Assembly (NCBI GenBank): GCA_965237905.1
Contig: OZ250172.1
Location: 2,461,805 to 2,525,804 of the forward strand
Length of the DNA stretch: 64,000 nt
Direction of reading: 5' to 3'
Origin: Nitrospinaceae bacterium
GTDB taxonomy: Bacteria > Nitrospinota > Nitrospinia > Nitrospinales > Nitrospinaceae
Part shown: positions 1-64,000 of the stretch, piece after piece
How the letters are laid out: each line of letters starts with the position of its first letter
Position numbering within the stretch: the stretch's first letter is position 1
Translations under genes and position numbers: made by a program
The notes under the pieces: generated by a model
Told to the model about the DNA's origin: nothing
Seen by the model: only the letters and a program-made list of their open reading frames with translations
The model's database searches: none

Positions 1-1501
1 TGGGTTCGTAGGGCGTCAGGGACACGATATCCAGGAAACGAAACCGGTCCACGCGGTACCGCTTCGATTCGTAATAGTACCTTGCGGCAAAATCAAAAAA
101 TAAAAACTGCGAATCTTTTTTGTATCCGACGTCCCGTGCCAAAAGATCGTGCAGGGTGGGACGGTAGGCGATTTCCTGAAACAGCTCATTATCGTTAATG
201 CCGACTCCCAGCCGTACCCGGTCGGTACCGTGCGCCAGATCGGGACGTTCGAAGAAAGGGGTCTCCACCTTATCCTGTCGTTTGTTTCTTAGTTTGCTAC
301 GCTCCAGAAGTATGGCGTGGGGAATCCTGAGCGGCTTTTGGGGGTCAAAGTCTTTTTTACCAAAACCCTTGTATTCCAGATAATCCAGGTAAGCGTCCAA
401 CACAAGTGCTTTTTGCGGAGTGTTTAATTGTTGATAGGAGCCTTCTTTAAGAGCATCAGCACTTTTGACCAGATCATAGAGAATGTTTTTTTCCGCGTCG
501 TTCATCTGGTCGGTTTTGTGCTGCATCCGGCTCAGAATCGCGGGACGGTAAGTGATCTTGGAAACCAACCCTTCCTGTTCCATTAGAATTTTAACGGTAT
601 CGACGGGTTGGACGGAAAAGAAAAAACCGTCACTCAATTCCAGATCGGGGTTCGCCGCTTCCAGGATAGTAAGCATATGATAGGAACAATTTTCCTGAAA
701 GTAATAATAGTCGAAGTGAGTGCCTCCCAGTTCCCATACATGGAGCATGAGGGTGTCAATCTGGTCGGGAGTGAAGTTCAATTGGTATTCCCACAAATCG
801 CGGCTTTCCCAGTTACTGTACTCCTGAACCTTGAGGTAATAGGGGAATACGCTGAAGGTTCCTTTAAAATACCCGAGCAAGCCTTTGAATGCATATAAGA
901 GCATGCTGCCTGTATCCACATTTGCGGCGTAGTTGACTCCATAGTTGGATAGTTAGTGGTTGGTTTTGCCTTTACTGTCGATGCGTAGAAAGGTGTGGCC
1001 GAACATAGAGGCTGGGTTGTTCATGTAGAAGGAAGAAAAAATAAGAGTGATGCTTTGGGGTTCCAGCTGGGCCAGCCATTTTCCCATACGGGTGCATTCC
1101 GTCTTGGGCAGTTGGTCGGGATCAATCGAGAGTTCCCGTTTCAACCATTTGTAACGGGCGGGGAAATTACATTGTGGGTGTTCCTCCTCAGGTTTTAAAG
1201 AATTCGGGTCTTTGAAGAGGTTCCTGAGGGTCGCGATCAGCTCGGCTTTGGGATCGGTTTTGCCGTCAGGCGCGTTGAAAAAACTCATCCCGTCCGCTTC
1301 GCTTTCGTATCCACCCAACCAACTTCCTTTGTAGTGGAGTAAAAGGTGCCAGCGCCTTTTCTGGTCCAATTGTTTTTCCAGTGCCTGTTGAACCAGTTGC
1401 TCGGCGTAGGGATTAGTTTCGGATGGCTGGGCCCACAGAGATCCATCCAGTAAAACGAAAAGAATCAGGAGGGTACTGAGGATGCGGATGGGATAACGCA
1501 A
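1..1501 (-). pseudogene. DUF4105-family (Lnb N-terminal-like) periplasmic protein gene. The N-terminal 182 codons (953-1501, signal peptide, FGHTFLRID motif) are followed by an in-frame TAA at 953-955. The same frame stays open and conserved-looking (NYGVNYAANVDTGSMLLYAFKGLLGYFKGTF...) to the left window edge.
   Basis: My own translation of the minus strand from 952 down to 1 in the frame of ORF 953..1501 is stop-free and domain-like. The GHTFLR motif and downstream NYG..YA..G..Y block look like DUF4105 from memory. The track does not list edge-truncated ORFs. Confidence 0.5.
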
Positions 1502-1523
1502 AGTGGAAACTTCGGGAAAGGGT

Positions 1524-1570
1524 GGACAAAAAAAGGGATATCAATGCATCGCGAGAATACATTGATATCC
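1524..1570 (-). terminator. Rho-independent terminator after DUF3015-like paralog 1: stem GGATATCAATG / CATTGATATCC (1536-1546 / 1560-1570), 13-nt loop, run of A on the plus strand (T-run on the transcript)
   Basis: A perfect 11-bp inverted repeat plus a T-tract directly downstream of the stop at 1594. The same stem recurs at 3056-3090. Confidence 0.7.
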
Positions 1571-1593
1571 CTTTAAAATCAAGGCTATTTAGA

Positions 1594-2157
1594 TTAGCCG
1601 ATGACTCCCGTACAGGTTTTGGACAGAACCGCGTGTCCGGAAATCTGCTGTTCCAGAGAACCCAGCATGTCCTTCGTGGAGGTATTCTGATCCTTCACGA
1701 TCGTGCTGAAGTTTTCCTGAGCTACGCTTCCGAAATCCCCGTAGGAATCCTGGGAACACCCGTACATGCTGGCCAGGTTGTCCAGGTTTTCACCTTGACC
1801 GGCGGCCATTTCCTTGACCAGGCTGTTGTAGTTGACACTGGCGAAGGTTTCGCGCTCCTGTTGCTTGCGGGTCAGTTTGTCCTTGCCGCAATTGGAGGTA
1901 CCGAAAGTGATTGCGGTAGAGTGGCTGGATCCGAAGGGATCCACCATTGCCGCCAAAAGCTGGGCACCATCTCTTTTTGTTCCAAAAATCAAAGATCCGG
2001 GACCACAGCCGGCATCGCCATAACCTGCCGGGTGGGCGATAGCCGTGCTGGAAAAAGCGACTAAAACGAAAAGAACCGCACTTCCAAGTAGATATTTTTT
2101 CATTGAGTATCTCCTCGTGATGTTCAATGTTGTTTTTATTTTATAGTGGTAATTCAT
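1594..2157 (-). CDS. Secreted small protein, 4 conserved Cys, DUF3015-like, paralog 1 (probable start MKKYLL at 2103)
   Basis: Signal peptide. Motifs AGYGDAGCGPGS, NCG, MYGCSQDS and GHAVLSKTCTGVIG are shared with the two neighbours. The family name is from memory. Confidence 0.8.
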   Translation of the reverse strand: MNYHYKIKTTLNITRRYSMKKYLLGSAVLFVLVAFSSTAIAHPAGYGDAGCGPGSLIFGTKRDGAQLLAAMVDPFGSSHSTAITFGTSNCGKDKLTRKQQERETFASVNYNSLVKEMAAGQGENLDNLASMYGCSQDSYGDFGSVAQENFSTIVKDQNTSTKDMLGSLEQQISGHAVLSKTCTGVIG

Positions 2158-2199
2158 AAAGGTAATAATGTTCAGAGTTCATGGAATGATTTCATTCCA

Positions 2200-2721
2200 C
2201 TAGCCGATCACACCGGTACATGATTTGGACAGAACCGCATGGCCCGCCATTTCGTTCTCGATAGAAATCAGCATCTGATCGGAAGTGGTGCTTTCGTTTT
2301 GAACGATGTGTTCGAAGTTTTCCTGAACCATGGAGCTGAATTCACCATAAGATTCCTGCGAACATCCATACATGCCGGCCAGAGTACTCAGGCTCTCACC
2401 TTCGCCTACAGCCATTTCCCGGACCAGACTGGAATAATTAGTTTGAGCGAACATCTCCCGCTCTTTTTCCAATTTAACCAGGCCTTGCGGATTACAATTG
2501 AGAGAACCGACCGTGATAGCAGTCAATTGGGTATACTTGAATGTAGAATTAGTCGTAACTCCGAGCAATTGCATGGCACCCGGTGAGGTACCCGCCACCA
2601 GGGAACCCAGTCCACAACCGGATCCACCATAGCCTGCGGCAAACGCGGCACTCGAAAAGGTAATGAAACTAACAAGAACAACACCCACCATTAGAAGTTT
2701 TTTCATTGACTGTCTCCTCAT
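2200..2721 (-). CDS. Secreted small protein, DUF3015-like, paralog 2 (probable start MKKLLM at 2706)
   Basis: About 55-60% identical to paralogs 1 and 3, with the same Cys pattern. The RBS gaggaga lies upstream. Confidence 0.8.
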   Translation of the reverse strand: MRRQSMKKLLMVGVVLVSFITFSSAAFAAGYGGSGCGLGSLVAGTSPGAMQLLGVTTNSTFKYTQLTAITVGSLNCNPQGLVKLEKEREMFAQTNYSSLVREMAVGEGESLSTLAGMYGCSQESYGEFSSMVQENFEHIVQNESTTSDQMLISIENEMAGHAVLSKSCTGVIG

Positions 2722-3039
2722 GTTGTTAAGGGTTAAGGGTGAGTTAATATTCCGGATAACCGAAGTTTCCGGAAAAGAATTGAATCGAGCGATTAATTAG
2801 GAAATCATAAAACTCCTTATCTTATAAGATATTAAAGGATATTTTAAAATTACACAACCCATAAATGTAACTCTTTATCAACCTAAATGTAACATTCGGA
2901 TAAATAGTCTGGAACTGGCCTACGGACCCAAAAAAAGGGATGACCTTACAAATAAAAGGATTGAAGCATCTGCCCGGAGTTGGCGATATTTGAAATCAGA
3001 GAGGAATTACCTTTTTAAGGTAGGTTGGCTGATATATGG

Positions 3040-3100
3040 GAGGGGAAATAGAAAAGGATATCAATGGTTCGCAAAAACACATTGATATCCTTTTATTTTA
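3040..3100. terminator. Bidirectional-looking terminator: stem GGATATCAATG / CATTGATATCC (3056-3066 / 3080-3090), T-runs on both sides
   Basis: The stem is identical to the terminator at 1536-1570 but the loop differs. It follows the stop of paralog 3 at 3120. Confidence 0.65.
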
Positions 3101-3119
3101 TACAACCCAGTCCTGTCGA

Positions 3120-3668
3120 TTAACCGGCGATACTGGAACAGGATTTGGACAATACTGCGTGGCCTGACATCTCGGATTTCAGGCTGGAAAGCATTTGCTG
3201 AGAGGTGGTGGAGTCGCTTTTGACGATATCACTGAAATTCGCCTGAACCAGAGAACCGAAATCAGCTTGGGAGCCCTGAGAACAACCGTAGAGACCTGCT
3301 AAAGTGTCCAGATTTTCCCCTTCGCCCATAGCCATTTCTTTCACGAGAGTGGAATAATTGTTCTTGGCGAATTCCTCCCGCTCCTTCTCCAGCTTCACCA
3401 GGCCTACGGGGTTACAATTGGAAGTCCCGGTAGTAATACCAAAGGTCTGGGTACCAAATAACCCGTTTGTGGTGGAGGCCAGAATCTGGAAACCTTGTCC
3501 TTGATCTTTTCCGAAAGCCAGGGACCCGAGACCGCAACCGGCATCGCCATACCCGGCGGCAAAGGCCGATCCGGAAAAAGAAACTAAAGAAAGAACCAGA
3601 GCACCTGTCATTATTAGCTTTTTCATTGGAGTTCTCCTTCTGTGGTTAACTAAAGGGGTGGTTAACAA
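3120..3668 (-). CDS. Secreted small protein, DUF3015-like, paralog 3 (probable start MKKLIM at 3626, RBS aaggaga)
   Basis: Same architecture and motifs as paralogs 1 and 2. Confidence 0.8.
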   Translation of the reverse strand: MLTTPLVNHRRRTPMKKLIMTGALVLSLVSFSGSAFAAGYGDAGCGLGSLAFGKDQGQGFQILASTTNGLFGTQTFGITTGTSNCNPVGLVKLEKEREEFAKNNYSTLVKEMAMGEGENLDTLAGLYGCSQGSQADFGSLVQANFSDIVKSDSTTSQQMLSSLKSEMSGHAVLSKSCSSIAG

Positions 3669-3876
3669 TCAAAGGTGTGGCTAAATTCAGTGGCCAGGAA
3701 TTGGCCTGGATCAATGTGCAAGGTGGTCTTTTCAAAACTTATCAAATACTTGGGGGGAAATTTACCATACCAAAATGTATTACACAATGATTAATTGTAA
3801 TTCTAACGGGGGGATTTTTCTACCCTCGGTGGGGCCACTGGGGGAAAATTTGAAAACTGCGGTTTTAAGGAAAAAT

Positions 3877-3951
3877 TGGAGGCGCCGGGCGGATTCGAAC
3901 CGCCGATAGAGGTTTTGCAGACCTCGGCCTTAGCCACTTGGCGACGGCGCC
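3877..3951 (-). tRNA. tRNA-Cys (anticodon GCA)
   Basis: The reverse complement reads GGCGCCGTCGCCAAGTGGCTAAGGCCGAGGTCTGCAAAACCTCTATCGGCGGTTCGAATCCGCCCGGCGCCTCCA: 7-bp acceptor stem, anticodon loop CTGCAAA, T-loop GGTTCGAATCC, encoded CCA. Confidence 0.9.
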
Positions 3952-3985
3952 CTTTGAGTTTTGACAGGTGGGGGAAAGAAGAAAA

Positions 3986-4060
<75 letters not shown>

Positions 4061-4132
4061 TTGTTTAACCGTAACGTACCCAGGATGCAGATGAATTTTT
4101 CATTATATTTCCTACCCGGCGTTTGTCAAACG

Positions 4133-4717
4133 CTATTTTCTAATGAATTTGCTCTCGGTTCCGTCCATCAGCCGCTGAATGTTTTCACGGTGCCGGATGA
4201 CTGTGATGATCGCCGCCGCCGTTACAACGTAGATGGAGGGTTTCGGGGCCTGAAAATAAATCGCGAACCAGGGAATGCTGATTGCCGCCACGATGGAGCT
4301 GACCGAAACATACCGGGTGAAAGCGAGAGAAACCGCGAAAACCCCTATTGAGGACAACCCGGCCCACGGTGTTAAGTAAAGGAAAATTCCCAGGCCGGTG
4401 GCGACGCCTTTGCCTCCCTTGAATTTGAGAAAAATCGAGAAAACATGTCCCAGAAACGCCATCAATCCCGCCACCGCTACCCCCCATTGAGCTTCCAGCA
4501 GTTGCCCCGCGATCCACACTGCCAGGTAGCCTTTACCGCAATCCCCGAGTAGGGTTAAAATCCCGGCGGTTTTGCCGAGGGTCCGGGCAACGTTGGTTGC
4601 GCCGATGTTACCGCTGCCATGCTGGCGCAGGTCCACCCGCCTCAATTTGGCCAGCATCACGCCGAAAGGGATGGATCCCAAGAAGTAGGCCAACATGCAA
4701 ACGAGGGTGATTTTCAT
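4133..4717 (-). CDS. plsY: Glycerol-3-phosphate acyltransferase PlsY
   Basis: 194 aa polytopic membrane protein with the conserved PlsY motifs (GSGNIGATN, FKGGKGVAT). Confidence 0.9.
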   Translation of the reverse strand: MKITLVCMLAYFLGSIPFGVMLAKLRRVDLRQHGSGNIGATNVARTLGKTAGILTLLGDCGKGYLAVWIAGQLLEAQWGVAVAGLMAFLGHVFSIFLKFKGGKGVATGLGIFLYLTPWAGLSSIGVFAVSLAFTRYVSVSSIVAAISIPWFAIYFQAPKPSIYVVTAAAIITVIRHRENIQRLMDGTESKFIRK

Positions 4718-4776
4718 AGTGGTTTTATTTAAAGGATGGAGGGTGTGGAGCCCGCTAAAATCAATTCCCTAAGTGG

Positions 4777-5679
4777 TCACTCCAGATGTTCCTGCAGGGC
4801 TTCGCTGGCGGAACGGACTTTCAAACGCGCCTTGGCTCTTTTTTCAATCTGTCGCACCCGTTCCCGGGACAGCCCGATTTCCTTGCCGATGTCCTCCAGC
4901 GTTTTGGTATCCCCATTAAATCCGAACCGCATGCGGAGAATTTGTTCTTCCCGTTTCGACAGGTGCTTGAGCATGTCGTCCACCTTTTGATGCAGAGATT
5001 CTTTCATGATTTGATCGTCGTAAGGAATGTAATCGGGATTCTCCAGGAGATCGAGGTATTGGGTCACGTCGTCGTCCCGCAAGGGGGTGTCCAGTGACAG
5101 GTGGGTCCGGTAGGCCCGCATGATATTTTCGATGTCCTCGACGCTGTATCCCAAATCCTCCGCCACTTCAGAGGTGGTGGGTTCCCGCTCGAGCTCCTGC
5201 GTCAACGCTTTGTATTTCCGTTCGATCTTATAAAGCTTGCCCGCCTGCTTGATGGGAAGTTTTACCGTTCCCGACTGCTCTGCCAGAGAGTGCATGATCG
5301 CTTGCCGGATCCACCACACCGCATAGGTGATGAATTTGATGTGCCGCGTGCCGTCGAACCGCTTGGCCGCCTGGATCAGCCCGATGTTCCCCTCCTCGAT
5401 TAAATCCTGCAGGGACAACCCGCAACCCCGGTATTTGTTGGCGACCGTCACCACGTATTTCAGGTTGCGCCGCACCAGTTCATGCAGGGCTTTCACGTCG
5501 CCTTCCTGGATTTTTTTCGAAAGAGCGGCCTCTTCTTCACGAGCCAGCGGTTTCAGTTTGCTGATCTCGCCCATGTATTGCCCGAGCGAGTCGGGCATCT
5601 CCGGCTGGCGCTCTTTCCTGACGACGACCTTTGGGACGGTCTTTGGTTTTTTGGTTTTGGAAATCTTCTTGGTTGCCAT
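4777..5679 (-). CDS. RNA polymerase sigma factor, sigma-70 family (RpoD/RpoS-like, 300 aa)
   Basis: Regions 1.2, 2, 3 and 4 are recognisable (DLIEEGNIGLIQAAKRFD, TYAVWWIRQAI, C-terminal HTH). Confidence 0.85.
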   Translation of the reverse strand: MATKKISKTKKPKTVPKVVVRKERQPEMPDSLGQYMGEISKLKPLAREEEAALSKKIQEGDVKALHELVRRNLKYVVTVANKYRGCGLSLQDLIEEGNIGLIQAAKRFDGTRHIKFITYAVWWIRQAIMHSLAEQSGTVKLPIKQAGKLYKIERKYKALTQELEREPTTSEVAEDLGYSVEDIENIMRAYRTHLSLDTPLRDDDVTQYLDLLENPDYIPYDDQIMKESLHQKVDDMLKHLSKREEQILRMRFGFNGDTKTLEDIGKEIGLSRERVRQIEKRAKARLKVRSASEALQEHLE

Positions 5680-5700
5680 GATTGTGCCAGGACCTGGAGA

Positions 5701-6465
5701 TTACTGAATTTCCCTCAGGCGCGTCCGCGCTTCGGTGACGAACTCGCTCCTCGGAAATTTATGGATCAATTCCTGATAATTCAGTTTAGCTTTTTTAAAA
5801 TTTTGCTCGTTGTAAAATGATTCGCCCAGCAGAAACAGCACCTCGTCCATAAACGGCTGGTCCGGGTAAGTGGACATCAACTTCTGGAACCGGGCAATCG
5901 CGGACTGAAACGCACTTGTGCGGAAATAAAACTTGCCGATTTCCATCTGGTTGCGCGCCAGGCTTTCGAGGCATTGTTTTCTCCTCGCGTCCGCCAGGGC
6001 CCGGTATTTGCTTTTGGGATGCTCCTTCAGAAACTTTTCGAATTCCTCAAGAGCGTTCTGGGCGAACGTCTGGTCGCGGGTTTCAAGGTCCATCAGCTTG
6101 AAATCGCTCATCGCCATGAAGAAATAGGCCCGGTCCGCCAGCCGGTGTGCCGGGTACAGTTCCAGAAAACTTTTGAACATGAATTTGGATTCTTCGTACT
6201 GCTCATTCTTGTAATGAACCTCCGCGATCAGCAGGCTGGCCGTCACTTTCTCCGGGCTGTCCGGGTAGTCCTCCAGAACCTTGTTCAAGGCGGTTTTGGC
6301 GTCGGAATAATTTTCCGCGCGGATGTACGTCTTCGCATCTGCGATCAGTTGTTTCGGCGTCTTCTCGGAAAGATTGAGCAAAGACCCGCCGCATCCGTTA
6401 AGGAGAAACAGACACAATAGGGAATAGATTAGGGTGGTCTGGAGATGGGTGCGAAGTGGGTTCAT
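5701..6465 (-). CDS. bamD: Outer-membrane assembly lipoprotein BamD-like (TPR lipoprotein)
   Basis: Lipoprotein signal with LNGCGG lipobox, TPR-like repeats, and a YfiO/BamD-like C-terminal region. Confidence 0.65.
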   Translation of the reverse strand: MNPLRTHLQTTLIYSLLCLFLLNGCGGSLLNLSEKTPKQLIADAKTYIRAENYSDAKTALNKVLEDYPDSPEKVTASLLIAEVHYKNEQYEESKFMFKSFLELYPAHRLADRAYFFMAMSDFKLMDLETRDQTFAQNALEEFEKFLKEHPKSKYRALADARRKQCLESLARNQMEIGKFYFRTSAFQSAIARFQKLMSTYPDQPFMDEVLFLLGESFYNEQNFKKAKLNYQELIHKFPRSEFVTEARTRLREIQ

Positions 6466-6627
6466 AACCTTTCCTGCGGGCTTATAAAAACAATACTATC
6501 ATATCATTATTCAGGGCCAAAAGTCAGGGTTTGCGCCTTGTGCGCTACAGGAGGTTCGTGCTATAAAGCTAAAGGCCTATCGGATTGTTTAAAGCTGTTT
6601 TACCCTTCAGGAGCGCCGGACCCCTTC

Positions 6628-7407
6628 ATGAAAAAATCCCTGATTTTTTTAAAATCAATAGTATTGAGCCTGCCGCTGGTGATGGTTTGGGCCGATTTTG
6701 CCTGGGCCGCCAAGGAAAAAACGGTTGCCGGCTGGACCATCATCTCCGTCATCGACAAAGGCGGACCCATGATGTACCCCATCCTGTTCAGTTCCATCCT
6801 CATGATAGGCATCGCCATCGAACGCTTCTACACCCTGCGCAGAAAAAACATCATCAACCCCGATTTTCTGGAGAAGGTGCGGTCGCATTGGAACTGGAAG
6901 GATATCCATCTTGGCCTCCAGCTGTGTAAATCCTACGACAACTCTCTGTCGCGCATTTTGAAAGCGGGATTGTTGCGCTTCGGCGGCAAGGTGGACGAAG
7001 TCGAACGCGCCATCGAAGGTGCGGGCCAGCACGAGGCGTCGCTCCTCACCTCCAATTTGCGGGTGCTGGGCGCGGTGGCGAACATCACCCCCATGCTCGG
7101 CCTGCTCGGCACCGTGTTCGGCATGATCAAGGCGTTCAACGTCATCTCGCAAAGCGGGACCGGCAACCCCGGCCTCGTCGCCAGCGGCATCTCCGAAGCA
7201 TTGATCACCACCGCCGCGGGCCTCGTCGTCGGCATCCCCGCACTGGCGCTGTATCATTATTTCCGGGGACGCATCGAGCGGTTCGTGTTCGAGATGGAGG
7301 AAGTGTCCGTGCAGTTGGTGGAAGAGTTGAACTTCGAAAGCATGCGCAACCGCCGCGCCGAAAAGGGCAAAGACGCCGCCGCCAAAACCACCGCCCGCCC
7401 AGCGTGA
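6628..7407 (+). CDS. exbB: MotA/TolQ/ExbB proton-channel family protein (start MKKSLIF at 6628; the listed ORF begins upstream at 6445)
   Basis: Three TM helices plus the conserved ExbB/TolQ C-terminal region (GLLGTVFGMIKAF). The stop codon lies inside the palindrome CCAGCGTGACGCTGG. Confidence 0.8.
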   Translation: MKKSLIFLKSIVLSLPLVMVWADFAWAAKEKTVAGWTIISVIDKGGPMMYPILFSSILMIGIAIERFYTLRRKNIINPDFLEKVRSHWNWKDIHLGLQLCKSYDNSLSRILKAGLLRFGGKVDEVERAIEGAGQHEASLLTSNLRVLGAVANITPMLGLLGTVFGMIKAFNVISQSGTGNPGLVASGISEALITTAAGLVVGIPALALYHYFRGRIERFVFEMEEVSVQLVEELNFESMRNRRAEKGKDAAAKTTARPA

Positions 7408-7424
7408 CGCTGGACTCAATTTTG

Positions 7425-7500
7425 CAGGGGCGTTATGGCGGGATTGATTCGTTACTTTCGCCAGCCGAGGTTTTAAAATTACCTGCGGCGGTTCGCCGCT
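7425..7500 (+). repeat. Copy A of the ~90-bp intergenic repeat family (core ACGGTTTTAAAATTACCTGCGG, terminal hairpin GCGGCG-GTT-CGCCGC)
   Basis: It aligns with the copies at 47436, 50075 and 58180. Confidence 0.75.
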
Positions 7501-7528
7501 TCATCTGTGGTTAATTGGATTGTAGGGT

Positions 7529-7924
7529 ATGCATTTCAGACGCGAACAGGAAGAAAACTATTCACTGGAACTGACGCCCCTGATCGACGTCGTGTTCCTG
7601 CTCCTCATCTTCTTCATGGTATCGACCGCCTTCGTCGACTTTCCACGGCGGATGGATATCACACTGCCCACCTCGAAAGCCGCCAGCGACGACGAAGTGG
7701 TCAAGAACCTCGAGATCGAGATGACCAAAGACAAAAAGATTTATGTCAAGGGACGCCGCATCAGCCTGCAACAGCTCGAGGCCAGTCTCGCCATTCTCAA
7801 GAAACCGCAGGAAGTCAAAACCATCATCCGCGCCGACCAGGACATCGCCTACGGCGACGTCGTCAAAGTCATGGGCCTCCTCCAGGCCGCCAAAGTCACC
7901 GACATCTCCGTCGCCGTCAAATAA
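7529..7924 (+). CDS. exbD: Biopolymer transport protein ExbD/TolR
   Basis: 131 aa with a single N-terminal TM (LTPLIDVVFLLLIFFM) and the ExbD fold signature. Confidence 0.85.
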   Translation: MHFRREQEENYSLELTPLIDVVFLLLIFFMVSTAFVDFPRRMDITLPTSKAASDDEVVKNLEIEMTKDKKIYVKGRRISLQQLEASLAILKKPQEVKTIIRADQDIAYGDVVKVMGLLQAAKVTDISVAVK

Positions 7925-8054
7925 CCCGGTGGACGCATCACCTGCTGGCTCATCCGTTTGCTAGAAGATAAAAAGGGAGATGCTCCTGCGGAGGGAGGAT
8001 TGTTTATTTATTCATTTAAGGATATGATCACCCAACGTTTACGGAGGGGTTACG

Positions 8055-8801
8055 GTGAATACAGGAAGACTCAAACGTTGGATCCAAATCGACTGGGACG
8101 CGATTGCCGGAATCATCGCGGCCCTCATCGCCATCGTGATGCACTACCTGCACTCCCTGGAAGTGGACGTGCTCCTCATGATCGCCCTGGTCCTGCTGGC
8201 GCTTTTGTTTATCCGTGACCTTAGAAGTGAAAGCCGGATGGAAAAGGCCGGTGAAACTCTGCAACGTATCGAAAACTGCGCCCGCGAAATCCAGAGGACC
8301 CTCCATCCCGCGGATGCCCTGCTGATAGGTCCGGCCAATTTGCGTTCGGAAACGGAGCAGTTTGTGCGGCGGGCCAGGGGCGAAATGGTTTGGTTTCATG
8401 TCTGCCCGCTGATGTTCAAAACGCAATTGTTATTCGATGCCCTGCTCAAACCCGCGATCGAAAACCGACAGGTCACCGCTCTCCGGTTTACCTTGGACGT
8501 GGGTCAAAAAGCGGTTTGGGATGCGGAAGTGATGCCCAAAATTCAGAAGTGTGCTGGTGCCCACAAGGTCCAGGCTCCCGCTTGGGTATCCATTGCCGAT
8601 CACGTTTCCTTTATTCTCTCCGACACCGATAAAGAAAAGGAAAAAGAATGCCTGTTGAGTTTTTGGGGCGAGCCGTTCATGTCTGAAAATATCGGGCAAT
8701 CGGTTCCACGTTACATCTTTCATGTTCAGCCGCATTCCGAACTGGTGATGCGATTCGTTGAAATAGAACGGTGTTCCCGCCTGGGAAATACCCAAACCTA
8801 A
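8055..8801 (+). CDS. Hypothetical membrane protein (GTG start)
   Basis: Two N-terminal TM helices, no recognisable domain. It sits where TonB might be expected but is not Pro-rich. Confidence 0.5.
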   Translation: MNTGRLKRWIQIDWDAIAGIIAALIAIVMHYLHSLEVDVLLMIALVLLALLFIRDLRSESRMEKAGETLQRIENCAREIQRTLHPADALLIGPANLRSETEQFVRRARGEMVWFHVCPLMFKTQLLFDALLKPAIENRQVTALRFTLDVGQKAVWDAEVMPKIQKCAGAHKVQAPAWVSIADHVSFILSDTDKEKEKECLLSFWGEPFMSENIGQSVPRYIFHVQPHSELVMRFVEIERCSRLGNTQT

Positions 8802-8880
8802 AGGTCGGGGTGCAGGATCTCCAAGCCGCCCAAGTCACCGACATCTCTGTTGCGGTGAAGTAAAACCTGCTCGAACCTTG

Positions 8881-9159
8881 TTATATGGTCAGAGCTTCCA
8901 GCTTCAAATTCCCTTTGGCCACTTGTTCTTTGACGGGTTTGGAGAGGTTTTTGACAGCGCATTCCACTTTGAGGGCCTGGGAGCGGTTGCCGATTTTCTG
9001 CTGGAACACGAGTGTCAGCGGGCGGCGGGGGCGCAGGTATTTCGATCCCTTCTTGCCCCCTTCCGCATGCTCGGCGAAGCGTCGTTCGACGTCCGTCGCA
9101 ATCCCGGTGTACAGACTGCCGCTCTTCACGCGAATCATATAAAGATGCCATTCGGTCAT
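8881..9159 (-). CDS. GIY-YIG nuclease family protein (UPF0213-like), start MTEWHLYMIR
   Basis: WHLYMIR...GSLYTGIATDVERRFAEH...GAK/SKYLR is a GIY-YIG signature. The RBS ggaagga lies upstream of the internal ATG. Confidence 0.75.
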   Translation of the reverse strand: MTEWHLYMIRVKSGSLYTGIATDVERRFAEHAEGGKKGSKYLRPRRPLTLVFQQKIGNRSQALKVECAVKNLSKPVKEQVAKGNLKLEALTI

Positions 9160-9424
9160 GCGTTGTCCTTCCGGCGAAGCGCCGGTGCTAATTTTTCCCC
9201 TCCTTGCCAAGGAGGGGATACAGGGGAGGTTATGATAACTCCACCCCTCACCTTAATCCATCACCCTGTGGGTGCTTCCCATGAGGGGAGAGGAGATTTT
9301 TGATTTTGCTCCCCCTTGTCGAAGGGTGGCAGGGTGTCGCGCTTTCCTTCGGCAAGCTCAGGACAGGCTAATCGGCTCAGCATGACACCCTATTATGCTT
9401 TCTCAATGGAAATCCGGGATAAAT

Positions 9425-9778
9425 TTATTCGCCGAGGGACTGATGCAGATTGGAGCCGCGGGTGAGAATCCATTCGTTGAGGCGGATCACTTCATCCGGT
9501 TTCAGGAATTGTAACACGTCCTGCGGGGTGGGGTGGTCTTCGTCGTTGATCATGGTGCAGTAGTTGCGCTCGACGAACGCGGCGACGTGCTGTTTGTACT
9601 GGGGAAAGTTCGGGTACAGCTCGCAGAAGATTTCCGCCTGGTACTCCTGGCGGGTATTGTTAGGATCGTAGTGCCGCAGTTTCGGCGTCACTTTCGTCCC
9701 GAATGCCGCTTTGATCAATTCGCCCATGACATAAAACTCCGGAACACGAAGCATGGAATAGGGAACACGGAAAATCAA
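9425..9778 (-). CDS. Hypothetical protein (117 aa)
   Basis: Its RBS AAGGAGGGG is supplied by the palindromic repeat CCCCTCCTTGTTGAGGAGGGG immediately upstream. Confidence 0.5.
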   Translation of the reverse strand: MIFRVPYSMLRVPEFYVMGELIKAAFGTKVTPKLRHYDPNNTRQEYQAEIFCELYPNFPQYKQHVAAFVERNYCTMINDEDHPTPQDVLQFLKPDEVIRLNEWILTRGSNLHQSLGE

Positions 9779-10060
9779 AGTCTCCCCTCCTTGTTGAGGA
9801 GGGGCTGGGGGTGGTGCATAAATTCTTACTTTAACCCATTTATTTTATCAATGTCACCGCAGAGGACAAGAAAATTGTGCCGTTCTGGAGGGAACGCGAA
9901 GCGGGCGAAGGGTCCTGATCTGTCAAGTGCGTGTAAAATAAGAGGTCTTCGGCACCCTGCCGGTACATATTTTACGGGGAAGCGGACCATTTCGCGTTGA
10001 GACGCCACAATTCGGTAGGGAATTTCCATTACCCGGGATATCATGCGGTCTTTATTTTGA

Positions 10061-10190
10061 ACCACCGATGAAGCGGCGAGCCGCCGCTGGCAATTTGGGT
10101 CCAGCGTCACGCTGATCCCCCTCCTTACGAAGGAGGGGTTAGGGGTGGTTGATATCAACCCCTCCCCTTGAAAAGGGGAGGAGTATTTAG
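10061..10190. repeat. Cluster of palindromic repeats: GCGGCGAGCCGCCGC hairpin, GGGTCCAGCGTCACGCTG, CCCCTCCTTACGAAGGAGGGG, GGGGTGGTTGATATCAACCCC, CCCCTTGAAAAGGGGAGG
   Basis: Units of the same families recur at 7399, 9197, 9785, 12505, 23925, 28586, 30345, 41055, 48530, 50061, 50258 and 58168. Confidence 0.8.
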
Positions 10191-10233
10191 TTTTTATCCG
10201 TGTCCATCTGTGTTCATCTGTGGTTAATTTGAT

Positions 10234-11562
10234 TTGTATATGAAGAGAAATACGAAAACTTACCGGAAATACGCCGAGTCGTTGCTGGAGCTCATCGACG
10301 CCAGTCCCACGCCGTTTCACGCGACAAGCGAACTGGCCGCTCTCCTGAAAGCTGAAGGCTTTGCCGAGTTGCAGGAGGCGGACGCCTGGAGTCTGAAAAA
10401 GGGCGGGCGCTATTATGTGACGCGCAACGATTCGTCCCTGGTGGCGTTTGTGATGGGATCGAAGCCGGCGGAGTCGGCCGGATTCAAAATGATCGGCGCG
10501 CACACCGACAGCCCCAATCTGCGCCTCAAACCCAACCCGGCTTACGAAAAATCCGGCTATGTGCAGTTGGGTGTCGAAGTGTACGGCGGTGTGTTGTTGA
10601 CAACGTGGACCGATCGCGACCTGTCCCTCGCCGGGCGGGTGGTTTTGAAATCGAAGCCGGGCCAGCCGGTGTCGCGTCTCCTTAAAATTAACCGACCGTT
10701 GCTTCGCATTCCCCAGTTGGCCATTCATTTCAACCGCGAAGTCAACGACAAGGGACTCAAACTCAACAAGCAGACCCATCTGCCGCCGATTCTACAAATG
10801 GCGGAACAGGATCTTTCTTCCGAGAAAGTGTTGCAGGAGCTGGTGGCGCGCGAGTTGCCATGCCAGGCGGAGGAGATCGTCAGCCTCGATCTGGCATTGT
10901 ACGACGTGCAGGCCTCGACCTTTGCCGGTCCGAATGATGAGTTTGTGTTCGCCCCGCGCCTCGATAACCTGGCGTCCTGCCACGCGGCGACGGTGGCGTT
11001 ACTGGAGGCATCGAAGCAGGATGACGCCACCCGCGTGCTGGCGTTTTACGATCATGAAGAAGTCGGGAGCGAAACCGCGCAGGGCGGCGAGTCGCCGTTT
11101 TTGAAAGATGCATTGGAGCGGATGGTGATGGACTCCGGCAATCCGCGCGAGGCTCTCATGCGGGCGATTGCCCAATCGATTTTCATTTCCGCCGACATGG
11201 CGCACGCCGTGCACCCCAACTATGCCGATAAGCACGAGGATCGGCACCTGCCGCTCATCAACGCGGGGCCGGTGATCAAAACCAACGCCGGGCAGAGGTA
11301 TGCCACCGAGGGCGTATCGAGCGCGCATTTCGAATTGATGAGCCAGCGCGCCGGGGTGAACGTGCAGAAGTTCGTGGTACGGTCCGACATGGGATGCGGG
11401 ACCACGATCGGCCCTCTCACCGCCGCCAACCTCGGCATCCGCACCGTCGACGTGGGCAATCCCATGCTCTCCATGCACTCGATCCGCGAGATGGCCGGGT
11501 CGCAGGACCACGGCGACATGATTCAGGTCTTCAAGGAATATTTTAATGCGGAGAAGGCTTAG
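10234..11562 (+). CDS. M18 family aminopeptidase (aspartyl aminopeptidase-like); probable ATG at 10240
   Basis: GAHTDSPNLRLKP and the downstream metal-binding blocks are typical of peptidase M18. Confidence 0.85.
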   Translation: MYMKRNTKTYRKYAESLLELIDASPTPFHATSELAALLKAEGFAELQEADAWSLKKGGRYYVTRNDSSLVAFVMGSKPAESAGFKMIGAHTDSPNLRLKPNPAYEKSGYVQLGVEVYGGVLLTTWTDRDLSLAGRVVLKSKPGQPVSRLLKINRPLLRIPQLAIHFNREVNDKGLKLNKQTHLPPILQMAEQDLSSEKVLQELVARELPCQAEEIVSLDLALYDVQASTFAGPNDEFVFAPRLDNLASCHAATVALLEASKQDDATRVLAFYDHEEVGSETAQGGESPFLKDALERMVMDSGNPREALMRAIAQSIFISADMAHAVHPNYADKHEDRHLPLINAGPVIKTNAGQRYATEGVSSAHFELMSQRAGVNVQKFVVRSDMGCGTTIGPLTAANLGIRTVDVGNPMLSMHSIREMAGSQDHGDMIQVFKEYFNAEKA

Positions 11563-11828
11563 GCGTTCTGCTTGATCGTTTCCACGATTTTACCTTTGAG
11601 GGCGCCCCAGGTGGCTTCATCATCCTTCGTCACCTGCACTTCATTGCCGAGGACCCAGATACTCTTGACTCCCTTGATTTCAAACAGAGCTTTGGCGAGG
11701 GGATTGCTTTGCGCCGATTCGCGGTTGGAGTAGGGATTGCCGGTTCCCGGCGGGATGAGAGTTTTGTCTAATATGAACGCAACGGAATTTTCATTGCGCA
11801 TGGGTTCCACGGTGACTTGAACGGGCAT
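11559..11828 (-). CDS. Small Nfu/NifU N-terminal-domain-like protein (tentative)
   Basis: 89 aa. The pattern ...PLAKALFEIKGVKSIWVLGNEVQVTK...W..L resembles Nfu_N. Weak call from memory. Confidence 0.4.
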   Translation of the reverse strand: MPVQVTVEPMRNENSVAFILDKTLIPPGTGNPYSNRESAQSNPLAKALFEIKGVKSIWVLGNEVQVTKDDEATWGALKGKIVETIKQNA

Positions 11829-11867
11829 AAGGTTTCCTCTTCCAAAAAATTGTTGCCTGACGTTTGA

Positions 11868-12488
11868 TTAATTATCTTTGTACCCGAATTTTTTCCGGGC
11901 CTCTTCCAGAGTTTTGCGGGTGGCCGCCGCCGCTTCCGGCATCTTCTGCGCTTCAAATAAATCTACGGCCTTTTGCAGATTCATGATCACCAGCATTTTG
12001 AACTGCGGCCCCTTCGAGTAATTCAGATATGCCCATCCCAGGTTGCCGTGCGCCTCGGCGTTGTCTTGCGTGCGATGCACCACCCGGTTGAGATGGTCGA
12101 TGGCTTTCCCCCAGCGCTCCATCCGGTTGTAGACGTTGCCGAGATTGAGCCGGATATTCATATTATCGGGCTCCAGCCGAAGCGCGCCTTCGAATGCCGC
12201 CGCGGCACGTTCGTTTTGCTTCAAATGTTTGTAGGCCAGCCCCAGGTTGTAAAATGGCCCCGTGGCGTCGGGATTAATCTGGATGGCCTGATGGTACGCC
12301 TCCACCGCCTGCTCGTACTGTCCCTGCTGGCTGAGCTTATTTCCCTTGAGATACCAGTCCAATGCCTCGTCCGCCCACAGGGTAGGAACGAAGACCAGTA
12401 GGACCACAAACGATAGGGTAATCAGAAACCTCACGGCGGCCTCGTTGGGATGACGGTTTTTCAAGAAGAAGAATTTTATACCATCCAC
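11868..12488 (-). CDS. TPR repeat protein, secreted or membrane-anchored
   Basis: N-terminal hydrophobic segment followed by several 34-aa TPR units. Confidence 0.75.
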   Translation of the reverse strand: MDGIKFFFLKNRHPNEAAVRFLITLSFVVLLVFVPTLWADEALDWYLKGNKLSQQGQYEQAVEAYHQAIQINPDATGPFYNLGLAYKHLKQNERAAAAFEGALRLEPDNMNIRLNLGNVYNRMERWGKAIDHLNRVVHRTQDNAEAHGNLGWAYLNYSKGPQFKMLVIMNLQKAVDLFEAQKMPEAAAATRKTLEEARKKFGYKDN

Positions 12489-12608
12489 TCACCCTTGGCA
12501 AGCCTCCTGCCCGGAGGGGGAAGGTTAAATCGGTGTCATACTGAGCTTGTCGAAGTATGGCACCGTGTCGCCCTTCGACAGGCTCAGGGCGACACGGTTA
12601 CGCCTTTG

Positions 12609-13394
12609 CTAATTTTCCTCCGGGCGTGGCCCGGCCCAGTAGCGGCCGTTGTTTTTATGGAGCGTCAAGGGATGCCCCAGCGCCTGCGACAGGATTTTAT
12701 CTTGAAGCATGGAGTCCTTGTTTCCCTGACGGAAGATTGTTCCGTCTTTGAGGTAGAGGACGTGGGTGATGGCGGGGAGGATTTCTTCGATATGATGCGT
12801 GACGTAAATCATCTGGGTTTTTCGGGAGAGCTTCTGCAGGGTTTCGAGGAAGCGCTCGCGCGTGGGGATATCAAGTCCGGCGCAGGGTTCGTCGAGGACC
12901 AGCAGGGTGGGGCGGTGGACCAGCGCCCGCGCCAGCAGAACCCGCCGGGCTTCACCGTAGGACATACTGCGGAACCGTTTTTGGCCCAGGTTCTCGATTT
13001 CCAGAAGATGCATACACTCTTCGGCCCGCTGTTTCTGCCGGGCGTTGACTTTCTGCCAGAGCCCGATACTGGCGAAGAAGCCCGATTCCACCACTTCCAG
13101 ACCGGTTACATTCCGGTCGTAGTTTTCCTGGTATTCGGCGGAGACGTAACCGACCTGATCGCGGATGTCTGCCAGTCCGTTCCAGGTTCGGCTGTTGAAC
13201 CAGTGTACCGTACCACCGTCGACGGGCAGTAGTTCGCCGAAGATGAGTTTCAACAGAGTGGTTTTGCCGGAACCGTTGTTGCCGACCAGCGCCCAGTGTT
13301 CGCCGGGGTGGACGGTCCAGTCGATAGACTTCAGGACGGGCGTGTCTTTCAAATAAACAGTGGCATTTTTGATCTGAACCAGAAAAGCGCTCAT
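12609..13394 (-). CDS. ABC transporter ATP-binding protein (orphan ATPase)
   Basis: Walker A GNNGSGKTTLLK, signature LSYGEARR, Walker B LLVLDEP. Confidence 0.85.
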   Translation of the reverse strand: MSAFLVQIKNATVYLKDTPVLKSIDWTVHPGEHWALVGNNGSGKTTLLKLIFGELLPVDGGTVHWFNSRTWNGLADIRDQVGYVSAEYQENYDRNVTGLEVVESGFFASIGLWQKVNARQKQRAEECMHLLEIENLGQKRFRSMSYGEARRVLLARALVHRPTLLVLDEPCAGLDIPTRERFLETLQKLSRKTQMIYVTHHIEEILPAITHVLYLKDGTIFRQGNKDSMLQDKILSQALGHPLTLHKNNGRYWAGPRPEEN

Positions 13395-13416
13395 GGCTTT
13401 GTCCTGTGACGGCGGA

Positions 13417-14082
13417 TCAAATGATGTGTTGCCAGGTGCCGTTCAGCAGTTCCACCATCACTTGGTCTTCATAAAACTGGATGATGTTGACGGCGGCAAA
13501 GTGCTGGCTGATGCGGAACAAATTGGCGATGGGAAACCCGAGCAGGTGGGCCAAGATGGCCCGGTTGACCCCTCCGTGGCACACGAAGGCGATGGCGTCG
13601 TTGGGGTGACTGGCGGTGATCTCCAGGAATTTTGGGATCACCCGGTCATTCAGTTCCTGAAAGGTTTCCCCGCCATCGGCGCGGAACAACTCGGTTTGCT
13701 TGAGACGTTTGTTCATCTCGCCGGGAAATTTTTCACTGAGTTCGGTCAGGCTTTTGCCCTCCCATTCGCCGAAGGACAATTCGCGCAGTTCGGGAAAGGC
13801 CACGGGGTCCAATCCATGATGTTCGGCGATCAGGCGGGCTCCCTGGAAAGTCCGCTGGAGGTCGCTGGAGTAGACGGCGCGGATGGGTTGGTCTTGAAGC
13901 GCTTTGGCCAATTGACCCGATTGTTCCAGGCCGGTGTCCGACAAGGCGACGTCGAAGTGACCGTTCATGCAGATTTGATGAGCATTGGCGGTCTCGCCGT
14001 GGCGGAACAAGTAGACGCGGCATCCGGGGGTTCCCTTGAAAGCGCGGGACTGGGCATCAGAAGGTATAGTAGTGGCAGACAC
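13417..14082 (-). CDS. Histidine phosphatase (phosphoglycerate mutase) family protein
   Basis: RHGET motif near the N-terminus and the overall length. Confidence 0.7.
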   Translation of the reverse strand: MSATTIPSDAQSRAFKGTPGCRVYLFRHGETANAHQICMNGHFDVALSDTGLEQSGQLAKALQDQPIRAVYSSDLQRTFQGARLIAEHHGLDPVAFPELRELSFGEWEGKSLTELSEKFPGEMNKRLKQTELFRADGGETFQELNDRVIPKFLEITASHPNDAIAFVCHGGVNRAILAHLLGFPIANLFRISQHFAAVNIIQFYEDQVMVELLNGTWQHII

Positions 14083-14169
14083 GAGGCCCTTTAGAAGACA
14101 TTAAAAAAGATGGCAAGCTCAAAGGCTTGCCATCTTTTAAAAGCCAGTCATGAAAAAGGTCAAACCCGA

Positions 14170-14352
14170 TTAATGGCCTCCGCCGGCGCCGGCGCCGGTG
14201 GTCCACAGGTAGAAGAAATCCAATCCCTGAACAACCATGAGAGCCCAGTCAATCAAAAGAAAATAACCGAACATAAAGAACAGCGCGATGATGAAATGGG
14301 TAATGGATTTTGCGGTTATAAATGGTCTAGTTTCATCTTGAATTTCAGGCAT
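14170..14352 (-). CDS. Small membrane protein (60 aa)
   Basis: Hydrophobic core with the RBS gaggggag upstream. The plus-strand ORF 14110..14382 is its antisense. Confidence 0.5.
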   Translation of the reverse strand: MPEIQDETRPFITAKSITHFIIALFFMFGYFLLIDWALMVVQGLDFFYLWTTGAGAGGGH

Positions 14353-14401
14353 GGAATTTCAATCTCCCCTCTCTTAGGTTGAAAATTTTGGAGCGGACCC
14401 C

Positions 14402-14506
14402 TTATCGCCAGACGGATGCGAACCAGTAGAAGAACCAAAGACATAAGATTACGGTCGCAAGATAAATCCAAGGTCCGGATTTTTCTTTAAGTTTTTGTAA
14501 ATCCAT
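14402..14506 (-). CDS. Small membrane protein (34 aa, MDLQKLKEKSGPWIYLATVILCLWFFYWFASVWR)
   Basis: Found by my own translation; single TM. It is not in the ORF track (under 60 aa). Confidence 0.4.
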   Translation of the reverse strand: MDLQKLKEKSGPWIYLATVILCLWFFYWFASVWR

Positions 14507-14615
14507 CGGGGTTTCCTTTTCTAATTGTTTGAGTGAGTAAAATGTTTTACCCTTGACAGTATAAAAGACGGGATGCTAACTTAACTTTCCCGTTTGCTAA
14601 TTTATCGAGGACCCA

Positions 14616-14723
14616 ATGGCCAGTAAAGACGGTAAAATTTTCGATACGATTGTTTTGATCGGTTTGGGGGTCAATGTGCTGACCGCCGCCTATCTGTTAC
14701 TGATGTACTTTGATGTCATTTAA
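14616..14723 (+). CDS. Small membrane protein (35 aa, MASKDGKIFDTIVLIGLGVNVLTAAYLLLMYFDVI)
   Basis: Found by my own translation. RBS gagga 6 nt upstream; single TM. Confidence 0.45.
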   Translation: MASKDGKIFDTIVLIGLGVNVLTAAYLLLMYFDVI

Positions 14724-14833
14724 ACGGGCACAATTTACCATATTGTCTATTTAAGTCAAGGGTAAAAAATCCTCCTTTTGCCCGAAAAATCCCTGAAACT
14801 CCCTAGGTTATAAGCCTTTTCCGGATTGCCTGT

Positions 14834-15553
14834 TTACCCTGTAGCGGCCTTCAGCGGGTATATGACGTACAGCATGAGATATGTGGCGGTACTGGTACAC
14901 AGGATCAGGGCGAACAGGATCATCGTTCCCCGGCCCAGAATACGGTGCCGCCGGGCCCCGTCTGGGAGCCATTTTTCGATCAATTTTTCCAGTCCGACGA
15001 CCAATGCAATGGTCGCAAATATAAGAAAGTAGGCCAGTTGTGCTTTTCCCGACCTATCCGTGAACAGGCAAAACACCTCCATCAGAGCCCACAATCCCAA
15101 AATCCACAGCCAGATCCGGACGAATTTTTTGGGATCGGCCTTCAGTTCTCCGGGCCTGAGCACATAATCGCGGTTGACCCTGTCGCAAGCCCGGTATCCT
15201 TCCACAATCATGTAAGGCGCAAAAATGAGGCCAAGGGTGACGAGGATGAGATGAGTGGTGAGAACGGGGAGGAAAATCGAGCCGTAAACTTCCGGGGGGC
15301 CGCCGAACCCTTCTTTCCCCTCCGCCGATAGGACCCCGAGGCCTTTGGCGTAATAATACGCCACAAAATAGGTCACCAAAGAGACCATGGAGATAAGGGC
15401 GAGTTTGTGGTGGCGAGTGCCCTGTCCCTTTTTCGCCATCCACCAGGCGACGAGAAAGAGGACGGTAAAGACCACGGCGAGGAGGTAACTCAGGTCCGCC
15501 CCCATGGTTCCAGATGGGACCATAAACCCCGGCTTTTTTAAAAATTCCTGCAT
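14834..15553 (-). CDS. Polytopic membrane protein, unknown function
   Basis: About 6 TM helices, no catalytic motif recognised. Confidence 0.6.
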   Translation of the reverse strand: MQEFLKKPGFMVPSGTMGADLSYLLAVVFTVLFLVAWWMAKKGQGTRHHKLALISMVSLVTYFVAYYYAKGLGVLSAEGKEGFGGPPEVYGSIFLPVLTTHLILVTLGLIFAPYMIVEGYRACDRVNRDYVLRPGELKADPKKFVRIWLWILGLWALMEVFCLFTDRSGKAQLAYFLIFATIALVVGLEKLIEKWLPDGARRHRILGRGTMILFALILCTSTATYLMLYVIYPLKAATG

Positions 15554-15584
15554 GATGGGTCAACCCAGTTGGAGGAAAGGCAGC

Positions 15585-15764
15585 TCAGGTCTGGCTTTTG
15601 CCCAGGATTAGGGTGCCACCGTAAAAGAAAGAGGCGCCGGCCACGCTACCCCAAAGTAAGGGCTCCATTCCCATTTGAGTGAAAAACATCAGGACCACGT
15701 AGGTCAACGCTCCCAGACCTACGATTTGCATGGCTCTTCCCAGAAAGTATCTGAACGGATTCAT
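15585..15764 (-). CDS. Small membrane protein (59 aa, MNPFRYFLGRAMQIVGLGALTYVVLMFF...)
   Basis: Found by my own translation. Two hydrophobic segments; weak RBS. Confidence 0.35.
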   Translation of the reverse strand: MNPFRYFLGRAMQIVGLGALTYVVLMFFTQMGMEPLLWGSVAGASFFYGGTLILGKSQT

Positions 15765-15780
15765 AGTTTAACCAATGGAT

Positions 15781-16356
15781 TTATTTGCCCCGGACTTTCT
15801 TGTTGGCTTCAATCAAGATTGTAATATGGTCCCGGCAGAATTCCTGGATTTTCTCCCTGACCATGAGTAGGGCGATTTTACCGGGGGTTGTGAACCCGCC
15901 GGGGATGTCGGGCAGGGATTCTTTGGCAGAACCCTCTTCAAGGTCTTTGCACCGTTTCAAAATTTCCTTATCATCATAAAGGTCTTCCAGCGGATAACTG
16001 TAATGGAGTTTGACGTATTCCCTTTCCTTCTCTGTTTCCTTTTTGGAATCCCAGATGATATTTTCTCTTTCAATCGAAGTCGGCTTTTTCTTTTGAGCGT
16101 TGATGACTTTTTTGATTGCCTGAAAGTAGGTCTGCATCTCCTTTTCTGAGGAGAGCTCATCTTGAGGGATTTTGGAGCTGATTTCAAATTCCAGGCTGTT
16201 GTCGTGCAACACCGGTCGGCTGATCTCGTAGGTGATGTCGTTTTGGTTGAACCGCCGTCCCTTTTTGGGTTTGTATTTGCTTTGCATCTCTTCGATCAAT
16301 TGACTCAAACCCTCGCCTGCGTATTGATTGAACAAAATTCCTTTTAAACTCGCCAT
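15781..16356 (-). CDS. Hypothetical protein (191 aa, Lys/Glu-rich), low-GC gene
   Basis: No recognisable domain. Local GC is about 42%. Confidence 0.5.
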   Translation of the reverse strand: MASLKGILFNQYAGEGLSQLIEEMQSKYKPKKGRRFNQNDITYEISRPVLHDNSLEFEISSKIPQDELSSEKEMQTYFQAIKKVINAQKKKPTSIERENIIWDSKKETEKEREYVKLHYSYPLEDLYDDKEILKRCKDLEEGSAKESLPDIPGGFTTPGKIALLMVREKIQEFCRDHITILIEANKKVRGK

Positions 16357-16565
16357 AAAAATTGCTCCTGAATGTGCTTTCGGTTGTACTGAAAATGGAT
16401 ATTGAAAAAGTGGTCCAATAGGAACTCACTCCAGATGGCCTGTCCGTTAAAGAGATAAAATTTACCATACCCGCTTTGAAGGTTCACCTTTTGTTTTCAG
16501 GCGGGGCCGGGTGGGTGAAGAGGATGGCCCGCGCGCGGGCCCGGAACGGAATGCAGAAAAATCTG

Positions 16566-17366
16566 CTAAGAGTCTGAAATACTAGGGTTTGCAGCGACTG
16601 TGGTGGAGGTAAACGAGCCGCTGTTGTCCTTCAGGAAACTTTTGGTTCCCTCGTCCTGGTACACATATTTCATCTGGATACACCCCGGCTGTTTGTCCGT
16701 GCAATAGAAACTCAGAAACTGAATCTTGGCGAACTTTCCGTCGGAAGTGCGCATGACATAGACATTCTTGCGTGCGGTCAGTTTGTGGGAGATGTAATTG
16801 TACTTGTACCATTGCACCAGAACAGGGTTCTCTGTTTGAGTGCGTGTCGATTTATCCGGAATAAAATCTTTTAAAGGAACGTTTTCGACGGCGTCGAAAG
16901 AGACCTCACCCAGATTGATCAGGCCCGCCTTGCCGAACTTGTTGGTGGCGCCGCCGTTGGTGATGATTTTCCCCCGGCGGAAGGCCAAGTCCCACTCCAG
17001 TGAAGAGGTATCGTGGATTTTAACCTGCTCACCCCGCGAGAAATCAAAATAGGTCCATTGCTCTTCGTTGGTGGCGTCGATCACGATACTTTGCGCCGGG
17101 AGCAGGTTGGGGTTCACTGAGGCAACCGGTTGGGCTCCGCCTAAAATCCGGGACGGTCCGCCTGTTCCCCTTTCTTTCATGCTGGGGGAATCCAGAAAAC
17201 CGCCCATTTGGTATACCTTCACAGGAAGCCAGTACACTCCAATCAGCAGAATCGTGATGCAGAGGTTCAGGATGAAAAGATTTTTCCACAACTTTCTTTT
17301 CTTCTGTTCCTCCGGACTCAGCTGGGGAGGGGAGTCTTTTGAGCTGGAATCAAAACTATCGTTCAT
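16566..17366 (-). CDS. Membrane-anchored hypothetical protein, possibly HmuY-like beta-rich domain (tentative)
   Basis: N-terminal TM. The motif EWDLAFRRGKIITNGG is reminiscent of the HmuY family; this is from memory and weak. Confidence 0.45.
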   Translation of the reverse strand: MNDSFDSSSKDSPPQLSPEEQKKRKLWKNLFILNLCITILLIGVYWLPVKVYQMGGFLDSPSMKERGTGGPSRILGGAQPVASVNPNLLPAQSIVIDATNEEQWTYFDFSRGEQVKIHDTSSLEWDLAFRRGKIITNGGATNKFGKAGLINLGEVSFDAVENVPLKDFIPDKSTRTQTENPVLVQWYKYNYISHKLTARKNVYVMRTSDGKFAKIQFLSFYCTDKQPGCIQMKYVYQDEGTKSFLKDNSGSFTSTTVAANPSISDS

Positions 17367-17387
17367 GGGTCTCGTGACGTGAAAGGT

Positions 17388-18299
17388 TTACTTAGATTCT
17401 GCCATATTGCGAAAATCCTTCAAGACTTTTTTGATGGCCTCGCGGGAATAATTTTGTTTGTCCAACCACCGGTTTTGGGCCGAAAAGACATTGGCGAGTG
17501 ACGCGGATTGAGACCCGACGAAGCGAGCCCCCCAAATGGCTTCGCCAGTCTGGGTGCTGATCAGATAAACGCTGAACTCCACAGCGGCGCCGTCACTGGT
17601 ATCGGGTCGGCCCGCACGGTTTTTATATACATTAGTATAACGGGTTACAGTGCCGATGAGGACCGCGTCAAACTTGTCCTTGGAATAAGGTAAATCGTAA
17701 CCCGGTTCCGAAGCGGGTGGTCCCACAGGGGCGGGGCTCTCCCCTGAATCGGGCGCCTGGTCCGGCGTGGTCACTATCTTCAATTGAAATTCCTCCAACA
17801 TCCGGGTCGGCGGAATGACCGACAGTTTCTTCACCGTCTCCAGTTCCGTCGAAACCTGGTTGGCGACCAGATGTCCCGCATTCTCATCCGCCCCCAATCC
17901 GCTGGTTTTATTTTCGAAAAAGACCACCCCAATCCGCTTGGCCTGCTTGAAGGCCTGGGGATCAAACACTTTGCTTTGCACTTGGTCCTTCGGATCGGTT
18001 TGCAGGAGCTGATAATAATATTTCGGGAACCGGCCCTCTTTCGGAAATTTGTTCAGATATTCCGGGATGGGATGCGGTTCGTTGATTGCGTCGGTCAGGT
18101 TCGGGTTATGACTGCGGTATTCATTCGGCGCAATTTTGTTCAAAGGGTGCGCGTTCAGCGACGGATCCGGGTTTTGCTGAGGCAGTGGAAACGCGTCATC
18201 CGTGTCAATGGCCCAAGCCGGCCCGGCGGCAAAAACAAGACCCGCTACGCTAATCATGTATAATAATCCACTGATAAAGACGCGTTGTCCGGAAGTCAC
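17388..18299 (-). CDS. Secreted or lipoprotein hypothetical, LpoB/CsgG-like C-terminal region (tentative)
   Basis: Signal peptide, Pro-rich linker, and the motifs GVVFFENKT and VEFSVYLISTQTGEAIW, which resemble the LpoB/COG3417 fold. Confidence 0.45.
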   Translation of the reverse strand: MTSGQRVFISGLLYMISVAGLVFAAGPAWAIDTDDAFPLPQQNPDPSLNAHPLNKIAPNEYRSHNPNLTDAINEPHPIPEYLNKFPKEGRFPKYYYQLLQTDPKDQVQSKVFDPQAFKQAKRIGVVFFENKTSGLGADENAGHLVANQVSTELETVKKLSVIPPTRMLEEFQLKIVTTPDQAPDSGESPAPVGPPASEPGYDLPYSKDKFDAVLIGTVTRYTNVYKNRAGRPDTSDGAAVEFSVYLISTQTGEAIWGARFVGSQSASLANVFSAQNRWLDKQNYSREAIKKVLKDFRNMAESK

Positions 18300-18461
18300 G
18301 GTGTCACCTTCAAACCGGGTGATTCGGAAGAAAATAAATTGTTCCCTTGATTTTCAATATATCACAGAGGCAAGCGAAAACAACTGTAATTGAACCCATC
18401 GGCTCCTCTTTCCAGATCAGGGTGCAAGAGGTCCTTTCGATCATATCCACGATAGTCTCTA

Positions 18462-20501
18462 ATGACCCATTATATAGAATATTTCTTTACGAAACTCATT
18501 CTGTCATCCAGTTTTATGGATACTGCATTCAGGAATGAATTGCCATCCGGTTCTCCGTGGCTTTTAGCAGGGATTACATTGATTTTCATAATCGCTTTCC
18601 TATGGGCGCTTTGGCCAAAAATTCGGGTCATGACCCGGGCTGCCAAAGAAAACCGCGTTGATCACCCCATCCGGAGGTTATGGAACACATTTGTAGTTGC
18701 CTTGGCTCAATCCAAAATGTTCAAGGACCGTCCGGCGGGATGGATGCACGCTCTTATTTTCTGGGGATTTTTAATTCTTTTGTTCCGTGCGGGTTGGTTT
18801 TTCCTGAGAGGGTTTATAACCGAGCCTTTTGAGACAGGGGATTTTTATAAAGCCTACCTTTTTGTAAAAGACGATATCATTCTGCTGGTTACTCTTGCAG
18901 TCGTCTACGCCCTGATTCGCAGATTGATATGGAAACCGAAACGCCTGACGCTTTCCTGTGAAGGGATTTTCATCCTTTTTTTGATTCTGGCGATTATGTT
19001 GTCAGACGTGTTGTATGAAGGAGCGGAAATTGCCCGCGAGGCCGGTTGGTCGGATAATCCGAATTTTTTTAGGCCACTGGGAGCCGCTTTGGCAGCGTTG
19101 GCATTGGAGGGTATGAGCCATACAAGCCTGCTTGTTCTGTGGACGACAGCCTATTGGACGCACATTCTCAGTATTCTAGTATTTCTGGTTATGCTTCCCC
19201 GGTCGAAACATTTCCATATTCTTACGTCCGTTCCCAACGTGTTTTTGGGCAACGTCACCCAAACCGGTAACCAGCTGAGCCGCATCGATTTCGAGGACGA
19301 AACCCAAGAGACCTTCGGCGTCACGTGCATTGAGGAGTTTTCCTGGAAAAAACTGCTCGACCTCCACACTTGCACCGAATGCGGACGCTGCGACGTGTTC
19401 TGCCCGGCGCTCAATTCGGACAAGCCGCTGTCGCCAAAACAGTTCACCATCGACCTGCGCGATCATCTCAATGCTCAGACCTCGGCACTGCTTAATAAAG
19501 GAACCCATGAATCTCCGGCTATCATGGGAAATGCGATTCAGGATGCCACGGTGTGGGCCTGCACCACCTGCGGTGCCTGCGAAGAGGAATGCCCGGTGAT
19601 GATCGAATACGTCAACAAGATGATCGATTTGCGCCGGGGCCTGGTGCTGACGGAAGACCGCTACCCGAAGGAATTGGGCGAAGCCTTCAAATCGTTGGAG
19701 ACCCACAGCAACCCGTGGGGTTTCCCGGGCACCCAGCGCGAGGCCTGGGCGCAGGGGCTCGAAGTGAAGCAGTGGGACAAGAATAATCCGACCGAGTACC
19801 TGTACTTCGTAGGGTGCAACGGGTCGTTTGACAATCGCGGCAAAAAGGTTTCGGAGTCGGTGGTGCGGGCTTTACAAAAAGCGGGGGTCGATTTTTCCAT
19901 CCTCGGCAACCGGGAAGGCTGTACCGGCGATCCGGCCCGCCGCCTCGGCAACGAGTACCTGTTCGACATGCTGGCGTCGAAGAACGCCGAGACGTTCAAG
20001 GAACAGGGGGTGATCAAAGTGATCGTCCATTGCCCGCACTGTTTCAACTCGTTCAAACACGAATACCCCGAGTTTGGGGTGAAGCTGGAAGTCATTCACC
20101 ACTCGGAGTTGTTGGCGCGTCTTATAAAGGAAAATAAACTTACCACTGGAAGCGCGACGAACGAAACCGTTGTCGTCCACGATTCCTGTTATATGGGACG
20201 CCATAACAAAGTGTACGAGGCCCCGCGCGACATTTTGAAAGCCGTCACTTCCCCGGACTCTGTGAAGGAAGTCGAAACCTCGCGCGAGCGCGGCACCTGT
20301 TGCGGTGCAGGAGGTGGGGGATTCCTGATGGAAGAGACCGGCACGCGCATCAGCCACAACCGCATCGACGAACTCATGCAGGCGAATCCCGATACCATCG
20401 CCGTTTCCTGTCCCTACTGCGTACTCATGTTGGAAGATGCCCTCAAGGCCAAAAACCTCGCCGATAAAGTAAAGGTTAAAGACATCTCGGAAATGATTTG
20501 A
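18462..20501 (+). CDS. Membrane-bound (Fe-S)-binding oxidoreductase: NarI/DsrM-like cytochrome b membrane domain fused to an HdrD/DsrK/GlpC-like domain (2x CxxCxxCxxxCP ferredoxin motifs plus two CCG cysteine-rich domains); probable start MDTAFRNEL at 18519
   Basis: About 5 N-terminal TM helices with conserved His. CTECGRCDVFCP and CTTCGACEEECP are 4Fe-4S motifs. The C-terminal cysteine clusters (C..C..CC...C) look like CCG domains. Confidence 0.7.
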   Translation: MTHYIEYFFTKLILSSSFMDTAFRNELPSGSPWLLAGITLIFIIAFLWALWPKIRVMTRAAKENRVDHPIRRLWNTFVVALAQSKMFKDRPAGWMHALIFWGFLILLFRAGWFFLRGFITEPFETGDFYKAYLFVKDDIILLVTLAVVYALIRRLIWKPKRLTLSCEGIFILFLILAIMLSDVLYEGAEIAREAGWSDNPNFFRPLGAALAALALEGMSHTSLLVLWTTAYWTHILSILVFLVMLPRSKHFHILTSVPNVFLGNVTQTGNQLSRIDFEDETQETFGVTCIEEFSWKKLLDLHTCTECGRCDVFCPALNSDKPLSPKQFTIDLRDHLNAQTSALLNKGTHESPAIMGNAIQDATVWACTTCGACEEECPVMIEYVNKMIDLRRGLVLTEDRYPKELGEAFKSLETHSNPWGFPGTQREAWAQGLEVKQWDKNNPTEYLYFVGCNGSFDNRGKKVSESVVRALQKAGVDFSILGNREGCTGDPARRLGNEYLFDMLASKNAETFKEQGVIKVIVHCPHCFNSFKHEYPEFGVKLEVIHHSELLARLIKENKLTTGSATNETVVVHDSCYMGRHNKVYEAPRDILKAVTSPDSVKEVETSRERGTCCGAGGGGFLMEETGTRISHNRIDELMQANPDTIAVSCPYCVLMLEDALKAKNLADKVKVKDISEMI

Positions 20502-20619
20502 GTATTAGGCCTTCCTCAATTTTTTGAAAAAACCTGGATAATAATTTTGGTTCCTTCCAAAATTCTCCTTACACTAATAAGTGATAGACATCGTTTGAAA
20601 TTATCAGGTTCTGTTTTCC

Positions 20620-22251
20620 ATGGATCAAGTTCCCAAAATACCTCACAGCCGTATTCTCATCCTGCTGGTACTGATCATCGTGGTCGTTTTCGGCCAGGTG
20701 ATCGGTTTTGAATTCGTCGATTTTGACGACTCCATGTATGTCAACAACCTGTATGTGAGCCAAGGACTCACCTGGGAAGGGATTCGGTGGGCTTTTGTCC
20801 GGATCGACCAGAATTTTTTCAATCCGCTCACTTGGATTTCCCACATGGTGGATGTGGAATTATTCGGTCATAACCCGGCGGGGCATCATGGGGTCAACCT
20901 GCTCTTGCACACGGTCAACACCCTTTTGTTTTACGGGTGGCTGGTACGTGTGACGCGCTCTCCTTATAAAAGCGCTTTCGCCGCCGCATTGTTCGCGATT
21001 CATCCTCTGCGGGTGGAAACGGTAGCATGGGTGGCGGACCGCAAAGACCTGCTGGCCATGTTATTCGCTTTGTTGACACTGGAATCCTATCGCAAATATG
21101 TAAAAGGAGGCGGCAGGCGTGACTATGTAATGGCTACTCTGTTTTATGTTCTGGCTCTTCTCTCCAAGTCAGTGATGGTGGTGCTGCCCTGCGTTCTGTT
21201 ACTTGTGGATGCCTGGCCCCATAACAGGGTAATGAGTGGTAAGGGAGCATTTGTTGCGTGGGCCGGATTGATAAAAGAAAAACTTCCCTGGTTCGGAATT
21301 TCGGCATTATTCGTTTGGCTGAGTTATAAAGGCCTGGCGGCAGTGACCGTCATGACTTCCCTGGACGCGCTTCCACTGTGGACTCGCCTTGCCAATCTTC
21401 CTGTGATAATGATGAAATACCTGGGGTTTGTGTTCTGGCCTTCAGGGCTAACGGCTTTTTACCCTGCTGTTTTCCAACAGGTCCCCATGTGGCAAACGGC
21501 AAGCGCTTTACTGGTGTTGACGGGAGTTACCGTCTGGGGGATCAGGCAATGGCGTCGCTTTCCTTATTTCGTAACCGGGTGGTTATGGTTTCTGGGAGCC
21601 TTGCTCCCTCTGGCAGGGCTCGTCAAGTTGGGTCATCATGAGATGGCAGACCGTTACACTTATTTTCCTCTGATGGGTTTATGTATCCTGATTGCTTGGG
21701 GAATGGTGGACCTTTTAAAATCCCGAGAGCGCCTGGCAAAATTTGCTCCGGCCGTCGTTGTGGGACTTTTAGTCGTCCTTATGTCAGCGGCCTGGATTCA
21801 GACCCGCGTTTGGAAAAACAGTGTCGCCTTGTTCCAGCACGCGGTGGACCACACAGATCGTAACTCCCTGGCGTACAACAACCTCGGCTTCGCTCTCATG
21901 CAACGGGGGAAGATGGAAGAAAGCATCATCCATTTCAAAAAAGCGCTGGAGATCAGTCCGCATCATGTTTTCGCCCATCTCAACCTTGCTAAAGTGTACA
22001 GAAACCTGGATCAGCCGCAGGAGGCCATCTTCGCCTACAATCAAATTTTGCAGGTACAGCCCAACCATGTGGTGGTTCACTTTGAACTAGGCAAGCTGTA
22101 TCATAAAGTGGGAAAGGGTTCTCATGCCATTCACCATACCCGCATCGCGCACGTATTGCTGATCCGGAACTATGGCCTGGAATTCGACAAAACCCGTGAG
22201 GCCGAAAAAAATCTCAAACATTATTACAAAGTCTATAACCTGAAGCCGTAA
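20620..22251 (+). CDS. TMTC/PMT-like polytopic membrane protein with C-terminal TPR repeats (DUF1736-like), paralog 1
   Basis: N-terminal multi-TM region with FDDS/ and HPLRVETVAWV motifs typical of bacterial O-mannosyltransferase-like TPR proteins, followed by a C-terminal TPR block. Confidence 0.65.
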   Translation: MDQVPKIPHSRILILLVLIIVVVFGQVIGFEFVDFDDSMYVNNLYVSQGLTWEGIRWAFVRIDQNFFNPLTWISHMVDVELFGHNPAGHHGVNLLLHTVNTLLFYGWLVRVTRSPYKSAFAAALFAIHPLRVETVAWVADRKDLLAMLFALLTLESYRKYVKGGGRRDYVMATLFYVLALLSKSVMVVLPCVLLLVDAWPHNRVMSGKGAFVAWAGLIKEKLPWFGISALFVWLSYKGLAAVTVMTSLDALPLWTRLANLPVIMMKYLGFVFWPSGLTAFYPAVFQQVPMWQTASALLVLTGVTVWGIRQWRRFPYFVTGWLWFLGALLPLAGLVKLGHHEMADRYTYFPLMGLCILIAWGMVDLLKSRERLAKFAPAVVVGLLVVLMSAAWIQTRVWKNSVALFQHAVDHTDRNSLAYNNLGFALMQRGKMEESIIHFKKALEISPHHVFAHLNLAKVYRNLDQPQEAIFAYNQILQVQPNHVVVHFELGKLYHKVGKGSHAIHHTRIAHVLLIRNYGLEFDKTREAEKNLKHYYKVYNLKP

Positions 22252-22265
22252 TTCACTGCTCATTT

Positions 22266-23918
22266 ATGAATAAACTCTTAGACTTTTCGATTTTCAAGAT
22301 TTCCCTTCTCCTGGTGCTTGCCAATGTATTGGTCTATGGCCAGGTGATCGGTTTTGAATTCGTCAACTTTAAGGATACGTTCTATGTCGAGAACGTCCAC
22401 GCCAAAAACGGCCTGACCTGGGAAGGTGTCGTCTGGGCGTTTTCCCTCAAGTATAATCTCTTCCAGTTTTTGAACTGGATGTCCCACATGCTCGATGTCG
22501 AACTGTTTGGCCACAACCCTGCGGGACATCACGCCGTTAGCCTGCTCCTGCATGCAGTCAACACGGTGATTTTTTTCCTGTTCATGAACAACCTGACCGG
22601 GTCCCGCAACAAAAGTGCGGTCGCCGCGATTTTGTTTGCCATTCATCCTTTGCGTGTGGAGACGGTGGTGTGGGTGGCCGATCGCAACGACCTCTTGGCC
22701 ATGTTGTTCGCTTTGTTGTCTTTGGAGACGTATCGCCGGTTTGCACGCAACCCCAACATCCTGCGCTATGCGGTGATGACCTTGTTCTTTACGCTGGCAC
22801 TGTTGTCCAAACCGGTGATGGTGGTTCTGCCGTTTGTGTTTTTGCTGATCGATTGCTGGCCCTTGAACCGATTGCAAAGCGAGCCGGGCTCCACGGGCAT
22901 CAATTGGCGCGCCCTCAGTAAATTGGTGATTGAAAAAATTCCCCTCTTCCTGATGATCGGCTTCTCTCTTTTCATGATTGTCAAAGGATCCGAACTGCGC
23001 CAGATGGGGGATAACACGCCAGCCGTTCCCTGGTTGGTTCGGCTGGCGACGATGCCTGTGCTCTACATGAAATATCTGTTTCATATACTCTGGCCGGCCC
23101 AGCTTTCCGTTTTTTATCCCGCAAGCCGGGAGATGCCGCCGCTCTGGCAATGGGGCGGGTCCCTGTTGATTCTGCTCGGGCTCACATACGGCGCACTGGC
23201 CCAGTGGAAACGGTACCCCTACCTTGCGGTGGGCTGGTTGTGGTTCGCGGGATCACTTCTGCCGATGACCGGCCTGTTGATGCTCGGCGATCACGATATA
23301 GCCGACCGCTACACTTACTTCCCGCTTATCGGGATTTTTATCCTGGGAGTCTGGGGTCTGGCGCAATGGAAGGTGATGCAGGAGCAGGAAGGGCGTGTGG
23401 CTGTTGTGGCCGGAAGCGTTTTTGTGGTTGTGCTGATGATGATTTCGTTTGTGCAGACGTCGGCCTGGAAAAATAATTTCACCCTGTATCAGCACGCCTT
23501 GGCGGTGGACGACACCAACCACATCGCGCACAACAACCTGGGCGTCGCGTGGATGGACCAGTCTCAGCCGGAAAAGGCCGTGTCGCATTTGAGAAAAGCC
23601 GTCGAGCATTGTCCTCACTGTATTGAATCCTGGATCAATCTTGGCGAATCCTACCAGGCCATGCGGCAGTGGCAGCCTGCCGTTGACGCGTTCCAGGGAG
23701 CCCTGCAGGTGAACAGCGACAACGTGACCGCCCACGAAGTGTTGGGGACGCTCTACCATTCCAGGGGGGACGGCTGGCTCGCCATCCACCACAGCCGCCA
23801 GGCGGAGGCGACTTACTCGCAACGGTTCGGTCCCGATTACGCCAAAGCGGTCGCCCTCCGGCAGAATCTTGAAGTCTACTACCAGCAATACTTCCTCCGC
23901 CCCGAAGATTTTGATTAG
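22266..23918 (+). CDS. TMTC/PMT-like membrane protein with C-terminal TPR repeats, paralog 2
   Basis: About 45-50% identical to the upstream paralog over the full length. There is a 14-bp gap between the two genes. Confidence 0.65.
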   Translation: MNKLLDFSIFKISLLLVLANVLVYGQVIGFEFVNFKDTFYVENVHAKNGLTWEGVVWAFSLKYNLFQFLNWMSHMLDVELFGHNPAGHHAVSLLLHAVNTVIFFLFMNNLTGSRNKSAVAAILFAIHPLRVETVVWVADRNDLLAMLFALLSLETYRRFARNPNILRYAVMTLFFTLALLSKPVMVVLPFVFLLIDCWPLNRLQSEPGSTGINWRALSKLVIEKIPLFLMIGFSLFMIVKGSELRQMGDNTPAVPWLVRLATMPVLYMKYLFHILWPAQLSVFYPASREMPPLWQWGGSLLILLGLTYGALAQWKRYPYLAVGWLWFAGSLLPMTGLLMLGDHDIADRYTYFPLIGIFILGVWGLAQWKVMQEQEGRVAVVAGSVFVVVLMMISFVQTSAWKNNFTLYQHALAVDDTNHIAHNNLGVAWMDQSQPEKAVSHLRKAVEHCPHCIESWINLGESYQAMRQWQPAVDAFQGALQVNSDNVTAHEVLGTLYHSRGDGWLAIHHSRQAEATYSQRFGPDYAKAVALRQNLEVYYQQYFLRPEDFD

Positions 23919-24040
23919 ACGTTCCCCTCCTTTTTAAGGAGGGGCCGGGGGTGGTTTTCCTTCATCTGTTTCCTTATTTGCCCCAAGTTTTGCACCCGCC
24001 GATCTGCTACAATACGACTCGTTTTCGATCATAATATAAA

Positions 24041-25735
<1,695 letters not shown>

Positions 25736-25895
25736 GGTTAAATGGAGTGCCTTATTAATCACCAAACCTTCAATATAAATCATGCGTATCCCAAATTTCT
25801 TTTTGGGATAGATGTAGCCTATTAGGGATGTGTTTACGGACAAAACACGGATAATTTTGCGGATCAAAGGTGGGCACTCATAAATCGGCTTGGTT

Positions 25896-26855
25896 CTACA
25901 GTTTGTCTGTATACTCCTTTAATTTAGTCATGATTTCATCAAATCCAGGCTGGGTTTTATAGTAAAGAGCATTTGTATTTTGGAAGGCCTCCTCGTATTG
26001 TTTACGGGTGGTTGGGTCGTTTAAGAAAAAAGCTTCATTTTCTGCAATAAGAGGGTTATCGCTGGAACGGAAACGTTTCTTCTTATGAGCCTGATACTCG
26101 GCCGTTCCAATGAAATTCTGGACCTCTGGCTCATGAAGCAAGCAGTAAACATCATAGTAGTGACGCATGAAATTATCCGGAAATGATTCGTTTTCCTGCT
26201 GGGTACGGTATTTGGTGGAAATGGTTTGTAGCTTTTCCACTAGTGTATAGCCTGGATGATAGCAGGGGACTTCTTTAGCGCGGTTATCCACTACCTCCAC
26301 CTTGTCCGCTGCATAATCATAGGCCCATGAACTGATGTCTTTGGATATATTCGGTGCTATATCATCAAACCCTACTTCCAGCAAGATGCCATCCTTTAAG
26401 CCGGTCAAAGGGCCTGCCATGTTTTTGTAGTTCAAGCGGATTCCACCACTACGATATTTTTCATCGTCGTATTCTTTATCGCGCCAGACTTTTTCGATTC
26501 CGTCGATGGTAATGGTGTTCGCCAACCAGTCATAAAAATCTTCCCGACTTTTACAATGTGCAGTCTTATTCTGGTTACGACCAATCTTTACATTCATGCT
26601 TACAGGTGGTTGAATATGGATATCAATATCCTCTGAAAAGCGGTTGATGATTCCATATCCCTTGGAAAGGGAGGTGCCACCTTTAAGCTCAAAGGTTAGG
26701 CTCATCTGTTGTAATTCGTACAGGCAATGCATGATCCAGTAATCTTTCTCTATAAGAGCTGGATCAATGGAGTGTTCCTCACCGACAATGCGGATCAGAT
26801 CGGGGAAGTTTGTATGATTATGAAGGTAGTTATGCAGCATACTGCAATTTAGCAT
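25896..26855 (-). CDS. AbiEii/AbiGii-family nucleotidyltransferase toxin (DUF1814), type IV TA / abortive infection
   Basis: KGGTSLSKGYGIINRFSEDIDI is the AbiEii nucleotidyltransferase motif. It overlaps the upstream AbiEi gene by about 10-25 nt. Confidence 0.75.
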   Translation of the reverse strand: MLNCSMLHNYLHNHTNFPDLIRIVGEEHSIDPALIEKDYWIMHCLYELQQMSLTFELKGGTSLSKGYGIINRFSEDIDIHIQPPVSMNVKIGRNQNKTAHCKSREDFYDWLANTITIDGIEKVWRDKEYDDEKYRSGGIRLNYKNMAGPLTGLKDGILLEVGFDDIAPNISKDISSWAYDYAADKVEVVDNRAKEVPCYHPGYTLVEKLQTISTKYRTQQENESFPDNFMRHYYDVYCLLHEPEVQNFIGTAEYQAHKKKRFRSSDNPLIAENEAFFLNDPTTRKQYEEAFQNTNALYYKTQPGFDEIMTKLKEYTDKL

Positions 26856-27426
26856 CCCCCAGCGCTTCGGCAAAGAATTTCCTTGCTCGTACCCCACCAT
26901 ACTGACGTACTGCCCTTAAGAGTGCTTGTCTGTTAGCGGATGTAGCCTTTTCCTTTACTCGCTCCATCACCTTAGCCTGATTTTCTGCTAACTGTTCCAG
27001 ATTATTCACGAGATCAACTAAAAGGAATTCATGGCTGAGCGATTTCGGGAAATGAGGTTTTACTCGGAAGTCAAATACGCGCCCGCCTAGCTTAAAGCGT
27101 CCATGCCGTTTGTTATTATAAACAACGGTTTCATTGTAAAGTTGCGTTGTCCCGACACTCAGCGTGTTATAGGCATTGGCTGAGGTCAGAAGAAACCGGT
27201 TGTCTTTCAAAAAAGCCTCGACTAGTTTTTCATCTTCTGCCGGGGCCTCACCAAAGGCGGTTTTCTTCGGGCAGTAATAGAGCCCGCCGGAAAGCTTAGT
27301 CAGCGTTCCATCTTCTTGCAACTGCCGTAAATGACGGTCCACGGCATTCGACCAATCCGAAAGTTCGGCTCGCCGGTACACCCGTCCGGGGCGTAGATGT
27401 TTTTTAACTTCGTTCAATTTTGACAT
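26830..27426 (-). CDS. AbiEi-family antitoxin / transcriptional regulator
   Basis: 198 aa. It lies immediately upstream of the AbiEii gene and overlaps it, and the N-terminal region is AbiEi_4-like. Confidence 0.6.
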   Translation of the reverse strand: MSKLNEVKKHLRPGRVYRRAELSDWSNAVDRHLRQLQEDGTLTKLSGGLYYCPKKTAFGEAPAEDEKLVEAFLKDNRFLLTSANAYNTLSVGTTQLYNETVVYNNKRHGRFKLGGRVFDFRVKPHFPKSLSHEFLLVDLVNNLEQLAENQAKVMERVKEKATSANRQALLRAVRQYGGVRARKFFAEALGDAKLQYAA

Positions 27427-27669
27427 GGCTGTTTACCTCGCTTTCTAATATAGCCAAAAACTAGAGAAATAGCAAGTATTTTTATTTAAAAATCATGCAA
27501 ATTATTCAAAAGATACAAATATTTCAATAAATTAGAGATATTTAATTAGTTATAAATATTCCCTTTGAAAAGTAACCTAGCTTTAATATTAGAATTTGGG
27601 ACAAAAACCATGGATGTTTAAGAAGGTATTTATGTGCAGGAAATTGTATTTGTAAGGCAAGAAGAGGGT

Positions 27670-27781
27670 GGGGTTGACAGCCGGATGGGCTACTTCATCG
27701 CCGACCAAAAGGACAGCAAGCCCGGCTCCCCCATCTTCAACTGCACCACCCCTCTCTGCGACATCTGGGCCAAGGTTCAAA
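27670..27781 (+). pseudogene. Displaced 3'-terminal fragment of glnS (last ~35 codons, about 80% nucleotide identity to 25624-25735)
   Basis: Direct alignment within this window. Confidence 0.8.
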
Positions 27782-27862
27782 AGGAGGGATAAGAATTTTT
27801 TTCGTAAAGAAGAAAAGAGAAGGAAGAAAAGGGGGAGATCACAATGGTCTCCCCCTAACTTT

Positions 27863-28141
27863 TTAAGAATAAGCGTATTGGGTGTGTTGTCTTAACCATT
27901 CCCAAGCTTTTTCCGGAAGCCACCCATCAAACTCGTTGGTAACACCGATAACTAAAAAGTGATCGTTATCATCCGTGGTTTTTCTGAGGTGGTCGCGAAT
28001 CTGAGTAGCATTAAGATCAGCTTTTACTAACCATGTTGAATCAAGGTAATGCCACCAGATTCCCAGTTCTTTAATGGCCTCATAAAGGTCATCATAGTTT
28101 TGACCGGGTTTGTTAAGGTCGTACGAAATTAGATAAACCAT
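27863..28141 (-). CDS. Small Cas2/VapD-fold-like protein (92 aa, tentative)
   Basis: YLISYDL...NYDDLYEAIKELG..WHYLDSTWLV resembles the N-terminus of VapD/Cas2 endoribonucleases; this is from memory. Low-GC gene. Confidence 0.35.
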   Translation of the reverse strand: MVYLISYDLNKPGQNYDDLYEAIKELGIWWHYLDSTWLVKADLNATQIRDHLRKTTDDNDHFLVIGVTNEFDGWLPEKAWEWLRQHTQYAYS

Positions 28142-28174
28142 TTTATTATGCTCCTAAGAGGGAGTTCAAGTTTT

Positions 28175-28242
28175 CCCTCTTGACAAAGGAGCCTAGCCCA
28201 GGTAAATTCCGGGTGCGAAAAAGGATCTCTTTTGTCAAGAGG
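28175..28242. promoter_or_regulatory. 12-bp inverted repeat CCTCTTGACAAA ... TTTGTCAAGAGG (about 40 bp apart) in the promoter region of the 92-aa gene
   Basis: Perfect inverted repeat seen in the sequence. Candidate operator. Confidence 0.4.
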
Positions 28243-28450
28243 TTCCAAGTATTTGAAGGATCATGCCTTGCGGCGTGGTCCTTCTTTTTTGCCTAAAACA
28301 CACATCACAATATGATGGATTATCCCGGATTATGACTACCAGCCGTTGTGGTGTCAATGCTTAAATTTATTGGATCTTAAGCCTTTTAATTTCAAATATT
28401 TATGCTTGTTGGTCCGGAGGGTAAGTTGTAACATTTTGGTTTTGTGTAGT

Positions 28451-28597
28451 TTATAGGGAGTTTTTGAGGCGTTCGATAGTTCGTTGTTTCCCCAGCAGTA
28501 GCACGACATCAAATATGCCGGGGGAGGCGGTTTTGCCGGTGAGGGCGACGCGGACGGGCTGGGCGAGTTTGCCGAGCTTCAATCCGGCTTCCTCGCC
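28451..28597 (-). pseudogene. Displaced 3'-terminal fragment of gltX (about 90% identical to 28880-29010; encodes ...[16 protein letters not shown])
   Basis: Direct alignment with the intact gltX 3' end, which encodes ...LLLGKQKTVERLGSAVHIIGTSKK*. Confidence 0.75.
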
Positions 28598-28648
28598 TCT
28601 CCTTGGTAATGGGAGGGAAATTTAGCTCCGGCGCTACGCCGGTCCAGC
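28586..28648 (+). repeat. Composite three-hairpin element (CCTCTCC..GGGAGGG; CCGGCG-cta-CGCCGG; GTCCAGCGTCACGCTGG), left copy
   Basis: The same arrangement in the same orientation occurs at 30345-30409 on the other side of gltX. Confidence 0.75.
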
Positions 28649-28845
28649 GTCACGCTGGTCGGTGGCTCACTGTTCTTCCGGTTTGGGTGGGTCTCTTCTT
28701 TCTTCGGCTTTCGGTTTTTTCTGGTCGCCAATAACGGTTTTGAGCGGACAGGCCTTGAATATCGGACACTTTTCACAGCCGACGGCCAAAGCAACAGGAC
28801 ACAGGGTCATGGGTCTCACCTCCTCTTCTTGATAGGGGTAGGGGC

Positions 28846-30270
28846 TTATTTTTTTGAGGTGCCTATAATATGGACCGCCGACCCTAACCTTTCCACTGTT
28901 TTTTGCTTCCCCAGCAGTAACACGACGTCAAATATACCGGGAGAGGCGGTTTTGCCGGTGAGGGCGACGCGCACGGGTTGGGCGAGTTTTCCGAGTTTCA
29001 ATCCGGCTTCCTCGACGGTCTGCTTGAACAGGGCTTCGACGGCGTCGTGGTCCAACGGTTCCTCCATGGTTTCCAATCCTGCCACCAGTTTGTCGAGCAG
29101 GGGCTTCACTTCCGGCGTTAAAAATTTCGCTTTCGCCTTCTCGTCAAACGTCACTTCATCCTTCAAATAAAACTCGGCACCGTGGGCCATCTCGATCAGC
29201 GTTTTGGCGCGTTGCTGGAGCGACGGGATGACTTTCACGAGATCGTCTTTCGATTTACCGTGCGCTTCCGGCAGGATATCTTCCTGAATCAAAGCCGCTT
29301 CGAAGGCATCGACCAGTTCTTCCGGCGTCGATTTCTGAATCCACTGCTCGTTAACCCATAACAATTTCTCCGGATTGAACACCGCGGCGGAGATGGTGAC
29401 GTGCTCCAGTGAGAAATGCTTGATCATTTCCTGCTGTGTGAACAGTTCCTGATCGCCATGCGACCAGCCGAGGCGCGCCAGAAAATTGATCAATGCGTCG
29501 GGCAGAAAACCCATGTCGCGGTAGGCGAGGGTGGCCGTCGCGCCGTGGCGTTTCGACAACCGGGTTTTGTCGGCGCCGAGGATCATGCTGAGATGCGCGA
29601 ACTGCGGGCGCGGGAAATTGAGGGCGTCGTACATCAGCGCCTGGCGCGGCGTGTTGGACAGATGGTCGTCGCCCCGGATGACGTGGCTGATACGCATATC
29701 GGCGTCGTCCACCACCACCACGAAGTTATAGGTCGGCGTGCCGTCGGTGCGCAGGATGATGAAATCGTCGAGCTCTGCCACGTCGAATTCCACGTTGCCG
29801 CGCAGGAGGTCTGCAACCACCACGTTGCCCGTCGGCGGACATTGGAAGCGCACGACGTGCGGCGCATCCGGTTGGTCCTTACGGCCGCGGCAGGTGCCGT
29901 CGTATTTCGGTTTTTCCTTTTTGGCCTGGGCGGCTTTACGTTTGGCTTCCAGATTTTCCGGCGAGCAGTAACAGCGGTAGGCTTTGCCCTCGTTCAGCAA
30001 CTGGTCGACTTTAGTTTTATAGAGACTTTGCCGCTCCATCTGGCGGAACGGCCCCTCGTCCCAGTCGAGCCCCAGCCACTGCATCGACTCGATGATTTCC
30101 TGAATGGAGTCCTCGGTGGAGCGTTCGTGGTCGGTGTCCTCGATCCGCAAAATAAACTTGCCTTTATGGTGGCGCGCGAACAGCCAGTTGAACAGGGCGG
30201 TGCGCACCCCGCCGATATGCAGGAATCCGGTAGGGCTGGGGGCGAAACGGACGCGTACTTCTTCAGTCAT
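28846..30270 (-). CDS. gltX: Glutamate--tRNA ligase
   Basis: PSPTGFLHIGGVRTALFNW (HIGH), KMSKS-region equivalents, 474 aa. Confidence 0.95.
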   Translation of the reverse strand: MTEEVRVRFAPSPTGFLHIGGVRTALFNWLFARHHKGKFILRIEDTDHERSTEDSIQEIIESMQWLGLDWDEGPFRQMERQSLYKTKVDQLLNEGKAYRCYCSPENLEAKRKAAQAKKEKPKYDGTCRGRKDQPDAPHVVRFQCPPTGNVVVADLLRGNVEFDVAELDDFIILRTDGTPTYNFVVVVDDADMRISHVIRGDDHLSNTPRQALMYDALNFPRPQFAHLSMILGADKTRLSKRHGATATLAYRDMGFLPDALINFLARLGWSHGDQELFTQQEMIKHFSLEHVTISAAVFNPEKLLWVNEQWIQKSTPEELVDAFEAALIQEDILPEAHGKSKDDLVKVIPSLQQRAKTLIEMAHGAEFYLKDEVTFDEKAKAKFLTPEVKPLLDKLVAGLETMEEPLDHDAVEALFKQTVEEAGLKLGKLAQPVRVALTGKTASPGIFDVVLLLGKQKTVERLGSAVHIIGTSKK

Positions 30271-30344
30271 TCATGCTCCTCTATAGGTGGAAACTTTTAG
30301 ACTTGATTTATTTAGATGATATCGCTGGCACCAAATCCCCCCAG

Positions 30345-30409
30345 CCCCCTTCCTGAAGGGGGAGCATATTACCTCCGGGCGTTGCCCGGTTGGGTCCAGC
30401 GTCACGCTG
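30345..30409 (+). repeat. Composite three-hairpin element (CCCCCTTCC..GAAGGGGGAG; CCGGGC-gtt-GCCCGG; GGGTCCAGCGTCACGCTGG), right copy
   Basis: Direct repeat of 28586-28648. Confidence 0.75.
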
Positions 30410-30686
30410 GCAGTCGCCTAGATTAGCAGAATCGAGGGATGAAATTAAGCGCGAAATCTTTTCCGTCCCATAGGGCTAAAGTTCCTTTGTTATCGATAGC
30501 TTGGGTAGAACCCGAGCGATTCCGCCGCGACCCGAGTTACTCTTTTAAAGTGAATGCCGGGGGGCTTGAAATTGGGTTACGCCCGATTTTGAAAATTTTT
30601 ATCTTTGAAAAATAAGGCCTTTCCTTCACAATGTTTAAATATCCGACAATTCAATCTTTTTCATCCGCCTCATGTAAGGATAAGCC

Positions 30687-31271
30687 ATGGAAACCTGGTG
30701 GGCCGAATTAACGACGACGTTAAGAGTATTCTGGGGACTCGCGATCTTTTCGACCGTGTTTTTTGTTTTGCAGACGATTATGACCTTCGCTGGTCTTTCG
30801 GATATGGATTCGGATATGGATTCGGACATGGATTCGGACAGCGATGCCGGGGGTCACGATGCGCACTCGATGATGGACTATTTTACGGTGCGGAATCTGG
30901 TGTCCTTTTTCCTGGGTTTTTCCTGGTGCGGCATCGTACTGATCGAAGGCGGCTCATCCCTGGGGGTCGCCATCGCCGGCGGAACAGTGATGGGGCTGGT
31001 GTTGGTCAGCATCACGATGCTGATCCTCAAGACTCTGTCTTCTCTGAAAAGCCAGGGGAACTTGTCGCTGGACAACGCGATCGGCCATGAGGGTCTCGTG
31101 ACTATCACCATCCCTGCCGACCAAAAACATTACGGTAAGATAGGAATCTCCTTTCAGAACCGGTACCGGGAACTGGAGGGGATTTCCAAGGAGCAACAGG
31201 AATTGGCCAAGGGGACGCGGGTGAAAGTGGTGGCTATTTCCGGTAATCAACTTGTGGTGAAATCCGTTTAG
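30687..31271 (+). CDS. NfeD-like membrane protein (short form, OB-fold C-terminus) with an acidic DMDSDMDSDMDSDSD tandem repeat
   Basis: Membrane helices plus a C-terminal beta-barrel-like region. It is cotranscribed with the flotillin gene. The repeat is encoded by 12-bp tandem repeats at 30802-30849. Confidence 0.6.
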   Translation: METWWAELTTTLRVFWGLAIFSTVFFVLQTIMTFAGLSDMDSDMDSDMDSDSDAGGHDAHSMMDYFTVRNLVSFFLGFSWCGIVLIEGGSSLGVAIAGGTVMGLVLVSITMLILKTLSSLKSQGNLSLDNAIGHEGLVTITIPADQKHYGKIGISFQNRYRELEGISKEQQELAKGTRVKVVAISGNQLVVKSV

Positions 31272-31300
31272 CGTGCGCTAAACTCCTGGAGAAATAAAAA

Positions 31301-32701
31301 ATGATTCCTAATGCAATCGTTCTGATCGTCATCGCGGCCGGGTCCATTTTCCTGACCCTGATAGCGGCCATGGCTCGTTACAAGCGTTGCCCATCGGACA
31401 AAATCATGGTGGTCTACGGTAAAGTGGGGAAAGGCAAGACCTCGCAGTGTATTCATGGCGGGGCGGCGTTCATTTGGCCGTTGATTCAGGATTACCGGTT
31501 TCTGGACTTGCAACCGATGACCATCGACATCAATCTCGAGAACGCACTTTCCAAACAGAACATTCGCGTCAGCATTCCGTCGCGCTTTACCATCGGTATA
31601 TCGACCGAGCCGGATATTATGACCGTCGCGGCGGAACGCCTGTTGAGCATGGAGCGCAGGGAAATTGAAATCAACGCCAATGAAATTATCTTCGGTCAGT
31701 TGCGCGCCACTATCGCCACCATGGTGATTGAAGAGATCAACGCGAATCGCGACGTGTTCGAACAGAAGATCATGGACAATGTCGAAGGCGAATTGAAAAA
31801 GATCGGGTTAAAACTCATCAACGTCAATATCAAGGATATCACCGACGAGTCCGGCTACATCGTGGCCTTGGGTAGAAAAGCCGCCGCTGAAGCGCTGAAT
31901 AAAGCCAAAGTCGAAGTGGCGGAACAAGACCGGACCGGCGCCACCGGGGAAGCCAACGCGAAGCAGGAAGAGCGCGTCAATGTTGCCAGCGCCGACGCCA
32001 AGGCGGTCGATGGTGAAAATACCGCGCTTATCACTGTGGCCAACTCCGATGCCAACCGGCGAGAGGCGGAAGCCGAAGCACGGCGCAAAGGGGATGCGGC
32101 TACGTTGATCAAAAAAGCGGCCGCCGACCAGGCAGGATATGACGCCAATAAAATGGCTGAGGACGCCCGTGCGAATATGAACCGCTCCACCCAGACGGCG
32201 GATATCGTCGTTCCCGCTCAAATCGAAAAGGAAAAAGTGGTGATCGATGCGGAAGCCGAACGAGAGCAGACCGTACTGGCAGGTAGGGGTAGAGGTGAGG
32301 CCATCCAGGTCACTCTGGAAGGGGAGGCTAACGGGATCAAGGCCATTCTGGAGCGAAAGGCTGAAGGATTTGAACGCATCGTTAGCGCCGCCGGGGGTGA
32401 CCCGGATAAGGCCGCGGTGTTGATGATTGTCGAACAATTACCGAAGATCGCCGAATTGCAGGCCCAGGCCATCTCCAAGATCCGTTTTGATAAGATCGTG
32501 GTCATGGATGGCGGAGGCAGTGGCAATGGCGGCGGAACCACCACTACCAACTGGCTGTCCAATATCACCAAGGCATTGCCAGGACTGCACGAATTTGCCA
32601 ACATGGCTGGGATCAAACTGCCTGGGGCGTTGGGAGAACAGCTTAAAGACCCGGTCAGTCCTCCAAAACCTCCAGAAGGCGGCAAGCCGGGCGAAGCCTA
32701 A
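31301..32701 (+). CDS. Flotillin-like SPFH/band-7 protein (YqiK/FloA-like)
   Basis: N-terminal TM, an SPFH domain, then a long Ala/Glu-rich coiled-coil. Confidence 0.8.
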   Translation: MIPNAIVLIVIAAGSIFLTLIAAMARYKRCPSDKIMVVYGKVGKGKTSQCIHGGAAFIWPLIQDYRFLDLQPMTIDINLENALSKQNIRVSIPSRFTIGISTEPDIMTVAAERLLSMERREIEINANEIIFGQLRATIATMVIEEINANRDVFEQKIMDNVEGELKKIGLKLINVNIKDITDESGYIVALGRKAAAEALNKAKVEVAEQDRTGATGEANAKQEERVNVASADAKAVDGENTALITVANSDANRREAEAEARRKGDAATLIKKAAADQAGYDANKMAEDARANMNRSTQTADIVVPAQIEKEKVVIDAEAEREQTVLAGRGRGEAIQVTLEGEANGIKAILERKAEGFERIVSAAGGDPDKAAVLMIVEQLPKIAELQAQAISKIRFDKIVVMDGGGSGNGGGTTTTNWLSNITKALPGLHEFANMAGIKLPGALGEQLKDPVSPPKPPEGGKPGEA

Positions 32702-33025
32702 TAGTTTTCGTACAGACGGCACAGTAAAAATCGATTTTTCTGTTTCTAATGAAGCGGAGAAATCGATTTTTTTTACCCCATCGAGGGAGGCGGACTGTCC
32801 CGATGACCTGTTTCCTGACAAAAATTCGTTGGAAATGACAAAAAATGGTATGGGGGCGCCGGAATCCTGCCAGCCAAGGAGAGTTTATTTTTTCCTATCA
32901 TATTGAATACTTAAGACTAAGTTGAATGTGCTTTTTTGGGTATTGATGGCATCAGTCTTGCTTGTTACTATAACAGTAAAGGTGTAGGTAGTGTCCTGAT
33001 GAACCTTTAATATGAAGAGTTCGAA

Positions 33026-33226
33026 ATGAAAAAGATGATCCCGACTGGCGGACCCGAAAAGAAAGCGCGCAACCAAATCAAAAACAATAAAAAGAGTGCT
33101 CGTATTGGGTTTTTGGAATCGATGGGGGACAGTGGTTACGATAACCGGACCGATCCGAATTATTGTTTTGATGTTTTACGGAAGTTTATGAAAAAAGAAG
33201 AGCCAGATGATGAGACGCTCGGCTAA
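33026..33226 (+). CDS. Small basic hypothetical protein (66 aa) in an AT-rich tract
   Basis: Complete ORF followed by a strong hairpin terminator. Confidence 0.35.
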   Translation: MKKMIPTGGPEKKARNQIKNNKKSARIGFLESMGDSGYDNRTDPNYCFDVLRKFMKKEEPDDETLG

Positions 33227-33284
33227 GCCGGGGATTTCTTAAAATAGACAGCAGGCCTTCAAGGATTGTTTAGGGAAGGGGTAA

Positions 33285-33330
33285 AAAGTGAAACAGCCGA
33301 CTCAGGGGAGCCGGCTGTTTCTTTTTGGGG
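33285..33330. terminator. Bidirectional rho-independent terminator: stem AACAGCCG / CGGCTGTT, T-runs on both strands
   Basis: aaacagccgactcaggggagccggctgtttctttttgggg. Confidence 0.7.
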
Positions 33331-33390
33331 TTCGGAGCTGCATCAAACGACAACACCCGATGGAATAACGCCGGTAGCGCTATTTCCGAC

Positions 33391-33831
33391 TTAGTTACAA
33401 GCAACCGTTACTGGATTGGTGCCGGTATTGGTGACCGTTACTTTACCGCTGATGTCGCCGATGGAATCGCCGCGGCTGAAGTTGTTCTGGCCGGTCAGAG
33501 TCACTTTGTTCCGACCCATGGTGCCCATAACGCCGATACCGGTTTTACCTTTGTCCGTCGCGTTGATAGAACGATTGTCATCGTTCGGTCCCAGGCTGAT
33601 GGGAACGGTGGTGGCGTTGGAAGATTTCCAAACCACAACGTTTCCGGTACCCCGGTCATTGGTGGTGTAACCGAATTTTCCACCAGCTTTATTGGCGATT
33701 TTAGCAACTGCGATGGTGATGGATTTAGCATCGTTGCAGGTAGCCGTTTGGCCGGTCTTGATGCTGCCGGCAAATGCGGTGGCCGTGAAACCTGCGAACA
33801 GAACAACAGTTAACAAAGTTACTTTTTTCAT
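33391..33831 (-). CDS. Secreted Thr/Gly/Asn-rich beta-type protein with N- and C-terminal Cys (146 aa)
   Basis: Signal peptide and low-complexity beta-rich composition. Confidence 0.6.
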   Translation of the reverse strand: MKKVTLLTVVLFAGFTATAFAGSIKTGQTATCNDAKSITIAVAKIANKAGGKFGYTTNDRGTGNVVVWKSSNATTVPISLGPNDDNRSINATDKGKTGIGVMGTMGRNKVTLTGQNNFSRGDSIGDISGKVTVTNTGTNPVTVACN

Positions 33832-33916
33832 TCCCCACTCCTTTCAAAGTAAGTGAACACACTGGTTTTCAATAACTCAGATAAAACTCTTGCTCCCCAC
33901 GCGCGCTGGATGAAGG

Positions 33917-34369
33917 TTACGCGGTTTGGAGCGGAACTACGTTAATCTGCAAACAAATCGGATTTGCTGGACCCGTTTTTGGTTTCAACAAATAGCAAAT
34001 TGAGTAAGGACCTTTTTTAGAAAACTGCAGGCCAAAAGATTGACTGGGCGCAAAAGATTCTATGCTCACTAGTCTTTTATCCGAATGATCCTTAATGATT
34101 GATGTTTCATATAGCTCCTGTGGGTAATTATTGAGAAAGGTTACCGAAGACCCCACAGGGATGCGAATATTCTGCTCTTGATCGGTGGCTTCCAGGGCAA
34201 TCGTGCGAACCAGCGATTCTCCAAAAAGAGTAGCGGGGAGACACAGGCATACCATCAACACCGCGAGACCGATTGCTTTCAAAGAGCGGACCGAAATCCT
34301 ATTAGAATAATTTTTGCTCATAAAGAGATAACCGAATAACCGCAATTCGACAGTTGTGCATTGTTGCAA
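33917..34369 (-). CDS. Membrane-anchored hypothetical protein (probable start at 34321)
   Basis: Signal-anchor TM, no recognised domain. Confidence 0.5.
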   Translation of the reverse strand: MQQCTTVELRLFGYLFMSKNYSNRISVRSLKAIGLAVLMVCLCLPATLFGESLVRTIALEATDQEQNIRIPVGSSVTFLNNYPQELYETSIIKDHSDKRLVSIESFAPSQSFGLQFSKKGPYSICYLLKPKTGPANPICLQINVVPLQTA

Positions 34370-34528
34370 GACCCTCTGGAATTGGCGAAGTTAGTACGGT
34401 CTTTGGAGGGGAGTTTAGATGATCCGGTCCACCGGGGGTATCAGGCGAAGTCTTAATTTTGTGTAGGAAAAACACCTAATTAGAGTAGGAGTTTTCTCCT
34501 GGGCCGATGCTTCAGGAAAGAGCCGATC

Positions 34529-35254
34529 TCAGATCAACTCATGCTGGATGGCATAATGAATCAATTCCGCATTTTTTTTCATTTTCATTTTTTCCAGAAT
34601 GCGGGTCCGGTGGGTGCTGATGGTTTTGACACTCAATGACAGATCATTCCCGATCTCGGTGAGGGATTTACCCGTGGAGATCATGGAAAAAACCTGGTAT
34701 TCACGATCGGACAAAAGCTCGTGCGGGGGTTTGTCGATATTCAGAAAATCAAAGGCCAATTTCTCGGTGATATCGGTGCTGGCGTAATTTCCGCCCTGTG
34801 CCACTTTACGCACCGCTTCGAGAAGGGTGTCGATGGAACTGTCTTTGGTCAGGTAGCCGGAAGCGCCTGCTTTGATGAAACGGACGGCATACTGGTTTTC
34901 CGGATAAACGCTGAGGATCAAAACCGGGATTTTAGGATGCTCGGCTTTCAATTGTTTGAGAACCTCCAACCCGCCTTTTCCCGGCATGGAGATATCCAGC
35001 AGTACCAGGCTTAAATCGTGTTCCCGGACTTTTCCCAGAACATCGTTACCGCTCTCCGCTTCACCCACCACTTCAATGTCCGGGGTATCGCCAAAGGCGT
35101 TCTTCAATCCCTGCCGGAACAAGGGATGGTCGTCTGCAATGAGGATTTTAATTTTGGATTTATATTCAGTTATCACGTTCAACTCCTGCTGATTTGGACC
35201 ACAACGGTCGTTCCTTTTTGAGATTCGCTTTGAAAGTCCACTTGTCCTCCCCAA
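34529..35254 (-). CDS. Response regulator, NarL/FixJ family (REC plus LuxR-type HTH)
   Basis: KILIADDHPLFRQGL..., the D-box and a C-terminal LuxR HTH. The true start is probably downstream of the listed one. Confidence 0.9.
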   Translation of the reverse strand: MGRTSGLSKRISKRNDRCGPNQQELNVITEYKSKIKILIADDHPLFRQGLKNAFGDTPDIEVVGEAESGNDVLGKVREHDLSLVLLDISMPGKGGLEVLKQLKAEHPKIPVLILSVYPENQYAVRFIKAGASGYLTKDSSIDTLLEAVRKVAQGGNYASTDITEKLAFDFLNIDKPPHELLSDREYQVFSMISTGKSLTEIGNDLSLSVKTISTHRTRILEKMKMKKNAELIHYAIQHELI

Positions 35255-36783
35255 ACCCGGGCGCGCTCCCGCATACCCAGAATCCCCAGCGATTTTCCAT
35301 TAAGATGTTTTGAATCAATACCGATACCATCATCCTCGACTCGGAGAGTGAGCCTGTTCGATTCATCCTCCAGGTTGACTTTGACATGACGGGCTTGAGC
35401 ATGGCGGGCCACGTTGTTCAGAGTTTCCTGAAAAATGCGGAACATCGTGGTGGATCGCGCACGGTCGATTTCGGGATTCATAAGGTTCAGATCCAAATCG
35501 CATTGAATCCCGGTGCGCCGTTCAAATTCCTTGCCCTGCCAGGAGATGGTTTCTTCGAGACCCAGGTCGTCTAAAATGGGTGGCCGCAGGTCTTGAATGA
35601 GTTGTTTCACGGTGGGAATGGTTTGGTCGACCAGTCCCAGAATTGTTTCCGCATTTTTTTGAAGGGCGGGAGCCTGGCCGCGTAGTTTTTTCTGCAACAA
35701 TGAGATTTCCAGTTTCAACGCGGTCAGAACCTGCGCCAGCTCATCGTGAATTTCGCGGGCGATGCGTGTGCGCTCTTCTTCCCGGACCATTTCGAGCCGG
35801 TGATACAGGTTGAGCAGTTGTTGCCGGGAAAGGCGGTCTTCCTGTTCGGCCCGCTGGCGCTCGATGACTCGTCCCAACTGCGCCCCGATATGCGCCATGA
35901 TTTCCAGCAATTCGTCTTTGGGCTCCGCCGCTTCCTCGGAAAAAAATTCCATAATACCCACCACTTCTTCCCGGATCAGAATGGGAAATGCGAAACCCGC
36001 CTTGACTCCCAGGTTGTGGGACAACTTGGCGCGTGGAAAATTCGGGTCCTGTGTTACATCGATGATCCATGCAGGTTTACCGCTCACCAGCACCCGTCCG
36101 GGAAGTCCGATGCCCGGATCGAACGCCGTCGCTTCGGAAATCGCCCGAAACGTTTCAAACTGGCTCAGGTTGTCCAGATGCCAAATGGTTGATGATACCA
36201 ACGGAGATTCGGCACTCTTGTCCACCAGATACAAATGCCCCACCGGCCATCCGGCATGGTTGCAGATTCGCCGGAGGCAATATTGAAAAGTTTCGGTCAC
36301 GTTGCGGGTTTCATTGGAAGCCACCGCGATGTCCTTATGCAATTGGACAAAAGCGCTTTCCTGTTGCAACAGGCGGTTGGCTTCATTCAATTGCAGGGTT
36401 CGATCCATAACACGTTCTTCAAGATGAAGATGGGTGGCGGCGAGTTCTTTTTGAGAACGGTTTTGAAACAGGCAGAGAAAATAAGTCATCCAGAGGGTGA
36501 AAATGGATAAAAAGCGATTGAGCAAGACTTTCCAAATCTCACCGCCGGAAGGAGACAAAAAGAACCCTGCGATAATGAGAAGGGTTCCCAGAACGGCTCC
36601 TCCCAGGAGCAACCGCCGGTTTCCGGCAAGCAGGCCGACCAGCACCAGGGCGACATAGAGCATGCCATCGGCCACCCCGGTGGGAATAAAGATATCCGCC
36701 AGAAAAATAAAAATGGCCAATAGAACCCAAATGGCCGTCAGCAATAGTTGAGCGTTTTTGAATTTGTGTTTCAGCGTGGACAC
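35179..36783 (-). CDS. Sensor histidine kinase (membrane N-terminus, GAF domain, HisKA_3, HATPase_c)
   Basis: H-box EIHDELAQVLTAL and N/G-boxes. It is coupled to the downstream regulator by overlap. Confidence 0.85.
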   Translation of the reverse strand: MSTLKHKFKNAQLLLTAIWVLLAIFIFLADIFIPTGVADGMLYVALVLVGLLAGNRRLLLGGAVLGTLLIIAGFFLSPSGGEIWKVLLNRFLSIFTLWMTYFLCLFQNRSQKELAATHLHLEERVMDRTLQLNEANRLLQQESAFVQLHKDIAVASNETRNVTETFQYCLRRICNHAGWPVGHLYLVDKSAESPLVSSTIWHLDNLSQFETFRAISEATAFDPGIGLPGRVLVSGKPAWIIDVTQDPNFPRAKLSHNLGVKAGFAFPILIREEVVGIMEFFSEEAAEPKDELLEIMAHIGAQLGRVIERQRAEQEDRLSRQQLLNLYHRLEMVREEERTRIAREIHDELAQVLTALKLEISLLQKKLRGQAPALQKNAETILGLVDQTIPTVKQLIQDLRPPILDDLGLEETISWQGKEFERRTGIQCDLDLNLMNPEIDRARSTTMFRIFQETLNNVARHAQARHVKVNLEDESNRLTLRVEDDGIGIDSKHLNGKSLGILGMRERARVWGGQVDFQSESQKGTTVVVQISRS

Positions 36784-37013
36784 CTGCCTTACAACGTGAA
36801 AAATGGTAAGCAGGCATTATACCTATTGCAATGGGTGAGTTCCAGTAGGAAAGTTAAAGTCCAGTATGAAAAGGCTTTGGGGAGATTTTGAGCCTGAAGC
36901 AAGGACCTGGGGTCCTATCCATTATCGGAAAAAGGGAAGTTCCGGTTGGCCGGAAAATGATATAATTTTGCCATAAACTTTTGACCCTTCCTTAATCCAA
37001 GGAGAAATGTGCC

Positions 37014-37565
37014 ATGAAATATAAATATATTGCAGTCGTTGGCCTGATCCTGTTTCTGGCTGGAACGCTTCAGGCTTCTGAACAACGCGGAGCGCTGGTT
37101 TTAAATAAAATCCCGATTTATGAATTTGAGGACGCGAGGAAACTGGGATGTACGGCTTTGTACGATATCAAGTATGGCCGGGATGTCGCCGATATGCGCC
37201 GCGATTCTCTTAATAATCGTAACGCTTTCTGTCAGGGCCGTTATGAAATGACGGTGAGAGGAGAAAAGGGGAGGACTGTAACCCTTTATGCTCAATTTAA
37301 CTTTGGCCAAGAGAACGGTTTTCTGGTGGTACGCAAAACGGACGACAGGTTGGTTTGGATTCTTGATCTGGAAGATATGCCCCCGGGTCAATGGACGACC
37401 GTCCTGGCAAGCCGTCAATCGGGAGGGTACGAAGCGTTTTACCACAGTGGGTCCGGGTTTGACCAAAACCTTTCATCCGTAAAGTGGGGCCAGTGGTGGC
37501 AAGGGGATATTCCTCGAAAAGCAGGATACCAAGCGCCTGGCGATGAAAAATCTCTGAACCGTTAG
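37014..37565 (+). CDS. Secreted hypothetical protein (183 aa)
   Basis: Signal peptide only. Confidence 0.6.
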   Translation: MKYKYIAVVGLILFLAGTLQASEQRGALVLNKIPIYEFEDARKLGCTALYDIKYGRDVADMRRDSLNNRNAFCQGRYEMTVRGEKGRTVTLYAQFNFGQENGFLVVRKTDDRLVWILDLEDMPPGQWTTVLASRQSGGYEAFYHSGSGFDQNLSSVKWGQWWQGDIPRKAGYQAPGDEKSLNR

Positions 37566-37569
37566 ATTT

Positions 37570-38457
37570 TTGAAAGCTTCAGAGAAACGGGAATGTCTCG
37601 TGGAAATCACCGAAGTTCAGTGCAAATCCATCCTCACTCGCGCCAGCGGGTATTTGCGAGAGGTGTGTTCGCATTCCATCAACCCCTACGTCGGTTGCGG
37701 GTTCGGGCGATCGGCCTGCGGGGTCGGCTGTTACGTCCGGCACAATGCCTGGCTGACGAAAGGGCGGGACTGGGGAAGTTTCGTGGAAGTGAAAACGAAT
37801 GCCCCGGAAGTGTATGTGCACACGTATAGAACGGAGCAACGCTGGGCGCATCGACGGGATCAACCATTTTCTATATTTTTCTCCAGCGCCACCGAACCCT
37901 GGCAACCGGTGGAAAAGCAGTATCGCATCACCCGTCAACTGCTGGAAGCGATGCGGACGCATCCGCCGGATGAATTAATTCTGCAAACCCATGCCCCCGC
38001 TATGCGCGACGATTTGGATTTGGTTGCCGCGTTATCCCAACAATGCCGACTGCGCGTGCATGTGTCCATTGAAGGCGACGTGGAACGCCTTCCCGGACTG
38101 CCGCCTCCGCCTGCATCTGTTGCGGGGAGGATCGAGTTACTGCGCCAATTGAGTGCCGCCGGAATTTTCGCGGTGGCCTGTCTGTCGCCCCTCTATCCCA
38201 TGGAACATCCCGCCGCTTTTTTCGAGCAACTCGCTGAGGCAGGAGCCTCGGCGGTGGTTATCGATCACTTCATTGAAGGCGACGGCACCCCGGAAGGGTC
38301 CCGCACCTGGGAAACCCCTCTGCCCCGCCATATGGAAGCGGTCGATTCTGAATCAACACGCCTCGAGTACCGCGACCGCATTGCCGCTATTGCACGCAGT
38401 TATCTGCCGGTCGGTATTTCGGCATCCGGTTTTGCCGGCCATTATTCCAGGCAGTGA
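37570..38457 (+). CDS. Radical-SAM-like / SplB (COG1533 DNA repair photolyase)-like protein (tentative)
   Basis: Cys cluster YVGCGFGRSACGVGCY near the N-terminus and an overall TIM-barrel-like length. Family call from memory. Confidence 0.4.
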   Translation: MKASEKRECLVEITEVQCKSILTRASGYLREVCSHSINPYVGCGFGRSACGVGCYVRHNAWLTKGRDWGSFVEVKTNAPEVYVHTYRTEQRWAHRRDQPFSIFFSSATEPWQPVEKQYRITRQLLEAMRTHPPDELILQTHAPAMRDDLDLVAALSQQCRLRVHVSIEGDVERLPGLPPPPASVAGRIELLRQLSAAGIFAVACLSPLYPMEHPAAFFEQLAEAGASAVVIDHFIEGDGTPEGSRTWETPLPRHMEAVDSESTRLEYRDRIAAIARSYLPVGISASGFAGHYSRQ

Positions 38458-40659
38458 TTATTTTGGTTTGAATGAAACGAGCGGTGGGCGTTTGGGGAGA
38501 TTGTAATTTCCGGGTTGGAAAATTTTCATCAGGCCGAGGCGTTGTGCGGGCCAGGTGCCTTTAAGCACATTGGTGGGTGCCTTGCCTTCGAATACCAGAT
38601 AACCGTACTTGCCGTAATGCGGCAGTTTGCGGATCAGGCCGGGAACGCTTGCCGGATCGTCCGTGATGATCCAGGTGGCCGAGCGTGCCGGGTTTTGCGA
38701 ACGCGGTACGGTGAATACGAAACTGTGATTCTTCCACGGAATCTTTTTCCTTTCAATCACCACCCCGTTTTTTTCAAACGTGACCTCTCTTTGATTCAGT
38801 TCCGGTTTCAAGGCGAGCCCGTTATGTTTGCCGAACAGCCAGAGGGTATCGTCCGGCTTGGGTGCGTACAAAATATCTGCAATCATAGTGGCTTTTCTTA
38901 GCGATTTCCCGAAATTCCTGTAGGCTATTGCCAGTGCATCCGATTCATGGTGAGAAAAGACCGCCACCAATTTTTCCCCTCCGTAACTCTGGCCGATGCT
39001 GGCCGGCGCTTCGCGCGGATCAAGTTTGCGGAACACATCATAATAGGGATCGAGCATGACCGCCCGCGGTTTTCCTTTTACAAACAGTCGCAGTTCCTGA
39101 TTGGATTTGGATTTCAGCGTCAGATTCTGAATGTGCGGATTGTCATCTCCCTCAATCCAGACCGCCACCGGCAGGGTCATGTTGAACAAAGGACGCTTCT
39201 GTTTCTGTGAAATATTCAGAGTGAGCCGGTGTTCGTCCTGAAAATTTTCATACGAGGCGTCGGCCAACTCCAGTTCTGGCGCACCCTTGGCGCGCACCCA
39301 TTGCCGGAAAAAGACGTCCAGCTTTTTGCCGGAAGCCGCTTCGAAATGTCCGCGCAGTTCGTCGAATCCGGCGTGACGGAATTTCTGCGTAATGTAAAAC
39401 TCGCGCAGGGCTTTCAGGAACACCGCGTCCCCCAATTCCAGCCGGAGCATATTGAGCACCATCACCAGTTTGCCGTAACCGATGGCCTGCGAGGCCATGC
39501 TGGTGCGTTCTGTAAATTTTGAAAGCGGAAAATCGTTTTTCGCGTTCACGTAGCTGGAGTATTTCATCAACTCCTGAAAACGGTAGCGGTCGCCTTCGCC
39601 CTTCAAATCCGGGAACAGGTGATCCGAAAGGTAAGCGGTGAGCCCCTCCGACCAGTTGCCTCCTTTGCGATCGATATAAACTCCGTTGCCCCACCAGTTG
39701 TGCAGAATTTCGTGCGGGTAGGAGGTGTGCAGAATGAACGGGAAGCGGATGACGCGCGAGCCCAACAGCGTGAACGACGGCATGCCGTATCCCGTTTGCA
39801 AGGCATTCTCCACCACCGCGAACTTCACGAACGGATAGGAACCGATCAGTTGTTCGTAAAACGCGAGGTAGGATTTCGCCGCGTCCAGATATTTCCGCGC
39901 CAACCCCTTTTCTTGCTTGCGCAAAAACACGTAGAGTTTGATGTCTTCATATTTATCGCGGTATTCCTGGAAATGATCGGCGATCAGGAAAATTTCCTCC
40001 ATCGGATCGTCGCATTGCCAGAACGTATGGCGGGGTCCGTTGACCGTGGTTTCGCGCACCCGCTTGCCCTGGCTAACCACTTTCCATTCGGCAGGCAGGT
40101 TGGCGGACAGGGAGAACGTGATCAATGAGGTTCCATCGGGATCTTCCACCGCCGGGTAAAAATAACTGGCGCCTGACAAAAAGATGCCGTGGTCCTCTTC
40201 TTGGCTGGATGCGCCGGGCGACGGTTCGCTGGATTCCCGCAAGGAGTCTGTGTATTTTCCGTGATAACGGAATTTGACCTGCAGAAAATCCGGCCACGTC
40301 TGGCCTTTCGGTTTGTGCACGCTAATCTTGTGAAGGGGGGTGTCGCCTTCCTTAACTGAAGCGGTTTTTATTTTCCAATTCCCTTTGTGCGGAATCTCGG
40401 TTTTGTCTATCTGGTAATTTGCGTGCAGAAAAAAATGGATTGCCGCTTCCTTGCGGTTACCGAGATACAGGGTGACGAGGTCTTCGCTCTGGGCCGAGTG
40501 GCGGGCCGGGTCCAATGTCACCTCCAGGTCGTGGTGGGCGGGACGCGCCCAGGGGGCGGCATTAGCATAATGTGGAATTCCAGCAAAAACACACACCCAT
40601 AGAAGAGCCAGTAGGATCCACCGGAGGGATAGGGATGGTTTTAGAGGAAAGTTTGCCAT
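38458..40659 (-). CDS. Secreted M1-family zinc aminopeptidase
   Basis: HEILHNWWGN (HExxH), a downstream Glu, a GAMEN-like region, and a signal peptide. Confidence 0.8.
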   Translation of the reverse strand: MANFPLKPSLSLRWILLALLWVCVFAGIPHYANAAPWARPAHHDLEVTLDPARHSAQSEDLVTLYLGNRKEAAIHFFLHANYQIDKTEIPHKGNWKIKTASVKEGDTPLHKISVHKPKGQTWPDFLQVKFRYHGKYTDSLRESSEPSPGASSQEEDHGIFLSGASYFYPAVEDPDGTSLITFSLSANLPAEWKVVSQGKRVRETTVNGPRHTFWQCDDPMEEIFLIADHFQEYRDKYEDIKLYVFLRKQEKGLARKYLDAAKSYLAFYEQLIGSYPFVKFAVVENALQTGYGMPSFTLLGSRVIRFPFILHTSYPHEILHNWWGNGVYIDRKGGNWSEGLTAYLSDHLFPDLKGEGDRYRFQELMKYSSYVNAKNDFPLSKFTERTSMASQAIGYGKLVMVLNMLRLELGDAVFLKALREFYITQKFRHAGFDELRGHFEAASGKKLDVFFRQWVRAKGAPELELADASYENFQDEHRLTLNISQKQKRPLFNMTLPVAVWIEGDDNPHIQNLTLKSKSNQELRLFVKGKPRAVMLDPYYDVFRKLDPREAPASIGQSYGGEKLVAVFSHHESDALAIAYRNFGKSLRKATMIADILYAPKPDDTLWLFGKHNGLALKPELNQREVTFEKNGVVIERKKIPWKNHSFVFTVPRSQNPARSATWIITDDPASVPGLIRKLPHYGKYGYLVFEGKAPTNVLKGTWPAQRLGLMKIFQPGNYNLPKRPPLVSFKPK

Positions 40660-40680
40660 GTCTGGGGGGAGAGTAGAAAA

Positions 40681-41049
40681 TTAGCTGAGTACGGCGTCGA
40701 TGCCGCGGTGTGCGCCGCCGAGCACACGCACCACCACCCGGTTGGGCAGGCAGGCGGCGAACCGGTCGGCGTACTGGATGTATCCGGATTTGATGCACAG
40801 TTTTCGATTGCAGGGAGATTTCACCACGCGCGCCTTGCCGTCTTTGATCTCCACTTCGGTCTCGCCGATGGGGCCGGTGACGTGCACGATCCGGTTCTGC
40901 GACAAGGGCAGGCGTTCGACTTCCTTATGGTCGACCTCGATCACCACCCAACTGCCCGCCCGGTTGCCCAAATCCACCTGTGCGAATAGAAAAATATTCA
41001 ACGCAAACAGGCAGGCAATCAGAATTTTGTCACCCCGTGTGATCTTCAT
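40681..41049 (-). CDS. NusG domain II-like (DUF1312) small protein with signal-anchor
   Basis: 122 aa beta-rich. Family call is tentative. Confidence 0.45.
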   Translation of the reverse strand: MKITRGDKILIACLFALNIFLFAQVDLGNRAGSWVVIEVDHKEVERLPLSQNRIVHVTGPIGETEVEIKDGKARVVKSPCNRKLCIKSGYIQYADRFAACLPNRVVVRVLGGAHRGIDAVLS

Positions 41050-41187
41050 GCCTCAGTTTACCACGCCAGCGTAACGCTGGACCTAAAATTTCATCTACTC
41101 CCCAATGCCCGAAATGACCTTTGCATGTTATAATTAAAAATAATCCCATAATACGAATAACTAACAACTTATAAGGAACTTAGAATT

Positions 41188-41436
41188 TTGAAACTCTGGG
41201 TAGTATTAGCAATTCTTGTAGCCGTTTTTGAAAATCTAATATTTTATTTTCAGTTAAGGAAAAAGGCTGTTCCAATGAAGTTTATATGGACAGGTACACC
41301 CGGATATTTAGATTCTCTATATATTAAATGGTGTCGAGAAAATTCTATAAACCATAGGCCTCGGGTACTTTTTCGAATTGCGTTATTGGTTAATGTGATT
41401 ATAGCCGCAATCGCTAACATAATCGCTACAGGCTAG
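41188..41436 (+). CDS. Small membrane protein (82 aa) in a ~33% GC islet
   Basis: Two TM helices. Strongly AT-rich context at 41100-41500. Confidence 0.45.
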   Translation: MKLWVVLAILVAVFENLIFYFQLRKKAVPMKFIWTGTPGYLDSLYIKWCRENSINHRPRVLFRIALLVNVIIAAIANIIATG

Positions 41437-41511
41437 TTTGTAATTTGGAATGAACTGTGTTTCTTTGCTTCTCCTGAAAATCCTGTCGATCCTGCAATCC
41501 CGTCTGCTTTT

Positions 41512-43647
41512 CTACAAAATATCCATAAAATCCAGGCGGTCGCCGAGGTATTGTTGAAACGCTTCTTTCAGGCTTTGATGCTCGGGGTCTGCGAGTTTGG
41601 GATCGCGGTCGATCAGGGCGAAGGCTTCCTTGCGGGTGGTTTCGATGATTTGGATGTCGCGTATGATGTTGGCGAACCGCAGTGACGGCATGCCAGACTG
41701 GCGCGTCCCCATGAAATCGCCGGGACCGCGAATCTGTAAATCCTGCTCGGCGATTTTGAATCCGTCGCAGGTATCCATCATGGCTTTCACGCGCAATTTA
41801 CCGTCCTCGGTCAGGGGCGGGTAGGCCACCAGCAGGCAGAACGAGTTGTGCTGACCCCGCCCGACGCGGCCCCGCAGTTGATGCAGTTGCGCCAGGCCGA
41901 ATCGCTCGGAATGTTCGATCAGCATTACCGTGGCGTTGGCTATGTCGATTCCCACTTCGATGACGGTGGTGGCCACCAGGATGTCCGCCTTGCCGTTTTT
42001 GAAATCGGCCATGATGCGCTGGCGTTCCTCTTTTTTGAGTTTGCCGTAGATCAGGGCGACCGTGACATCCGGGAACCGTTTTTGGAGATCCTCATACACT
42101 TCCAGCACCGTTTTCAGGTCCTTGGTTTCCGACTCCTCGATCAGCGGACAGACCACATAGGCCTGTCGGCCCTTGCCGATTTCCTTTTTCAGAAAGGCAT
42201 AGGCCTTGTCGCGTTGGCTTTCGTAATAACGTTTGGTCTGGATGGGTTGGCGGCCCGGCGGCATTTCGTCGAGGACGGAGACGTCCATGTCGCCGTACAG
42301 GGTCATGGCCAGCGAGCGTGGGATGGGCGTGGCGGTCATCACCAGCACGTGCGGGTACACTCCCTTTTTGCTGATCGCTTCCCGTTGTAAAACCCCGAAG
42401 CGGTGTTGCTCGTCGATCACCGCCAGTCCCAGCTTTTGGAACTCGACGCCTTTTTGGATCAACGCATGGGTACCCACGGCGATCTGCGTGGTTCCTTCCC
42501 GGATGTTTTTGAGCAGAGCTTTCTTGTCTTTGGCAGGCATCGCGCTGGTCAGCAGTTGCACGCGGATACCCAGCGCTTCGCAAAAAGGCTGGATATTCAG
42601 GTAGTGTTGTTCCGCCAGGAGTTCGGTGGGCGCCATCAACGCGCCCTGCATGCCGTTGTCCACGGCGGTGAGAAGCGAGATGAGAGCGACGATGGTTTTG
42701 CCGCTGCCGACATCGCCGTGAAGCAGGCGGTTCATGGGACGGCTTAGTTCCAGGTCGTCCATGATATGTCCCAGCACTTTGATCTGGGCGCCGGTCAATT
42801 CGAAGGGCATGAGCCGCATGAAACGGTGGATGGTATCGCCGCGGGTTTTGAGCGGCGTTCCCGGTTCCTCCTGCTGGGTGTGTTTGCGCTTGAACGCCAG
42901 ACCGAGTTGCAGGAGAAACAGTTCCTCGAACACCAGCCGGACTTGAGCCTCGGTGCGGAATTGTTTCAGCAGGTTCTCTTGCGTGCCCAACGGCGGGAAA
43001 TGCGTTTCACGGAAGGCCGTGGCGCGGTCGGGCAGGTGATTGCGCCGCCGGATATCGCCCGGCAAAAACTCTTCCAGCAGGTCCGCGTATTGATCCACCA
43101 GAACTTTCATGATGGCGCGCAGGGATTTTTGATACAGCCCCTCGGTGGTGCTGTAGATGGGGATGATGCTGCCGATGTCCAGCGGGTCGGCCTCTTCTTC
43201 CAAACTGATATCGACATCCGCGTGGATGATCTCCAGCCCCCCGCCCGCATACCGGTTGGGAGTCGGCTTGCCGGAAACGATCAACAGGCGCCCGATCGCG
43301 TAGCGTTCCTTCATATACTTTTCGTTAAACTTGAACCACTTAACGCAAATCGTTCCGGTGTCGTCCTGCACGGTGACTTCCAGGATTTTTCTCCGGCGCC
43401 GGAGTTGTTGGATATGGACATCGGAGACTTTCCCCTGAAAGGTAATCTGCTCGCCTGCGACCAGCTCTCCGATTTTTTTGACCCGGCTCCGGTCCTCGTA
43501 GCGGTGCGGAATGAAATAGAGGCAGTGCTCCACCACTTCCAACCCCAGCTTGTGGAGCAGTAAAGCGCGCTTGGGGCCGACGCCCTTGATATACTGGATG
43601 GAGTCGTTCAGGGACCGGCTTGTCTTTGTTTTTTCTGTTGTTTGCAT
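41512..43647 (-). CDS. recG: ATP-dependent DNA helicase RecG (start MQTTEKT; the listed ORF extends further upstream)
   Basis: Wedge domain, DEAH-box helicase motifs (GDVGSGKT, DEQHRFG), and a TRG-like C-terminal region. Confidence 0.9.
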   Translation of the reverse strand: MQTTEKTKTSRSLNDSIQYIKGVGPKRALLLHKLGLEVVEHCLYFIPHRYEDRSRVKKIGELVAGEQITFQGKVSDVHIQQLRRRRKILEVTVQDDTGTICVKWFKFNEKYMKERYAIGRLLIVSGKPTPNRYAGGGLEIIHADVDISLEEEADPLDIGSIIPIYSTTEGLYQKSLRAIMKVLVDQYADLLEEFLPGDIRRRNHLPDRATAFRETHFPPLGTQENLLKQFRTEAQVRLVFEELFLLQLGLAFKRKHTQQEEPGTPLKTRGDTIHRFMRLMPFELTGAQIKVLGHIMDDLELSRPMNRLLHGDVGSGKTIVALISLLTAVDNGMQGALMAPTELLAEQHYLNIQPFCEALGIRVQLLTSAMPAKDKKALLKNIREGTTQIAVGTHALIQKGVEFQKLGLAVIDEQHRFGVLQREAISKKGVYPHVLVMTATPIPRSLAMTLYGDMDVSVLDEMPPGRQPIQTKRYYESQRDKAYAFLKKEIGKGRQAYVVCPLIEESETKDLKTVLEVYEDLQKRFPDVTVALIYGKLKKEERQRIMADFKNGKADILVATTVIEVGIDIANATVMLIEHSERFGLAQLHQLRGRVGRGQHNSFCLLVAYPPLTEDGKLRVKAMMDTCDGFKIAEQDLQIRGPGDFMGTRQSGMPSLRFANIIRDIQIIETTRKEAFALIDRDPKLADPEHQSLKEAFQQYLGDRLDFMDIL

Positions 43648-43870
43648 GAACGATTCGGGGTCGGGGAGGTTGATCGTTGATGAATCTGCGTTGAGCCGAC
43701 GCGCCCCACATCCTACACAGAAATCCCTGAGGGATAAAAGTAAATTGACACCCGGCCTGGTTAGGAATATTCTTTCAATAGGGTTAAATCTTTTAAAAAT
43801 AAGGGGTTTGTTTATAGAGCCCTTTATCGGGACCCTCAAAAAATTGTGAACGAACGAGGCGGTAACACCC

Positions 43871-46117
43871 ATGCGTCCATTGGATGAAATCACTGATGCG
43901 GTTTTGGAGTATCACCCGGAAGCGGATGTCGACATCATTCTGGATGCCTACCTCTTTTCCGCGAAAGCGCATCGCGGCCAGAGCCGGCAATCCGGAGAGG
44001 CGTATCTTTCGCATCCGGTAGAGGTCGCGTACAACCTGACGCGGTTGAAGATGGACGAAAAGACCGTAGCGGCGGGACTCCTGCACGACACGTTGGAAGA
44101 TACCCTGGCCACCGAAGATGAAATCAAAGAGATGTTCGGTGATGAAATTTACCACATGGTCGACGGGGTGACCAAGATCAGCCAGGTCCAGTTCGCCAGC
44201 TGGGAAGAAAAGCAGGCGGAGAACTACCGCAAGATGATTCTGGCCATGGCGCATGACATCCGCGTCGTCTTGATCAAACTGGCGGACCGGGCCCATAATC
44301 TACAGACCCTTGAATCGCTTTCCCCTGAGCAACAGCGCCGTATTTCCAAAGAAACCCTGGATATCTATGCTCCCATCGCCAATCGCCTGGGCATCGGCTG
44401 GTTGAAGGCGGAGTTGGAGGACGGGTCCTTCCAGTATATCCGCCCGGAAAAACACAAGTCCATTGTGGACCGCATGGACCAGGGGGAGGATGAGCGCAAT
44501 GTTTTGGTTAAAACCGTTTGCGATGCGGTGGAAAAGGAACTGGCCGCGGCGCAGATCCAAGGCGTGGTGACCGGACGGTCCAAGCATTATTACAGCATCT
44601 ACAAAAAAATGATGCTCCAGCAGATCGACCTGGAGGATGTTTACGACTTGATCGGAGTCCGGGTCATCATCGATTCGGTCAAGGATTGCTACGCGACGCT
44701 CGGTCTGGTGCATTCGTTGTGGCGTCCCATTCCGGGAAAATTCAAGGACTACATCGCCATGCCCAAACCCAACATGTACCAGTCCCTGCACACCACGGTG
44801 AACGGTCCCAACGGCCAGCGGGTGGAGATACAGATACGCAGTAAGGAAATGCACAAGGTGGCGGAGGAAGGTATTGCGGCGCATTGGCAGTACAAGGACG
44901 GTGACAGCAAGTCCAAAAATGAGGAAGATCATTTGAGCTGGGTCCGGCATCTGCTGGAAGCGCAGTCGGAGATTCAAAATCCGAAAGATTTTCTCAATGC
45001 CTTCAAAGTGGATTTGTTTTTCCAGGAGGTCTACGTGTTCACTCCTGAGGGGGAGGTCATTGCCCTGCCGCGCGGCGCGACGCCGGTGGATTTCGCCTAC
45101 CAGGTACATACCGATATCGGCAATCATTGCCTGGCGGCCAAGGTCAACGGCAAAATCGTCAATCTGAAATACAAGTTGAAAAATGGCGACCGGATCGAAA
45201 TCCTCACGTCCAAACAGAAACATCCCAGCCGCGACTGGCTGTCGTTTGTCAAAACCTCGAAGGCCCGGAGCAAAATCATTCACTACGTCAACCATCGGGA
45301 GAGAGAGAAGAGCCTGGAACTGGGCAAGGAAATCCTGGAGACTGAAATCCGCAAATACGGGTTCAATCCTGCCGAGGTTTTAAAGGGAAAAAACCTGGAC
45401 GAAGCCATTCATGCGAGCGGGTTCAATACTCTGGATAATTTGTATATAGGAATCGGGTTCGGCAAAACTTCAGTGCGCCATGTGGTGGACAAACTGTTGC
45501 CCAAGGAAACGCTGGAGGAATTCGCAAAGCAGACGCCGACGGTCAAGGTCAGCGAACCCTCAGCAGAGAGTAAAGGGGGACGCAGTGGCATCAAGGTGAA
45601 AAACTTTGGCGAGGACATGATGCTGAGAATCGGCAAATGCTGTAATCCGGTGCCGGGGGATACGATTATCGGGTACATCACCCGCGGCCGGGGAGTTTCG
45701 ATCCACAGTGTGGATTGTCCCAGCATGTTGTCTTTGGCCGGGGAAACCGAACGCCTGGTGGAGGTGGAATGGGATACTTCTCATAAAACGCCGTTTCCCG
45801 CGCGCATTTCTATTGTCACCGAAGACAAGCCTGGCCTGCTTGGGAAAATCAGCAGTACCGTTTCCGAGTGCGACGTCAACATGACCCGCGCCAACGTTCA
45901 GATGGGCGCTCTCAAACGCGCTTACTTTGATTTGAGCCTGGAGATTCTGGATCTGGATCACCTCAACCAAACTCTGGAAACCATCCGTAAGATACCGGGC
46001 GTGATTCACGTTGAGCGTATTAGAGAATATAGTAAAAAGATGTCCAGGAAAAAGCCGGGGGAGGATCAAGAGGATAATGCGGGGTCTTCGGAAGAAACGG
46101 AGGTTTGGGTTAACTGA
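43871..46117 (+). CDS. relA: Bifunctional (p)ppGpp synthetase/hydrolase RelA/SpoT
   Basis: HD domain (HD at LLHDTLEDT), synthetase domain, TGS and ACT; 748 aa. Confidence 0.92.
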
Positions 46118-46307
46118 CCGGGACCCGCACGACTTTGCTGGATTTGAGGCAACGGGTGCAGACCTTCATGGTTTTCACAGCACCCTTAAACAACACCCGC
46201 AATTTTTTTAGATTGGGGTTCCACCGCCGCCGGGTGGTATTCTTGGCGTGACTCACGTTATTCCCGAACATGGGGCCTTTGTCACACACTTCGCATCGCT
46301 TGGACAT
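46110..46307 (-). CDS. rpmB: 50S ribosomal protein L28
   Basis: [21 protein letters not shown]...RRRWNPNL. The 3' end overlaps the convergent relA by 8 nt. Confidence 0.9.
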
Positions 46308-46407
46308 TGGAAAATACTCCCTACCTGAATTCACTATCTGTAAAAGAAGAGAACGATGCTAACATACCGGCGCAGGTTGGGCAAGGGGTTTTAAAGGGGG
46401 ATTTCGA

Positions 46408-46737
46408 TTATTCGATGAACTGGGATTCAGTGATGATTTCCCGCAGGATTTTCTCCGCGAGGGCTTTGCTATCCACCTGGTAGGTGTTGCTGGCGATCTG
46501 GTTTTTGATTTCAGCCACTTTTTCGGAACGGATATCCGGCGAGGTCTGGATCGTCTCCAGGGCTTTTTGGATTCCCTTGGCTTTAGCGGACAGGGCAATC
46601 TGCTCCCCTTCGGGCACTTGGCCCGCGGGTTCCGGTTTCTGGTTGACCGATTTCTTGCCGGCCACATCCACCCGGTCCTGAACGGTTTTATTCTTGATTC
46701 GAATATCGTTGCCTGGAATTTCCATGATTTTGACCAC
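46408..46737 (-). CDS. flgM: Anti-sigma-28 factor FlgM
   Basis: The C-terminal SEKVAEIKNQIASNTYQVDSKALAEKIL matches the FlgM sigma-28-binding region. Confidence 0.7.
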   Translation of the reverse strand: MVKIMEIPGNDIRIKNKTVQDRVDVAGKKSVNQKPEPAGQVPEGEQIALSAKAKGIQKALETIQTSPDIRSEKVAEIKNQIASNTYQVDSKALAEKILREIITESQFIE

Positions 46738-46805
46738 TCCACAAGTTTAGGAGAATACCGGTCCGTCCCGCCGGCCCCAGCCGGAACAGGTACACCTTTT
46801 AAAAA

Positions 46806-46833
46806 TTTATCGGCTTCTGAGGCCAAAACTTAA
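46806..46833 (-). promoter_or_regulatory. Sigma-28 (FliA) class promoter TTAAGTTT-N11-GCCGATAA upstream of flgM
   Basis: The minus strand reads gcTTAAGTTTtggcctcagaaGCCGATAAattttt. The 11-nt spacer and -10 match are exact to the consensus TAAAGTTT-N11-GCCGATAA. Confidence 0.7.
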
Positions 46834-47023
46834 GCCCGGAGGCCTTTATTTTATGGGATTTTTCCCATATTCAGACCCTACCCTGTCAAGATAACTGTAA
46901 TTAGGGGAGTTGTCAATACAGGGTAAAAATGGGGGTATTTCCCCTATGAATTTTTGTCAAAATCAGCGAATACAACCCGCGGTGGCGGGTTTGAAATTTT
47001 AACTTTAAATAAATCAAATAATT

Positions 47024-47446
47024 ATGGGTTATAAAAATCCGATTCCGGCGGTCGATCTCATTATTGAAATTGAGGGTAAAGGTCTGGTGCTGATTGAGCG
47101 GCTCAACCCGCCTCCGGGTTGGGCGTTGCCGGGCGGATTCGTGGAGGTTGGCGAATCCCTGGAGCAGGCGGCTGTCCGCGAAGCCAAAGAGGAGACCTGT
47201 CTGGATGTGGAACTGCTGGGGCAGTTTCATACCTATTCCGACCCCAATCGGGACCCCCGCATGCATTGCATTTCAACCGTTTTTGTAGCCAGGGCGACAG
47301 GAACGCCGAAGGCGGAGGATGATGCCAAATCCGTCGCCCTGTATCCCAAAGACCAGCTTCCGGATATCCTGGCATTTGACCACCGGAAAATTCTGGAGGA
47401 CTATCTGAACTCCCCCTGGCTCCTGCCCGGAGGGGGAAAGGGCTGA
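47024..47446 (+). CDS. NUDIX hydrolase
   Basis: Nudix box [24 protein letters not shown]. The last 8 codons and the stop lie inside the repeat ...CCTGCCCGGAGGGGGAAAGGGCTGACCGG. Confidence 0.85.
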
Positions 47447-47520
47447 CCGGAAACGGCCAGAGAGAATCCTTGGAGCGCAATTTACGGTTTTAAAATTACC
47501 CGTGGCGGTTCGCTACCCAG
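47436..47520 (+). repeat. Copy B of the ~90-bp repeat family (GGCTGACCGGAAACGGC ... ACGGTTTTAAAATTACCCGTGGCGGTTCGCTAC)
   Basis: It aligns with copies A, C and D. Its terminal hairpin GTGGCG/CGCTAC has one mismatch. Confidence 0.75.
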
Positions 47521-47543
47521 GCAAGGTCCGGAGCTAATTCTTT

Positions 47544-48476
47544 ATGTTATCCCACTTGTTCTCAAAAATTTTTTGGTTGCCGGTCCTCGTGATGTTTCTG
47601 GTATTTACGGTTCTGCCGGGAACGGCGGTTTCCGGAGACCTGAAGGGATACCAGCAAACACTCTGGCGTCATCTGGAAGCGGTTGTTGCCATCGGGCCTC
47701 GCCCGCCGGGAAGCCCGGCCCTCGAAAAACTTCGCGGTTACATCCGGTCGATGGGCAAACGATACGCGGACGAAATTCGCGAGCAGAAATTCACATTCCA
47801 GAAACCGGGTGGACCCACCGTGGGCATGGTTAATATCGAGTTGGTGTTTCACGGAAAATCAAAGAAGGCACCCCTTCTCCTCGGAGCGCATTACGATACC
47901 CGTCCGTTTGCGGATAAAGAGCCGGACCCCTTTGCCCAACAGCTTCCCATTCTGGGAGCCAACGATGGCGGGTCGGGCACGGCGGTGCTGTTGGCCCTCG
48001 CGCAATACCTGCATGCACACAAACCGGAGCGGCCGGTGCGCCTCGTATTTTTTGACGGTGAAGATTACGGGGTGGAAGGTTCTTCCGATTATTTTCTGGG
48101 GTCCAAGCATTACGCCGCCCAACTCGAAAAGGCCGATCGGAGGGAATGGCCGTACTGCGTGTTGATCATCGATATGGTGGGCGACAAGGAATTGCAAATT
48201 GCGCGCGAGACCTATTCCGCCGAGAACGCTTCGTGGTTGCTACAAATGATTACCGAGTCCGCCCAAAGGCTGAAGGTTACCCCGTTTCTCAATCAACCTA
48301 AGCACACGGTGCGCGACGACCATCTGCCGTTTATCAAAATCGGCGTGCCTGCCGCAGTGCTGATGGATTTCGATTATCCCTACTGGCACACCCTGCAAGA
48401 CACACTCGACAAGTGTTCGCCGGAAAGCCTGTTCGCTGTGTTTTCTGTGGTGGTGGATGCGATGGGAAAGATTTAG
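47544..48476 (+). CDS. M28-family peptidase (aminopeptidase/glutaminyl-cyclase-like), secreted
   Basis: GAHYDTRP, ANDGGSGTAVLLALA, and FDGEDYG metal ligand blocks. Confidence 0.75.
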   Translation: MLSHLFSKIFWLPVLVMFLVFTVLPGTAVSGDLKGYQQTLWRHLEAVVAIGPRPPGSPALEKLRGYIRSMGKRYADEIREQKFTFQKPGGPTVGMVNIELVFHGKSKKAPLLLGAHYDTRPFADKEPDPFAQQLPILGANDGGSGTAVLLALAQYLHAHKPERPVRLVFFDGEDYGVEGSSDYFLGSKHYAAQLEKADRREWPYCVLIIDMVGDKELQIARETYSAENASWLLQMITESAQRLKVTPFLNQPKHTVRDDHLPFIKIGVPAAVLMDFDYPYWHTLQDTLDKCSPESLFAVFSVVVDAMGKI

Positions 48477-48613
48477 CTTTACGGAGGACAAGAAAACATA
48501 GACAGGATAAAATCTGATTAGTTATTCCTCCCCCTTGTAAAGGGGGCTGGGGGGATTCTTCCTTTTGCTTTGGTAGTTGCCTCATTTATGAGGCGGTTTT
48601 AAAAATGAATGGT

Positions 48614-49987
48614 TTAAGGAGCAGAAGATTGCAATTCCTGAAGTTTCTTTTGGGCCTCAGGGTGTTGCGGATCCATCTGCAAAATGATTTCCAACTCTTT
48701 GATCGCCTGACTGCGTCTGCCTTTTTTGAGATAGATTTCATGCAGTTTCCAGTGCAGGGATAAAAAGTCCACCCCCTTTTGCACGGCGGTATGGAAGGCC
48801 TTCTCGGCTTCATCCAGATTCCCCACCCCAAAATGAGCGTTCCCCAGGTTGAAATAGGCCACCGCGAACTCGGGATCGAGCGACAGCGCCTTTTTTAAAT
48901 GGGGCAAGGCCTGCTTCGACTGCCCCAGTTTGTTGAGAGCGGCTCCCAGGTTGGACAGTGCCTGGATGAAATTGGGATACACTTCGATGGCCCGGCGAAA
49001 GTGAGCCACTGCTTGTTTCACGTTACCCTTCCGGAAATATTGTCCCCCCAGGTTGGACAGGGCTTCCGGGAACCGGGGATTGATTTTCAAAACTTTTTCA
49101 TATTCCGCAATGGCCTTGTCGACTTCTCCCAACCCCCGGTAAGTGACTGCCAAGTCGTACCGGGCCAGCACAAAGTTCGGATCGATTTTGAGAGCGCGTT
49201 GATACAGGTCGATAGCCCGGTCGGTTTCCCCGAGCGCATACAGGGCGAAGTTGCCCTGGTAGTAGAGAGCTTCCTTGGATATTTTATCCGCCTGCAGCAA
49301 TTGCTTGAAGGTCATTAGTGTTTGATCGTTCAGGTGAGGCTTGACGGTGTTAATCGGTAATGCCAGATTAATGGACCGGCCTTCCAGCGTGGCCACCCCC
49401 ACCACTTGGTTATTCTTGTTGACCAGCGGGCCGCCACTGAATCCCGGCTGGAATGGGGTGGTGTTGTAGATAAATGAAAACTCCGGAAGCGCCTGCGGAT
49501 GGATTCCCAGAATGAACCCGTAAGTTTGGAGAAGAGCCCCTTTCAATCCACCGCGCTCCATTTGCACGGCCTGGGAGGGATAACCCAGGGCGCGGGTATA
49601 ATCGTATTCCTTCAGCCGGTCCGAGTCGCCAATTTCCAGAGTGGAATACAGATCGCCTTCCAGCTTGATAATGCTGAAATCCCGGCTCCGGTCGACGCTC
49701 ACCACCCCTTGCACCGGCACCCGGTCGCCGTTGGGAAAAATGGCTTCCACCGATACCGCATCCACCAACACATGATAGTTCGTGATCAGCGTGCCATCGG
49801 GTTTCACGATAAATCCGGTTCCCGTCCCGAGGGTTTGCCCTTTGTCTCCCTTGGTGACCAGCAGGACAATGGCATTTTTGTTGACCTCGTGGCTCAGCGC
49901 GACGGACGGCTGGAGCAGAAACACGGCAACCAGCGCCAGAAACCAGAGAGCAGGGCGATAAAATTTCGATTCAGGCAATACCTGCAT
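48614..49987 (-). CDS. Trypsin-like (S1) serine protease fused to C-terminal TPR repeats, secreted
   Basis: GTGFIV...H, D and GFSGGPL catalytic triad blocks, then 6-7 TPR units. Confidence 0.75.
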   Translation of the reverse strand: MQVLPESKFYRPALWFLALVAVFLLQPSVALSHEVNKNAIVLLVTKGDKGQTLGTGTGFIVKPDGTLITNYHVLVDAVSVEAIFPNGDRVPVQGVVSVDRSRDFSIIKLEGDLYSTLEIGDSDRLKEYDYTRALGYPSQAVQMERGGLKGALLQTYGFILGIHPQALPEFSFIYNTTPFQPGFSGGPLVNKNNQVVGVATLEGRSINLALPINTVKPHLNDQTLMTFKQLLQADKISKEALYYQGNFALYALGETDRAIDLYQRALKIDPNFVLARYDLAVTYRGLGEVDKAIAEYEKVLKINPRFPEALSNLGGQYFRKGNVKQAVAHFRRAIEVYPNFIQALSNLGAALNKLGQSKQALPHLKKALSLDPEFAVAYFNLGNAHFGVGNLDEAEKAFHTAVQKGVDFLSLHWKLHEIYLKKGRRSQAIKELEIILQMDPQHPEAQKKLQELQSSAP

Positions 49988-50060
49988 AAATCCTCTTGGA
50001 ATTATTATCTATAAGTATTGGATTGTATAAACAGGGGTAGGGGATTACAACCGAAATCCG

Positions 50061-50160
50061 CCTCCTCCCCGGAGGGGGAATTGGCTGACCGGTAACGGCA
50101 ACCGTGAATTACTGAGCGCAACTCACGGTTTTAAAATTACCTGCGGAGGTACTCCGCCGT
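50061..50160 (+). repeat. Copy C of the ~90-bp repeat family, preceded by the palindrome CCTCCTCCCCGGAGGGGGAA (GGCTGACCGGTAACGGCAACCGTGAATTACTGAGCGCAACTCACGGTTTTAAAATTACCTGCGGAGGTACTCCGCC)
   Basis: Internal hairpins AACCGTGA/TCACGGTT and GCGGAG/CTCCGC. Confidence 0.8.
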
Positions 50161-50312
50161 CAACCAGGGGTTTTCACAAAAAACCCTCTTCCAAATAGGA
50201 AGCACCCGCAGGGTGACGGGCTGGGTGAGGGGTGGTGTCATCTTAATCTTCCCTGTATCCCCTCCTCGATAAGGAGGGGACCAGGGAGTATCCTCTGGGT
50301 GAGGATAAAAGC

Positions 50313-50729
50313 TTACTTCACGTTGACGATCACCGTTGCCGTAATCGGCGGATTGTAGGGAACATGATTCCCTTTGGCGAACAGAGCGCGGATGACATGG
50401 ATACCGGCATTCAGCTTCACTTCCTTGCACGTGGAGCCGTCGCCCATATGGATATGCTGGGCGTCTTTGCCGATAGCTTTGCCCAAATCCTTGGGCAGAT
50501 CTGTGTCGACCAGAATGTGATGATGGCCACTTCCGTCATTCACACCTTTCTTAGCGGGTTCTACCGTTACACCATGAGTGACCATGCATACCTTAACCGG
50601 GCTGGAAACGGTCACGCCATTGGCCGGCTCGGAGATGGCAATCGCACGGGTTCCCGCCAGAGCGGTGGAAATGCTGAAAACCAGCAGGGTCAACAAAAGG
50701 GCACTCAGTTTCAAAAACAATTTGTTCAT
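50313..50729 (-). CDS. DUF4399-like secreted protein (138 aa)
   Basis: Signal peptide and a GSGHHHILVD motif. Family call from memory. Confidence 0.5.
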   Translation of the reverse strand: MNKLFLKLSALLLTLLVFSISTALAGTRAIAISEPANGVTVSSPVKVCMVTHGVTVEPAKKGVNDGSGHHHILVDTDLPKDLGKAIGKDAQHIHMGDGSTCKEVKLNAGIHVIRALFAKGNHVPYNPPITATVIVNVK

Positions 50730-51165
50730 GGAAACGCTTCCTCCGTAATGAAGTTAAGAAATTAAATTCTGCCCGGACTGGGAAGGGAGTCTTTCCAGCC
50801 GGGCTTTATGGACTACGCTCTCCGCCGCACCCAAACGGTGCAGGCAGTATAACTATTTAAAATATAAATGATTACGGTAATCAGGGGGCAAGGGAGAACT
50901 TCCTTGATGTTCCCAAAAAAGGAGACTTGCAGGGTTCCGCCTTCTGATTTAAGGGTTTAGAGCGGGACCATTATAGAATGGATTCAATTTATTTTCAATC
51001 CGCTTCGGCTTCCGGGTTTTCCGGAGAAACCATTTTATTTCTTTCCATATGGGGAAAAATAATTATATACTTGCGGTACCCTATAGCCTTAAAAGGTTAA
51101 TAATTCGAGATTAATGAGCGAAAGCTTTATTTTTACTAAAAGGGAACACAGGAGGATTTAATTTA

Positions 51166-52077
51166 ATGGATTTACCTGTTACCGGAGAATGTCGTTTGCT
51201 TCACACCTGTGAAATGTGTGAATACAATAATGACAACGATTGCAAAGCCGATCATAACGAACACAACCGCTGGATTGTCAACCACCGGATGAACGATATC
51301 AAATTCAAACTGATCGTCGGCAGTAATAAAGGCGGTGTCGGGAAAAGCACCGTCACCACCAATCTGGCCATTGCGTTGGCCGAAAAGGGATTTAAAGTGG
51401 GTTTGGCGGACGCCGATCTGCATGGCCCCAACATCCCCAAACTGATCAACGCCGAGAACATTCGCCTGAAAGCCGAGGATGACGGGATCATGCCTTACGA
51501 AACGCGCAATGGTCTCAAGGTGGCGTCTCTGGGTTTTCTGATCGAAGACCCCAACATGCACATTGCCTGGCGCGACGCGGTAAAATACGATTTCATTATC
51601 GAGCTCCTGGGCAACATCAACTGGGGCGAGCTGGATTACCTGCTATTCGACCTGCCGCCCGGAACCGGGAACGAGCAGATCACCATCATCGACTTCATCG
51701 GCGAGGTGGACGGTGCCGTGATAGTCACCACGCCGCAGGACCTGGCGGTTCTGGATGCCCGCAAGATGATCTCCTTCGCCCGCGACAGCAATGTTCCCAT
51801 AGTGGGCATCATCGAGAATATGAGCACCATGGCTTGTCCGCACTGTGCCGGAGAAATCGACGTATTTAAGCGTGGCGGCGGCAAAAAGTTGGCCGAGGAA
51901 CTGGTGCTTCCGTACCTGGGGAGCATTCCGCTCGATGCTGAAGTTGCCATTCGGTCCGACAGCGGGGAACCGGTGGTTCTGTCACGGCCCGATTCTGCGG
52001 CTACCAAGGCGTTTCTTTCACTGGCGGAAAATTGCCACAAGTTTTTGAACCCGGAAGAATCGCTCAAGGCGAGTTGA
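51166..52077 (+). CDS. apbC: Mrp/NBP35-family Fe-S cluster carrier ATPase (ApbC) with a Cys-rich N-terminal extension
   Basis: GKGGVGKSTVTTNLA P-loop, a CxxC pair (CPHC), and an N-terminal CEMCEYNNDNDC segment. Confidence 0.88.
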   Translation: MDLPVTGECRLLHTCEMCEYNNDNDCKADHNEHNRWIVNHRMNDIKFKLIVGSNKGGVGKSTVTTNLAIALAEKGFKVGLADADLHGPNIPKLINAENIRLKAEDDGIMPYETRNGLKVASLGFLIEDPNMHIAWRDAVKYDFIIELLGNINWGELDYLLFDLPPGTGNEQITIIDFIGEVDGAVIVTTPQDLAVLDARKMISFARDSNVPIVGIIENMSTMACPHCAGEIDVFKRGGGKKLAEELVLPYLGSIPLDAEVAIRSDSGEPVVLSRPDSAATKAFLSLAENCHKFLNPEESLKAS

Positions 52078-52319
52078 TCGGGAGGGAGAAGCAAACTCTC
52101 GTCCAAAATTGGTTGTGAATGGCGTTTAAGGGGCGGCACCAGCCGCCCTTTTTTTTATAAACCACGGAAAATCCTGCTTTTTCCCTTTTGACAATCCCAT
52201 TGCGATTGATGGTTCAAATGTTGGATAATAGGGTAATCTCAGTAAGGGATTGCCATACGCATCAGACCTTGATGTGCGGACCCATCCGGGCCCGATATGA
52301 ATTAGAATTATAGAAAGTC

Positions 52320-53414
52320 TTGGGATCAGTTATGCATGGTATTTCAAAAACCGGTTTTTCTTTTGTTTTGACAGCCCTCCTTTTAGTTCTCTGCTTCTCA
52401 AACACGATTTTGGCACAACCTCAAGGGGAAGAGAAAAAAGAAGAATTCACCAGCTATTCCAATAACCCTGTGGTCGCCCTGGCTGAAGGTCAACCCATTC
52501 TTCTGGACGATCTCAAAAACGCCCAGATTCATGAAATGATGGTGCGTCTGTATCGAATGCAGAGCGCGCTGTTGAAACAGAAAGTCATGAAATCCCTGGC
52601 CGAAACCCACCCCGAACTCCAATCCCATGCTGATCCACAAATCACACAAAAAGATATTGAAGAGTTTTACCTGAATGAACCGGGAATCAAGGATCTAGGC
52701 AGTCTGGGACAACTGCAGGGCCAGATTCGGAACTATTTGGAGAAAATGCGGCGTCAGGGTTATATGAAGAATTTGGAAGCCCGATACCAGGTGGCCGTGG
52801 AAAAAGGCTGGGTGGTGGATTATTTTAAACCGCCTAATGATTTTCGTCTTAAAGCCAGTATCGGTTCGGCTGTGTTATGGTTCAAAGGAAAAAACGTCCA
52901 GGGTCGGAAAGTTTTCGTTATGGAATATTCCGACTTTTTATGCCCCTTTTGCAAGAAGGTTCAGAGGACTTTGAGTGATCTTCGTAAGAAATATGCCGAT
53001 ACGGTACAGTTCGGCTACCGTCATTTTCCGCTTCACCAGGAGGCGAAGAGTTTGTCGGAAGCGGTGGAATGCGCCCGCGACCAGGGCCGGTTCTGGCAGT
53101 TTCAAAACCTCATTTTTCTCGATGCCCGCCGTCTTCAGCAAAGTAAGCTGGAGCTTATTAGAAATGCCCGGCGGGCGGGCGTCCGGGACATTCCTTCGTT
53201 TGAAAGGTGTGTGGATTCCGGAAAACACCAAAAGCGCGTCCAGAACGACTTCGAAGAGGGAGTTTCTCTGGGCATCCAGGGGACGCCCACTTTTATCATA
53301 GGCAGCTATAATCACTCCACAGCCACGATCAACGGGGAAATGTTTTCCGGAGCCGTGGCCCCTTCAAAATTCATCAACCTCATCGAAAAGTACCTGAATC
53401 ATTCCGCAGAATAA
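52320..53414 (+). CDS. Secreted DsbA-like thioredoxin-fold protein with a long N-terminal extension (CPFC active site)
   Basis: FLCPFCKKV CxxC in a thioredoxin-like C-terminal half, plus a signal peptide. Confidence 0.7.
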   Translation: MGSVMHGISKTGFSFVLTALLLVLCFSNTILAQPQGEEKKEEFTSYSNNPVVALAEGQPILLDDLKNAQIHEMMVRLYRMQSALLKQKVMKSLAETHPELQSHADPQITQKDIEEFYLNEPGIKDLGSLGQLQGQIRNYLEKMRRQGYMKNLEARYQVAVEKGWVVDYFKPPNDFRLKASIGSAVLWFKGKNVQGRKVFVMEYSDFLCPFCKKVQRTLSDLRKKYADTVQFGYRHFPLHQEAKSLSEAVECARDQGRFWQFQNLIFLDARRLQQSKLELIRNARRAGVRDIPSFERCVDSGKHQKRVQNDFEEGVSLGIQGTPTFIIGSYNHSTATINGEMFSGAVAPSKFINLIEKYLNHSAE

Positions 53415-53433
53415 TTCAAGGAGGCCGCTGGTT

Positions 53434-54030
53434 GTGTCCGACTTCCGCTTAAGAAAAACGGCCCGGCTCCGTGTCACCGGGTGGGTTCATTCCTCCATAG
53501 TGCCCTTCATTTTTGGATTGGGTTTGTTGAGTGCATTTTTCGGGTCCGTGTCTCCGGGCTACACTTTCGATTCCTATGAAAAGTTTGAGAAATCCAAAAA
53601 GCAAAGCCGGTCTCTTAGACTGGAAGCCATGCCCGACAAGGATAAGGTCCGGCCGGGAGAAATCTTCTGGTTGCACCTGGTGACATTTTTGGATGAAGGA
53701 TGGCACATGTACTCCCTCGAAAAACAATCTGATGACGAAACGGTGGCGACCCGGATCGAGCTGGAAACCCGGGTGTTCCCTCCACAGAGCCGTTGGCAGG
53801 AGACCCCGCCCAAGCTGGTCCGTGACGGTGTCATGGAAAAAATAATGAAGACCCATTCCGGCCGTGTCGAATTCACCCGTCTGTTTTCCGTGCCCAAAGG
53901 ATTAAAGCCGGGCGTGTATCCCCTATCTGGAACCCTCCATTTCCGAACCTGCGACAACCGCATTTGCACCCTGCCACAGGCAATGAAGTTTCAAACCCGT
54001 GTTATAGTGGAAGCAGGCAAACCCGGTTGA
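53434..54030 (+). CDS. DsbD N-terminal (alpha) domain-like protein, membrane-anchored
   Basis: Ig-like fold pattern with a CDNRIC cysteine pair near the C-terminus. Confidence 0.5.
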   Translation: MSDFRLRKTARLRVTGWVHSSIVPFIFGLGLLSAFFGSVSPGYTFDSYEKFEKSKKQSRSLRLEAMPDKDKVRPGEIFWLHLVTFLDEGWHMYSLEKQSDDETVATRIELETRVFPPQSRWQETPPKLVRDGVMEKIMKTHSGRVEFTRLFSVPKGLKPGVYPLSGTLHFRTCDNRICTLPQAMKFQTRVIVEAGKPG

Positions 54031-54077
54031 AAACAGGGGTTTTTGCTCTCCCTGGAACCCACTATTTTTAAAATAAC

Positions 54078-56714
54078 ATGCAGGTCATAACCACACATTT
54101 CAGCGCCGATTTCGATTGCATGGCCGCGATGGTGGCCGCGCACAAGCTGTATCCGGAAGCCAAAATGGTGTTTTCCGGATCCATGGAAAAGCCTCTGCAA
54201 GAATATCTGAAAGCTCTCAACCCCCCTTTCCATTTTTCCAGAATCAAGGATGTGGATCTGGATCAGGTCACCTGTCTGATCGTGGTCGACACCCAGGACC
54301 CGGAACGCATCGGCATCTTCAAAAATCTTCTTAATAAAGAAGGTGTGGAGGTCCATGTCTACGATCATCATCTGGATGTGGCGAATTCCCTGAAAGCCGA
54401 TCAGTCCGTGATCCGCAAGCGCGGATCTTCCGCCACCATTTTGTGTGAAGAGTTGGCGGAACGTGGCATCGACTTGTCCCCTGAAGAATGCACCCTGATG
54501 ACTTTGGGCATCTATCAGGATACCCATTCCCTGATTTCCGTTTCCACCACCCCGGAAGATTTCCAGGCGGCAGGCCGAATGGTGGCCCAGGGAGCCGACT
54601 TGAATACGGTGGCCGAGTTCGTCGAGGCCCGCTTGAATGAAGAACAACTGGGGGTGATGAACGACTTGATCAAGAACCTGGAAATTCAGAATTTCAACGG
54701 GGTGGATGTGGCGTTGTGTACCGCTTCGCTGGATTATTACGTCGGGGACATGGCGGTGGTGGTGTACCGATTGATGGAACTCGAAAACCTGAGCGCCGCG
54801 TTTGCCCTGATCCTCCTTGAGTCCCGGGTGTATATGATTGGCCGGAGCCGGACGGAGGAAATCAACGTGGCCCACATCTTGCGGGCATTCGGCGGAGGCG
54901 GACATGCCAATGCCGCGGCCGCCAGCACCCGCGACCTCACCCTGATCCAGGCGCGGGAAAAACTCGTGTCTGTTTTAAGCGACAAGGTGGAACCTCTCAA
55001 CCGGATCAAAGAGGTGATGCACTACCCGGTTATTTCCGTGAAAGCGGGAGACACGCTCGAACAAACTGAAAAAAAGATGACCCGGTTCAACCTGAACACC
55101 CTGCCAGTGCTTTCCGGGAAAAAACCCGTCGGCATCATCACCCGGCAGACGGTGGAAAAAGCCCTGCACCATAAAATGGGCCGGTACAAGACCAAAGAGG
55201 TGACGGCCCATGAGTTTTCGGTCACCACGCCGGAAGCGTATTTCAAAACCATCATCCCGACGATCATCGAGGACAAGCAGAAGGTGGTTCCGGTAGTAAG
55301 TCCCAAAAACGGCCATCTGGTAGGAATCGTGAGCCGGGGGGATCTGTTGCGTATTCTGCACCAGGATTTGTCGTGGCATTCGGCCGAGCCCTACGCATCA
55401 TTGCTGGAGCGCGGGGGAGTAGTCATCAAACACATCAAAAGCATGATGGCGGAACGACTGCCGAAGGCAATCATGTCGCTGTTGCAAACCGTTGCCAAAA
55501 TCGCCGACCGGGAGGGTGTGTCGGCCTACGTCGTGGGTGGATTCGTGCGCGACCTGCTCCTGCGCATCGACAACTATGACATGGATATCGTGATCGAAGA
55601 TGATGGCATTCGGTTTGCCAAGGTCCTGGGGAAAGAATTGAATGCCAAAGTGGTGAGCCATCAAAAGTTCGGCACCTCGGTGATCTGCCTGCCGGACGGG
55701 TCCAAAGTAGACGTGGCGACGGCGAGGACCGAGTACTACAAACACCCCGCGGCCCTGCCGACGGTGGAGATGAGTTCCATCAAGTCGGACCTGTTCCGCC
55801 GCGATTTTACTTTCAACAGCCTGGCTCTCAAGTTGAACGGCAAAGATGCGTTTAGCCTGCTCGACTATTTCAACGGTCAACGGGACCTGAAAGACAAGGT
55901 GGTGCGGGTGCTTCATAATTTGAGTTTCGTCGAAGACCCCTCGCGCGCGTTTCGTGCCATCCGGTTCGAACAGCGGCTGGGATTCCGCATCGGCAAGCAG
56001 ACCGAGTCGTTCATCAAGTACGCGGTGAAGAAAAAGTTCATCGATAAATTGAGTGGCGCCCGGCTCTACAACGAACTGGTGCTGATCCTGAAGGAGCCCA
56101 ATCCGCTGAACTGTCTGCGGCGGATGAAGGAGCTGGACCTGCTTCAGTTCATTCATCCCAAGGTGTTGAAGAACAAGAAAGATTTTGAAGTGATCGAGCG
56201 GGTGCAGGAGGTGTTTTCCCTTTCCCGGATCGTGCATCTCGTTCAGGATTGCGACGATGGGCATGTATACCTGCTGGCGATGCTGTATTCTCTCGACGGC
56301 CGGGAAATTTCGCGGGCCGCCACCCGGCTCCACCTGTCGCAGAAACAGCGGCGGCGGATACGGGAGGATTTGGATCACTGCAAATCCCGGCTCAAAACGT
56401 TTAAGAAGAAACCCAAACTCCAACCCAGCGAAATTTACAATCTGCTGTCCGACCTTTCGCCCGAGGCGGTGTTGATGCTGATGGCGGTTTCCGGTAGCGA
56501 ACAGATCAATAAATACATCCTGCTGTTTTTTACCGAGTACCACGACTCGGCACGGCTGTCGCTCACTGGCGACGATTTGATCGATATGGGCATCAAGCCG
56601 GGGCCGGTCTTCAAGATGGTGTTCAAAACCCTGCGGGATGCGCGGGTCAACGGCCTCATCCATTCGCGGGAGGAAGAGGTAACACTGGTGCAGGATCGTT
56701 TTCTGGGCGCGTAA
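54078..56714 (+). CDS. Multidomain protein: DHH/DHHA1 phosphoesterase, CBS pair, and poly(A) polymerase / tRNA nucleotidyltransferase head domain
   Basis: N-terminal HFSADFDCMAAM...DHH motifs and GGGHANAAA (DHHA1). CBS pair around residues 310-430. GGFVRDLLL...DMD is the nucleotidyltransferase motif. Confidence 0.7.
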   Translation: MQVITTHFSADFDCMAAMVAAHKLYPEAKMVFSGSMEKPLQEYLKALNPPFHFSRIKDVDLDQVTCLIVVDTQDPERIGIFKNLLNKEGVEVHVYDHHLDVANSLKADQSVIRKRGSSATILCEELAERGIDLSPEECTLMTLGIYQDTHSLISVSTTPEDFQAAGRMVAQGADLNTVAEFVEARLNEEQLGVMNDLIKNLEIQNFNGVDVALCTASLDYYVGDMAVVVYRLMELENLSAAFALILLESRVYMIGRSRTEEINVAHILRAFGGGGHANAAAASTRDLTLIQAREKLVSVLSDKVEPLNRIKEVMHYPVISVKAGDTLEQTEKKMTRFNLNTLPVLSGKKPVGIITRQTVEKALHHKMGRYKTKEVTAHEFSVTTPEAYFKTIIPTIIEDKQKVVPVVSPKNGHLVGIVSRGDLLRILHQDLSWHSAEPYASLLERGGVVIKHIKSMMAERLPKAIMSLLQTVAKIADREGVSAYVVGGFVRDLLLRIDNYDMDIVIEDDGIRFAKVLGKELNAKVVSHQKFGTSVICLPDGSKVDVATARTEYYKHPAALPTVEMSSIKSDLFRRDFTFNSLALKLNGKDAFSLLDYFNGQRDLKDKVVRVLHNLSFVEDPSRAFRAIRFEQRLGFRIGKQTESFIKYAVKKKFIDKLSGARLYNELVLILKEPNPLNCLRRMKELDLLQFIHPKVLKNKKDFEVIERVQEVFSLSRIVHLVQDCDDGHVYLLAMLYSLDGREISRAATRLHLSQKQRRRIREDLDHCKSRLKTFKKKPKLQPSEIYNLLSDLSPEAVLMLMAVSGSEQINKYILLFFTEYHDSARLSLTGDDLIDMGIKPGPVFKMVFKTLRDARVNGLIHSREEEVTLVQDRFLGA

Positions 56715-56759
56715 GCCTCCGTTCGTAATTTCCCTTTTGCTGAAACCAGGTGTTTCCCC

Positions 56760-58097
56760 ATGCCGGACTTTCAAAACACTCTCGACCGGTTTTTCAACAT
56801 TAGCGAAAACCGGAGCACGGTGGGGACTGAGGTGCGGGCGGGCCTGGTCACATTTTTGACCGCGTCCTACATCATTTTTGTGCAACCCGCTATCATGGCG
56901 CAGGTGGGGATGGATTTCGGCGCAGTGATGACCGCCACCTGCATCGCCTCCGCTATCGGTTGTCTCATTATGGGCCTGTGGGCGAATTACCCGATTGCCC
57001 TGGCGCCGGGGATGGGAATCAATTTTTATTTCACGTTTACGGTGGTGATGGGGCAGGGTATCAGTTGGCAGGTCGCTTTGGGAGCGGTGTTTCTTTCGGG
57101 CATCGGCCTCATCCTGCTCACCCTCCTGCGGTTCCGCGAAGTCATCATCAACAGTATCCCGGAAGGCCTGAAGATCGGCATCGCCGCCGGCATCGGCCTG
57201 TTTATCGCCTTCATCGGATTGGTGCAAGGCGGATTAGTGAAGGGCCACCCGGGCACGCTCGTTCAGCTTGGATCTCTGAAGAGCCTGCCCGCCCTGTTCA
57301 CCCTCGGGGGAGTCATCCTGATCGCCACCCTCCTGCAAAGGAAAATCAAGGGAGCCATCCTGATCGGCCTAGTCGTCATGGCGGCTCTCGGCCTTCCACT
57401 GGGACTGGTCCAGTACCAGGGATTGTTATCAGCGCCGCCCAGTCTCGGCCCGACCTGGATGCAACTCGATATTCTGGGCGCTCTGGATTTGGGACTGCTC
57501 ACCATCGCCGGAGTGTTCCTGTTCGTGGATTTGTTCGATACCGCCGGGACGCTGGTGGGGATAGGGCATCAGGGCGGATTTTTGAGGGACGGCAAACTGC
57601 CGCGGGCCCGCAAGGCATTGATGCCGGATTCGGTCGGCACCACGGCCGGCGCCATGCTCGGCACCTCGACGGTCACCTGCTACATCGAAAGCGCCGCCGG
57701 CGTGGCCGAAGGGGGGCGCACCGGTCTGGCCAGTGTGGTCACAGCCCTGTTGTTTCTTTTGGCGCTGTTGTTTTCGCCGCTGGCGCGAATGATCGGTGGC
57801 GGCTATTCACCCACGGAAGGGGTTACGCTGTATCCCATCACCGCACCGGTGCTGATCATCATCGGGAGCATGATGGCGGCCAATGTCGCCCGCATTCATT
57901 GGGGCCAGTGGGACGAATCTCTCCCTGCGTTTCTGATTCTCATCGGGATGCCGCTGACCTACAGCATCGCCGATGGCATGGCACTGGGGTTCATTGCCTA
58001 TCCGATCATCAAACTCCTGTGCGGCAAGGTCCGGCAGGTGCACTGGTGTATGTGGGTCATCGCCCTGATGTTTGTTGCGCGCTACCTGACCCTTTAA
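56760..58097 (+). CDS. NCS2-family (AzgA-like) purine permease
   Basis: 445 aa with about 12 TM helices and conserved NCS2 N-terminal blocks. Confidence 0.85.
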   Translation: MPDFQNTLDRFFNISENRSTVGTEVRAGLVTFLTASYIIFVQPAIMAQVGMDFGAVMTATCIASAIGCLIMGLWANYPIALAPGMGINFYFTFTVVMGQGISWQVALGAVFLSGIGLILLTLLRFREVIINSIPEGLKIGIAAGIGLFIAFIGLVQGGLVKGHPGTLVQLGSLKSLPALFTLGGVILIATLLQRKIKGAILIGLVVMAALGLPLGLVQYQGLLSAPPSLGPTWMQLDILGALDLGLLTIAGVFLFVDLFDTAGTLVGIGHQGGFLRDGKLPRARKALMPDSVGTTAGAMLGTSTVTCYIESAAGVAEGGRTGLASVVTALLFLLALLFSPLARMIGGGYSPTEGVTLYPITAPVLIIIGSMMAANVARIHWGQWDESLPAFLILIGMPLTYSIADGMALGFIAYPIIKLLCGKVRQVHWCMWVIALMFVARYLTL

Positions 58098-58167
58098 TTT
58101 CCAGGGGCCAAACGGCCCTTCGACCTGTGGTATACTTCCCCAAATAGCCAATTATCTTATGAATTCG

Positions 58168-58275
58168 CCGCCCTCTAGCGAGGGAGGCAAATGGCTGACG
58201 GTTAACGGCAAGCGTTGACTATAGGGTGCAGTTCAAGGGTTTTAAAGTTACCAGCGGAGGCACTCCGCTTTTTTC
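58168..58275 (+). repeat. Copy D of the ~90-bp repeat family, preceded by the palindrome CCCTCTAGCGAGGGAGG; its terminal hairpin AGCGGAG-gca-CTCCGCT plus T6 forms a plus-strand terminator
   Basis: GGCTGACGGTTAACGGCAAGCG ... GGGTTTTAAAGTTACCAGCGGAGGCACTCCGCTTTTTT. Confidence 0.8.
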
Positions 58276-58293
58276 AGTGAAGGGAACCAGTCT

Positions 58294-58824
58294 GTGGCCA
58301 GTACCGAATATTTGATCAAACAGTTTCTCAGTCCGGACAAACGCAGTCTGGACCTCAGCAATTATAATCTGGGGGACAAGGGCGCGCGGGAGGTTACCGA
58401 GTCGCCGCAATTGAAGCGCGGTAAACTGCGGTCGTTGCGTTTGCCCAATAACAGCATCAGTGATGAAGGGGCGAAGGATATCGCCAACTGCGAGTATTTC
58501 AAGAACCTGACCGAACTCGATCTGTACGGCAACGTGATCAGCGACGACGGGGTGAAGGCGATTGCGACCTCTCCTCATTTTGCCAGGTTGAAAAAGCTGG
58601 GGCTGTACGGAAATCTCATCGAGGACGAAGGGGCGATCGCCATTGCCGAATCCGAGGTGTTGAACAAGGTCACCCACCTGTACATCAGCGCCAATCGCGT
58701 GCGGCGCGAGGGCATTGAAGCGTTGAAAAAGGCGAAATGCCGGACCCGCCTGTGCCACCTGTTTGTCGACGACCTCGATGAGTTCGAATATGAGGATGTT
58801 GAAGATGAGGATGATGAGGATTAA
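58294..58824 (+). CDS. Ribonuclease-inhibitor-type leucine-rich repeat protein, cytoplasmic, acidic C-terminal tail (GTG start)
   Basis: About 28-residue repeats of the form LxxLxLxxNxIxDxGAxxIA, with a DEDDED tail. Confidence 0.7.
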   Translation: MASTEYLIKQFLSPDKRSLDLSNYNLGDKGAREVTESPQLKRGKLRSLRLPNNSISDEGAKDIANCEYFKNLTELDLYGNVISDDGVKAIATSPHFARLKKLGLYGNLIEDEGAIAIAESEVLNKVTHLYISANRVRREGIEALKKAKCRTRLCHLFVDDLDEFEYEDVEDEDDED

Positions 58825-58827
58825 CCG

Positions 58828-59415
58828 TTGACCCACCGCTTGAGAACGACACTTCTCAACTTGATAATAGCCGCCCTGATCCTGGTATTTCCGTGGACGG
58901 GAGCCCAGGCCCAGTTCTTCGAACAGAAAGACGTTTTCGACCAGTCGGAGTTGGATTACAAAAAGATTTTCAAGGAAGGGTTGTCGGCGAACGGCAAAAT
59001 CTTGAACCTTTCCGGGAAAAAAATCGGGGACAAGGGGGTTGAAATTCTGCTCACCCAGGATTTCCTTAAGAAAGTGACCAAGCTGGACTTGCGCTACAAC
59101 AAAATTTCGGAAAAAGGGGCCAAGTTGATGGCTCAATCCAAAGCCTTCGGCAAACTTCAGGTACTGGAGTTGAAACACAATTATCTTTTGGACAACGGTA
59201 CGGTGGCGTTGGCGGAATCCAAAGGATTCTCCAAGCTTGAAAAATTGAGTCTGGGATGGAATGAGATTCGGGATGCCGGGGCGCTGGCGTTTGCCAAAAC
59301 CAAAACCTTTCCCAAATTAAAAAAGCTGGACCTGCGCGGCAACTTTCTCGCCGACGAGACCAAAAAGACCCTCAAAAAGGATTTGGCCCACCTGAAATCG
59401 CTAAAACTGTTTTAG
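58828..59415 (+). CDS. Ribonuclease-inhibitor-type LRR protein with signal peptide (secreted)
   Basis: Signal peptide followed by five or more RI-like LRR units. There is a 4-bp gap after the upstream paralog. Confidence 0.7.
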   Translation: MTHRLRTTLLNLIIAALILVFPWTGAQAQFFEQKDVFDQSELDYKKIFKEGLSANGKILNLSGKKIGDKGVEILLTQDFLKKVTKLDLRYNKISEKGAKLMAQSKAFGKLQVLELKHNYLLDNGTVALAESKGFSKLEKLSLGWNEIRDAGALAFAKTKTFPKLKKLDLRGNFLADETKKTLKKDLAHLKSLKLF

Positions 59416-59489
59416 GCAGGATTGAAAAGTTGATCTGTCACCCTGAGCCTGTCGAAGGGTGACGATTAAGGTCAGGCTTCGACACCACG

Positions 59490-59732
59490 CTACAGTTTGA
59501 TGACTCCCGTATCTTCATCAAATGTATAAATTTCCCCCTCTGGGGCGCGGAAAGTGATCTCTTTGACCTCCCAGATGTGATTTTTTTTGATGTCTGCTTC
59601 GGCCGCATGAAACCGGCCGTTTTCTTCTCTCTGCAACAGCAAAAATTTATTCGAATCGTTGCACACGATCTGCCACTCCTTGAAATCACTTTGGACGATT
59701 CCCTTTTCGTAATCGATATTGATGATATTCAT
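59490..59732 (-). CDS. Hypothetical protein (80 aa)
   Basis: Complete ORF, no recognised domain. Confidence 0.4.
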   Translation of the reverse strand: MNIINIDYEKGIVQSDFKEWQIVCNDSNKFLLLQREENGRFHAAEADIKKNHIWEVKEITFRAPEGEIYTFDEDTGVIKL

Positions 59733-59781
59733 ACCTGCATCACTCCCTATTTCAATCAGCTATTTTTGGTTTAAGGGTCAA

Positions 59782-61356
59782 TCAATAATGGTGGATGTCT
59801 TTTGCCAGTTCCCGGGCTTTGGCGAGGGCGTGGCTCTTGGTCAGTTGGGGCGGATTGTTGATCGCCATTTTGGCAAACGCGACCAGTAGATCGGTATCAT
59901 CGTTGATGGTTTGTTTTCGTTTTTTGAAAAACTTCTGAAGTTCTGATTCTTTCACGATAATGGGTTTGACTACCGGGGCTTTAGCGTCTTTGGAATTGCC
60001 CGAGGGTGTATCGTCATTGGGTAAGCCGGTAATATCCCGCTCGATCTGAATTTCAGGAACGATACCGTGGACGGTAATGTCGATTCCCGAAGGTGTGTAA
60101 TATTTGGAAGTGGTGAGACGGAGGCCGGACGAATCACTCATGCGGAAAATGGTTTGCACCGATCCCTTGCCGTAGGAACGTTCCCCCAGGATCAATGCCT
60201 TGCCGGCGTCCTTGAGGGACCCCGAGACGATTTCTGATGCGCTGGCGCTGTGATTATTGATCAAAACCGCCAACGGTTTTTTGCTCCAGCGATCGTCGTA
60301 CACGGAATCGTATTGTTGCGTATCATTACGGTCACGTCCTTGCGTGTAAACCACCAACTGGCCCTCTTCGAGGAAGTGGCTGGCGACTTTGACCGATTGA
60401 GTCAGCAGACCGCCGGGGTTGTCCCGAAGGTCCAGAATGAACGCCTGGACACCGTCTTTTCCCCCTTTTTCGAGCGCCTCTTCCAACTGGTCATTGGTTT
60501 GCTTGGAAAAACTGCTGATGCGGATGTAACCCGTATGGTCTCCCAGGTATTTGTACTGCACCGTTTCGATGGAAATGATTTCCCGGGTTAACGTGGTGAG
60601 TTGGGTGACTTTGGTGGAGTGCCGGTAGACATCGACGTTTACCTGGGTATTGGGATAGCCTCGGAGTTTCGCCGCCAACTCATGAATCTGCATTCCTTTG
60701 ATTTCCTGCTTGTCCACCCGTGTGATGATGTCCTGTGGGAGAATTCCCGCCCGGGCTGAAGGCGAGTTTCTTAATACACGCACCACGGTCAACCGATTAT
60801 CCACCAAAGTGATGACCATGCCCACTCCGCCATACTGGCCCTCGGTATCCCTCATGGACGCCTCAAATTCCTCCTTGTCCATATAAAGCGAGTAGGGGTC
60901 CAGGGAATGCATCAGCCCGTCGACGCCGGCTCTTTCCAGATCTTTTTTGGTGACCTTGCCTTTGAGCTCCCGACTGATGAAATCATAAACTCCCTGCAGA
61001 GCCTGCATGTTCTCATCTTTGTTGAAGCTCAACCGGTAGCTGAATTTCTTCCCATTGGCTTCGAGGGTCTTGCCCGAATACACGGAAGTAACAGAGAGGT
61101 TTTCTTTTTCCACCGTTTTTATCATGGCATCGATCGCGGCAGTGAACAGTTTTTTGAAATCCGGGGGGTAAACGTAGTTGTCGGCCACTAGTTCCAGGAC
61201 TTCATCGAATATGTCCAGGTCGTCATCGAAGAAACCGGCGTGAGCCGGTTGGGCCTGGAAGGGACCGGATTGAAAACCAATGGGGTTGACCAGGGAAAAG
61301 GTAAGGAGAACGAAGGTCATTCCCAATAAAAGTTTTAAGCTGATTTTTCTGCGCAT
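59782..61356 (-). CDS. ctpA: S41-family C-terminal processing peptidase (tail-specific protease) with PDZ domain
   Basis: Signal peptide, PDZ domain, and the catalytic Ser/Lys blocks (GERSYGKGSVQ). Confidence 0.85.
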   Translation of the reverse strand: MRRKISLKLLLGMTFVLLTFSLVNPIGFQSGPFQAQPAHAGFFDDDLDIFDEVLELVADNYVYPPDFKKLFTAAIDAMIKTVEKENLSVTSVYSGKTLEANGKKFSYRLSFNKDENMQALQGVYDFISRELKGKVTKKDLERAGVDGLMHSLDPYSLYMDKEEFEASMRDTEGQYGGVGMVITLVDNRLTVVRVLRNSPSARAGILPQDIITRVDKQEIKGMQIHELAAKLRGYPNTQVNVDVYRHSTKVTQLTTLTREIISIETVQYKYLGDHTGYIRISSFSKQTNDQLEEALEKGGKDGVQAFILDLRDNPGGLLTQSVKVASHFLEEGQLVVYTQGRDRNDTQQYDSVYDDRWSKKPLAVLINNHSASASEIVSGSLKDAGKALILGERSYGKGSVQTIFRMSDSSGLRLTTSKYYTPSGIDITVHGIVPEIQIERDITGLPNDDTPSGNSKDAKAPVVKPIIVKESELQKFFKKRKQTINDDTDLLVAFAKMAINNPPQLTKSHALAKARELAKDIHHY

Positions 61357-61366
61357 AGCTATAGGA

Positions 61367-62050
61367 TCAAGGGTTTAAAATGCTGTCAAAAATAACGTCC
61401 AGGTTGTCTGTCATCACATCCACACTACCACCGGAAATACTCGGCGTCACTCTTAAGGTTTCGTTGATGATGACCGTCGGCGTTTCGTTGGCTTTGTATT
61501 GTTGGGCCAGTGCCAGCGAACTTTGAACCTTCGCTTTTATGACAGGTGATTGCATGCCAGCGACCATTTCCTTTTCGATACCGTAATCCTTGGCAAGGAG
61601 TTTGAGCACACGGGGTTGGAAAATATTAACATCAAGTTGATGAAATGTGTCAAACAACTCCTGGGTGAACTTTTTTTCCACTCCCTGTTCGTCTGAAATA
61701 TAGAACGCCATCGCCGGGTAAGGGGTCTGTTGTTGTCCCCAGTAGATGGGAGATTTCTTGTGCAGGAGCTTGCCTTTATATTTTTTGTGGAGTCGCTTGG
61801 AAGTTTCCAGAAACTTATAGCAGTGGCCGCATGAATAATTGAAAAACTCGATCATTTCAATCTGCCTGGCTCCTTTGAGCCCGTCCGCCTTGCCCACCAG
61901 TTGATACTTACCCTTGATTCCGGGCACCTGGTCCAATTTTACCGGCGGGCGCTGGCCTTTTTCGGCGGATATCGCCACGGTCCCGGTGGTCGGGAATGCA
62001 AGCAACACACAAAAAATGAACGCTATAGCGTATTTCATGGGAACTCCCAA
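61367..62050 (-). CDS. dsbA: Periplasmic thiol:disulfide oxidoreductase DsbA-like
   Basis: Signal peptide and a CGHC active site in a thioredoxin fold. Confidence 0.75.
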   Translation of the reverse strand: MGVPMKYAIAFIFCVLLAFPTTGTVAISAEKGQRPPVKLDQVPGIKGKYQLVGKADGLKGARQIEMIEFFNYSCGHCYKFLETSKRLHKKYKGKLLHKKSPIYWGQQQTPYPAMAFYISDEQGVEKKFTQELFDTFHQLDVNIFQPRVLKLLAKDYGIEKEMVAGMQSPVIKAKVQSSLALAQQYKANETPTVIINETLRVTPSISGGSVDVMTDNLDVIFDSILNP

Positions 62051-62118
62051 TAGGATTCAACGTTCTTCTATTATATGGGAAAAAGGGGCACTTATGCCAT
62101 CCCTTCGTCCGGAAATTT

Positions 62119-63459
62119 TCAGTGCTGAATACGCGGCCAATACTGGCCAAAATTGAATTTCGGGCTGTGTTTTTTAACATGGCATGTGCCGCACGCCGCG
62201 TTGGCCTCTCCCGCGAACCCTCCCTGCGGATTTTGAGTATGCTCCAAACGCGCCCCGTGGCACATTTCGCATTGCACGTTTTTGAGTTCCGGCGTATCGA
62301 TTTCGCTGATAAACCCGCCCGGTTTCCCGAAGCCGGTGGTGTGGCAGACCAGGCATTCCGGGTCGAACGATTTGTTCACCTCCTGGAGCGCCGCGTAAGC
62401 CCGGCTGTGACCCGTCTTCGACCAGATATCATGTTCTTTCGAGTGACAGGTCAGGCAGGTCTGGTCCGTCGCGTATACCCGGCGCTGTTTTTGTGTGCGT
62501 TTGGCGGCCAGGGTGGCCATAAATAATTCTTCCACTTCCGTGTTGTACGCTTCGTATAATTGCGTCATTTCCGGGTCTATGGGAGCTTTGGATCCCAGGC
62601 GGACCATTTTCTGCTGGTACGTCTTTTCGCCATCCGGATTAATGCGGACTCGCAATTCTCCTATCTTTTGTCCCAGCGGGCCGGGTTGAACAAAGATTTT
62701 CCCCGCCTTCTGGACCGGGATCATGTCGATGATATCGCTATCCTTTTCTATATGACCGTTGATAACGATATCTACACCGGGCAGGTCCAGAAATTTCATC
62801 CCTTTGTCGCGTGACATGTGGGTGAGGACCACGATCAGGTCCGGCGACTCACTCTTGCGGGCGGCATTGATTTGTTGCTGTAACGCCGCCAGGGGATCGT
62901 TCAGATTTATGTTGGAGTCGGAAGACGCGTAAAAAAGATCGGGGTCGGCTACTGCGGTGACGAACACTTTCAATCCGTTGGCCAGTACCTTGGTCCGGGA
63001 GGGCGGCAGGGTGAGTCCTTCCAACTGCAGGTTAGCGGTCACCCACGGGATGTTTTGTATGCCCTTAAGGAACCCGTTGCCGTACAGCAGGTCCTTGTCT
63101 CCCAGGGTGATGGCGTCGTAGTTCATCTGCGCCAGGGCTTTCATCATGGTCTGCGCCTTGAGCTTGCCCTGCCGGGTCGATCCCTTGAAGTTGTCTCCCA
63201 GATCGACAAGCAGTGTGTTGGCCTCTTGTGGGATCACCTGTTTCAGGTAGCCCATCCGGCGCTCAATGCCGCCCTGATCTTCTTCCTTGTCACAGCCGCA
63301 GGGTTTGAGCTCGCCCAGCGCGTTCCCCGAATAGATGATGAGCACCTCCCCGGACCGGGATGCGGTCTGATCGGGAAGGGCGGTACAACCCATCAGAAGC
63401 GTCAATAGGAGGCCCGTGGCTGTTCTGAAAACTTTCATGTTTCGATTGTGTGGGCGCAA
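62119..63459 (-). CDS. Lipoprotein with an N-terminal metallophosphoesterase/5'-nucleotidase-like domain and a C-terminal tetraheme cytochrome c domain
   Basis: Lipobox LMGCTA. Four CxxCH motifs (CLTCH, CLVCH, CEMCH, CGTCH) in the last 120 residues. Confidence 0.6.
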   Translation of the reverse strand: MRPHNRNMKVFRTATGLLLTLLMGCTALPDQTASRSGEVLIIYSGNALGELKPCGCDKEEDQGGIERRMGYLKQVIPQEANTLLVDLGDNFKGSTRQGKLKAQTMMKALAQMNYDAITLGDKDLLYGNGFLKGIQNIPWVTANLQLEGLTLPPSRTKVLANGLKVFVTAVADPDLFYASSDSNINLNDPLAALQQQINAARKSESPDLIVVLTHMSRDKGMKFLDLPGVDIVINGHIEKDSDIIDMIPVQKAGKIFVQPGPLGQKIGELRVRINPDGEKTYQQKMVRLGSKAPIDPEMTQLYEAYNTEVEELFMATLAAKRTQKQRRVYATDQTCLTCHSKEHDIWSKTGHSRAYAALQEVNKSFDPECLVCHTTGFGKPGGFISEIDTPELKNVQCEMCHGARLEHTQNPQGGFAGEANAACGTCHVKKHSPKFNFGQYWPRIQH

Positions 63460-63654
63460 GGGGTGATCCTCATCGTGAAGTCCTTAAATCAATGGTTCTA
63501 CAATTTTACCTCATGCTACAAGCATTGGGAAATGAAAGTGAATCTGAGAAAACGGCTGTTTTTCACGGTGATTGGTTTCTTTTGAAAGCAAAAGAAGTTA
63601 ATATAGATAAATAGAGTGACACTCTTCTTCAAGCCTCATTCCTTCGTGAGGACC

Positions 63655-64000
63655 ATGACTACACGTAAATCTGAAATTCACATGCACTCGGTTTTTTCCG
63701 ATGGCGAGTTTGCCCCGGCGGAACTGATCGCCATCGGCAAGAAAAACGGCGTGGGCATCATGGCTCTCACCGATCACGATACCTTTTCGGGTCTTCCGGA
63801 GTTTATAGACGCTTCCAAAGATTCCGGAGTCTTCGCCTTTCCCGGCATCGAGATCACTGTGCAGTATCGCGATTTCAACCTGCACCTCCTTTCCTATTTC
63901 AAATCGCTGGAGTCCGTGCTTCCGGATTTATGGAACCGTGTCGAAACAATGAAAGAGGCCCGCGAAGAACGCATGCACCAACTGATCGCCAAGATCAATG
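63655..64000 (+). CDS. PHP-domain (histidinol-phosphatase-like, TrpH/YciV) protein, truncated by the window edge
   Basis: The N-terminal HMHSVFSDG...ALTDHDT PHP motif from my own translation. Not in the track because it runs off the right edge. Confidence 0.7.
   Translation, partial: MTTRKSEIHMHSVFSDGEFAPAELIAIGKKNGVGIMALTDHDTFSGLPEFIDASKDSGVFAFPGIEITVQYRDFNLHLLSYFKSLESVLPDLWNRVETMKEAREERMHQLIAKIN

Follow-up and report, generated by a model that had tools for sequence, protein, structure and literature searches.

Do small repeat elements that overlap the ends of genes change the proteins encoded by these genes, or does the overlap leave the proteins as they were? The question is raised by the junction between exbB and exbD in the window, the 64,000-nucleotide stretch of Nitrospinaceae DNA analysed here, where the stop codon of exbB lies inside a palindrome. 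The first-pass annotation held that insertion of repeats had remodelled the 3′ ends and C-terminal tails of both exbB and a NUDIX hydrolase gene. The genome is probably that of a marine Nitrospinaceae member with lineage-specific, REP/BIME-like mosaic repeats that have remodelled the 3′ ends of some of its genes.

The basic unit of these repeats, the H-module, is a perfect 15-nt GC-rich palindrome, with a 6-bp stem and a 3-nt loop, followed by an A-N3-AATTT tail. Each hairpin is paired with its own tail, which defines subfamilies: hairpin CCAGCGTGACGCTGG with tail ACCCAATTT, CCGGGCAAGGCCCGG with AGCTAATTT, CCGGGCAACGCCCGG with AGGAAATTT and GCGGAGTACCTCCGC with AGGTAATTTTAAAACC. With up to two mismatches, the palindrome CCAGCGTGACGCTGG at the exbB stop occurs at five sites in the window (7399, 10101, 28644, 30396 and 41066), the copy number given previously; these five sites, or 10 strand-matches, compare with 0.11 expected by chance, and none of 100 shuffles reached 10. 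When any sequence is allowed, the window contains 15 perfect GC-rich 6-3-6 palindromes (mean of shuffles 3.2, maximum 7). In 294 kb of Nitrospinaceae DNA there are 123 perfect 6-3-6 palindromes, which group into a few hairpin-and-tail subfamilies. The sequences 5′ of the modules are variable, and no consistent motif emerges from the sequences to the left of about 20 modules and seven B-type copies, which end in GG, GC, AA or a stop codon.

Modules are joined to either of two alternative bodies of about 45-60 nt to form composite elements of about 100 nt. The A-type element consists of an H-module, a body (about 45 nt in the exbB copy) and an inverted H-module, the T module, while the B-type element has a CTCC..GGAGGGG hairpin, a different body and an inverted H-module. 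A scan of genome contigs for the T module gives 37 loci, 31 of which are in eight Nitrospinaceae-type MAGs; the other six lack the right arm of the hairpin. The repeat family thus appears to be confined to Nitrospinaceae, whose strains are polymorphic for individual copies.

The window has three B-type copies, all on the plus strand. The first (47420-47516, 97 nt) contains, in order, a CTCC..GGAGGGGG hairpin, a body with GGCTGACCGG...GAGCGCAATTTAC, and the T module. The second (50062-50157, 96 nt) is antisense to both flanking minus-strand genes, and the third (58172-58268, 97 nt) alone has a T6 run after it and so resembles a terminator. The repeat described previously as 90 bp long has a unit of 96-97 nt. 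The exbB copy has only its last ~31 nt in common with these three copies, that is GGTTTTAAAATTACC and the hairpin, and differs from them in its 5′ hairpin and body. Simpler arrangements are also present. Single H-modules on the plus strand lie at 9171-9185, where CCGGCG-AAG-CGCCGG is followed by TGCTAATTTTT and a CCCCTCC-type hairpin, and at 41066-41080, where CCAGCG-TAA-CGCTGG is followed by ACCTAAAATTT. Pairs of modules on the minus strand occupy 28628-28658, where CCAGCGTGACGCTGG and CCGGCGTAGCGCCGG abut and are followed by AGCTAAATTT, and 30375-30410, a divergent intergenic region in which the order is CCAGCGTGACGCTGG ACCCAA CCGGGCAACGCCCGG AGGTAATAT. A short form made of two hairpins without a body (TCAGCGTGACGCTGG ACCCAAATTGCCA GCGGCGGCTCGCCGC) is found at 10073-10115 on the minus strand, and the related locus L043 has the same layout.

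Pairing in the element hairpins appears to be maintained through compensatory changes. Terminal hairpin H1 is 85.9% paired, with three pairs changed on both sides, and H2 is 100% paired, with two covarying pairs; the hairpin covariation score is 0.286 compared with 0.127 in shuffles, a value not attained in any of 500 shuffles. Apart from the two terminal hairpins, RNAalifold finds no structure, and the element bodies are without covariation. The inner GGCG/CGCC helix, at 82.7% pairing, shows little covariation. A structured sRNA or riboswitch was considered and rejected, since single copies do not fold more stably than their shuffled versions (z-scores from -1.39 to +1.40) and the alignments conserve the terminal hairpins alone. 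A search of the whole window against Rfam 15 at the gathering score returned two tRNAs and no element, and two element copies searched with E up to 10 matched no family, the best sub-threshold match having E = 0.11.

At exbB (6628-7407, plus strand; PF01618 in homologues), the coding sequence ends ...GCC CGC CCA GCG TGA. The perfect 6-3-6 palindrome CCAGCGTGACGCTGG at 7399-7413, CCAGCG-TGA-CGCTGG, has the stop codon (7405-7407) as its 3-nt loop, so that the codon does lie at its centre as first described. This palindrome, with its tail ACTCAATTTTGC (7414-7425), is the 5′ H-module of a 101-nt A-type element (7399-7499, plus strand) that sits between exbB and exbD (7529-7924, plus strand) and has orthologous A-type copies in the related loci L012 and L051. 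The element ends with the T module (7469-7499), in which GGTTTTAAAATTACC and one further base precede the hairpin GCGGCG-GTT-CGCCGC; on the minus strand the module reads as an inverted H-module, with the hairpin first and AGGTAATTTTAAAACC after it. The proposal that the exbB C terminus was remodelled by the repeat does not hold, because RP[AVG]-type endings already exist in relatives that lack the stop palindrome or any of the repeats. The closest relative, L050, whose protein is 97% identical, ends CCA GCG TAG (RPA) with no palindrome and no such element, and L044 ends ARPV* without the GC palindrome. The repeat-free loci L045 and L046 end RPG* and RPVGSS*, with exbD 12 nt and 2 nt downstream, respectively. 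The CCAGCG arm is therefore pre-existing coding sequence, and the ...ARPA tail is ancestral. The protein is unchanged because the left arm of the hairpin coincides with the ancestral Pro-Ala codons, and the repeat contributes only the stop codon and the right arm. Judged from these comparisons, the only effect of the repeat at exbB is on the separation of the two genes, which is 2-12 nt in distant relatives and 121 nt in the window.

The NUDIX hydrolase gene (47024-47446, plus strand; PF00293 in homologues) has a different history. Its end, CTC CTG CCC GGA GGG GGA AAG GGC TGA (47420-47446), lies wholly within the first B-type copy, so that the last eight codons (LLPGGGKG) and the stop codon are encoded by the element, as had been noted; the CCTGCCCGGAGGGGG that was called a palindrome is only an imperfect one. 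The orthologues share ...DYLNSxW and are not conserved beyond it. Their tails fall into three classes, LLPGGGKG (window), PGKARS and CQKC/CQPR/NQPR. Orthologues with CQKC-type tails are thus found as well. The related locus L001 has an empty site, TGG|CCGGGCAAGGCCCGGAGCTAA, and in the window 97 nt separate these same flanks, beginning directly after TGG, the codon of the conserved Trp; the same insertion is present in L031 and L048. The displaced former tail and its stop codon, CCAGGCAAGGTCCGGAGCTAA (PGKVRS*), can still be read immediately downstream, at 47517-47537 on the plus strand, and this tail is itself a decayed H-module (compare CCGGGCAAGGCCCGG AGCTAATTT). Proteins with LLPGG-type tails, LLPGGGKG and such variants as LLSGGGTG and LLPGADTL, are all 91% or more identical to the NUDIX query. 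For this gene the proposed remodelling by repeat insertion is borne out, and on stronger grounds than those first put forward: LLPGGGKG appears to have replaced a PGKARS-type tail, most probably in that order. The boundary of the insertion is ambiguous by about 1 nt, and comparison of the empty and filled sites reveals no target-site duplication and no terminal inverted repeat. An attempt to derive the ancestral tail from a neighbour-joining tree of the NUDIX core was dropped, as the tree, which is based on 130 residues, is poorly resolved and the tail classes are interleaved in it. The downstream M28 peptidase gene (47544-48476, plus strand) overlaps the NUDIX gene (ATGTTAA, L002) or follows it by 3 nt (L047) in repeat-free relatives, and the NUDIX-M28 junction has six different layouts among relatives. 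Because both states of the site and the displaced tail can be seen, this is an unusually clear example of how a small non-coding element can replace a protein tail.

The ABC transporter ATPase gene (12609-13394, minus strand) provides a third case of a remodelled gene end, one that is absent from the first-pass annotation. A truncated A-type 5′ end at 12595-12634 on the minus strand (CCGGGCCACGCCCGG AGGAAAATTAGC AAAGGCGTAACCG) overlaps the end of this gene and encodes its last eight residues (AGPRPEEN) and the TAG stop codon. Since none of the loci gathered for the other elements contains an orthologue, relatives were taken from a metagenome scan with the ABC ATPase. Four module-encoded tails can be read directly from the DNA: in at least four independent events, AGPRPEEN, AGPRPAG, [AV]AG or AANRRG took the place of an ancestral LKGS/LRGS tail. 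Repeats have thus replaced the C-terminal residues of two proteins or more, the NUDIX hydrolase and the ABC ATPase among them. In both cases, a unit that lands a few codons before a stop codon would cause translation to enter the element and run to an element-borne stop codon, so that the native tail would be exchanged for a short repeat-encoded one.

The position of the modules relative to genes suggests another reading. Among 68 orientable modules, 13 lie in the sense orientation within 40 nt of the stop codon of a long ORF or overlap it, compared with one in the antisense orientation. Six of these 13 begin at the first base 3′ of the stop codon; L022 and L030 being orthologous, they count as five independent genes. 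The elements could be functional RNA signals that selection maintains at each site, acting as intrinsic terminators, 3′-end stabilizers or an exbB-exbD attenuator, in which case the overlap with coding ends would be a by-product of the position of the stop codon. Each module is a hairpin with a T-containing tail and is flagged as terminator-like in a consensus scan, but the T run is only 3-4 nt long and 5-6 nt away from the stem; a true T6 run is limited to the copy at 58172-58268, and a canonical terminator is doubtful. The sense orientation, the compensatory changes in the hairpins and the retention of the A-type element between exbB and exbD in three lineages are in keeping with selection at individual sites. 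However, many copies are antisense to both neighbours or in divergent intergenic regions (for example 50062, 30375 and 41066), near-identical strains differ in whether a copy is present, the elements have no match in Rfam and their bodies do not covary. Selected RNA signals as the source of the pattern are thus improbable, and a role in RNA would in any case be compatible with mobile repeats and not exclusive of them. A mobile promoter, with the TAAAAT within GGTTTTAAAATTACC as -10 element, was also considered and rejected: a sigma-70 scan of four element copies gives no promoter-like site on the plus strand, and the copy at 50062-50157 is antisense to both neighbours.

For mobile repeats, the preferred reading, the differences among related loci are the main evidence. 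Units are gained, lost and exchanged among closely related strains, with a preference for the 3′ ends of genes and for tight gene junctions. The site of the second B-type copy (50062) has a B-type element in the window and in L001, and an A-type element in L028 and L032, while at exbB the H1 module differs among the window, L051 and L012, which have the body and the T module in common. Such exchanges at a single site might mean that homologous recombination or gene conversion, involving resident repeats as well as co-occurring strains, accounts for most of the pattern, rather than the transposition of discrete units. The layout at exbB, which in the window is exactly 9 nt shorter than in L051, is what would be expected if the coding-end CCAGCGT had served as homology, and the interleaved tail classes in the NUDIX core tree fit recombination as well. 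Yet the empty NUDIX site in L001 holds no T module or B body with which to recombine, so the whole 97 nt would have arrived as one unit; 96-97-nt units with identical ends are found at unrelated loci; and the NUDIX copy in the window is most similar to the L001 copy at a neighbouring locus 2.6 kb away, which points to a copy event. Recombination as the main source is therefore very unlikely. The comparison sequences are all metagenome assemblies, in which repeats can cause mis-joins, but the key junctions are found again in assemblies independent of one another (L031 and L048; L052, L053 and L066; L012 and L051). Mobile repeats of this kind may spread by copy-and-paste of single-stranded hairpin DNA by a trans-acting enzyme of the HUH/RAYT type, probably accompanied by gene conversion between copies. 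In REP/REPIN-RAYT systems the RAYT, a Y1/HUH transposase, is encoded by a single-copy gene with cognate REPs on its flanks. A phmmer search for a RAYT among 2,400 ORFs of the window and about 300 kb of related loci, with an E. coli RAYT as query, gave no match, though this is a weak test.

That the coding ends are all ancestral and resemble the repeats by chance or convergence, with no protein remodelled, is true of exbB, with its ...RP[AVG] endings in L050, L044, L045 and L046, but is hardly credible as a general account, given the empty and filled NUDIX sites with the old tail left behind, the NUDIX and ABC ATPase tails that translate exactly from modules that are non-coding elsewhere, and the restriction of module-encoded tails to the closest relatives, distant orthologues having other tails.

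The hosts of these repeats are uncultured and ecologically important marine nitrite oxidizers. In the annotation of Nitrospinaceae MAGs, C-terminal residues and stop codons may belong to repeats, and differences in protein length between strains at repeat sites would reflect repeat polymorphism and not sequencing error. In RNA, a sense hairpin beside a stop codon may act as a 3′ stabilizer or weak terminator, and a hairpin at the stop codon may uncouple translation of the downstream gene. If the placement of sense modules after stop codons is targeted or functional, it would offer a handle on REP-like effects on operon expression; otherwise the repeats only add a new lineage to a known phenomenon. 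More tentatively, the modules may form an undescribed REP superfamily without a GTAG or CGTC tag whose sense-oriented copies are targeted to, or strongly selected for, the position immediately 3′ of the stop codon, a possibility that has the odds against it. Such a superfamily would supply portable hairpins coupled to translation termination, able to tune partners such as exbB and exbD, as well as standing polymorphism of C-terminal tails in natural populations of marine nitrite oxidizers.

Replacement of protein tails by repeats is a kind of event already known in other bacteria, and what is new here is the Nitrospinaceae lineage; a literature search for links between Nitrospina and REP, REPIN, RAYT or MITE found nothing. 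REP termini that supply stop codons and REPs within coding ends have been documented in other bacteria (PMC3733652). Like the REP and BIME sequences of Enterobacteria and Pseudomonas, the repeats are short GC-rich palindromes in many copies, mostly intergenic and 3′ of genes, and the H-modules thus have the general properties of a REP: a short (20-40 bp) palindromic unit in many copies, mostly outside genes. In both systems the units occur singly, as inverted pairs and in mosaic clusters with other short motifs, strains differ at the same locus, and stop codons are supplied and the last codons of ORFs occupied. In the two described REP superfamilies, the stem-loop has a defining tetranucleotide, GTAG or CGTC, at one of its ends (PMC3733652), a tag that is absent from both ends of the Nitrospinaceae modules; their unit is a perfect 6-3-6 palindrome, and the conserved flank is the 3′ A-N3-AATTT tail. 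The A-type element resembles the REPINs, RAYT-mobilized REP doublets (PMC3116915), in having inverted modules around a spacer (about 45 nt), and the Nitrospinaceae element is likewise present or absent as a unit at orthologous sites. Unlike in REPINs, pairing of the whole element into one long hairpin is unsupported, the terminal hairpins being the only ones, and the end modules of the A-type belong to different subfamilies while the end hairpins of the B-type are unrelated to each other.

With the RPEs of Rickettsia, intragenic REPs and MITEs such as Correia and ERIC, the elements share tolerated insertion into coding sequence, with a short peptide added or replaced (PMC3733652, PMC10969869), and element-borne stop codons able to end the host ORF. 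In contrast to the RPE type, elements that overlap genes in this window sit only in the last few codons, never in mid-gene, and in contrast to classical MITEs the NUDIX insertion has neither terminal inverted repeats nor a target-site duplication. In E. coli, REP hairpins stabilize mRNA within operons, as between malE and malF, and REPs close to stop codons stall terminating ribosomes. The exbB-exbD and NUDIX-M28 junctions are similar in that a stable hairpin lies after or over the upstream stop codon, and by analogy the elements may have a comparable effect there.

The basic repeat unit is the H-module, in which a GC-rich perfect palindrome of 15 nt (6-bp stem, 3-nt loop) precedes a tail of the pattern A-N3-AATTT. 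The 294 kb of Nitrospinaceae DNA searched, made up of the window and the loci fetched from related metagenome assemblies (L numbers), contain 123 perfect 6-3-6 palindromes; the window has 15, compared with a shuffle mean of 3.2. Prominent among them are a few subfamilies, each having a characteristic tail: hairpin CCAGCGTGACGCTGG with tail ACCCAATTT, CCGGGCAAGGCCCGG with AGCTAATTT, CCGGGCAACGCCCGG with AGGAAATTT, and GCGGAGTACCTCCGC or GCGGCGAACCGCCGC with AGGTAATTTTAAAACC. The 3' piece conserved in all four long copies, GGTTTTAAAATTACC followed by a hairpin, is a plain H-module when read on the opposite strand, and is referred to as the T module. The A-type element, which follows exbB (7399-7499), consists of an H-module, a body of about 45 nt and an inverted H-module. 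The B-type element, found at the NUDIX gene, at 50062 and at 58172, has a CTCC..GGAGGGG hairpin, a body with GGCTGACCGKTRAC...GAGCGCAATTCAC and an inverted H-module. A third kind of 5' partner begins GTCATYCTGAGC..., and T modules are also found bare. What the first-pass annotation took for a 90-bp repeat is actually a unit of 96-97 nt in three copies (47420-47516, 50062-50157 and 58172-58268), with which the exbB-side element has only the last ~31 nt in common.

Structural conservation is limited to the terminal hairpins, H1 and H2. Across 13 A-type copies, pairing in H1 is 85.9%, and three of its pairs are altered on both sides; pairing in H2 is 100%, with covariation at two pairs. The A-type covariation score is 0.286 versus 0.127 in shuffles (reached by none of 500), and sliding the partner by 1-3 columns leaves 30-45% paired versus 84% for the real structure. 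Structure and covariation analysis of the copies gave no convincing helix in the element bodies, entire copies show no gain in folding stability over shuffles (z-scores -1.39 to +1.40), and an Rfam search found no match to the elements.

The units are discrete, repeated and lineage-restricted. A scan for GGTTTTAAANTTACCNGNGGNGG across 185,579 species genomes found 37 loci, 31 of which are in eight Nitrospinaceae-type MAGs, while the remaining six are without the right arm of the hairpin and look like chance matches. For the NUDIX, ExbB and ABC proteins alike, every named homologue comes from a Nitrospinota or Nitrospinaceae metagenome-assembled genome.

The first-pass annotation proposed that repeats had remodelled the 3' ends and C-terminal tails of the NUDIX and exbB genes. 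The observation behind this proposal is real and the interpretation is correct in part: empty, filled and relic sites bear it out for NUDIX, while the exbB tail is ancestral and its spacing alone has changed. The NUDIX gene (47024-47446, + strand; PF00293 in homologues) ends CTC CTG CCC GGA GGG GGA AAG GGC TGA, and these last eight codons and stop (47420-47446) do lie wholly inside the repeat. The motif ...DYLNSxW is common to all 120 of the closest homologues (identity 84% or more), and the sequences differ beyond it. Besides the window protein, about 15 have tails of the LLPGG type (LLPGGGKG, or variants including LLSGGGTG and LLPGADTL), none of them below 91% identity to the query; the 138-aa proteins carry PGKARS, SGKARS or PDKARS, and the 136-aa proteins, which form the majority, carry CQKC, CQPR, NQPR and similar tails. 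The site is empty in L001, which reads ...AGC TGG / CCG GGC AAG GCC CGG AGC TAA, TTTTT and the start codon (ATG) of the gene for the M28 peptidase. In the window it is filled, reading ...CCC TGG / 97-nt B-type element / CCA GGC AAG GTC CGG AGC TAA, TTCTTT and ATG; therefore, the element inserted directly after the Trp codon, and the old tail and stop (PGKVRS*) are still present at 47517-47537. Comparison of the empty and filled sites shows neither a target-site duplication nor a terminal inverted repeat. As DNA, the old tail is an H-module too (CCGGGCAAGGCCCGG AGCTAATTT), and elsewhere this sequence is found as a non-coding repeat.

Other relatives hold this junction in different states. In two repeat-free loci the NUDIX and M28 genes overlap (ATGTTAA; tail CQKC*; L002) or are 3 nt apart (tail CKSQ*; L047), and L049 retains CQKC* with a 170-nt repeat array 3' of the stop. 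L031 and L048 share the B-type insertion of the window, and in L004 a deletion has removed the 3' half of the element along with the former tail and the first codons of the peptidase gene. At 3400-3480 of L004 (ERZ21271483 scaffold_627), element remnants now encode part of the peptidase N-terminus (MTFKYMRVSLSAIQM...). In a tree of the protein cores the tail classes are interleaved, an LLPGGGKG protein and a CKSQ protein even having identical cores, so the junction is a polymorphic hot spot. The closest match of the window's NUDIX copy is the one that L001 has at the adjacent locus, at a distance of 2.6 kb, which suggests a local copy event.

The exbB gene (6628-7407, + strand; PF01618 in homologues) ends ...GCC CGC CCA GCG TGA, and its stop codon (7405-7407) is, as first described, at the centre of a palindrome, forming the 3-nt loop of the perfect CCAGCG-TGA-CGCTGG (7399-7413). 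The family does have five copies (7399, 10101, 28644, 30396 and 41066, with at most 2 mismatches), and its 10 strand-matches, where 0.11 are expected, were reached in none of 100 shuffles. Close homologues end ...ARPA or ...ARPV. L050, whose ExbB is 97% identical, has CCA GCG TAG and then unrelated sequence, with neither palindrome nor A-type element; L044 ends CCT GTT TAA (ARPV*) with the GC palindrome absent; and in the repeat-free L045 and L046 exbB ends RPG* and RPVGSS*, with exbD 12 nt and 2 nt downstream, respectively. Since these four relatives end RP[AVG], the Pro-Ala codons are ancestral and the protein is unchanged. The change is in the spacing to exbD, now 121 nt in the window. In L051 and L012 the A-type element begins directly 3' of the exbB stop and H1 differs (CCGGGCAACGCCCGG). 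The window hairpin is 9 nt further upstream than that of L051, its left arm and loop being CCAGCG-TGA, a shift that fits module exchange by homology. In L043, CCA GCG TAA is followed by two hairpins and exbD is lost; a minus-strand leucine-rich-repeat gene adjoins the repeat cluster directly after exbB (3283-3400; GCA_022561835.1), and this arrangement points to rearrangement or deletion at the repeats.

Behind exbD is an unannotated 248-aa ORF (8055-8801) with no Pfam match, present in L044 and absent in L045 and L046. Just 3' of it, 8819-8863 is a 45-nt copy of the exbD 3' end (7880-7924), including the TAA, with 84% identity. This arrangement suggests that a gene was inserted behind exbD and that the end of exbD was duplicated in the process.

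A third gene with a repeat-encoded tail, absent from the first-pass annotation, is that of an ABC transporter ATPase (12609-13394, - strand; PF00005), whose 3' end, TGG G/CCGGGCCACGCCCGG/AGGAAAATTAG, encodes W-AGPRPEEN*. Distant orthologues and L055-L058 and L064 end W-L[KR]GS* and are without such a module. The tails of L052, L053 and L066 are window-like (AGPRPEEN or AGPRPEEI). L059-L062 have AGPRPAG*, with the TAA from a second hairpin, CCGGCTAAGAGCCGG; L054 has VAG*, with the TAA within that hairpin; and in L063, AANRRG* (GCGGCGAACCGCCGC GGGTAATT) is an inverted T module read as protein. The tail is module-encoded in 23 of the 33 closest protein clusters.

With orientation taken from the tail and ORFs of at least 150 codons counted, 13 of 68 orientable modules lie in sense orientation within 40 nt of, or overlapping, an ORF stop, and one lies antisense. 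The module starts at the first base after the stop in six of the 13 sense cases, representing five independent genes (L022 and L030 are orthologous). At other places modules have both orientations, divergent intergenic regions included.

The window also contains other repeats. A second palindrome class, CCCCTCC-loop-GGAGGGG and variants, is found alongside GC hairpin modules in most repeat clusters (9197-9217, 9784-9804, 10118-10138, 10161-10181, 23924-23944, 30345-30362, 48530-48546 and 50259-50279). The family GTCAYYCTGAGC...CGAAGG(G)TGAC is a longer imperfect hairpin, often fused to a T module, at 12572-12593(-), 59437-59458(+) and 9346-9361(-) and in L007, L013, L025, L034, L042 and L063. 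In another, a CCTCCCC-type hairpin is followed by TATTTAGTTTTTATCCGTGTCCATCTGTGTTCATCTGTGGTTAAT with iterated CATCTGTG (7502-7528 and 10161-10262; also L044, L050, L051 and L064). It sits directly 5' of the start codons of exbD and an M18 aminopeptidase gene (10234-11562), and could be a regulatory or leader sequence common to both. Elsewhere in the window, three paralogous genes lie in tandem at 1594-3668 (-) (repeat families D1, D3 and D8, 64-78% identity), two of which have the same long hairpin, GGATATCAATG...CATTGATATCC, on their 3' side, with a T run that gives it the appearance of a canonical terminator. Genes for tRNA-Cys and tRNA-Gly are at 3877-4060. Two adjacent + strand ORFs, 58294-58824 (with leucine-rich repeats, LRR_6) and 58828-59415, have a single TAA between them; they could be separate genes or a single gene split by a stop codon.

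The units are gained and exchanged between close strains, and a unit that lands just before a stop codon replaces the protein tail up to a stop codon that the element carries. With a hairpin at each end and neither inverted repeats nor a duplication, the elements are probably mobilised by a hairpin-recognising enzyme of RAYT or IS200/IS605 type. Gene conversion between copies probably contributes too, since the same site holds different element types. At the RNA level, a sense hairpin beside the stop codon would be expected to protect the upstream message and uncouple the downstream gene, an expectation based on E. coli REPs. A weak test, with an E. coli RAYT as query against ~300 kb of DNA, gave no RAYT.

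The system is of interest for the clean empty, filled and relic evidence at NUDIX, the variety of repeat-encoded tails found on a single ABC ATPase and the sense placement of modules directly after stop codons. No paper found in a literature search links Nitrospina to such repeats. Documented precedents include REPs near or overlapping coding ends, REP termini that supply stop codons, and residues added by intragenic REPs (PMC3733652); REP doublets are likewise documented as mobile units (PMC3116915). The Nitrospinaceae modules differ from the known REP superfamilies in having no GTAG/CGTC tag, and the elements differ from REP doublets in that they form no whole-element hairpin.

Follow-up and report, generated by a model that had tools for sequence, protein, structure and literature searches.

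The window, a stretch of 64,000 nucleotides of Nitrospinaceae DNA, carries four copies of a repeat, A to D, beside genes that are functionally unrelated (ExbB/ExbD, NUDIX/M28 peptidase, protease/DUF4399 and permease/LRR). The places of the copies and their common strand had been proposed in an original prediction, and all four were confirmed on the + strand. They have in common a core, GGTTTTAAA(A/G)TTACC, followed by a hairpin of 6-7 bp. The core GGTTTTAAAATTACC occurs without mismatch at 7469, 47486 and 50127 and with a single one at 58238, all on the + strand, and a 6-7 bp stem with a 3-nt loop begins one base after each core. The core had been described as invariant; it is shared by the four copies, but not in that strict sense, as A is replaced by G in D and the bases in front of GG vary. 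A search of the window that tolerated up to 3 mismatches gave 9 core matches, compared with 1.98 +/- 1.61 in shuffled sequences, and none of 100 shuffles reached 9.

Copy A (7399..7499, +) is a Y-type doublet in the exbB-exbD spacer. The loop of its 5' hairpin, H1 (CCAGCG-TGA-CGCTGG, 7399-7413), is the exbB stop codon, and the hairpin is followed by the tail ACTCAATTTTGC (7414-7425), a Y-type middle (7426-7468), the core (7469-7483) and the 3' hairpin, H2 (GCGGCG-GTT-CGCCGC, 7485-7499). The other three copies, also on the + strand, are X-type doublets. Copy B (47420..47516) comes after the NUDIX gene, whose TGA stop codon (47444-47446) lies inside GGCTGAC (47441-47447); its H1 is CTCC-TGCCC-GGAG (47420-47432), its core occupies 47486-47500, and its H2, GTGGCG-GTT-CGCTAC (47502-47516), is fully paired through a G-T(U) wobble where a mismatch had been assumed. 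Copy C (50061..50157) is antisense to both neighbors, a TPR/trypsin protease gene starting at 49987(-) and a DUF4399 gene ending at 50313(-), with H1 CCTCC-TCCCC-GGAGG (50061-50075), core 50127-50141 and H2 GCGGAG-GTA-CTCCGC (50143-50157). Copy D (58167..58269) follows the NCS2 permease gene and has H1 GCC-G-CCCTC-TAGC-GAGGG-A-GGC (58167-58188), the one-mismatch core (58238-58252) and H2 AGCGGAG-GCA-CTCCGCT (58253-58269); the T tract behind it (58270..58275, +) is native terminator flank.

The basic module of the family, about 30 nt long, is a GC-rich hairpin (6-bp stem, 3-nt loop) joined to an AT-rich tail that reads AAAATTA[C/G]C[T] on one side and, equivalently, AG[C/G]TAATTTT on the other; the bases adjoining the stems are ACC[T/C/A] or AGC[T/A]. 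The full element is an inverted, tail-to-tail doublet of two such "GC hairpin + AAAATT tail" modules, H1 and H2, around a middle of 45-60 nt that differs among the subfamilies X, Y and W, so that ends are shared and middles are not. R2, the model of the 3' module, matched 5' modules on the opposite strand at L019 10780-10815 (28.7 bits), L019 10907-10942 (33.5 bits) and L017 15967-16002 (L numbers denote related contigs), and both reverse-complemented 5' modules and solo modules aligned to the 3' modules without gaps. Within one element, H1 and H2 are of different sequence classes.

A palindrome in front of three copies had been noted. It is real and precedes all four, that of A being the CCAGCG-TGA-CGCTGG hairpin. 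As this upstream hairpin belongs to the unit, the true extents are those given above, and the unit measures about 100 nt rather than the predicted 90. The 5' motif GGCTGAC....AACGGC, thought to be common to the four copies, occurs in B, C and D only, A representing a second subfamily; the invariant internal motifs of the X type are GGCTGAC.G..AACGGC and G.GCGCA. The shared central hairpin of the prediction is not consistently conserved, and a hairpin CCG-GNAA-CGG in the 5' motif was dropped because it is present in B, C and L007 only.

The neighboring spacers are filled by solo modules and other hairpin repeats, both of which adjoin inverted module pairs in a mosaic layout. A solo module, CCGGCG-AAG-CGCCGG then TGCTAATTTTT, lies at 9171..9196 (+). 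At 10073..10115 (-) there is a minimal doublet, tCAGCG-TGA-CGCTGG, ACCCAAATTGCCA, GCGGCG-GCT-CGCCGC as read on the - strand, which has neither middle nor core. A divergent relative (12502..12638, +; model matches of 28 and 31.4 bits) consists of an H1, GCCTCCTGCCCGGAGGGGG, of the very type seen in B and C, a long middle with another repeat nested in it, a degenerate core, CTTTGCTAATTTTCC, and H2 CCGGGC-GTG-GCCCGG (12620-12634, +). Two solo modules stand beside a CCAGCG-TCA-CGCTGG hairpin: one in reversed orientation, AAATTTAGCT then CCGGCG-CTA-CGCCGG (28614..28646, +; 24.5 bits), which adjoins it, and one, ATATTACCT then CCGGGC-GTT-GCCCGG (30366..30393, +; 20 bits), after which it comes next. 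Behind copy B, a decayed solo module of hairpin and tail, CCAGGC-AAG-GTCCGG then AGCTAATTCTTT (47517..47543, +), reaches the ATG of the M28 peptidase gene; its intact counterpart in L014 is CCGGGC-AAG-GCCCGG then AGCTAATTTTTT.

Pairing is kept by compensatory changes in both hairpins. In a set of 21 copies, drawn from the window and from contigs of related Nitrospinaceae, 96.0% of H2 stem cells were paired, compared with 75.1% in shuffles and 40-58% in slid controls. Double-change cells numbered 22 in H2 against 6.3 in shuffles, and none of 500 shuffles reached the observed value. For H1 together with the solo modules, 97.9% of cells were paired compared with 75.7% in shuffles. The stems fall into at least six sequence classes. 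These results support both the claim that stem sequence varies while pairing is preserved and its interpretation as selection on structure. A core search without structure bias, allowing up to 2 mismatches, returned 14 matches; the hairpin was present in 12 of the 13 real ones, the fourteenth (L022 2567) being a chance match only. H1 and H2 form separate local hairpins in ssDNA and RNA folds, with the core unpaired in all of them. The consensus fold is better on the + strand (SCI of 0.62 versus 0.36), where the internal helices contain G-U pairs; in 8 sequences these helices are invariant or vary on one side only.

The copies thus described form a previously undescribed family of small, hairpin-ended repeats of about 100 bases in an uncultured marine Nitrospinaceae lineage. 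Two collection scans yielded nine stretches, of which L001, L002 and L005 were chance matches and L008 duplicated L003; the real matches, L003, L004, L006, L007 and L009, were all Nitrospinota/Nitrospinaceae DNA. The window permease shares 95% identity with metagenome proteins and 76-77% with those of Nitrospina gracilis and N. watsonii. In some 250 kb of partly redundant Nitrospinaceae contigs, the count came to about 22 doublets, with solo modules in addition, and every copy examined lies in a spacer or overlaps only the last codons of genes. A literature search for Nitrospina repeats found none.

Close relatives differ through gain, loss and exchange of these elements. At site D, none of the seven relatives' contigs examined (L010, L011, L012, L013, L014, L015 and L016) carries a copy, as determined by model search and by reading the sequences. 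At another site, E, L015 and L016 carry an element that the window lacks, and L010 lacks one at site B. At site C, the X-type element of the window corresponds in L010 to a Y-type 5' half joined to the same 3' module, and in L014 to a Y-type 5' half alone. L017 and L019, despite 99.5% identity in exbB and exbD, carry a W-type and a Y-type element, respectively, in the spacer between these genes; the Y-type copy of L019 occupies the same site as copy A. This spacer measures 3 nt in N. watsonii versus 120-200 nt where it is inflated, and no model match was found in the 20.8-kb exbB-exbD locus of N. watsonii. The insertion polymorphism that had been proposed as a check is present, as the empty D sites and the differing strains show. 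That the copies and the upstream palindrome form a composite mobile unit was likewise supported by the same H1 variant in D and L003, which are non-orthologous sites, by the full-length model R1 matching all copies, and by the empty sites.

No target-site duplication was found at the filled/empty pairs D and E, where filling coincides with the loss of 15-22 nt of native sequence, and at two sites the element replaced a resident hairpin. No shared 5' flank motif was visible among 9 sites, nor was any common target motif apparent, and the GTAG-type tetranucleotide 5' of the palindrome is absent. A Pfam domain scan of 60 window ORFs, which omitted a few short ones, revealed no transposase, RAYT or other Y1 enzyme, nor did the gene lists of the relatives' loci.

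Orthologous copies that have been retained change at a far lower rate than the silent sites nearby. The orthologs of B at L007 2840-2943(-) and L014 842-945 are 88-92% identical, whereas third codon positions reach 61-68% and other spacers about 71% (P ~2e-8), which indicates that retained copies are constrained. Where the upstream gene runs in the same direction, the element often overlaps its stop codon or provides it. About 11 of 14 gene-end sites are co-directional with the upstream gene, and the stop codon is overlapped, with H1 on or next to it, in 7 of the 11. Most copies stand after a gene rather than before one. C, L015-E and L006b are antisense to their neighbors, and L004 and L022a lie in divergent promoter regions.

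The T6 run of D had been predicted to end the permease transcript, and H2 of D with the T tract does score as an intrinsic terminator. The hairpin is contributed by the element, but the T tract is native flank, as it is homologous to the TTTTAT that L015 and L016 have at their empty site. A U tract occurs only at D, and no promoter or general terminator is attached to the copies. Rfam searches of the whole window gave no match at gathering score except two tRNAs. There was no match around A, B and D at E values up to 1, and around C, searched up to E = 10, none reached gathering score. The only match overlapping C was weak (Pseudomonas sRNA P36, 18.2 bits versus a gathering score of 36, E = 0.35); the lowest E value nearby, 0.0057 for whalefall-1 (20.8 bits versus 37), belongs to 50255-50306, downstream of C.

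Several other identities were considered and rejected. A riboswitch or cis-regulatory leader does not agree with unrelated flanking genes, a copy (C) antisense to both neighbors and the position of most copies after genes. The TAAAAT of the core has no conserved -35 box at 16-18 nt, and scans for sigma-70 promoters gave no consistent site; by inspection, the sigma-54 reading of TGGCTGAC... lacks the -12 GC. The mini-ORF xTG-GCT-GAC-NGN-TAA behind GGAGG is not conserved, since the B lineage lacks its start codon and three copies have CTG there. dif/Xer sites, attC, DNA uptake sequences and hammerheads were dropped by eye, their defining motifs being missing.

We think that the copies are probably members of a lineage-specific, mobile family of interspersed palindromic repeats, similar to REP/BIME elements, in an uncultured Nitrospinaceae clade. 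Their spread through gene spacers favors this likeness over a dedicated RNA gene or a riboswitch, and of the three candidates originally put forward, the REP type fits best. Like enterobacterial REP/BIME, they are short, GC-rich, imperfect and extragenic palindromes, single or alternating around conserved nonpalindromic motifs, which form mosaics with other modules, show compensatory stem changes, are found both at the 3' ends of genes and within operons and have no target-site duplications. BIME-1 in addition has an AT-rich center between two inverted palindromic units, protein binding by this center being a BIME-1 feature. Unlike those elements, the present family belongs to another phylum, has no sequence similarity to them, overlaps stop codons very often and has a 6-bp hairpin, a 3-nt loop and an AAAATT tail without a GTAG-type tetranucleotide. 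The REPINs of Pseudomonas, associated with RAYTs (PMC3116915, PMC3337134), are also nonautonomous doublets of about 90-105 nt with inverted palindromic units and spacers that vary between copies, as do the X, Y and W middles; singlets coexist with doublets, some of which are long conserved (here, copy B), and they too are extragenic and free of target-site duplications. However, REPIN ends are complementary and form one long hairpin, whereas H1 and H2 differ in class and fold separately, and an end-to-end hairpin of this kind did not form in ssDNA or RNA folds.

Miniature elements derived from IS200/IS605 resemble the family in having subterminal hairpins rather than long terminal inverted repeats, a variable interior and no target-site duplications. 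Their left- and right-end hairpins, however, share strand and orientation, whereas the modules here are inverted, and they insert cleanly 3' of a fixed tetranucleotide, whereas here no common target motif is visible and native bases are replaced. The uniform orientation with the direction of replication expected of that type was rejected, L009, L015-E and L017b being inverted within the same syntenic 60 kb. Correia/NEMIS of Neisseria and enterobacterial ERIC are likewise strain-polymorphic intergenic repeats, of 100-150 nt, co-transcribed with neighboring genes and altering mRNA 3' or 5' ends, but they have long terminal inverted repeats and, in Correia, TA duplications, neither of which is present here.

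Several points count against the REP-like interpretation. The 60 window ORFs scanned and the gene lists for the relatives contain no transposase, RAYT or other Y1 enzyme, the doublet does not fold as a whole into the long hairpin typical of REPINs, and the census is small, with some hairpins in A8 picked by eye. Known HUH transposition does not predict the loss of 15-22 native nt at D and E, and the constraint, the invariant X-type motifs, the + strand fold and the orientation bias are also expected of a functional RNA. Alternatively, the elements might primarily be cis-acting structured RNAs of 3' UTRs and intercistronic spacers that control upstream termination, read-through, mRNA stability or translation termination, with dispersal secondary. 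The position of H1 on or beside the stop codon at 7 of the 11 co-directional sites, the co-directionality of about 11 of 14 sites, the + strand fold with its G-U pairs, purifying selection on orthologous copies and the terminator formed at D are all consistent with this, but we regard it as unlikely, given the antisense copies and those in divergent promoter regions, a U tract that is native and confined to D, internal helices that do not covary in 8 sequences, the replacement of the whole middle between subfamilies, the swap of element type between 99.5% identical strains and the absence of an Rfam match. A family of trans-acting small-RNA genes, also proposed originally, is scarcely credible. 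Multiple copies, structure, conservation and an exposed AU-rich segment as a potential seed would suit it, but scans and inspection showed no promoter-like site consistently upstream, a terminator exists at D alone, copies lie inside operons and overlap stop codons, one is antisense, the neighboring genes are unrelated, the middles differ between subfamilies, copies turn over between strains and Rfam has no match.

The layout of palindrome, conserved AT-rich center and palindrome is that of BIME-1, and by analogy with E. coli BIME-1/RIP the element might be a DNA-level module whose core is bound by a nucleoid protein or gyrase and that is retained for chromosome organization. A core unpaired in all folds and conserved, like the X-type motif, in sequence rather than structure would agree with this; by inspection, however, the IHF consensus WATCAANNNNTTR is not matched, and the compensatory stem changes point to an intrastrand hairpin rather than to duplex recognition, making such a role improbable. 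A classical MITE mobilized by a DDE transposase should be bounded by terminal inverted repeats and flanked by target-site duplications. The imperfect inverted repeats at the ends and the variable middle would fit this, but both filled/empty pairs show loss of native bases instead of duplications and no related insertion sequence was seen, so that this origin is very improbable.

For the REP-like family, we propose that modules are copied or exchanged as DNA, either by a hairpin-recognizing enzyme acting in trans (a Y1/HUH enzyme of the RAYT or IS200/IS605 type) that would be encoded elsewhere, or by recombination between hairpin modules. Once in place, the element would be transcribed with the upstream gene, and its stem-loops may act as 3'-end structures in termination or attenuation, or in protection from exonucleases; at D, H2 and the native T tract may together make a canonical terminator. 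More speculatively, and with rather little probability, the doublets may represent a new kind of cassette, proximal to stop codons and terminators, that replaces the resident stem-loop after a gene and sometimes supplies its stop codon. Such cassettes would be exchanged between strains by a hairpin-directed mechanism unlike that of known RAYT, IS200 or DDE elements, and kept by purifying selection because the transcribed + strand structure (H1, the conserved ACNGNNAA loop, the exposed AU-rich core and H2) sets the 3'-end formation or translation termination of the upstream gene.

The main nitrite oxidizers of the ocean are Nitrospinaceae, most of whose genomes are fragmented MAGs. Contig breaks, such as that of L016, which begins inside a copy, would be accounted for by hairpin repeats of such density, as would inflated spacers in otherwise tight operons, such as exbB-exbD. 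The repeats change the C termini and stop codons of core genes and provide a strain-level marker. To our knowledge, REP-like elements have not been described before in this phylum. Some copies turn over between 99.5% identical strains, and others are conserved across about 35% silent-site divergence. With this contrast, the family offers a tractable system in which to ask if REP-like elements live as parasites, serve as domesticated 3'-end signals, or do both.

Related sequence was present on the + strand at each of the four places of the original prediction, in copies A (7399-7499), B (47420-47516), C (50061-50157) and D (58167-58269). The 15-nt AT-rich core, GGTTTTAAAATTACC, said to be invariant, was exact in A, B and C (at 7469, 47486 and 50127) but had one mismatch in D (58238). 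With up to 3 mismatches it matched the window 9 times, compared with 1.98 ± 1.61 times in shuffled sequences, and 0 of 100 shuffles reached 9. The 5′ motif GGCTGACCGGTAACGGCAA, also thought to be common to all copies, was found in the window with up to 2 mismatches in B, C and D only (0.02 matches expected), A having another 5′ half. A stem of 6 to 7 bp with a 3-nt loop, the 3′ hairpin H2, begins one base after each core. That of B, GTGGCG/CGCTAC, had been taken for a one-mismatch variant but pairs along its full length, with a G-T wobble.

The NCS2 permease of the window is 94-95% identical to ENA and JGI metagenome proteins and shares 76-77% identity with its counterparts in Nitrospina gracilis and N. 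watsonii, and comparison of ExbB gave the same picture, indicating that the window comes from an uncultured Nitrospinaceae lineage. GTDB species genomes and JGI metagenomes were each scanned once with an exact pattern that left the terminal hairpin free. True relatives were found only on Nitrospinota DNA (stretches L003, L004, L006, L007 and L009, with L008 identical to L003); three other matches were due to chance. Syntenic contigs of relatives were collected through homologous proteins for the permease (L010-L016) and exbB (L017-L022) regions and for N. watsonii (L023). L016 starts within an element copy (L016 13-28, L015 645-750), suggesting that metagenome assemblies of the clade break at these repeats. 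Our literature search found no papers on repeats of this kind from Nitrospina.

A covariance model of the X-type copies recovered every full-length copy at 88-110 bits and weaker relatives at 17-40 bits. Three subfamilies were distinguished, with common ends and different middles. Type X (GGCTGAC.G..AACGGC ... G.GCGCA) comprises B, C, D and copies on L003, L004, L006 (L006a) and L009, and type Y (...GGCG.GAT...CTTTCGCCAGCC) comprises A and copies on L019, L010, L015 (L015-E), L018 (L018a) and L017 (L017b). In type W (L017, L020 and L021), another dispersed repeat is nested inside. This repeat, GTCATTCTGAGGAGCGAAGC... / CCTGTCCTGAGCTTG(T/C)CGAAGG, is contained in the middles of W-type elements and also in that of a divergent copy at 12502-12638 (L017 10810-10860; window 12535-12600; L004 ~4497-4520).

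The idea of a composite unit including an upstream palindrome was borne out. D and L003, at unrelated sites, have in common a variant of the 5′ hairpin H1, CCCTC-TAGC-GAGGG with an outer 3-bp stem, and CTCCT.CCCGGAGGGGG is common to B, C and L006a. A likewise opens with a hairpin, CCAGCG-TGA-CGCTGG. Judged from these comparisons, the palindrome is part of the repeated unit. The 5′ module (H1 followed by AG[C/G]TAATTTTGC) corresponds, in inverted orientation, to the 3′ module (GGTTTTAAAATTACCT followed by H2). When only the 3′ module was modelled, the model matched 5′ modules on the opposite strand, e.g., at L019 10780-10815 (28.7 bits) and 10907-10942 (33.5 bits), and both reverse-complemented 5′ modules and solo modules aligned to 3′ modules without gaps. 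Thus, the element is a doublet in which two "hairpin + AT tail" units are arranged tail to tail. Such units also occur alone at 9171-9196, 28614-28646, 30366-30393 and 47517-47543, and a minimal doublet devoid of a middle lies at 10073-10115; TTCATC(T/G)GTGGTT follows H2 in both this doublet and A.

Other palindromes were observed in the same spacers. A separate dispersed family, CCCCTCCTT-N4-AAGGAGGGG, has anti-Shine-Dalgarno and Shine-Dalgarno arms (9195-9217, 9782-9804, 10116-10138, 23922-23944 and 50257-50279), and next to its member at 9195 is another module (9195-9245), 92% identical to L007 2721-2771. At L006 6792-7000, between methyltransferase and SBF transporter genes, two diverged elements lie head-to-head in a larger palindromic cluster, with a shared or overlapping H1 region (GGCCGGGCAGGGCCCGGCC).

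We then set the proposed covariation of the terminal stem against chance. A structure-blind search with the core alone yielded 13 real matches at up to 2 mismatches, 12 of which had a hairpin at offset 0-1. Over 21 copies, 96.0% of H2 cells were paired, compared with 75.1 ± 2.5% when the 3′ letters were shuffled. Double-change cells numbered 22 versus 6.3 in shuffles, with covariation scores of 0.518 and 0.131, respectively. The observed value was reached by 0 of 500 shuffles, and slid registers paired at 40-58%, so that pairing does exceed chance as predicted. Stem classes include GCGGCG, GTGGCG, GCGGAG, GCGGTG, CCGGGC, CCGGCC and CGGAC. For H1 and solo modules, whose members were picked by eye, 97.9% of cells were paired versus 75.7%, with 17 versus 5.1 double-change cells. 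Internal helices of the X-type alignment were invariant or changed on one side only. Wobble and mismatch counts favored neither strand, and neither RNA nor single-stranded DNA. The predicted consensus fold of 8 sequences was better on the + strand (-20.9 kcal/mol, SCI 0.62) than on the other (-12.7 kcal/mol, SCI 0.36), which is only suggestive.

The possibility of a mobile unit had been raised, and insertion polymorphism was indeed present among relatives, as sites A, C and D and a further site, E, differ in occupancy or type. Site D is filled in the window alone and empty in L015 and L016, the closest relatives (95% protein identity), and in L010-L014; the empty sequences were read directly in L010, L011, L014, L015 and L016. 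The empty site of L015 and L016 consists of a 22-nt native stem-loop, then TTTTAT, and in the window the element stands in place of that stem-loop, abutting the same T tract. H2 of D and this tract score as an intrinsic terminator, in line with the role proposed for the T6 run, but the run is native rather than part of the element, since it is also found at the empty site. At site E, the window, L010 and L014 have no element, and L015 and L016 have one in the opposite orientation, in place of 15 native bases. No target-site duplication was found at the filled/empty pairs of sites D and E. Site C holds an X-type copy in the window, a Y-type 5′ half with the same 3′ module in L010, and a Y-type 5′ half only in L014. 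The site A spacer is 3 nt long in N. watsonii and lacks the element in L022; the copy there is of type Y in the window and L019 and of type W in L017, L020 and L021. As L017 and L019 differ in type despite 99.5% identity of their exbB and exbD genes, turnover reaches the strain level. Pfam searches detected no transposase domain in 60 ORFs of the window, nearly all of its 64 non-overlapping ORFs of at least 70 aa, and no transposase is listed among the genes at the relatives' loci.

Where copies are retained, they are conserved. Copy B and its two orthologues align over 97 nt with no gaps and 88-92% identity, compared with 62-68% at third codon positions of the flanking NUDIX and M28 genes, 61-62% at those of the permease gene and ~71% in ordinary spacers (P ~2e-8). 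Concerted evolution does not explain this similarity, because B and C, paralogues in the same genome, are less similar (83-86%) than the orthologues of B. By this sequence measure, retained copies are under purifying selection.

The genes next to the four copies have unrelated functions. The neighbours are exbB and exbD for A, NUDIX hydrolase and M28 peptidase genes for B, and genes for the NCS2 permease and an LRR protein for D. C is antisense to both of its neighbours, with the start of a TPR/trypsin protease gene (-) on one side and the stop of a DUF4399 gene (-) on the other. The H1 loop of A is the exbB stop codon. The NUDIX frame passes through H1 of B and ends at the TGA of GGCTGAC, so that its last 8-9 residues are element-encoded; L010, empty at site B, has a different NUDIX end. 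At 11 of 17 independent sites, the element is co-directional with the gene ending next to it, and it overlaps the stop codon in 7 of those 11. Three of the remaining sites are antisense and three are in divergent regions or follow another element. L009, L015-E and L017b are inverted within the syntenic region; orientation is thus not uniform, and no replication-strand rule applies. A leader-like repeat, CATCTGTGGTTAAT(T)TG(G)ATT..ATG, was also observed directly 5′ of exbD (7501-7528) and of the M18 aminopeptidase gene (10205-10233), and in L022 (~10850-10885).

Several other features of the window were recorded. Three DUF3015 paralogues in tandem (1594-2157, 2200-2721 and 3120-3668, all -) correspond to a single gene in L017, L022 and N. 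watsonii; the triplication is a lineage-specific amplification. An in-frame TAA at 953-955 (-) divides a Lnb_N/DUF7843/DUF7840 gene (within 2-1501) into two ORFs. In relatives the gene is a single ORF (601-665 aa), and the split reflects either pseudogenization or a sequencing error. An AbiEii toxin gene (25896-26900, -) overlapping an upstream ORF (26830-27426) is located between glnS and gltX. It lies in a region (25625-29014) bordered by partial duplicates of the glnS and gltX 3′ ends (25625-25736 versus 27682-27793, 79%; 28472-28595 versus 28891-29014, 89%), and resembles a defence or toxin-antitoxin island that was inserted there. A 12-nt tandem repeat, TTCGGATATGGA, occurs in about 4 copies at 30797-30844, inside or near an ORF at 30687-31271. 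Two adjacent tRNA genes (3880-3951 and 3989-4060, both -) are the sole Rfam matches in the window.

Many copies occur at unrelated loci, their inverted modular ends enclose interchangeable middles, and modules also occur singly. Elements have been gained, lost and swapped at the strain level, with no target-site duplications. Together, these observations point to interspersed palindromic repeats of the REP/BIME kind. The same spread, modularity and turnover do not indicate a small-RNA gene, a riboswitch or a dedicated attenuator, and no Rfam model matched the element. The original emphasis on structured RNA was only partly supported, in that the data support selection on the hairpins but not a dedicated RNA gene or regulator. 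Spread might be driven by a hairpin-recognising Y1/HUH enzyme encoded elsewhere, for which RAYTs offer a precedent (PMC3116915, PMC3337134). Recombination between hairpin modules would also fit the replacement of native hairpins and the swapping of H1 modules. As to specific families, unlike REPINs the element does not form a long hairpin, it lacks the GTAG of REP-RAYT systems and the end geometry of IS200/IS605, and it differs from target-site-duplicating elements.

This REP/BIME-like repeat family is real and previously undescribed, and in this lineage palindromic modules make up the intergenic DNA as a mosaic. Copies tend to lie close to stop codons, are biased in orientation, are selectively constrained and, at D, contribute to a terminator. 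These features indicate transcription together with the upstream gene, and the copies probably serve as 3′ stem-loops or are at least tolerated as such.

Follow-up and report, generated by a model that had tools for sequence, protein, structure and literature searches.

Two genes of the window start behind copies of one motif

The window, a stretch of 64,000 nucleotides of Nitrospinaceae DNA, contains two exact matches to CATCTGTGGTTAATTKGATT, at 7502–7521 and 10215–10234, both on the plus strand. A third match was not found in the window even when three mismatches were allowed, and shuffled sequences give 0.01 matches. Copy 1 (CATCTGTGGTTAATTGGATTGTA) is followed by GGGT and then by the ATG of exbD (7529–7924, plus strand; ExbD, PF02472), copy 2 (CATCTGTGGTTAATTTGATTTGTA) by a single T and then by the ATG of a gene for an M18 aspartyl aminopeptidase (10240–11562, plus strand; PF02127). 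The original prediction of near-identical motifs before two ATGs was thus confirmed, the motif ending 4 nt before exbD and 1 nt before the aminopeptidase gene. It was also correct in that neither gene has a recognisable Shine-Dalgarno (SD) sequence: GGAG, GAGG and AGGA are absent from the 20 nt before each ATG, and none of them occurs in the motif or its tails within the window. For ExbD and the aminopeptidase of the window no exact protein is on record, nor is there one for the Nitrospina watsonii orthologue.

Both copies form the 3′ end of a repeat cluster, as had been proposed. Upstream of exbD, a terminator-like hairpin CCAGCGTGACGCTGG (7399–7413, plus strand), part of a composite repeat, contains the exbB stop codon (TGA, 7405–7407). 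Fused to copy 1 is a module from another repeat family (families D10/D11; 7469–7499, plus strand), which consists of GGTTTTAAAATTACC and the hairpin GCGGCGGTTCGCCGC (7485–7499). Further copies of this GGTTTTAAAATTACC-plus-hairpin repeat are located at 47486, 50127 and 58238. Copy 1 itself is a lone terminal unit of a repeat arm, TTCATCTGTGGTTAATT (7500–7516, plus strand), the originally described motif spanning 7502–7524. The tail that leads from the arm to the exbD ATG, GGATTGTAGGGT (7517–7528, plus strand), is G/T-rich, lineage-specific and outside the family consensus; the orthologous tails read AGGGTTGTAAGGT in L139, TTGGGGTTTGGATT in L002 and CTGGTTTTAGGTT in L140. The insert is present in four of seven genomes (the window and these three relatives) and absent from L138 (7-nt spacer) and from L001 and N. 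gracilis (3-nt spacer). Through the repeat insert, an exbB–exbD junction of 3–7 nt becomes one of 100–300 nt. As exbD follows exbB after only 3–7 nt in the insert-free genomes, the two genes are probably transcribed together.

Copy 2 is the right arm of an inverted-repeat element of about 170 nt (10059–10229), which has a conserved promoter-like block on its upstream side and the aminopeptidase ATG on its downstream side. The left arm (10059–10114, minus strand) comprises GAACCACCGATGAAG (10059–10073), which matches the motif core in reverse complement, and hairpin modules after it. This is a third, inverted and degenerate copy in addition to the two described originally, so that the 64-kb window has only three arms. 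The junction between copy 1 and its preceding hairpin recurs in this inverted copy and in L111. Hairpins rich in G/C, three in number, make up the element core (10116–10184, plus strand): CCCCCTCCTTACGAAGGAGGGG, GGGGTGGTTGATATCAACCCC and CCTCCCCTTGAAAAGGGGAGG. The third has a T-rich run behind it and resembles a terminator. In the right arm, TATTTAGTTTTTATCCGTG TCCATCTGTG TTCATCTGTGGTTAATT (10184–10229, plus strand), copy 2 is preceded by phased units (TTTATCCGTG / TCCATCTGTG / TTCATCTGTG), and three phased ATCYGTG cores start at 10196, 10206 and 10216. This arm recurs in L002, L139, L122 and L129. An A/T-rich tail, TGATTTGTAT (10230–10239, plus strand), leads from the arm end to the ATG. At this site four of eight genomes carry the motif (window, L139, L138 and L111); L002 and L140 have a different repeat, and L001 and N. 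gracilis have no insert. Close relatives have gained, lost and remodelled these inserts.

The motif belongs to a widespread repeat family

The repeat arm is built of two to four phased 10-nt units, each consisting of a 7-nt core, ATC(T/C)GTG, and a free 3-nt linker, and it ends in ATCTGTGGTTAATT. The consensus of 73 arms shows three cores 10 nt apart, and conservation stops abruptly past AATT. The 23-nt motif described originally therefore holds as a family feature up to ATCTGTGGTTAATT only, while its GATT(T)GTA end is a local G/T-rich tail which differs between related genomes. Arms occur singly or as inverted pairs flanking a variable core; the 33 pairs of the form AATTAACCACAGATGAA...TTCATCTGTGGTTAATT are 64–249 nt long and have unrelated cores. 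Alleles of one locus may differ by one 10-nt unit (L131 compared with L122 and L129).

A near-identical arm of about 30 nt was found in roughly 15 bacterial phyla, the arm-bearing groups including cyanobacteria, planctomycetes, acidobacteria, Bacteroidota and Nitrospinota. As an example, one Abditibacteriia metagenome-assembled genome has at least 18 exact copies of the 17-mer TTCATCTGTGGTTAATT on at least 14 contig pieces. A metagenome scan with the sub-family pattern TATTTAGTTTTTATCNGTGT returned 14 loci, among them one informative Nitrospinaceae-like locus. Three unannotated matches are on plasmids of Anabaena, Nostoc and Thiodictyon, and the phage collection gave no arm match. Rfam at gathering score returned two tRNAs only; permissive scans added only generic long-hairpin matches below threshold. 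Literature searches with 11–13-mers of the arm on both strands gave only unrelated primer matches, and no description of the arm was found in publications on Nitrospina repeats and cyanobacterial small repeats.

Eight orthologous copies before the two genes were compared. They come from genomes with aminopeptidases 81–92% identical to that of the window. All eight share the 13-nt core ATCTGTGGTTAAT without any change, while tails and element interiors diverge, and the distance from arm end to ATG is 5–14 nt at both sites. Such uniformity of the core is not expected of purely neutral debris, unless it is refreshed by turnover or gene conversion.

Arms face gene ends as well as gene starts

The original prediction suggested that the repeat-borne motif might serve as a translation-initiation or leader element for the downstream gene. 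The eight orthologous copies speak for this by their short distance to the ATG at two genes and by a core that stayed unchanged while the remainder of each insert was reshuffled. At exbD, the insert disrupts the coupling over 3–7 nt that L138 and N. gracilis show, and exbD then needs an initiation site of its own. In the predicted fold of the aminopeptidase leader, tail and ATG would lie outside the arm–arm stem, and the Neisseria repeat REP2 provides a precedent (PMC3184786).

However, the arrangement is limited to two genes; at four further Nitrospinaceae loci (L040, L096, L109, L119) it is the stop codons of opposite-strand genes that adjoin the motif. Our cross-phylum survey comprised 76 bona fide arms. 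A downstream gene could be called for 65 of them, with ORF-based estimates of gene starts; 29 of these arms point towards a gene start, the other 36 towards a gene stop. Only 10 arms of the survey have a candidate start no more than 25 nt away, and for 10 genes the stop codon lies inside an arm. A specificity for start codons is thus not borne out, the original prediction itself having named a location mostly away from start codons as the result that would speak against it. The same counts differ from the pattern of REP2, whose copies are regularly found directly before ORFs and share their orientation.

Nor is the lack of an SD sequence peculiar to these genes. Strong SD cores precede only 2 of 23, 8 of 21 and 6 of 21 called genes at three Nitrospinaceae loci, and 19 of 50 long ORFs in the window have no strong SD core before any candidate start. 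SD-less starts are usual in this lineage, and the orthologues without the motif in L001 and N. gracilis are likewise SD-less. The motif also has no complementarity, as read by eye, to the anti-SD sequence. A role in translation initiation is therefore not borne out, and we regard it as quite unlikely.

A promoter-like block lies upstream of the insert

The second function originally considered was that of a promoter facing outwards from the repeat. Such a promoter might yield a near-leaderless mRNA, and the Correia elements of Neisseria are a precedent for it (PMC3184786). In copy 2, TAATTT (10225–10230), about 10 nt before the ATG, has T1, A2 and T6 of a −10 hexamer, and a terminator-like hairpin (10161–10181) lies directly upstream. 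If this hairpin is efficient, a promoter downstream of it is required, which would possibly count against the view that the gene is served by an upstream promoter and the motif is a repeat boundary. Yet inspection reveals no acceptable −35 hexamer 16–18 nt upstream of TAATTT, and the equivalent in copy 1, TAATTG, lacks the T at position 6. A scan of 7300–10400 on the plus strand for sigma-70-like sites (−35/−10 with 16–18-nt spacing) found none, either in or near the two copies or elsewhere in this range. Arm orientation is not biased towards gene starts.

A conserved block is present upstream of the insert. Alignment of six genomes revealed TTGGGA-17-TAT(C/G)AT in the relatives and TAGGGA-17 nt-TATCAT in the window (10016–10044, plus strand), where it scores under the scan threshold. 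This block is the probable aminopeptidase promoter. We consider an outward promoter in the repeat very improbable. What persists of the original prediction is that a repeat carries the motif, which makes up the final stretch of the leader before both ATGs; the functional part, initiation or promoter activity, is not supported.

The motif as the probable boundary of a MITE-like repeat

We interpret the motif as the outer end of a dispersed repeat which is small, non-coding and MITE-like. It would mark a repeat boundary and would not be an initiation or promoter signal; the probability of this reading is about 0.7. The element before the aminopeptidase gene has terminal inverted repeats (10059–10073 and 10213–10229) and consists of about 170 nt of hairpins. 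Many dispersed copies can be present within one genome, as in the Abditibacteriia genome, and orthologous sites differ by presence and absence. In the minimum-free-energy RNA fold, 10059–10073 pairs with 10212–10226 (ΔG −78 kcal/mol, z = −3.0).

Three steps would explain the arrangement in the window. Arms may land in, or be tolerated only in, short A/T-rich DNA at gene boundaries. The RNA of the copy 2 element would fold on itself, leaving a tail of 10–13 nt and the ATG outside the arm–arm stem. Both genes would be translated independently of an SD sequence, like most genes of the lineage. The motif would then simply mark where the repeat ends.

A clean pair of empty and filled sites was not found, and no target-site duplication could be defined from the ‘empty’ sites in L001 and L138, whose spacers are not alignable. 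As the element ends are palindromic (AATT/TTAA), a duplication of TA, TTAA or AATT cannot be distinguished from the inverted repeat. No autonomous element or transposase was detected in about 0.9 Mb of arm-bearing loci. Arm pairs 0.6–6 kb apart comprised one coincidental pair at 4.9 kb, and none enclosed a transposase-like ORF. Pfam scans covered 24 neighbour ORFs on the inner side of arms and 53 outer ones and revealed no transposase and no enriched family; the genes next to arms belong to unrelated housekeeping families.

Compatible with the MITE-like reading is a further one, in which a sequence-specific protein binds the arm as an array, contacting its 7-bp cores from one side of the helix. 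The protein could be a transposase, a recombinase or a conserved host factor. The repeats would persist through this interaction and might have architectural or regulatory effects. The cores are strictly phased at 10 nt with free linkers. Between paired arms, neither linkers nor core variants are complementary, which indicates a constraint on the cores and not on a hairpin. Near-identical arms in roughly 15 phyla and the invariant core at old orthologous sites fit as well. Against this stands that no candidate protein could be linked to the arms, that the arms are not associated with any gene class, and that the identity of the protein is speculative. We consider the binding array rather unlikely as the explanation. 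We put forward, tentatively, that (ATCYGTG-N3) x2–4 ending in ATCTGTGGTTAATT could be the recognition module of a putative transposase or recombinase family of very broad host range, or of a conserved host factor. This would explain both an arm of about 30 nt nearly unchanged in roughly 15 phyla and the invariant old sites.

For the window, the MITE-like reading is deflationary: two SD-less starts behind one motif would reveal no new initiation signal but only where repeat insertions end, in a lineage in which SD sequences are seldom used. The repeats remodel 5′ leaders and operon spacers, and their reverse complement provides neighbouring genes with stop codons. This is relevant for gene and operon annotation in Nitrospinaceae and other repeat-rich phyla. 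An arm common to many phyla would be unusual and would suggest that a mobilising or binding protein has so far gone unrecognised.

Comparison with known elements

Several known sites were considered and set aside on sequence grounds: XerCD/dif arms and integron attC core sites, sigma-54 and Bacteroidetes −7 promoters, cyanobacterial Pho boxes and Rho rut sites. A DnaA box was set aside too, TTAACCACA having a mismatch to TTATCCACA at the conserved T4, and so was a reverse-strand mini-ORF, which would have its reading frame broken by the 10-nt period.

Pneumococcal BOX elements are modular intergenic repeats with a tandem sub-unit variable in copy number; PMC3184786 and PMC3049150 list them. 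The repeat family described here likewise varies in unit number between alleles and swaps modules. However, BOX units are 45–59 nt long and species-specific, whereas the arm has 10-nt units and a terminal module conserved across phyla. REP/BIME and REPIN elements, mobilised by RAYT transposases, are palindromes which share with it that they are abundant and extragenic, often at gene ends, and also occur as inverted doublets. REPs are described as G/C-rich stem-loops of 20–40 nt tagged GTAG or CGTC (PMC3733652). The arm consensus has neither this tag nor a palindrome, is A/T-richer and contains direct sub-repeats.

The known case closest to the original prediction is REP2 of Neisseria, which, like the IR sequences of Borrelia, delivers promoter, ribosome-binding site and ATG and lies immediately upstream of ORFs (PMC3184786). 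In contrast to REP2, which contains ribosome-binding site and ATG and is consistently upstream of genes, the window motif matches neither a ribosome-binding site nor a promoter and is mostly located elsewhere. The Correia elements (CREE/NEMIS), the classic bacterial MITE, are similarly small (about 100–160 bp) and non-coding with terminal inverted repeats; they too are dispersed between genes, often beside genes and co-transcribed with them, and differ in presence between strains (PMC3184786). They are restricted to one genus and have a TA duplication and measured outward promoters, neither of which is demonstrated for the window repeat. The latter, unlike Correia, has phased 10-nt sub-repeats, occurs solo as often as paired and recurs across phyla. 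In a large MITE census, 97.4% of MITEs were genus-specific and no bacterial cluster extended across phyla, although whole elements were clustered there at 95% identity, so that the census is not strictly comparable with our comparison of arms (PMC11602168). If the arm is indeed a recognition module, this would be the first MITE-like repeat family with ends conserved across phyla.

Structure of the two motif copies

The 20-mer CATCTGTGGTTAATTKGATT was found without mismatch at 7502–7521 (copy 1) and 10215–10234 (copy 2), both on the + strand. No third match is present in the window even at up to three mismatches, and shuffled sequence yields 0.01 matches. The gene 3' of copy 1 encodes ExbD (PF02472), that 3' of copy 2 an M18 aspartyl aminopeptidase; protein matches assign the window to Nitrospinota/Nitrospinaceae, the best orthologues being 92% identical, with 70% for N. 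watsonii and 67% for N. gracilis. As stated in the original prediction, the motif adjoins two start codons, ending 4 nt before the exbD ATG (7529) and 1 nt before the aminopeptidase ATG (10240), neither of which is preceded by a Shine-Dalgarno (SD) core on inspection of the sequence, and both copies sit at the ends of repeat modules.

Ahead of copy 2 stand 10-nt units in phase (TTTATCCGTG / TCCATCTGTG / TTCATCTGTG-GTTAATT), and upstream of these there are three G/C-rich hairpins. About 140 nt further upstream, at 10059–10073, the core recurs in inverted orientation (GAACCACCGATGAAG), so that 10059–10229 is an inverted-repeat element of about 170 nt. In the RNA fold of this region (ΔG −78 kcal/mol, z = −3.0) the arms pair around the internal hairpins, while the tail (the short stretch between arm end and start codon) and the ATG lie outside the arm–arm stem. 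Copy 1 consists of one terminal unit fused to part of a second kind of repeat, namely GGTTTTAAAATTACC followed by the hairpin GCGGCGGTTCGCCGC; this family has further window copies at 47486, 50127 and 58238. The same hairpin–motif junction occurs in the inverted arm of the window itself and, in the related locus L111, upstream of the aminopeptidase gene; the junction is thus a dispersed composite and not a local accident.

The second repeat family is about 100 nt long and is found at 7456–7499, 47418–47515, 50060–50160 and 58172–58262 of the window, and in the related loci L002 (9970–10000) and L140 (3920–3950). Its order is a hairpin CTCC(T)GCCCGGAGGGGGA, then GGCTGACCGGWAACGGC, then GGTTTTAAAATTACC, which includes the −10-like hexamer TAAAAT, then a hairpin often with GGAGG. 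In L002 such a repeat runs right up to the aminopeptidase ATG and places GGAGG 8 nt before it. As a candidate for a ribosome-binding site delivered by a repeat, this family has more to recommend it than the motif studied here. A third, small family comprises five copies (9197–9217, 9784–9804, 10118–10138, 23924–23944 and 50259–50279) of a G/C-rich perfect hairpin, CCCCTCCTT-NNN-AAGGAGGGG, after which GGGGTGGT often comes next.

Between the two motif copies, the last 45 nt of exbD (7880–7924) are duplicated at 8819–8863 with 84% identity, beyond an ORF (8055–8801) of 248 residues without Pfam match. This ORF is shared with L140 and missing from L001, L002, L138, L139 and N. gracilis, and looks like an inserted gene which brought its own exbD 3' end. 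At about 1500–3700 there are three tandem paralogous genes (DUF3015 in syntenic loci), separated by repeated terminator-like palindromes at 1524–1575 and 3044–3095.

Comparison with related genomes

The window was compared with seven syntenic loci: L001, L002, L138, L139, L140 and L111 from related Nitrospinaceae, the last at the aminopeptidase site only, and L141 from N. gracilis. Upstream of exbD, the motif is present in the window, L139, L002 and L140; L001 carries another repeat (42-nt spacer), and L138 (7-nt spacer) and N. gracilis (3-nt spacer) are insert-free. Upstream of the aminopeptidase gene, the motif is present in the window, L139, L138 and L111, another repeat in L002 and L140, and no insert in N. 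gracilis or L001, which has a 35-nt A/T-rich leader devoid of an SD. What the relatives display at both sites is insert turnover and not a fixed signal. Insert interiors vary between genomes and tails diverge, while the 13-nt core ATCTGTGGTTAAT is invariant among orthologous copies and the distance to the ATG stays at 5–14 nt at both sites.

Strong SD cores, defined as GGAG or GAGG 4–21 nt from the start of called genes, precede two of 23 genes in L001, eight of 21 in L002 and six of 21 in N. gracilis; in 19 of 50 long window ORFs no candidate start has one ahead of it. These counts suggest that initiation in Nitrospinaceae is mostly SD-independent. Orthologues lacking the motif are equally SD-less, and SD absence at these two genes is nothing special in this lineage.

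A promoter-like block, TTGGGA-17-TATCAT, is kept in six genomes upstream of the aminopeptidase insertion point, a position from which the insert probably lies within the 5' UTR. The window version (TAGGGA) falls under the threshold of the promoter scan, which revealed no promoter-like site on the + strand near either motif copy. Six genomes share about 120 nt of conserved non-coding sequence ahead of the aminopeptidase gene (window approximately 9925–10047, alignment A1), which contains CCAAATCCGTGTAAAATAAGAGCTCTTCGGC and CACAATTCGGTTGGGAATTTCC...GGGATATCAT and may harbour a promoter and regulator sites, or a small RNA.

Occurrence of the arm across phyla

The motif forms the outer end of an arm of two to four phased 10-nt units, each a 7-nt core, ATC(T/C)GTG, plus a free 3-nt linker. 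Scanning one genome per species with the pattern TTCATCTGTGGTTAATT detected at least 119 DNA stretches, with about 70 chance matches expected over the whole collection by our own estimate. In 76–77 of the 130 matches listed (scan loci, L002 and the window) another ATCYGYG core precedes in phase, which cannot be chance. According to record titles, arm-bearing contigs among the matches listed belong to Abditibacteriota, Acidobacteriota, Cyanobacteriota, Planctomycetota, Verrucomicrobiota, Chloroflexota, Bacteroidota, Nitrospinota, Omnitrophota and several other phyla. The carriers listed include Nostoc and Pedobacter isolates and a complete planctomycete chromosome, and Planctomycetes bacterium syqfu CP087563 is among the complete genomes with the arm; the one clear archaeal arm among them is on a MAG contig and may reflect a binning error.

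The consensus of 73 arms is ATCTGTG-Ttt-ATCTGTG-TTC-ATCTGTGGTTAATT, with conservation ending abruptly after AATT. For 33 arms among the matches listed an inverted partner is located 64–249 nt away, the enclosed cores being unrelated between phyla. Linker triplets and C/T core variants of partner arms are non-complementary, indicating that the constraint is on the phased 7-mers and not on a hairpin. At one metagenomic locus, two alleles (L131 at 1045; L122 at 5645 and L129 at 3948) differ by exactly one 10-nt unit; the arm thus behaves like a slippage-prone short tandem repeat. In Nostocales (e.g. L016, L042, L062, L098, L115, L089 and L091) the 17-mer lies within a larger palindromic element having its own outer inverted repeats (TATAGCGRTTCCC...), and so appears as a module re-used within lineage-specific repeats.

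There is no matching Rfam family, and a literature search by arm sequence found no description; it seems that no account of this cross-phylum arm has been published. There were no matches in the phage collection and only three, all unannotated, in plasmids. None of the arm-bearing loci listed has an arm pair around a transposase-like gene; adjacent genes belong to unrelated housekeeping families, e.g. MurJ, SHMT, glutamine synthetase and MnmE. A survey of 1.4 million MITEs from bacteria found 97.4% of them to be genus-specific and no bacterial cluster that spanned phyla (PMC11602168); whole elements were clustered there at 95% identity, so that the comparison with the arm is not a strict one.

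Position of the arm relative to genes

Among the matches listed, the gene on the outer side could be called for 65 of 76 arms, gene starts being ORF-based estimates and stop positions exact. Arms face 29 starts versus 36 stops, and a candidate start lies within 25 nt for only 10. In 10 of the 36 converging genes listed (L003–L121) the stop codon is inside the reverse complement of the arm, at offsets −6, −16 and −26 (AAT-TAA, AGA-TGA and AGA-TAA); another dozen listed stop within 27 nt of it. At four other Nitrospinaceae loci (L040, L096, L109 and L119) the arm abuts or overlaps opposite-strand stop codons. The arm therefore hugs either kind of gene boundary without preference for starts. As its reverse complement has a stop in all three reading frames within 26 nt, the repeat can replace the native stop codon and C-terminus of a gene.

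Nature of the motif

These data show that an inverted-repeat element, dispersed and polymorphic, has the motif as its boundary module. The repeat origin envisaged in the original prediction is thereby retained, the functional interpretation is not: a role in translation initiation is not supported, in view of the SD-less orthologues without motif, the rarity of SDs in the lineage and the indifference of the arms to starts, and neither is an outward promoter, in view of the negative + strand scan and the conserved block upstream of the insert. Short A/T-rich DNA at gene edges may be where such elements insert, or the only place where they survive. Within the transcript, the element that carries copy 2 would fold on itself, and exbD and the aminopeptidase gene would be translated SD-independently, like most genes of the lineage.

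The core is invariant at old orthologous sites and nearly identical across phyla; either observation exceeds what neutral debris would predict. Candidate explanations for the invariant core and the fixed distance are that the inserts are still turning over or undergo gene conversion, that a protein binds and reads the cores in their phasing, or that the motif has some local part in initiation.

Taken as a start-codon signal, this is an ordinary finding; as a lead, the repeat family is of modest interest. Among the closest known analogues are the Correia-type MITEs (PMC3184786); the present family is a candidate member of the MITE class, with neither a target duplication nor a transposase found in the loci covered. 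BOX elements offer an analogue for the modular build with variable units, and the REP2 repeats of Neisseria one for the initially proposed function (PMC3184786).

Follow-up and report, generated by a model that had tools for sequence, protein, structure and literature searches.

We analysed a 64-kb stretch of a Nitrospinaceae genome (hereafter the window), in which the genes for glutaminyl- and glutamyl-tRNA synthetase, glnS and gltX, converge on an interval that holds orphaned 3′ fragments of both, together with accessory genes and clusters of hairpins. The features of the locus, in window coordinates, are:

24041..25735, plus strand: live glnS, 564 aa, convergent with gltX (Pfam)
25896-26900, minus strand: AbiEii toxin (Pfam PF08843, 2.4e-27; PADLOC AbiEii, 6e-73)
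26830-27426, minus strand: AbiEi antitoxin (PADLOC AbiEi, 1.9e-89)
27682..27793, plus strand: displaced glnS 3′ remnant, a 112-nt repeat 79% identical to 25625-25736 (repeat and translation)
27863..28141, minus strand: 92-aa accessory gene of the older A-type module (ORF and homologues)
28200..28450, minus strand: non-coding DNA that follows A-type gltX in locus L002 (alignment, 82% identity to L002 9257-9575)
28451..28595, minus strand: displaced A-type gltX 3′ remnant, 145 nt, frame intact (ORF and repeat comparison)
28595..28596: novel joint between the hairpin cluster and gltX codon ~E427 (CGAGGAAGCC...), where homology stops
28596..28660: REP/BIME-like three-hairpin cluster downstream of the Cys gene, found by folding (28596-28617, 28628-28642 and a perfect palindrome at 28644-28658)
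28667..28810, minus strand: gene for a four-cysteine protein (Cys gene), 47 aa from ATG; the ORF extends to a GTG at 28819
28846..28915, minus strand: B-type tail of gltX (...KQKTVERLGSAVHIIGTSKK*), near-identical to loci L003, L018 and L059
28846..30270, minus strand: live gltX, glutamyl-tRNA synthetase, 474 aa (ORF; Pfam tRNA-synt_1c and Anticodon_2; sliding identity and dot alignment)
28891..29014, minus strand: repeat copy within the live gltX 3′ end
30345..30410: REP/BIME-like hairpin cluster upstream of gltX (30345-30362, 30375-30389 and a palindrome at 30396-30410)

The two gltX copies form a direct repeat in which 28472-28595 and 28891-29014 align over 124 nt, ungapped, at 89% identity. 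The remnant that contains the first of these begins 250 nt past the live gltX stop and remains open, in frame, to its own stop at 28451. The initial annotation had described a segment of ~130 bp, ~90% identical to the gltX 3′ end, lying ~250 bp downstream and encoding an alternative C-terminus, with a composite repeat and a cysteine-motif reading frame between the copies; all of this was borne out, the composite repeat being the three hairpins and the frame a real gene, as indicated by its 102 database homologues of ~45-50 aa. The most likely start of the Cys gene is the ATG at 28810, with GGAGGTGA upstream. The longest run identical between the two gltX copies is 29 nt (CGCGTCGCCCTCACCGGCAAAACCGCCTC), which is invariant in nearly all gltX alleles and so speaks neither for nor against a short core shared by the copies.

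We compared the locus with ~20 Nitrospinaceae gltX loci (L numbers), setting aside L022, in which glnS is not beside gltX; these are mostly metagenome contigs or MAGs, in which strain mixtures can be mis-joined. The end of gltX occurs naturally in two versions, type A and type B (...KTVERLGSAVHII...*), the latter followed by the Cys gene; the window has type B live and type A as the remnant. Type A is found in L001, L002, L019 and L023, and the remnant matches the A-type end of the live L023 gene at 96.3% identity over 109 nt. L002 represents the empty site: its gltX end runs on into the DNA found at 28450-28277 of the window (82% over 322 nt), so that the remnant and the following 250 nt line up with an uninterrupted locus. 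L003 and L018 have the pure B form, a B-type end followed by the Cys gene with no remnant, colinear with the live 3′ end and Cys gene of the window. The Cys gene adjoins gltX or a B-type (B′) remnant in L003, L018, L021, L054, L059, L060, L061 and L062, and is the conserved neighbour of B-type gltX; L021 has the compact order gltX, Cys gene, glnS. In L062, a distant high-GC relative, gltX is followed by three genes and then the Cys gene, with no detectable remnant, and Cys-protein paralogues of the P0026 type lie in unrelated, uninformative contexts.

The live gltX gene of the window is a chimera, with a body nearest to A-type relatives and a last ~70-100 nt of B type. It is 93-97% identical to the A lineage (L060, L023, L017) until ~70-100 nt before the stop; beyond that point its identity is 89-94% to L003/L018 and drops to 36-77% for the A lineage; the switch falls inside the repeat. 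The joint at 28595|28596 is the sole non-homologous junction of the event, and inspection of it revealed no clear microhomology.

The comparison of relatives for which the initial annotation had called showed a highly polymorphic locus; the uniform arrangement that would have weakened its reading of recent mobility was not seen. The order is reversed in L054, L060 and L061, which carry a live A-type end, then cargo, then a B′ remnant and the Cys gene, and further remnants occur in L005, L027, L055 and L059, that of L027 being followed by downstream DNA of the L005 type. L055 has three near-tandem copies of the gltX tail plus hairpin. The left ends of eight remnants lie about 158, 150, 148, 126, 82, 69, 68 and 64 nt before the stop (spread 43-158), and the flanks to the left of these boundaries are mutually unrelated. 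The joint of L005, between a glnS fragment and a gltX fragment, has GTCG microhomology, and that of L054 a GCTGG-like overlap. Cargo across the loci comprises AbiE, Vsr, Dcm, a GHKL ATPase, HNH, DUF559, VWA/HK/RR, ODP and CMD-like genes; no integrase or transposase domain was found in the inserts of the window or in ~12 related inserts (including those of L001, L002, L005, L054, L060 and L061). These related Nitrospina-family bacteria appear to swap accessory genes between glnS and gltX repeatedly.

The glnS side of the interval presents the same picture, with an AbiEi/AbiEii insert between the live gene end and its remnant. The AbiEii and AbiEi genes overlap at 26830-26900 and qualify as an AbiE type IV toxin-antitoxin pair; together (25896..27426) they are the cargo of the glnS-side insertion.

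The REP and BIME elements of proteobacteria are short, GC-rich, imperfect palindromes that are extragenic, dispersed and lineage-specific and that form mosaic clusters. The palindromes here are likewise GC-rich, extragenic, dispersed and lineage-restricted, in clusters of varying make-up, but belong to different sequence families, as known from the window and the relatives' loci. Upstream of gltX, where the initial annotation had reported a second copy of the composite repeat, there is indeed a hairpin cluster, but only the 18-nt GGTCCAGCGTCACGCTGG is identical between the two; the other two hairpins are analogues from the same families with different sequences. The palindrome is not confined to gltX: the window has five sites, where chance would give 0.13 matches, and there are 19 copies in 164 kb of Nitrospinaceae loci, against none in 449 kb of other loci. 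The window has 23 GC hairpins, about eight of them of the CCCCTCCTT...AAGGAGGGG type. Composition differs between sites and genomes, making the clusters mosaic (that of L018 has both variants of the second hairpin). In 8 of the 18 relatives' loci the palindrome precedes the gltX ATG by 69-169 nt, and it follows the Cys gene in L003, L018, L059 and L061. We read the composite repeat as a lineage-wide REP/BIME-like hairpin family rather than a cassette border; the downstream cluster belongs to the B-type segment and travels with the Cys gene in relatives, and the upstream cluster is inherited and does not mark a cassette end. Rfam searches of the whole window (gathering thresholds) and of 27400-30800 (E ≤ 1) returned only two tRNAs and two sub-threshold chance matches; no known RNA accounts for the hairpins or the conserved non-coding stretch. 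As none of the three hairpins is followed by a T-run, a terminator scan did not class them as intrinsic terminators.

What is observed, then, is two allele types, an empty site, the reverse arrangement, a chimeric live gene, variable boundaries and no integrases in the inserts examined. We think it probable, though well short of certain, that the gltX remnant is the scar of a recombinase-independent displacement of the 3′ end, in a hotspot of flexible content where glnS and gltX converge. The incoming DNA, from a related lineage, would have brought its own type B gltX 3′ end, Cys gene and hairpin cluster; one side would have been resolved by homologous crossover within conserved gltX sequence, and the other joined without homology (illegitimately) at 28595|28596, leaving gltX intact with a new tail and the old type A tail orphaned behind the new module. 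The same process would have acted at glnS with the AbiE module, and repeated events would stack modules with a gene-end fragment ahead of each. Three marks of such displacement are present: same-orientation orphan 3′ fragments lie downstream, each followed by its own former neighbours (in the window, L054, L060, L061 and L027), the live gene is a chimera whose closest relatives change from L060/L023/L017 to L003/L018 near its end, and both pure allele forms exist among relatives. Linear DNA may have been taken in by homology-facilitated illegitimate recombination (HFIR), or a circle that had looped out between such repeats may have joined by a single crossover; the A-to-B switch inside the repeat fits a single circle crossover better than classic linear HFIR. 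The polarity could also be the opposite, with the type A block (28595-25737) as the incomer, anchored in glnS, and the repeat has too few informative sites to tell entry of B via gltX from entry of A via glnS. Several points count against displacement by HFIR: the position of the lineage switch, the lack of evident microhomology at the joint of the window itself, and the metagenomic origin of most comparison loci, where strains can be mis-joined. A further one is that each of the eight remnants starts within the final ~160 nt of gltX, three of them within 10 nt of one another (−148 to −158), which random illegitimate joins do not predict; this clustering could reflect shared ancestry of the remnants, a local hotspot or selection.

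The same clustering (three boundaries at −148 to −158, two at −68/−69) would suit site-specific integration, in which a small non-autonomous (CIME-like) element or what is left of a decayed island entered an attB at the end of gltX, brought a replacement gene end and left the repeats as attL and attR; the tyrosine or serine recombinase would have acted in trans or have been lost afterwards. Also in keeping with this are the direct repeats flanking the insert, the restoration of gltX by an insert-borne end, the lineage switch inside the repeat and the same signature at glnS. We nonetheless regard it as unlikely: no recombinase gene was found in the inserts of the window or in the ~12 related inserts; the left ends of the eight remnants are scattered over 43-158 nt before the stop, and the flanks to their left are unrelated; instead of a short identical core, the repeats are gene ends of some length that have diverged (89% identity), the 29-nt run being simply the most conserved coding stretch; the cargo is a native gltX neighbour in other lineages; and a scan of viral contigs for the conserved gltX core found no gltX end, only a single 20-nt chance match in an unrelated ORF. 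The earlier proposal that a small element had integrated into the gltX 3′ end, as with glnS, survives in part, in that an insertion displacing the old end is broadly supported (by the colinearity with L002 and L003/L018 and the AbiE parallel at glnS), but there is no sign of a discrete mobile element, the cargo being an ordinary gltX neighbour, the inserts lacking a recombinase and the boundaries varying. We give a slim chance to a dedicated cassette-capture system not hitherto recognised, perhaps using a trans-acting recombinase or a REP-associated transposase, by which defence and accessory modules would accumulate at the 3′ ends of aminoacyl-tRNA synthetase genes that converge, the gene end being rebuilt; such a system would be integron-like, with an essential gene as its landing pad. 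Pointers to it are the boundary clustering (last 160 nt; three within 10 nt), the matching glnS scar and the hairpin clusters at many joints.

The remaining explanations fare worse. Replacement of all of gltX as a cassette, with the three-hairpin repeats at 28596-28660 and 30345-30410 as its borders, was the alternative that the initial annotation had suggested. In its favour are the 18-nt palindrome, which recurs unchanged and in one orientation on either side of gltX plus the Cys gene, and the variability of the DNA upstream of gltX (NfeD/flotillin, 30687-32701, is absent from L001, L002, L005 and others). The proposal is contradicted, and we hold it to be very improbable: the palindrome family is dispersed, the upstream cluster keeps its place in the relatives' loci (8 of 18), the downstream cluster comes after the Cys gene there and travels with it, the two clusters share just 18 nt, and the remnant is left unexplained. 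The gltX body is, moreover, as similar to each relative as its flanks are, with identities for upstream DNA, gltX and glnS of 81, 85 and 85% (L001), 83, 85 and 88% (L002) and 88, 88 and 85% (L060). An assembly artefact, the assembler having run together the gltX ends of two strains, seems to us equally far-fetched; the two alleles are both found in nature and many of the loci used for comparison are metagenomic, but records place proteins of the window on one contig of 3.09 Mb, indicating a finished genome, the remnant runs on into 250 nt matching A-type downstream DNA and then into more genes, an analogous independent structure exists at glnS, and differently built remnants occur in at least seven independent assemblies. 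Hardly credible at all is the idea that the 3′ end of gltX was duplicated in tandem on the spot, with the copies later diverging and the Cys gene inserting between them. Two same-orientation copies do lie 419 nt apart, and L055 has its near-tandem copies; yet the sequences after the two copies are mutually unrelated, the tails differ by ~50% beyond −70 nt, like alleles A and B in separate genomes, and the copies are colinear with different natural alleles (L003/L018 and L002), which contradicts duplication for the window.

Displacement, the reading that we prefer, has a precedent in the C-terminal or sequential displacement at T6SS effector-immunity, rhs and CDI loci, where the 5′ part of the gene is constant while a newly acquired 3′ end brings the genes linked to it, and earlier 3′ fragments are pushed downstream together with their partner genes, as same-orientation orphans in arrays that grow by repetition (PMC5361080, Kirchberger et al. 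2017). No integrase is involved at those loci, and the proposed route is homology-facilitated illegitimate recombination (PMC5361080); for rhs/CDI loci, C-terminal displacement is attributed there to earlier work (Jackson et al. 2009, as cited in PMC5361080). The gltX locus shares the constant 5′ part, the new 3′ end with linked genes, the same-orientation orphans and inserts without an integrase. It differs in that gltX and glnS are essential housekeeping genes (GluRS and GlnRS), that the new gltX end is functionally equivalent to the old rather than a new toxin tip, that the cargo is unrelated to the gene, and that two convergent genes anchor one shared interval.

Integrative islands and CIMEs target the 3′ ends of tRNA or protein genes, for which they bring a replacement (e.g. 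ICESt1/CIME at fda and the tRNA-gene islands). The resemblance lies in the duplication of the target 3′ end as direct repeats around the insert and in an incoming copy that keeps gltX intact; the gltX inserts, however, are without a recombinase and have varying boundaries and long repeats that are ~11% diverged, and the incoming segment is the neighbouring chromosomal allele of relatives, not an element with modules of its own. Flexible genomic islets and defence hotspots are intervals between two core genes that hold different accessory or defence genes in each genome, as the glnS-gltX interval does with AbiE, Vsr/Dcm/GHKL, HNH and DUF559. Hotspot turnover by double homologous crossover is normally scarless, whereas the gene-end fragments at glnS-gltX record one-sided events. 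The entry of accessory genes into core-flanked hotspots seldom leaves a natural record, since a clean double crossover wipes out its traces; at this locus the order and polarity of several acquisitions, the AbiE defence module included, are preserved in the orphaned ends of glnS and gltX, both of them essential, in a lineage of globally important marine nitrite-oxidisers that is genetically hard to study. Gene-end fragments of this kind offer a simple marker for one-sided recombination and module stacking in metagenomes, and annotators should take such repeats neither as att sites by default nor such hairpins as cassette borders.

The interval also holds smaller signals. The B-type gltX tail is conserved even where it is a non-coding remnant (L054, L059 and L060), and a promoter scan of this region found a weak TGGAAA-19-TATTAT match; the tail may hold a promoter or leader of the Cys gene. 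The non-coding DNA at 28200..28450 has a promoter-like site at 28357-28329 (minus strand; scan) and an inverted repeat with TTGACA on both strands (repeat search). Neither the Cys protein nor the 92-aa protein had a meaningful match in Pfam, NCBIfam or PADLOC; homologues of the 92-aa gene are distributed patchily across phyla, and one of them bears a Cas2 Pfam tag.

The gltX gene of the window encodes class-I catalytic and GluRS anticodon-binding domains (Pfam), and the displaced copy of its 3' end that the initial annotation had described is real and correctly placed. A 124-nt stretch at the end of the intact gene (the live end; 28891-29014) is repeated at 28472-28595, directly, ungapped and with 89% identity, and this remnant, whose onset lies 250 nt past the live gltX stop as first reported, is open in frame as far as a stop at 28451. 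Between the copies lie a small four-cysteine reading frame (the Cys ORF) and three hairpins, for which the folding prediction agrees with the drawn stems:

28846-30270, minus strand: live gltX, a 474-aa ORF
28596-28617: hairpin between the gltX copies
28628-28642: hairpin between the gltX copies
28644-28658: hairpin between the gltX copies, a perfect palindrome, CCAGCGTCACGCTGG

A database search with the Cys ORF returned 102 homologues of ~45-50 aa (E 1e-8 to 1e-20), and its protein had no family match in Pfam, NCBIfam or PADLOC. It is a genuine gene, most likely starting at the ATG at 28810, with GGAGGTGA ahead of the start and a 47-aa product.

The comparison loci (L numbers) comprise the closest GltX relatives, which are Nitrospinaceae or Nitrospina MAGs (78-89% aa identity) and metagenome contigs, plus extra loci found via Cys protein homologues; several related loci are metagenome assemblies. 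Among them, glnS and gltX are convergent neighbours in Nitrospinaceae, and the gltX 3' end has two natural versions. Type A, with a characteristic C-terminus after K/E, occurs in L001, L002, L005, L019, L023, L027, L054, L055, L060 and L061; type B, ending ...KQKTVERLGSAVHII(G/S)T...* with the Cys gene directly next, occurs in L003 and L018. In the more distant L021, gltX, the Cys gene and glnS follow one another compactly, and the gltX tail (...KEKTVGRLKNALPSPWA*) matches neither type cleanly. The window's live gltX end and Cys gene are colinear with L003 (C-terminal extension 37/37 nt identical), while its remnant and the following ~250 nt (to about 28200) align colinearly with L002, whose locus is uninterrupted (82% identity across 322 nt). 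Across 109 nt the remnant shares 96.3% identity with L023's live end, which is type A. The window thus places a B module, made up of tail, Cys gene and hairpins, ahead of a truncated A module. In 60-nt windows the 3' half of the window gltX is nearest L060, L023 and L017 (93-97%), which drop to 36-77% over the last ~70-100 nt, where L003 and L018 are nearest (89-94%). This switch in affinity from A to B falls within the 124-nt repeat, and the live gltX is a chimera.

Such a combination of module and remnant recurs among relatives, in both A/B orders. Behind a live A end, L054 carries a DUF559 endonuclease gene, hairpins, a 68-nt B remnant (100% identity to L018) and the Cys gene; L060 carries VWA, histidine kinase and response regulator genes and L061 an ODP gene, each followed by a B remnant, the Cys gene and glnS. 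In L059, where the 6.4 kb 5' of the remnant contain no gltX, the B remnant measures 126 nt and precedes the Cys gene and glnS. The live A end of L027 precedes a gene whose translation reads as carboxymuconolactone-decarboxylase-like, then a decayed A remnant broken by hairpins and L005-type post-gltX DNA. L055 has gltX tail and hairpin in three copies, and L005 a 38-nt glnS end joined back-to-back with a 69-nt gltX fragment, with a GTCG overlap at the joint. Measured from their respective stops, the eight remnants have left ends at about -158, -150, -148, -126, -82, -69, -68 and -64 nt, and their left flanks are mutually unrelated.

The type-B tail, ACAGTGGAAAGGTTAGGGTCGGCGGTCCATATTATA, is nearly unchanged even as a non-coding remnant, which suggests that it also serves the Cys gene as promoter or leader; a promoter scan of the tail gave solely a weak sigma-70-like match, TGGAAA-19-TATTAT. 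Copies of the tail are:

window 28846-28915
L054 981-1048
L059 6468-6590
L060 ~6709-6790
L061 4121-4189

The distant, GC-rich L062 (3202-7144) keeps the linkage of gltX and the Cys gene with three genes between (Zn-ribbon, Fur, AstE/AspA-like), and has dnaE instead of glnS 3' of the Cys gene; no gltX remnant was detectable at its Cys-gene locus.

The glnS side of the interval bears a scar of the same signature (25625-27793): the live glnS end, 25625-25736, is repeated at 27682-27793 as a 112-nt copy of 79% identity, and the ~2-kb insert holds AbiEii and AbiEi between the two copies. AbiEii homologues at 66-78% identity (78% for the closest outside its own genome) come from Nitrospira, Alphaproteobacteria and others in several phyla, pointing to wide transfer of the AbiE module. 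Cargo 3' of gltX in relatives is as follows:

L001: Vsr, GHKL ATPase and Dcm
L002: two genes without assigned function
L005: unassigned gene, HNH and unassigned gene
L054, L055: DUF559
L023, L060: VWA, histidine kinase and response regulator
L019, L022, L061: ODP

No integrase or transposase genes occur among this cargo in the loci listed. The glnS-gltX interval is a flexible hotspot, partly defence-type, between two core genes.

Around gltX, the initial annotation had placed the same composite repeat on each side. Only the palindrome is shared: identity between 28641-28658 and 30393-30410 is limited to the 18-nt GGTCCAGCGTCACGCTGG, and the remaining two hairpins of both clusters are analogous but different in sequence. 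Five window sites carry the palindrome, where chance would give 0.13 matches; the loci fetched for comparison contain 19 copies in 164 kb of Nitrospinaceae and none in 449 kb of others. Among 18 related loci, eight have it 5' of gltX, at 69-169 nt from the ATG, and it lies 3' of the Cys gene in L003, L018, L059 and L061; the L018 cluster 5' of gltX has both middle-hairpin variants. A second hairpin family, CCCCTCCTT-loop-AAGGAGGGG, has ~8 window copies. Given these dispersed copies and conserved sites, the hairpins are REP/BIME-like extragenic repeats specific to the lineage, sitting in mosaic clusters that were inherited where they stand; they do not border a gltX cassette.

The data agree with displacement of the 3' end in which no dedicated recombinase takes part. 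A segment from a related lineage would enter, with homologous recombination inside the conserved synthetase gene anchoring one side and a join without homology, at 28595/28596, closing the other; gltX would retain an intact, equivalent end, the old one would be orphaned behind the new module, and repeated events would stack modules. Arrays of rhs, CDI and T6SS effectors have been explained by the same displacement logic, there put down to homology-facilitated illegitimate recombination (PMC5361080). A crossover located inside the repeat is at least as compatible with one crossover event of circular DNA, which could, for instance, have looped out between repeats of this kind in a donor, as with the linear form of that process. 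As to polarity, the incomer was either a B segment that reached an A-type genome through gltX, or an A-type block (28595-25737) that reached a B-type genome through glnS, its short gltX end being joined illegitimately; both leave one and the same novel joint, and informative sites in the repeat are too few to choose. Random joints do not account for all remnants being shorter than ~160 nt; possibly, ends with longer homology resolve cleanly, without any scar, certain remnants have a common ancestry, or selection retains the B tail for the Cys gene's sake. The gltX structure adds an instance of a process already known, here at anchor genes that form an unusual pair, and the gltX and glnS scars usefully document, in nature, how modules stack up in a flexible hotspot.

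Of the two origins first put forward, insertion of a small element holds insofar as an insertion displaced the old gltX end, but the incoming DNA shows no sign of a discrete mobile element, with no recombinase gene in the inserts searched and cargo of chromosomal nature. Site-specific integration at the gltX 3' end is weakened on the same grounds, and further by long, diverged repeats and scattered remnant boundaries, even though these boundaries include clusters and an enzyme could act in trans. Replacement of all of gltX as a repeat-bounded cassette, the other origin, is contradicted: the upstream palindrome is at a like position in those eight relatives, the downstream one is tied to the Cys gene, and gltX and its flanks show comparable identity to each relative, so the whole gene was not imported. 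Tandem duplication of the gltX end is contradicted by the separate colinearity of live end and remnant, with L003 and L002. An assembly artefact is unlikely for the window, since its proteins are on record from one 3.09-Mb contig, the remnant runs on into matching A-type DNA, and glnS offers an independent parallel; a caveat applies to those related loci that are metagenome assemblies.

In relatives the palindrome often continues into ACCCAA...GTCAYYCTGAGC...CGAAGG..., a longer, MITE-like unit that has a hairpin of its own (L003 ~4590-4680; L004 ~1085-1140; L018 ~6960-7000; L053; L058; L061 ~4425-4470), which is missing from both gltX-adjacent copies of the window. Other dispersed short repeat families are GGTTTTAAAATTACCYGYGGCGGT (7456-7492, 47473-47509, 50114-50150), also found 5' of gltX in L017, L019 and L024, and CTCCTSCCCGGAGGGGGAA...GGCTGACCGG.AACGGC (47420-47467, 50062-50109, 58172-58219). 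At 23922-23956, a member of the CCCCTCCTT...AAGGAGGGG hairpin family and its flanks match short stretches just 3' of gltX in L018, L054 and L061 (91-94%), with an additional matching stretch in L022, so such units are common to distant sites.

Between the glnS and gltX remnants lie a 92-aa gene and non-coding DNA (28142-28450) that is conserved with L002 despite different genes beyond and has no Rfam match:

27863-28141: 92-aa gene of patchy cross-phylum distribution
28357-28329, minus strand: near-consensus promoter, TTGACA-17-CATAAT
28180-28208, plus strand: promoter-like site
28255-28284, plus strand: terminator-like hairpin and T-run
28176-28191 / 28227-28242: inverted repeat, TTGACA on both strands

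Together, these signals could specify an antisense RNA of ~75 nt, running opposite the 92-aa gene's leader. For the 92-aa protein, 73 homologues were found besides the copy in its own genome (Micavibrio, Gordonia, Sphingobacterium, Clostridium, metagenomes), some named 'SinR family' and one with the Cas2 Pfam PF09827, and the window protein's N-terminus (MVYLISYDL...) looks Cas2-like.

The region 5' of gltX (30411-32886) holds an NfeD-like gene (30687-31271) and an SPFH/flotillin gene (31301-32701), a pair present in L024 and L053 and without counterpart in L001, L002, L005, L018, L060 and L061, and is thereby the site of a second presence/absence polymorphism adjoining gltX; a conserved motif, cttaatttca...gattctgctaatctaggcgac, marks its edge (30411-30462). 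Far from gltX, at 1594-3668 on the minus strand, three tandem paralogous genes (~173-187 aa; 64-78% nt identity between copies) are accompanied by repeated hairpins at 1524-1575 and 3044-3095.
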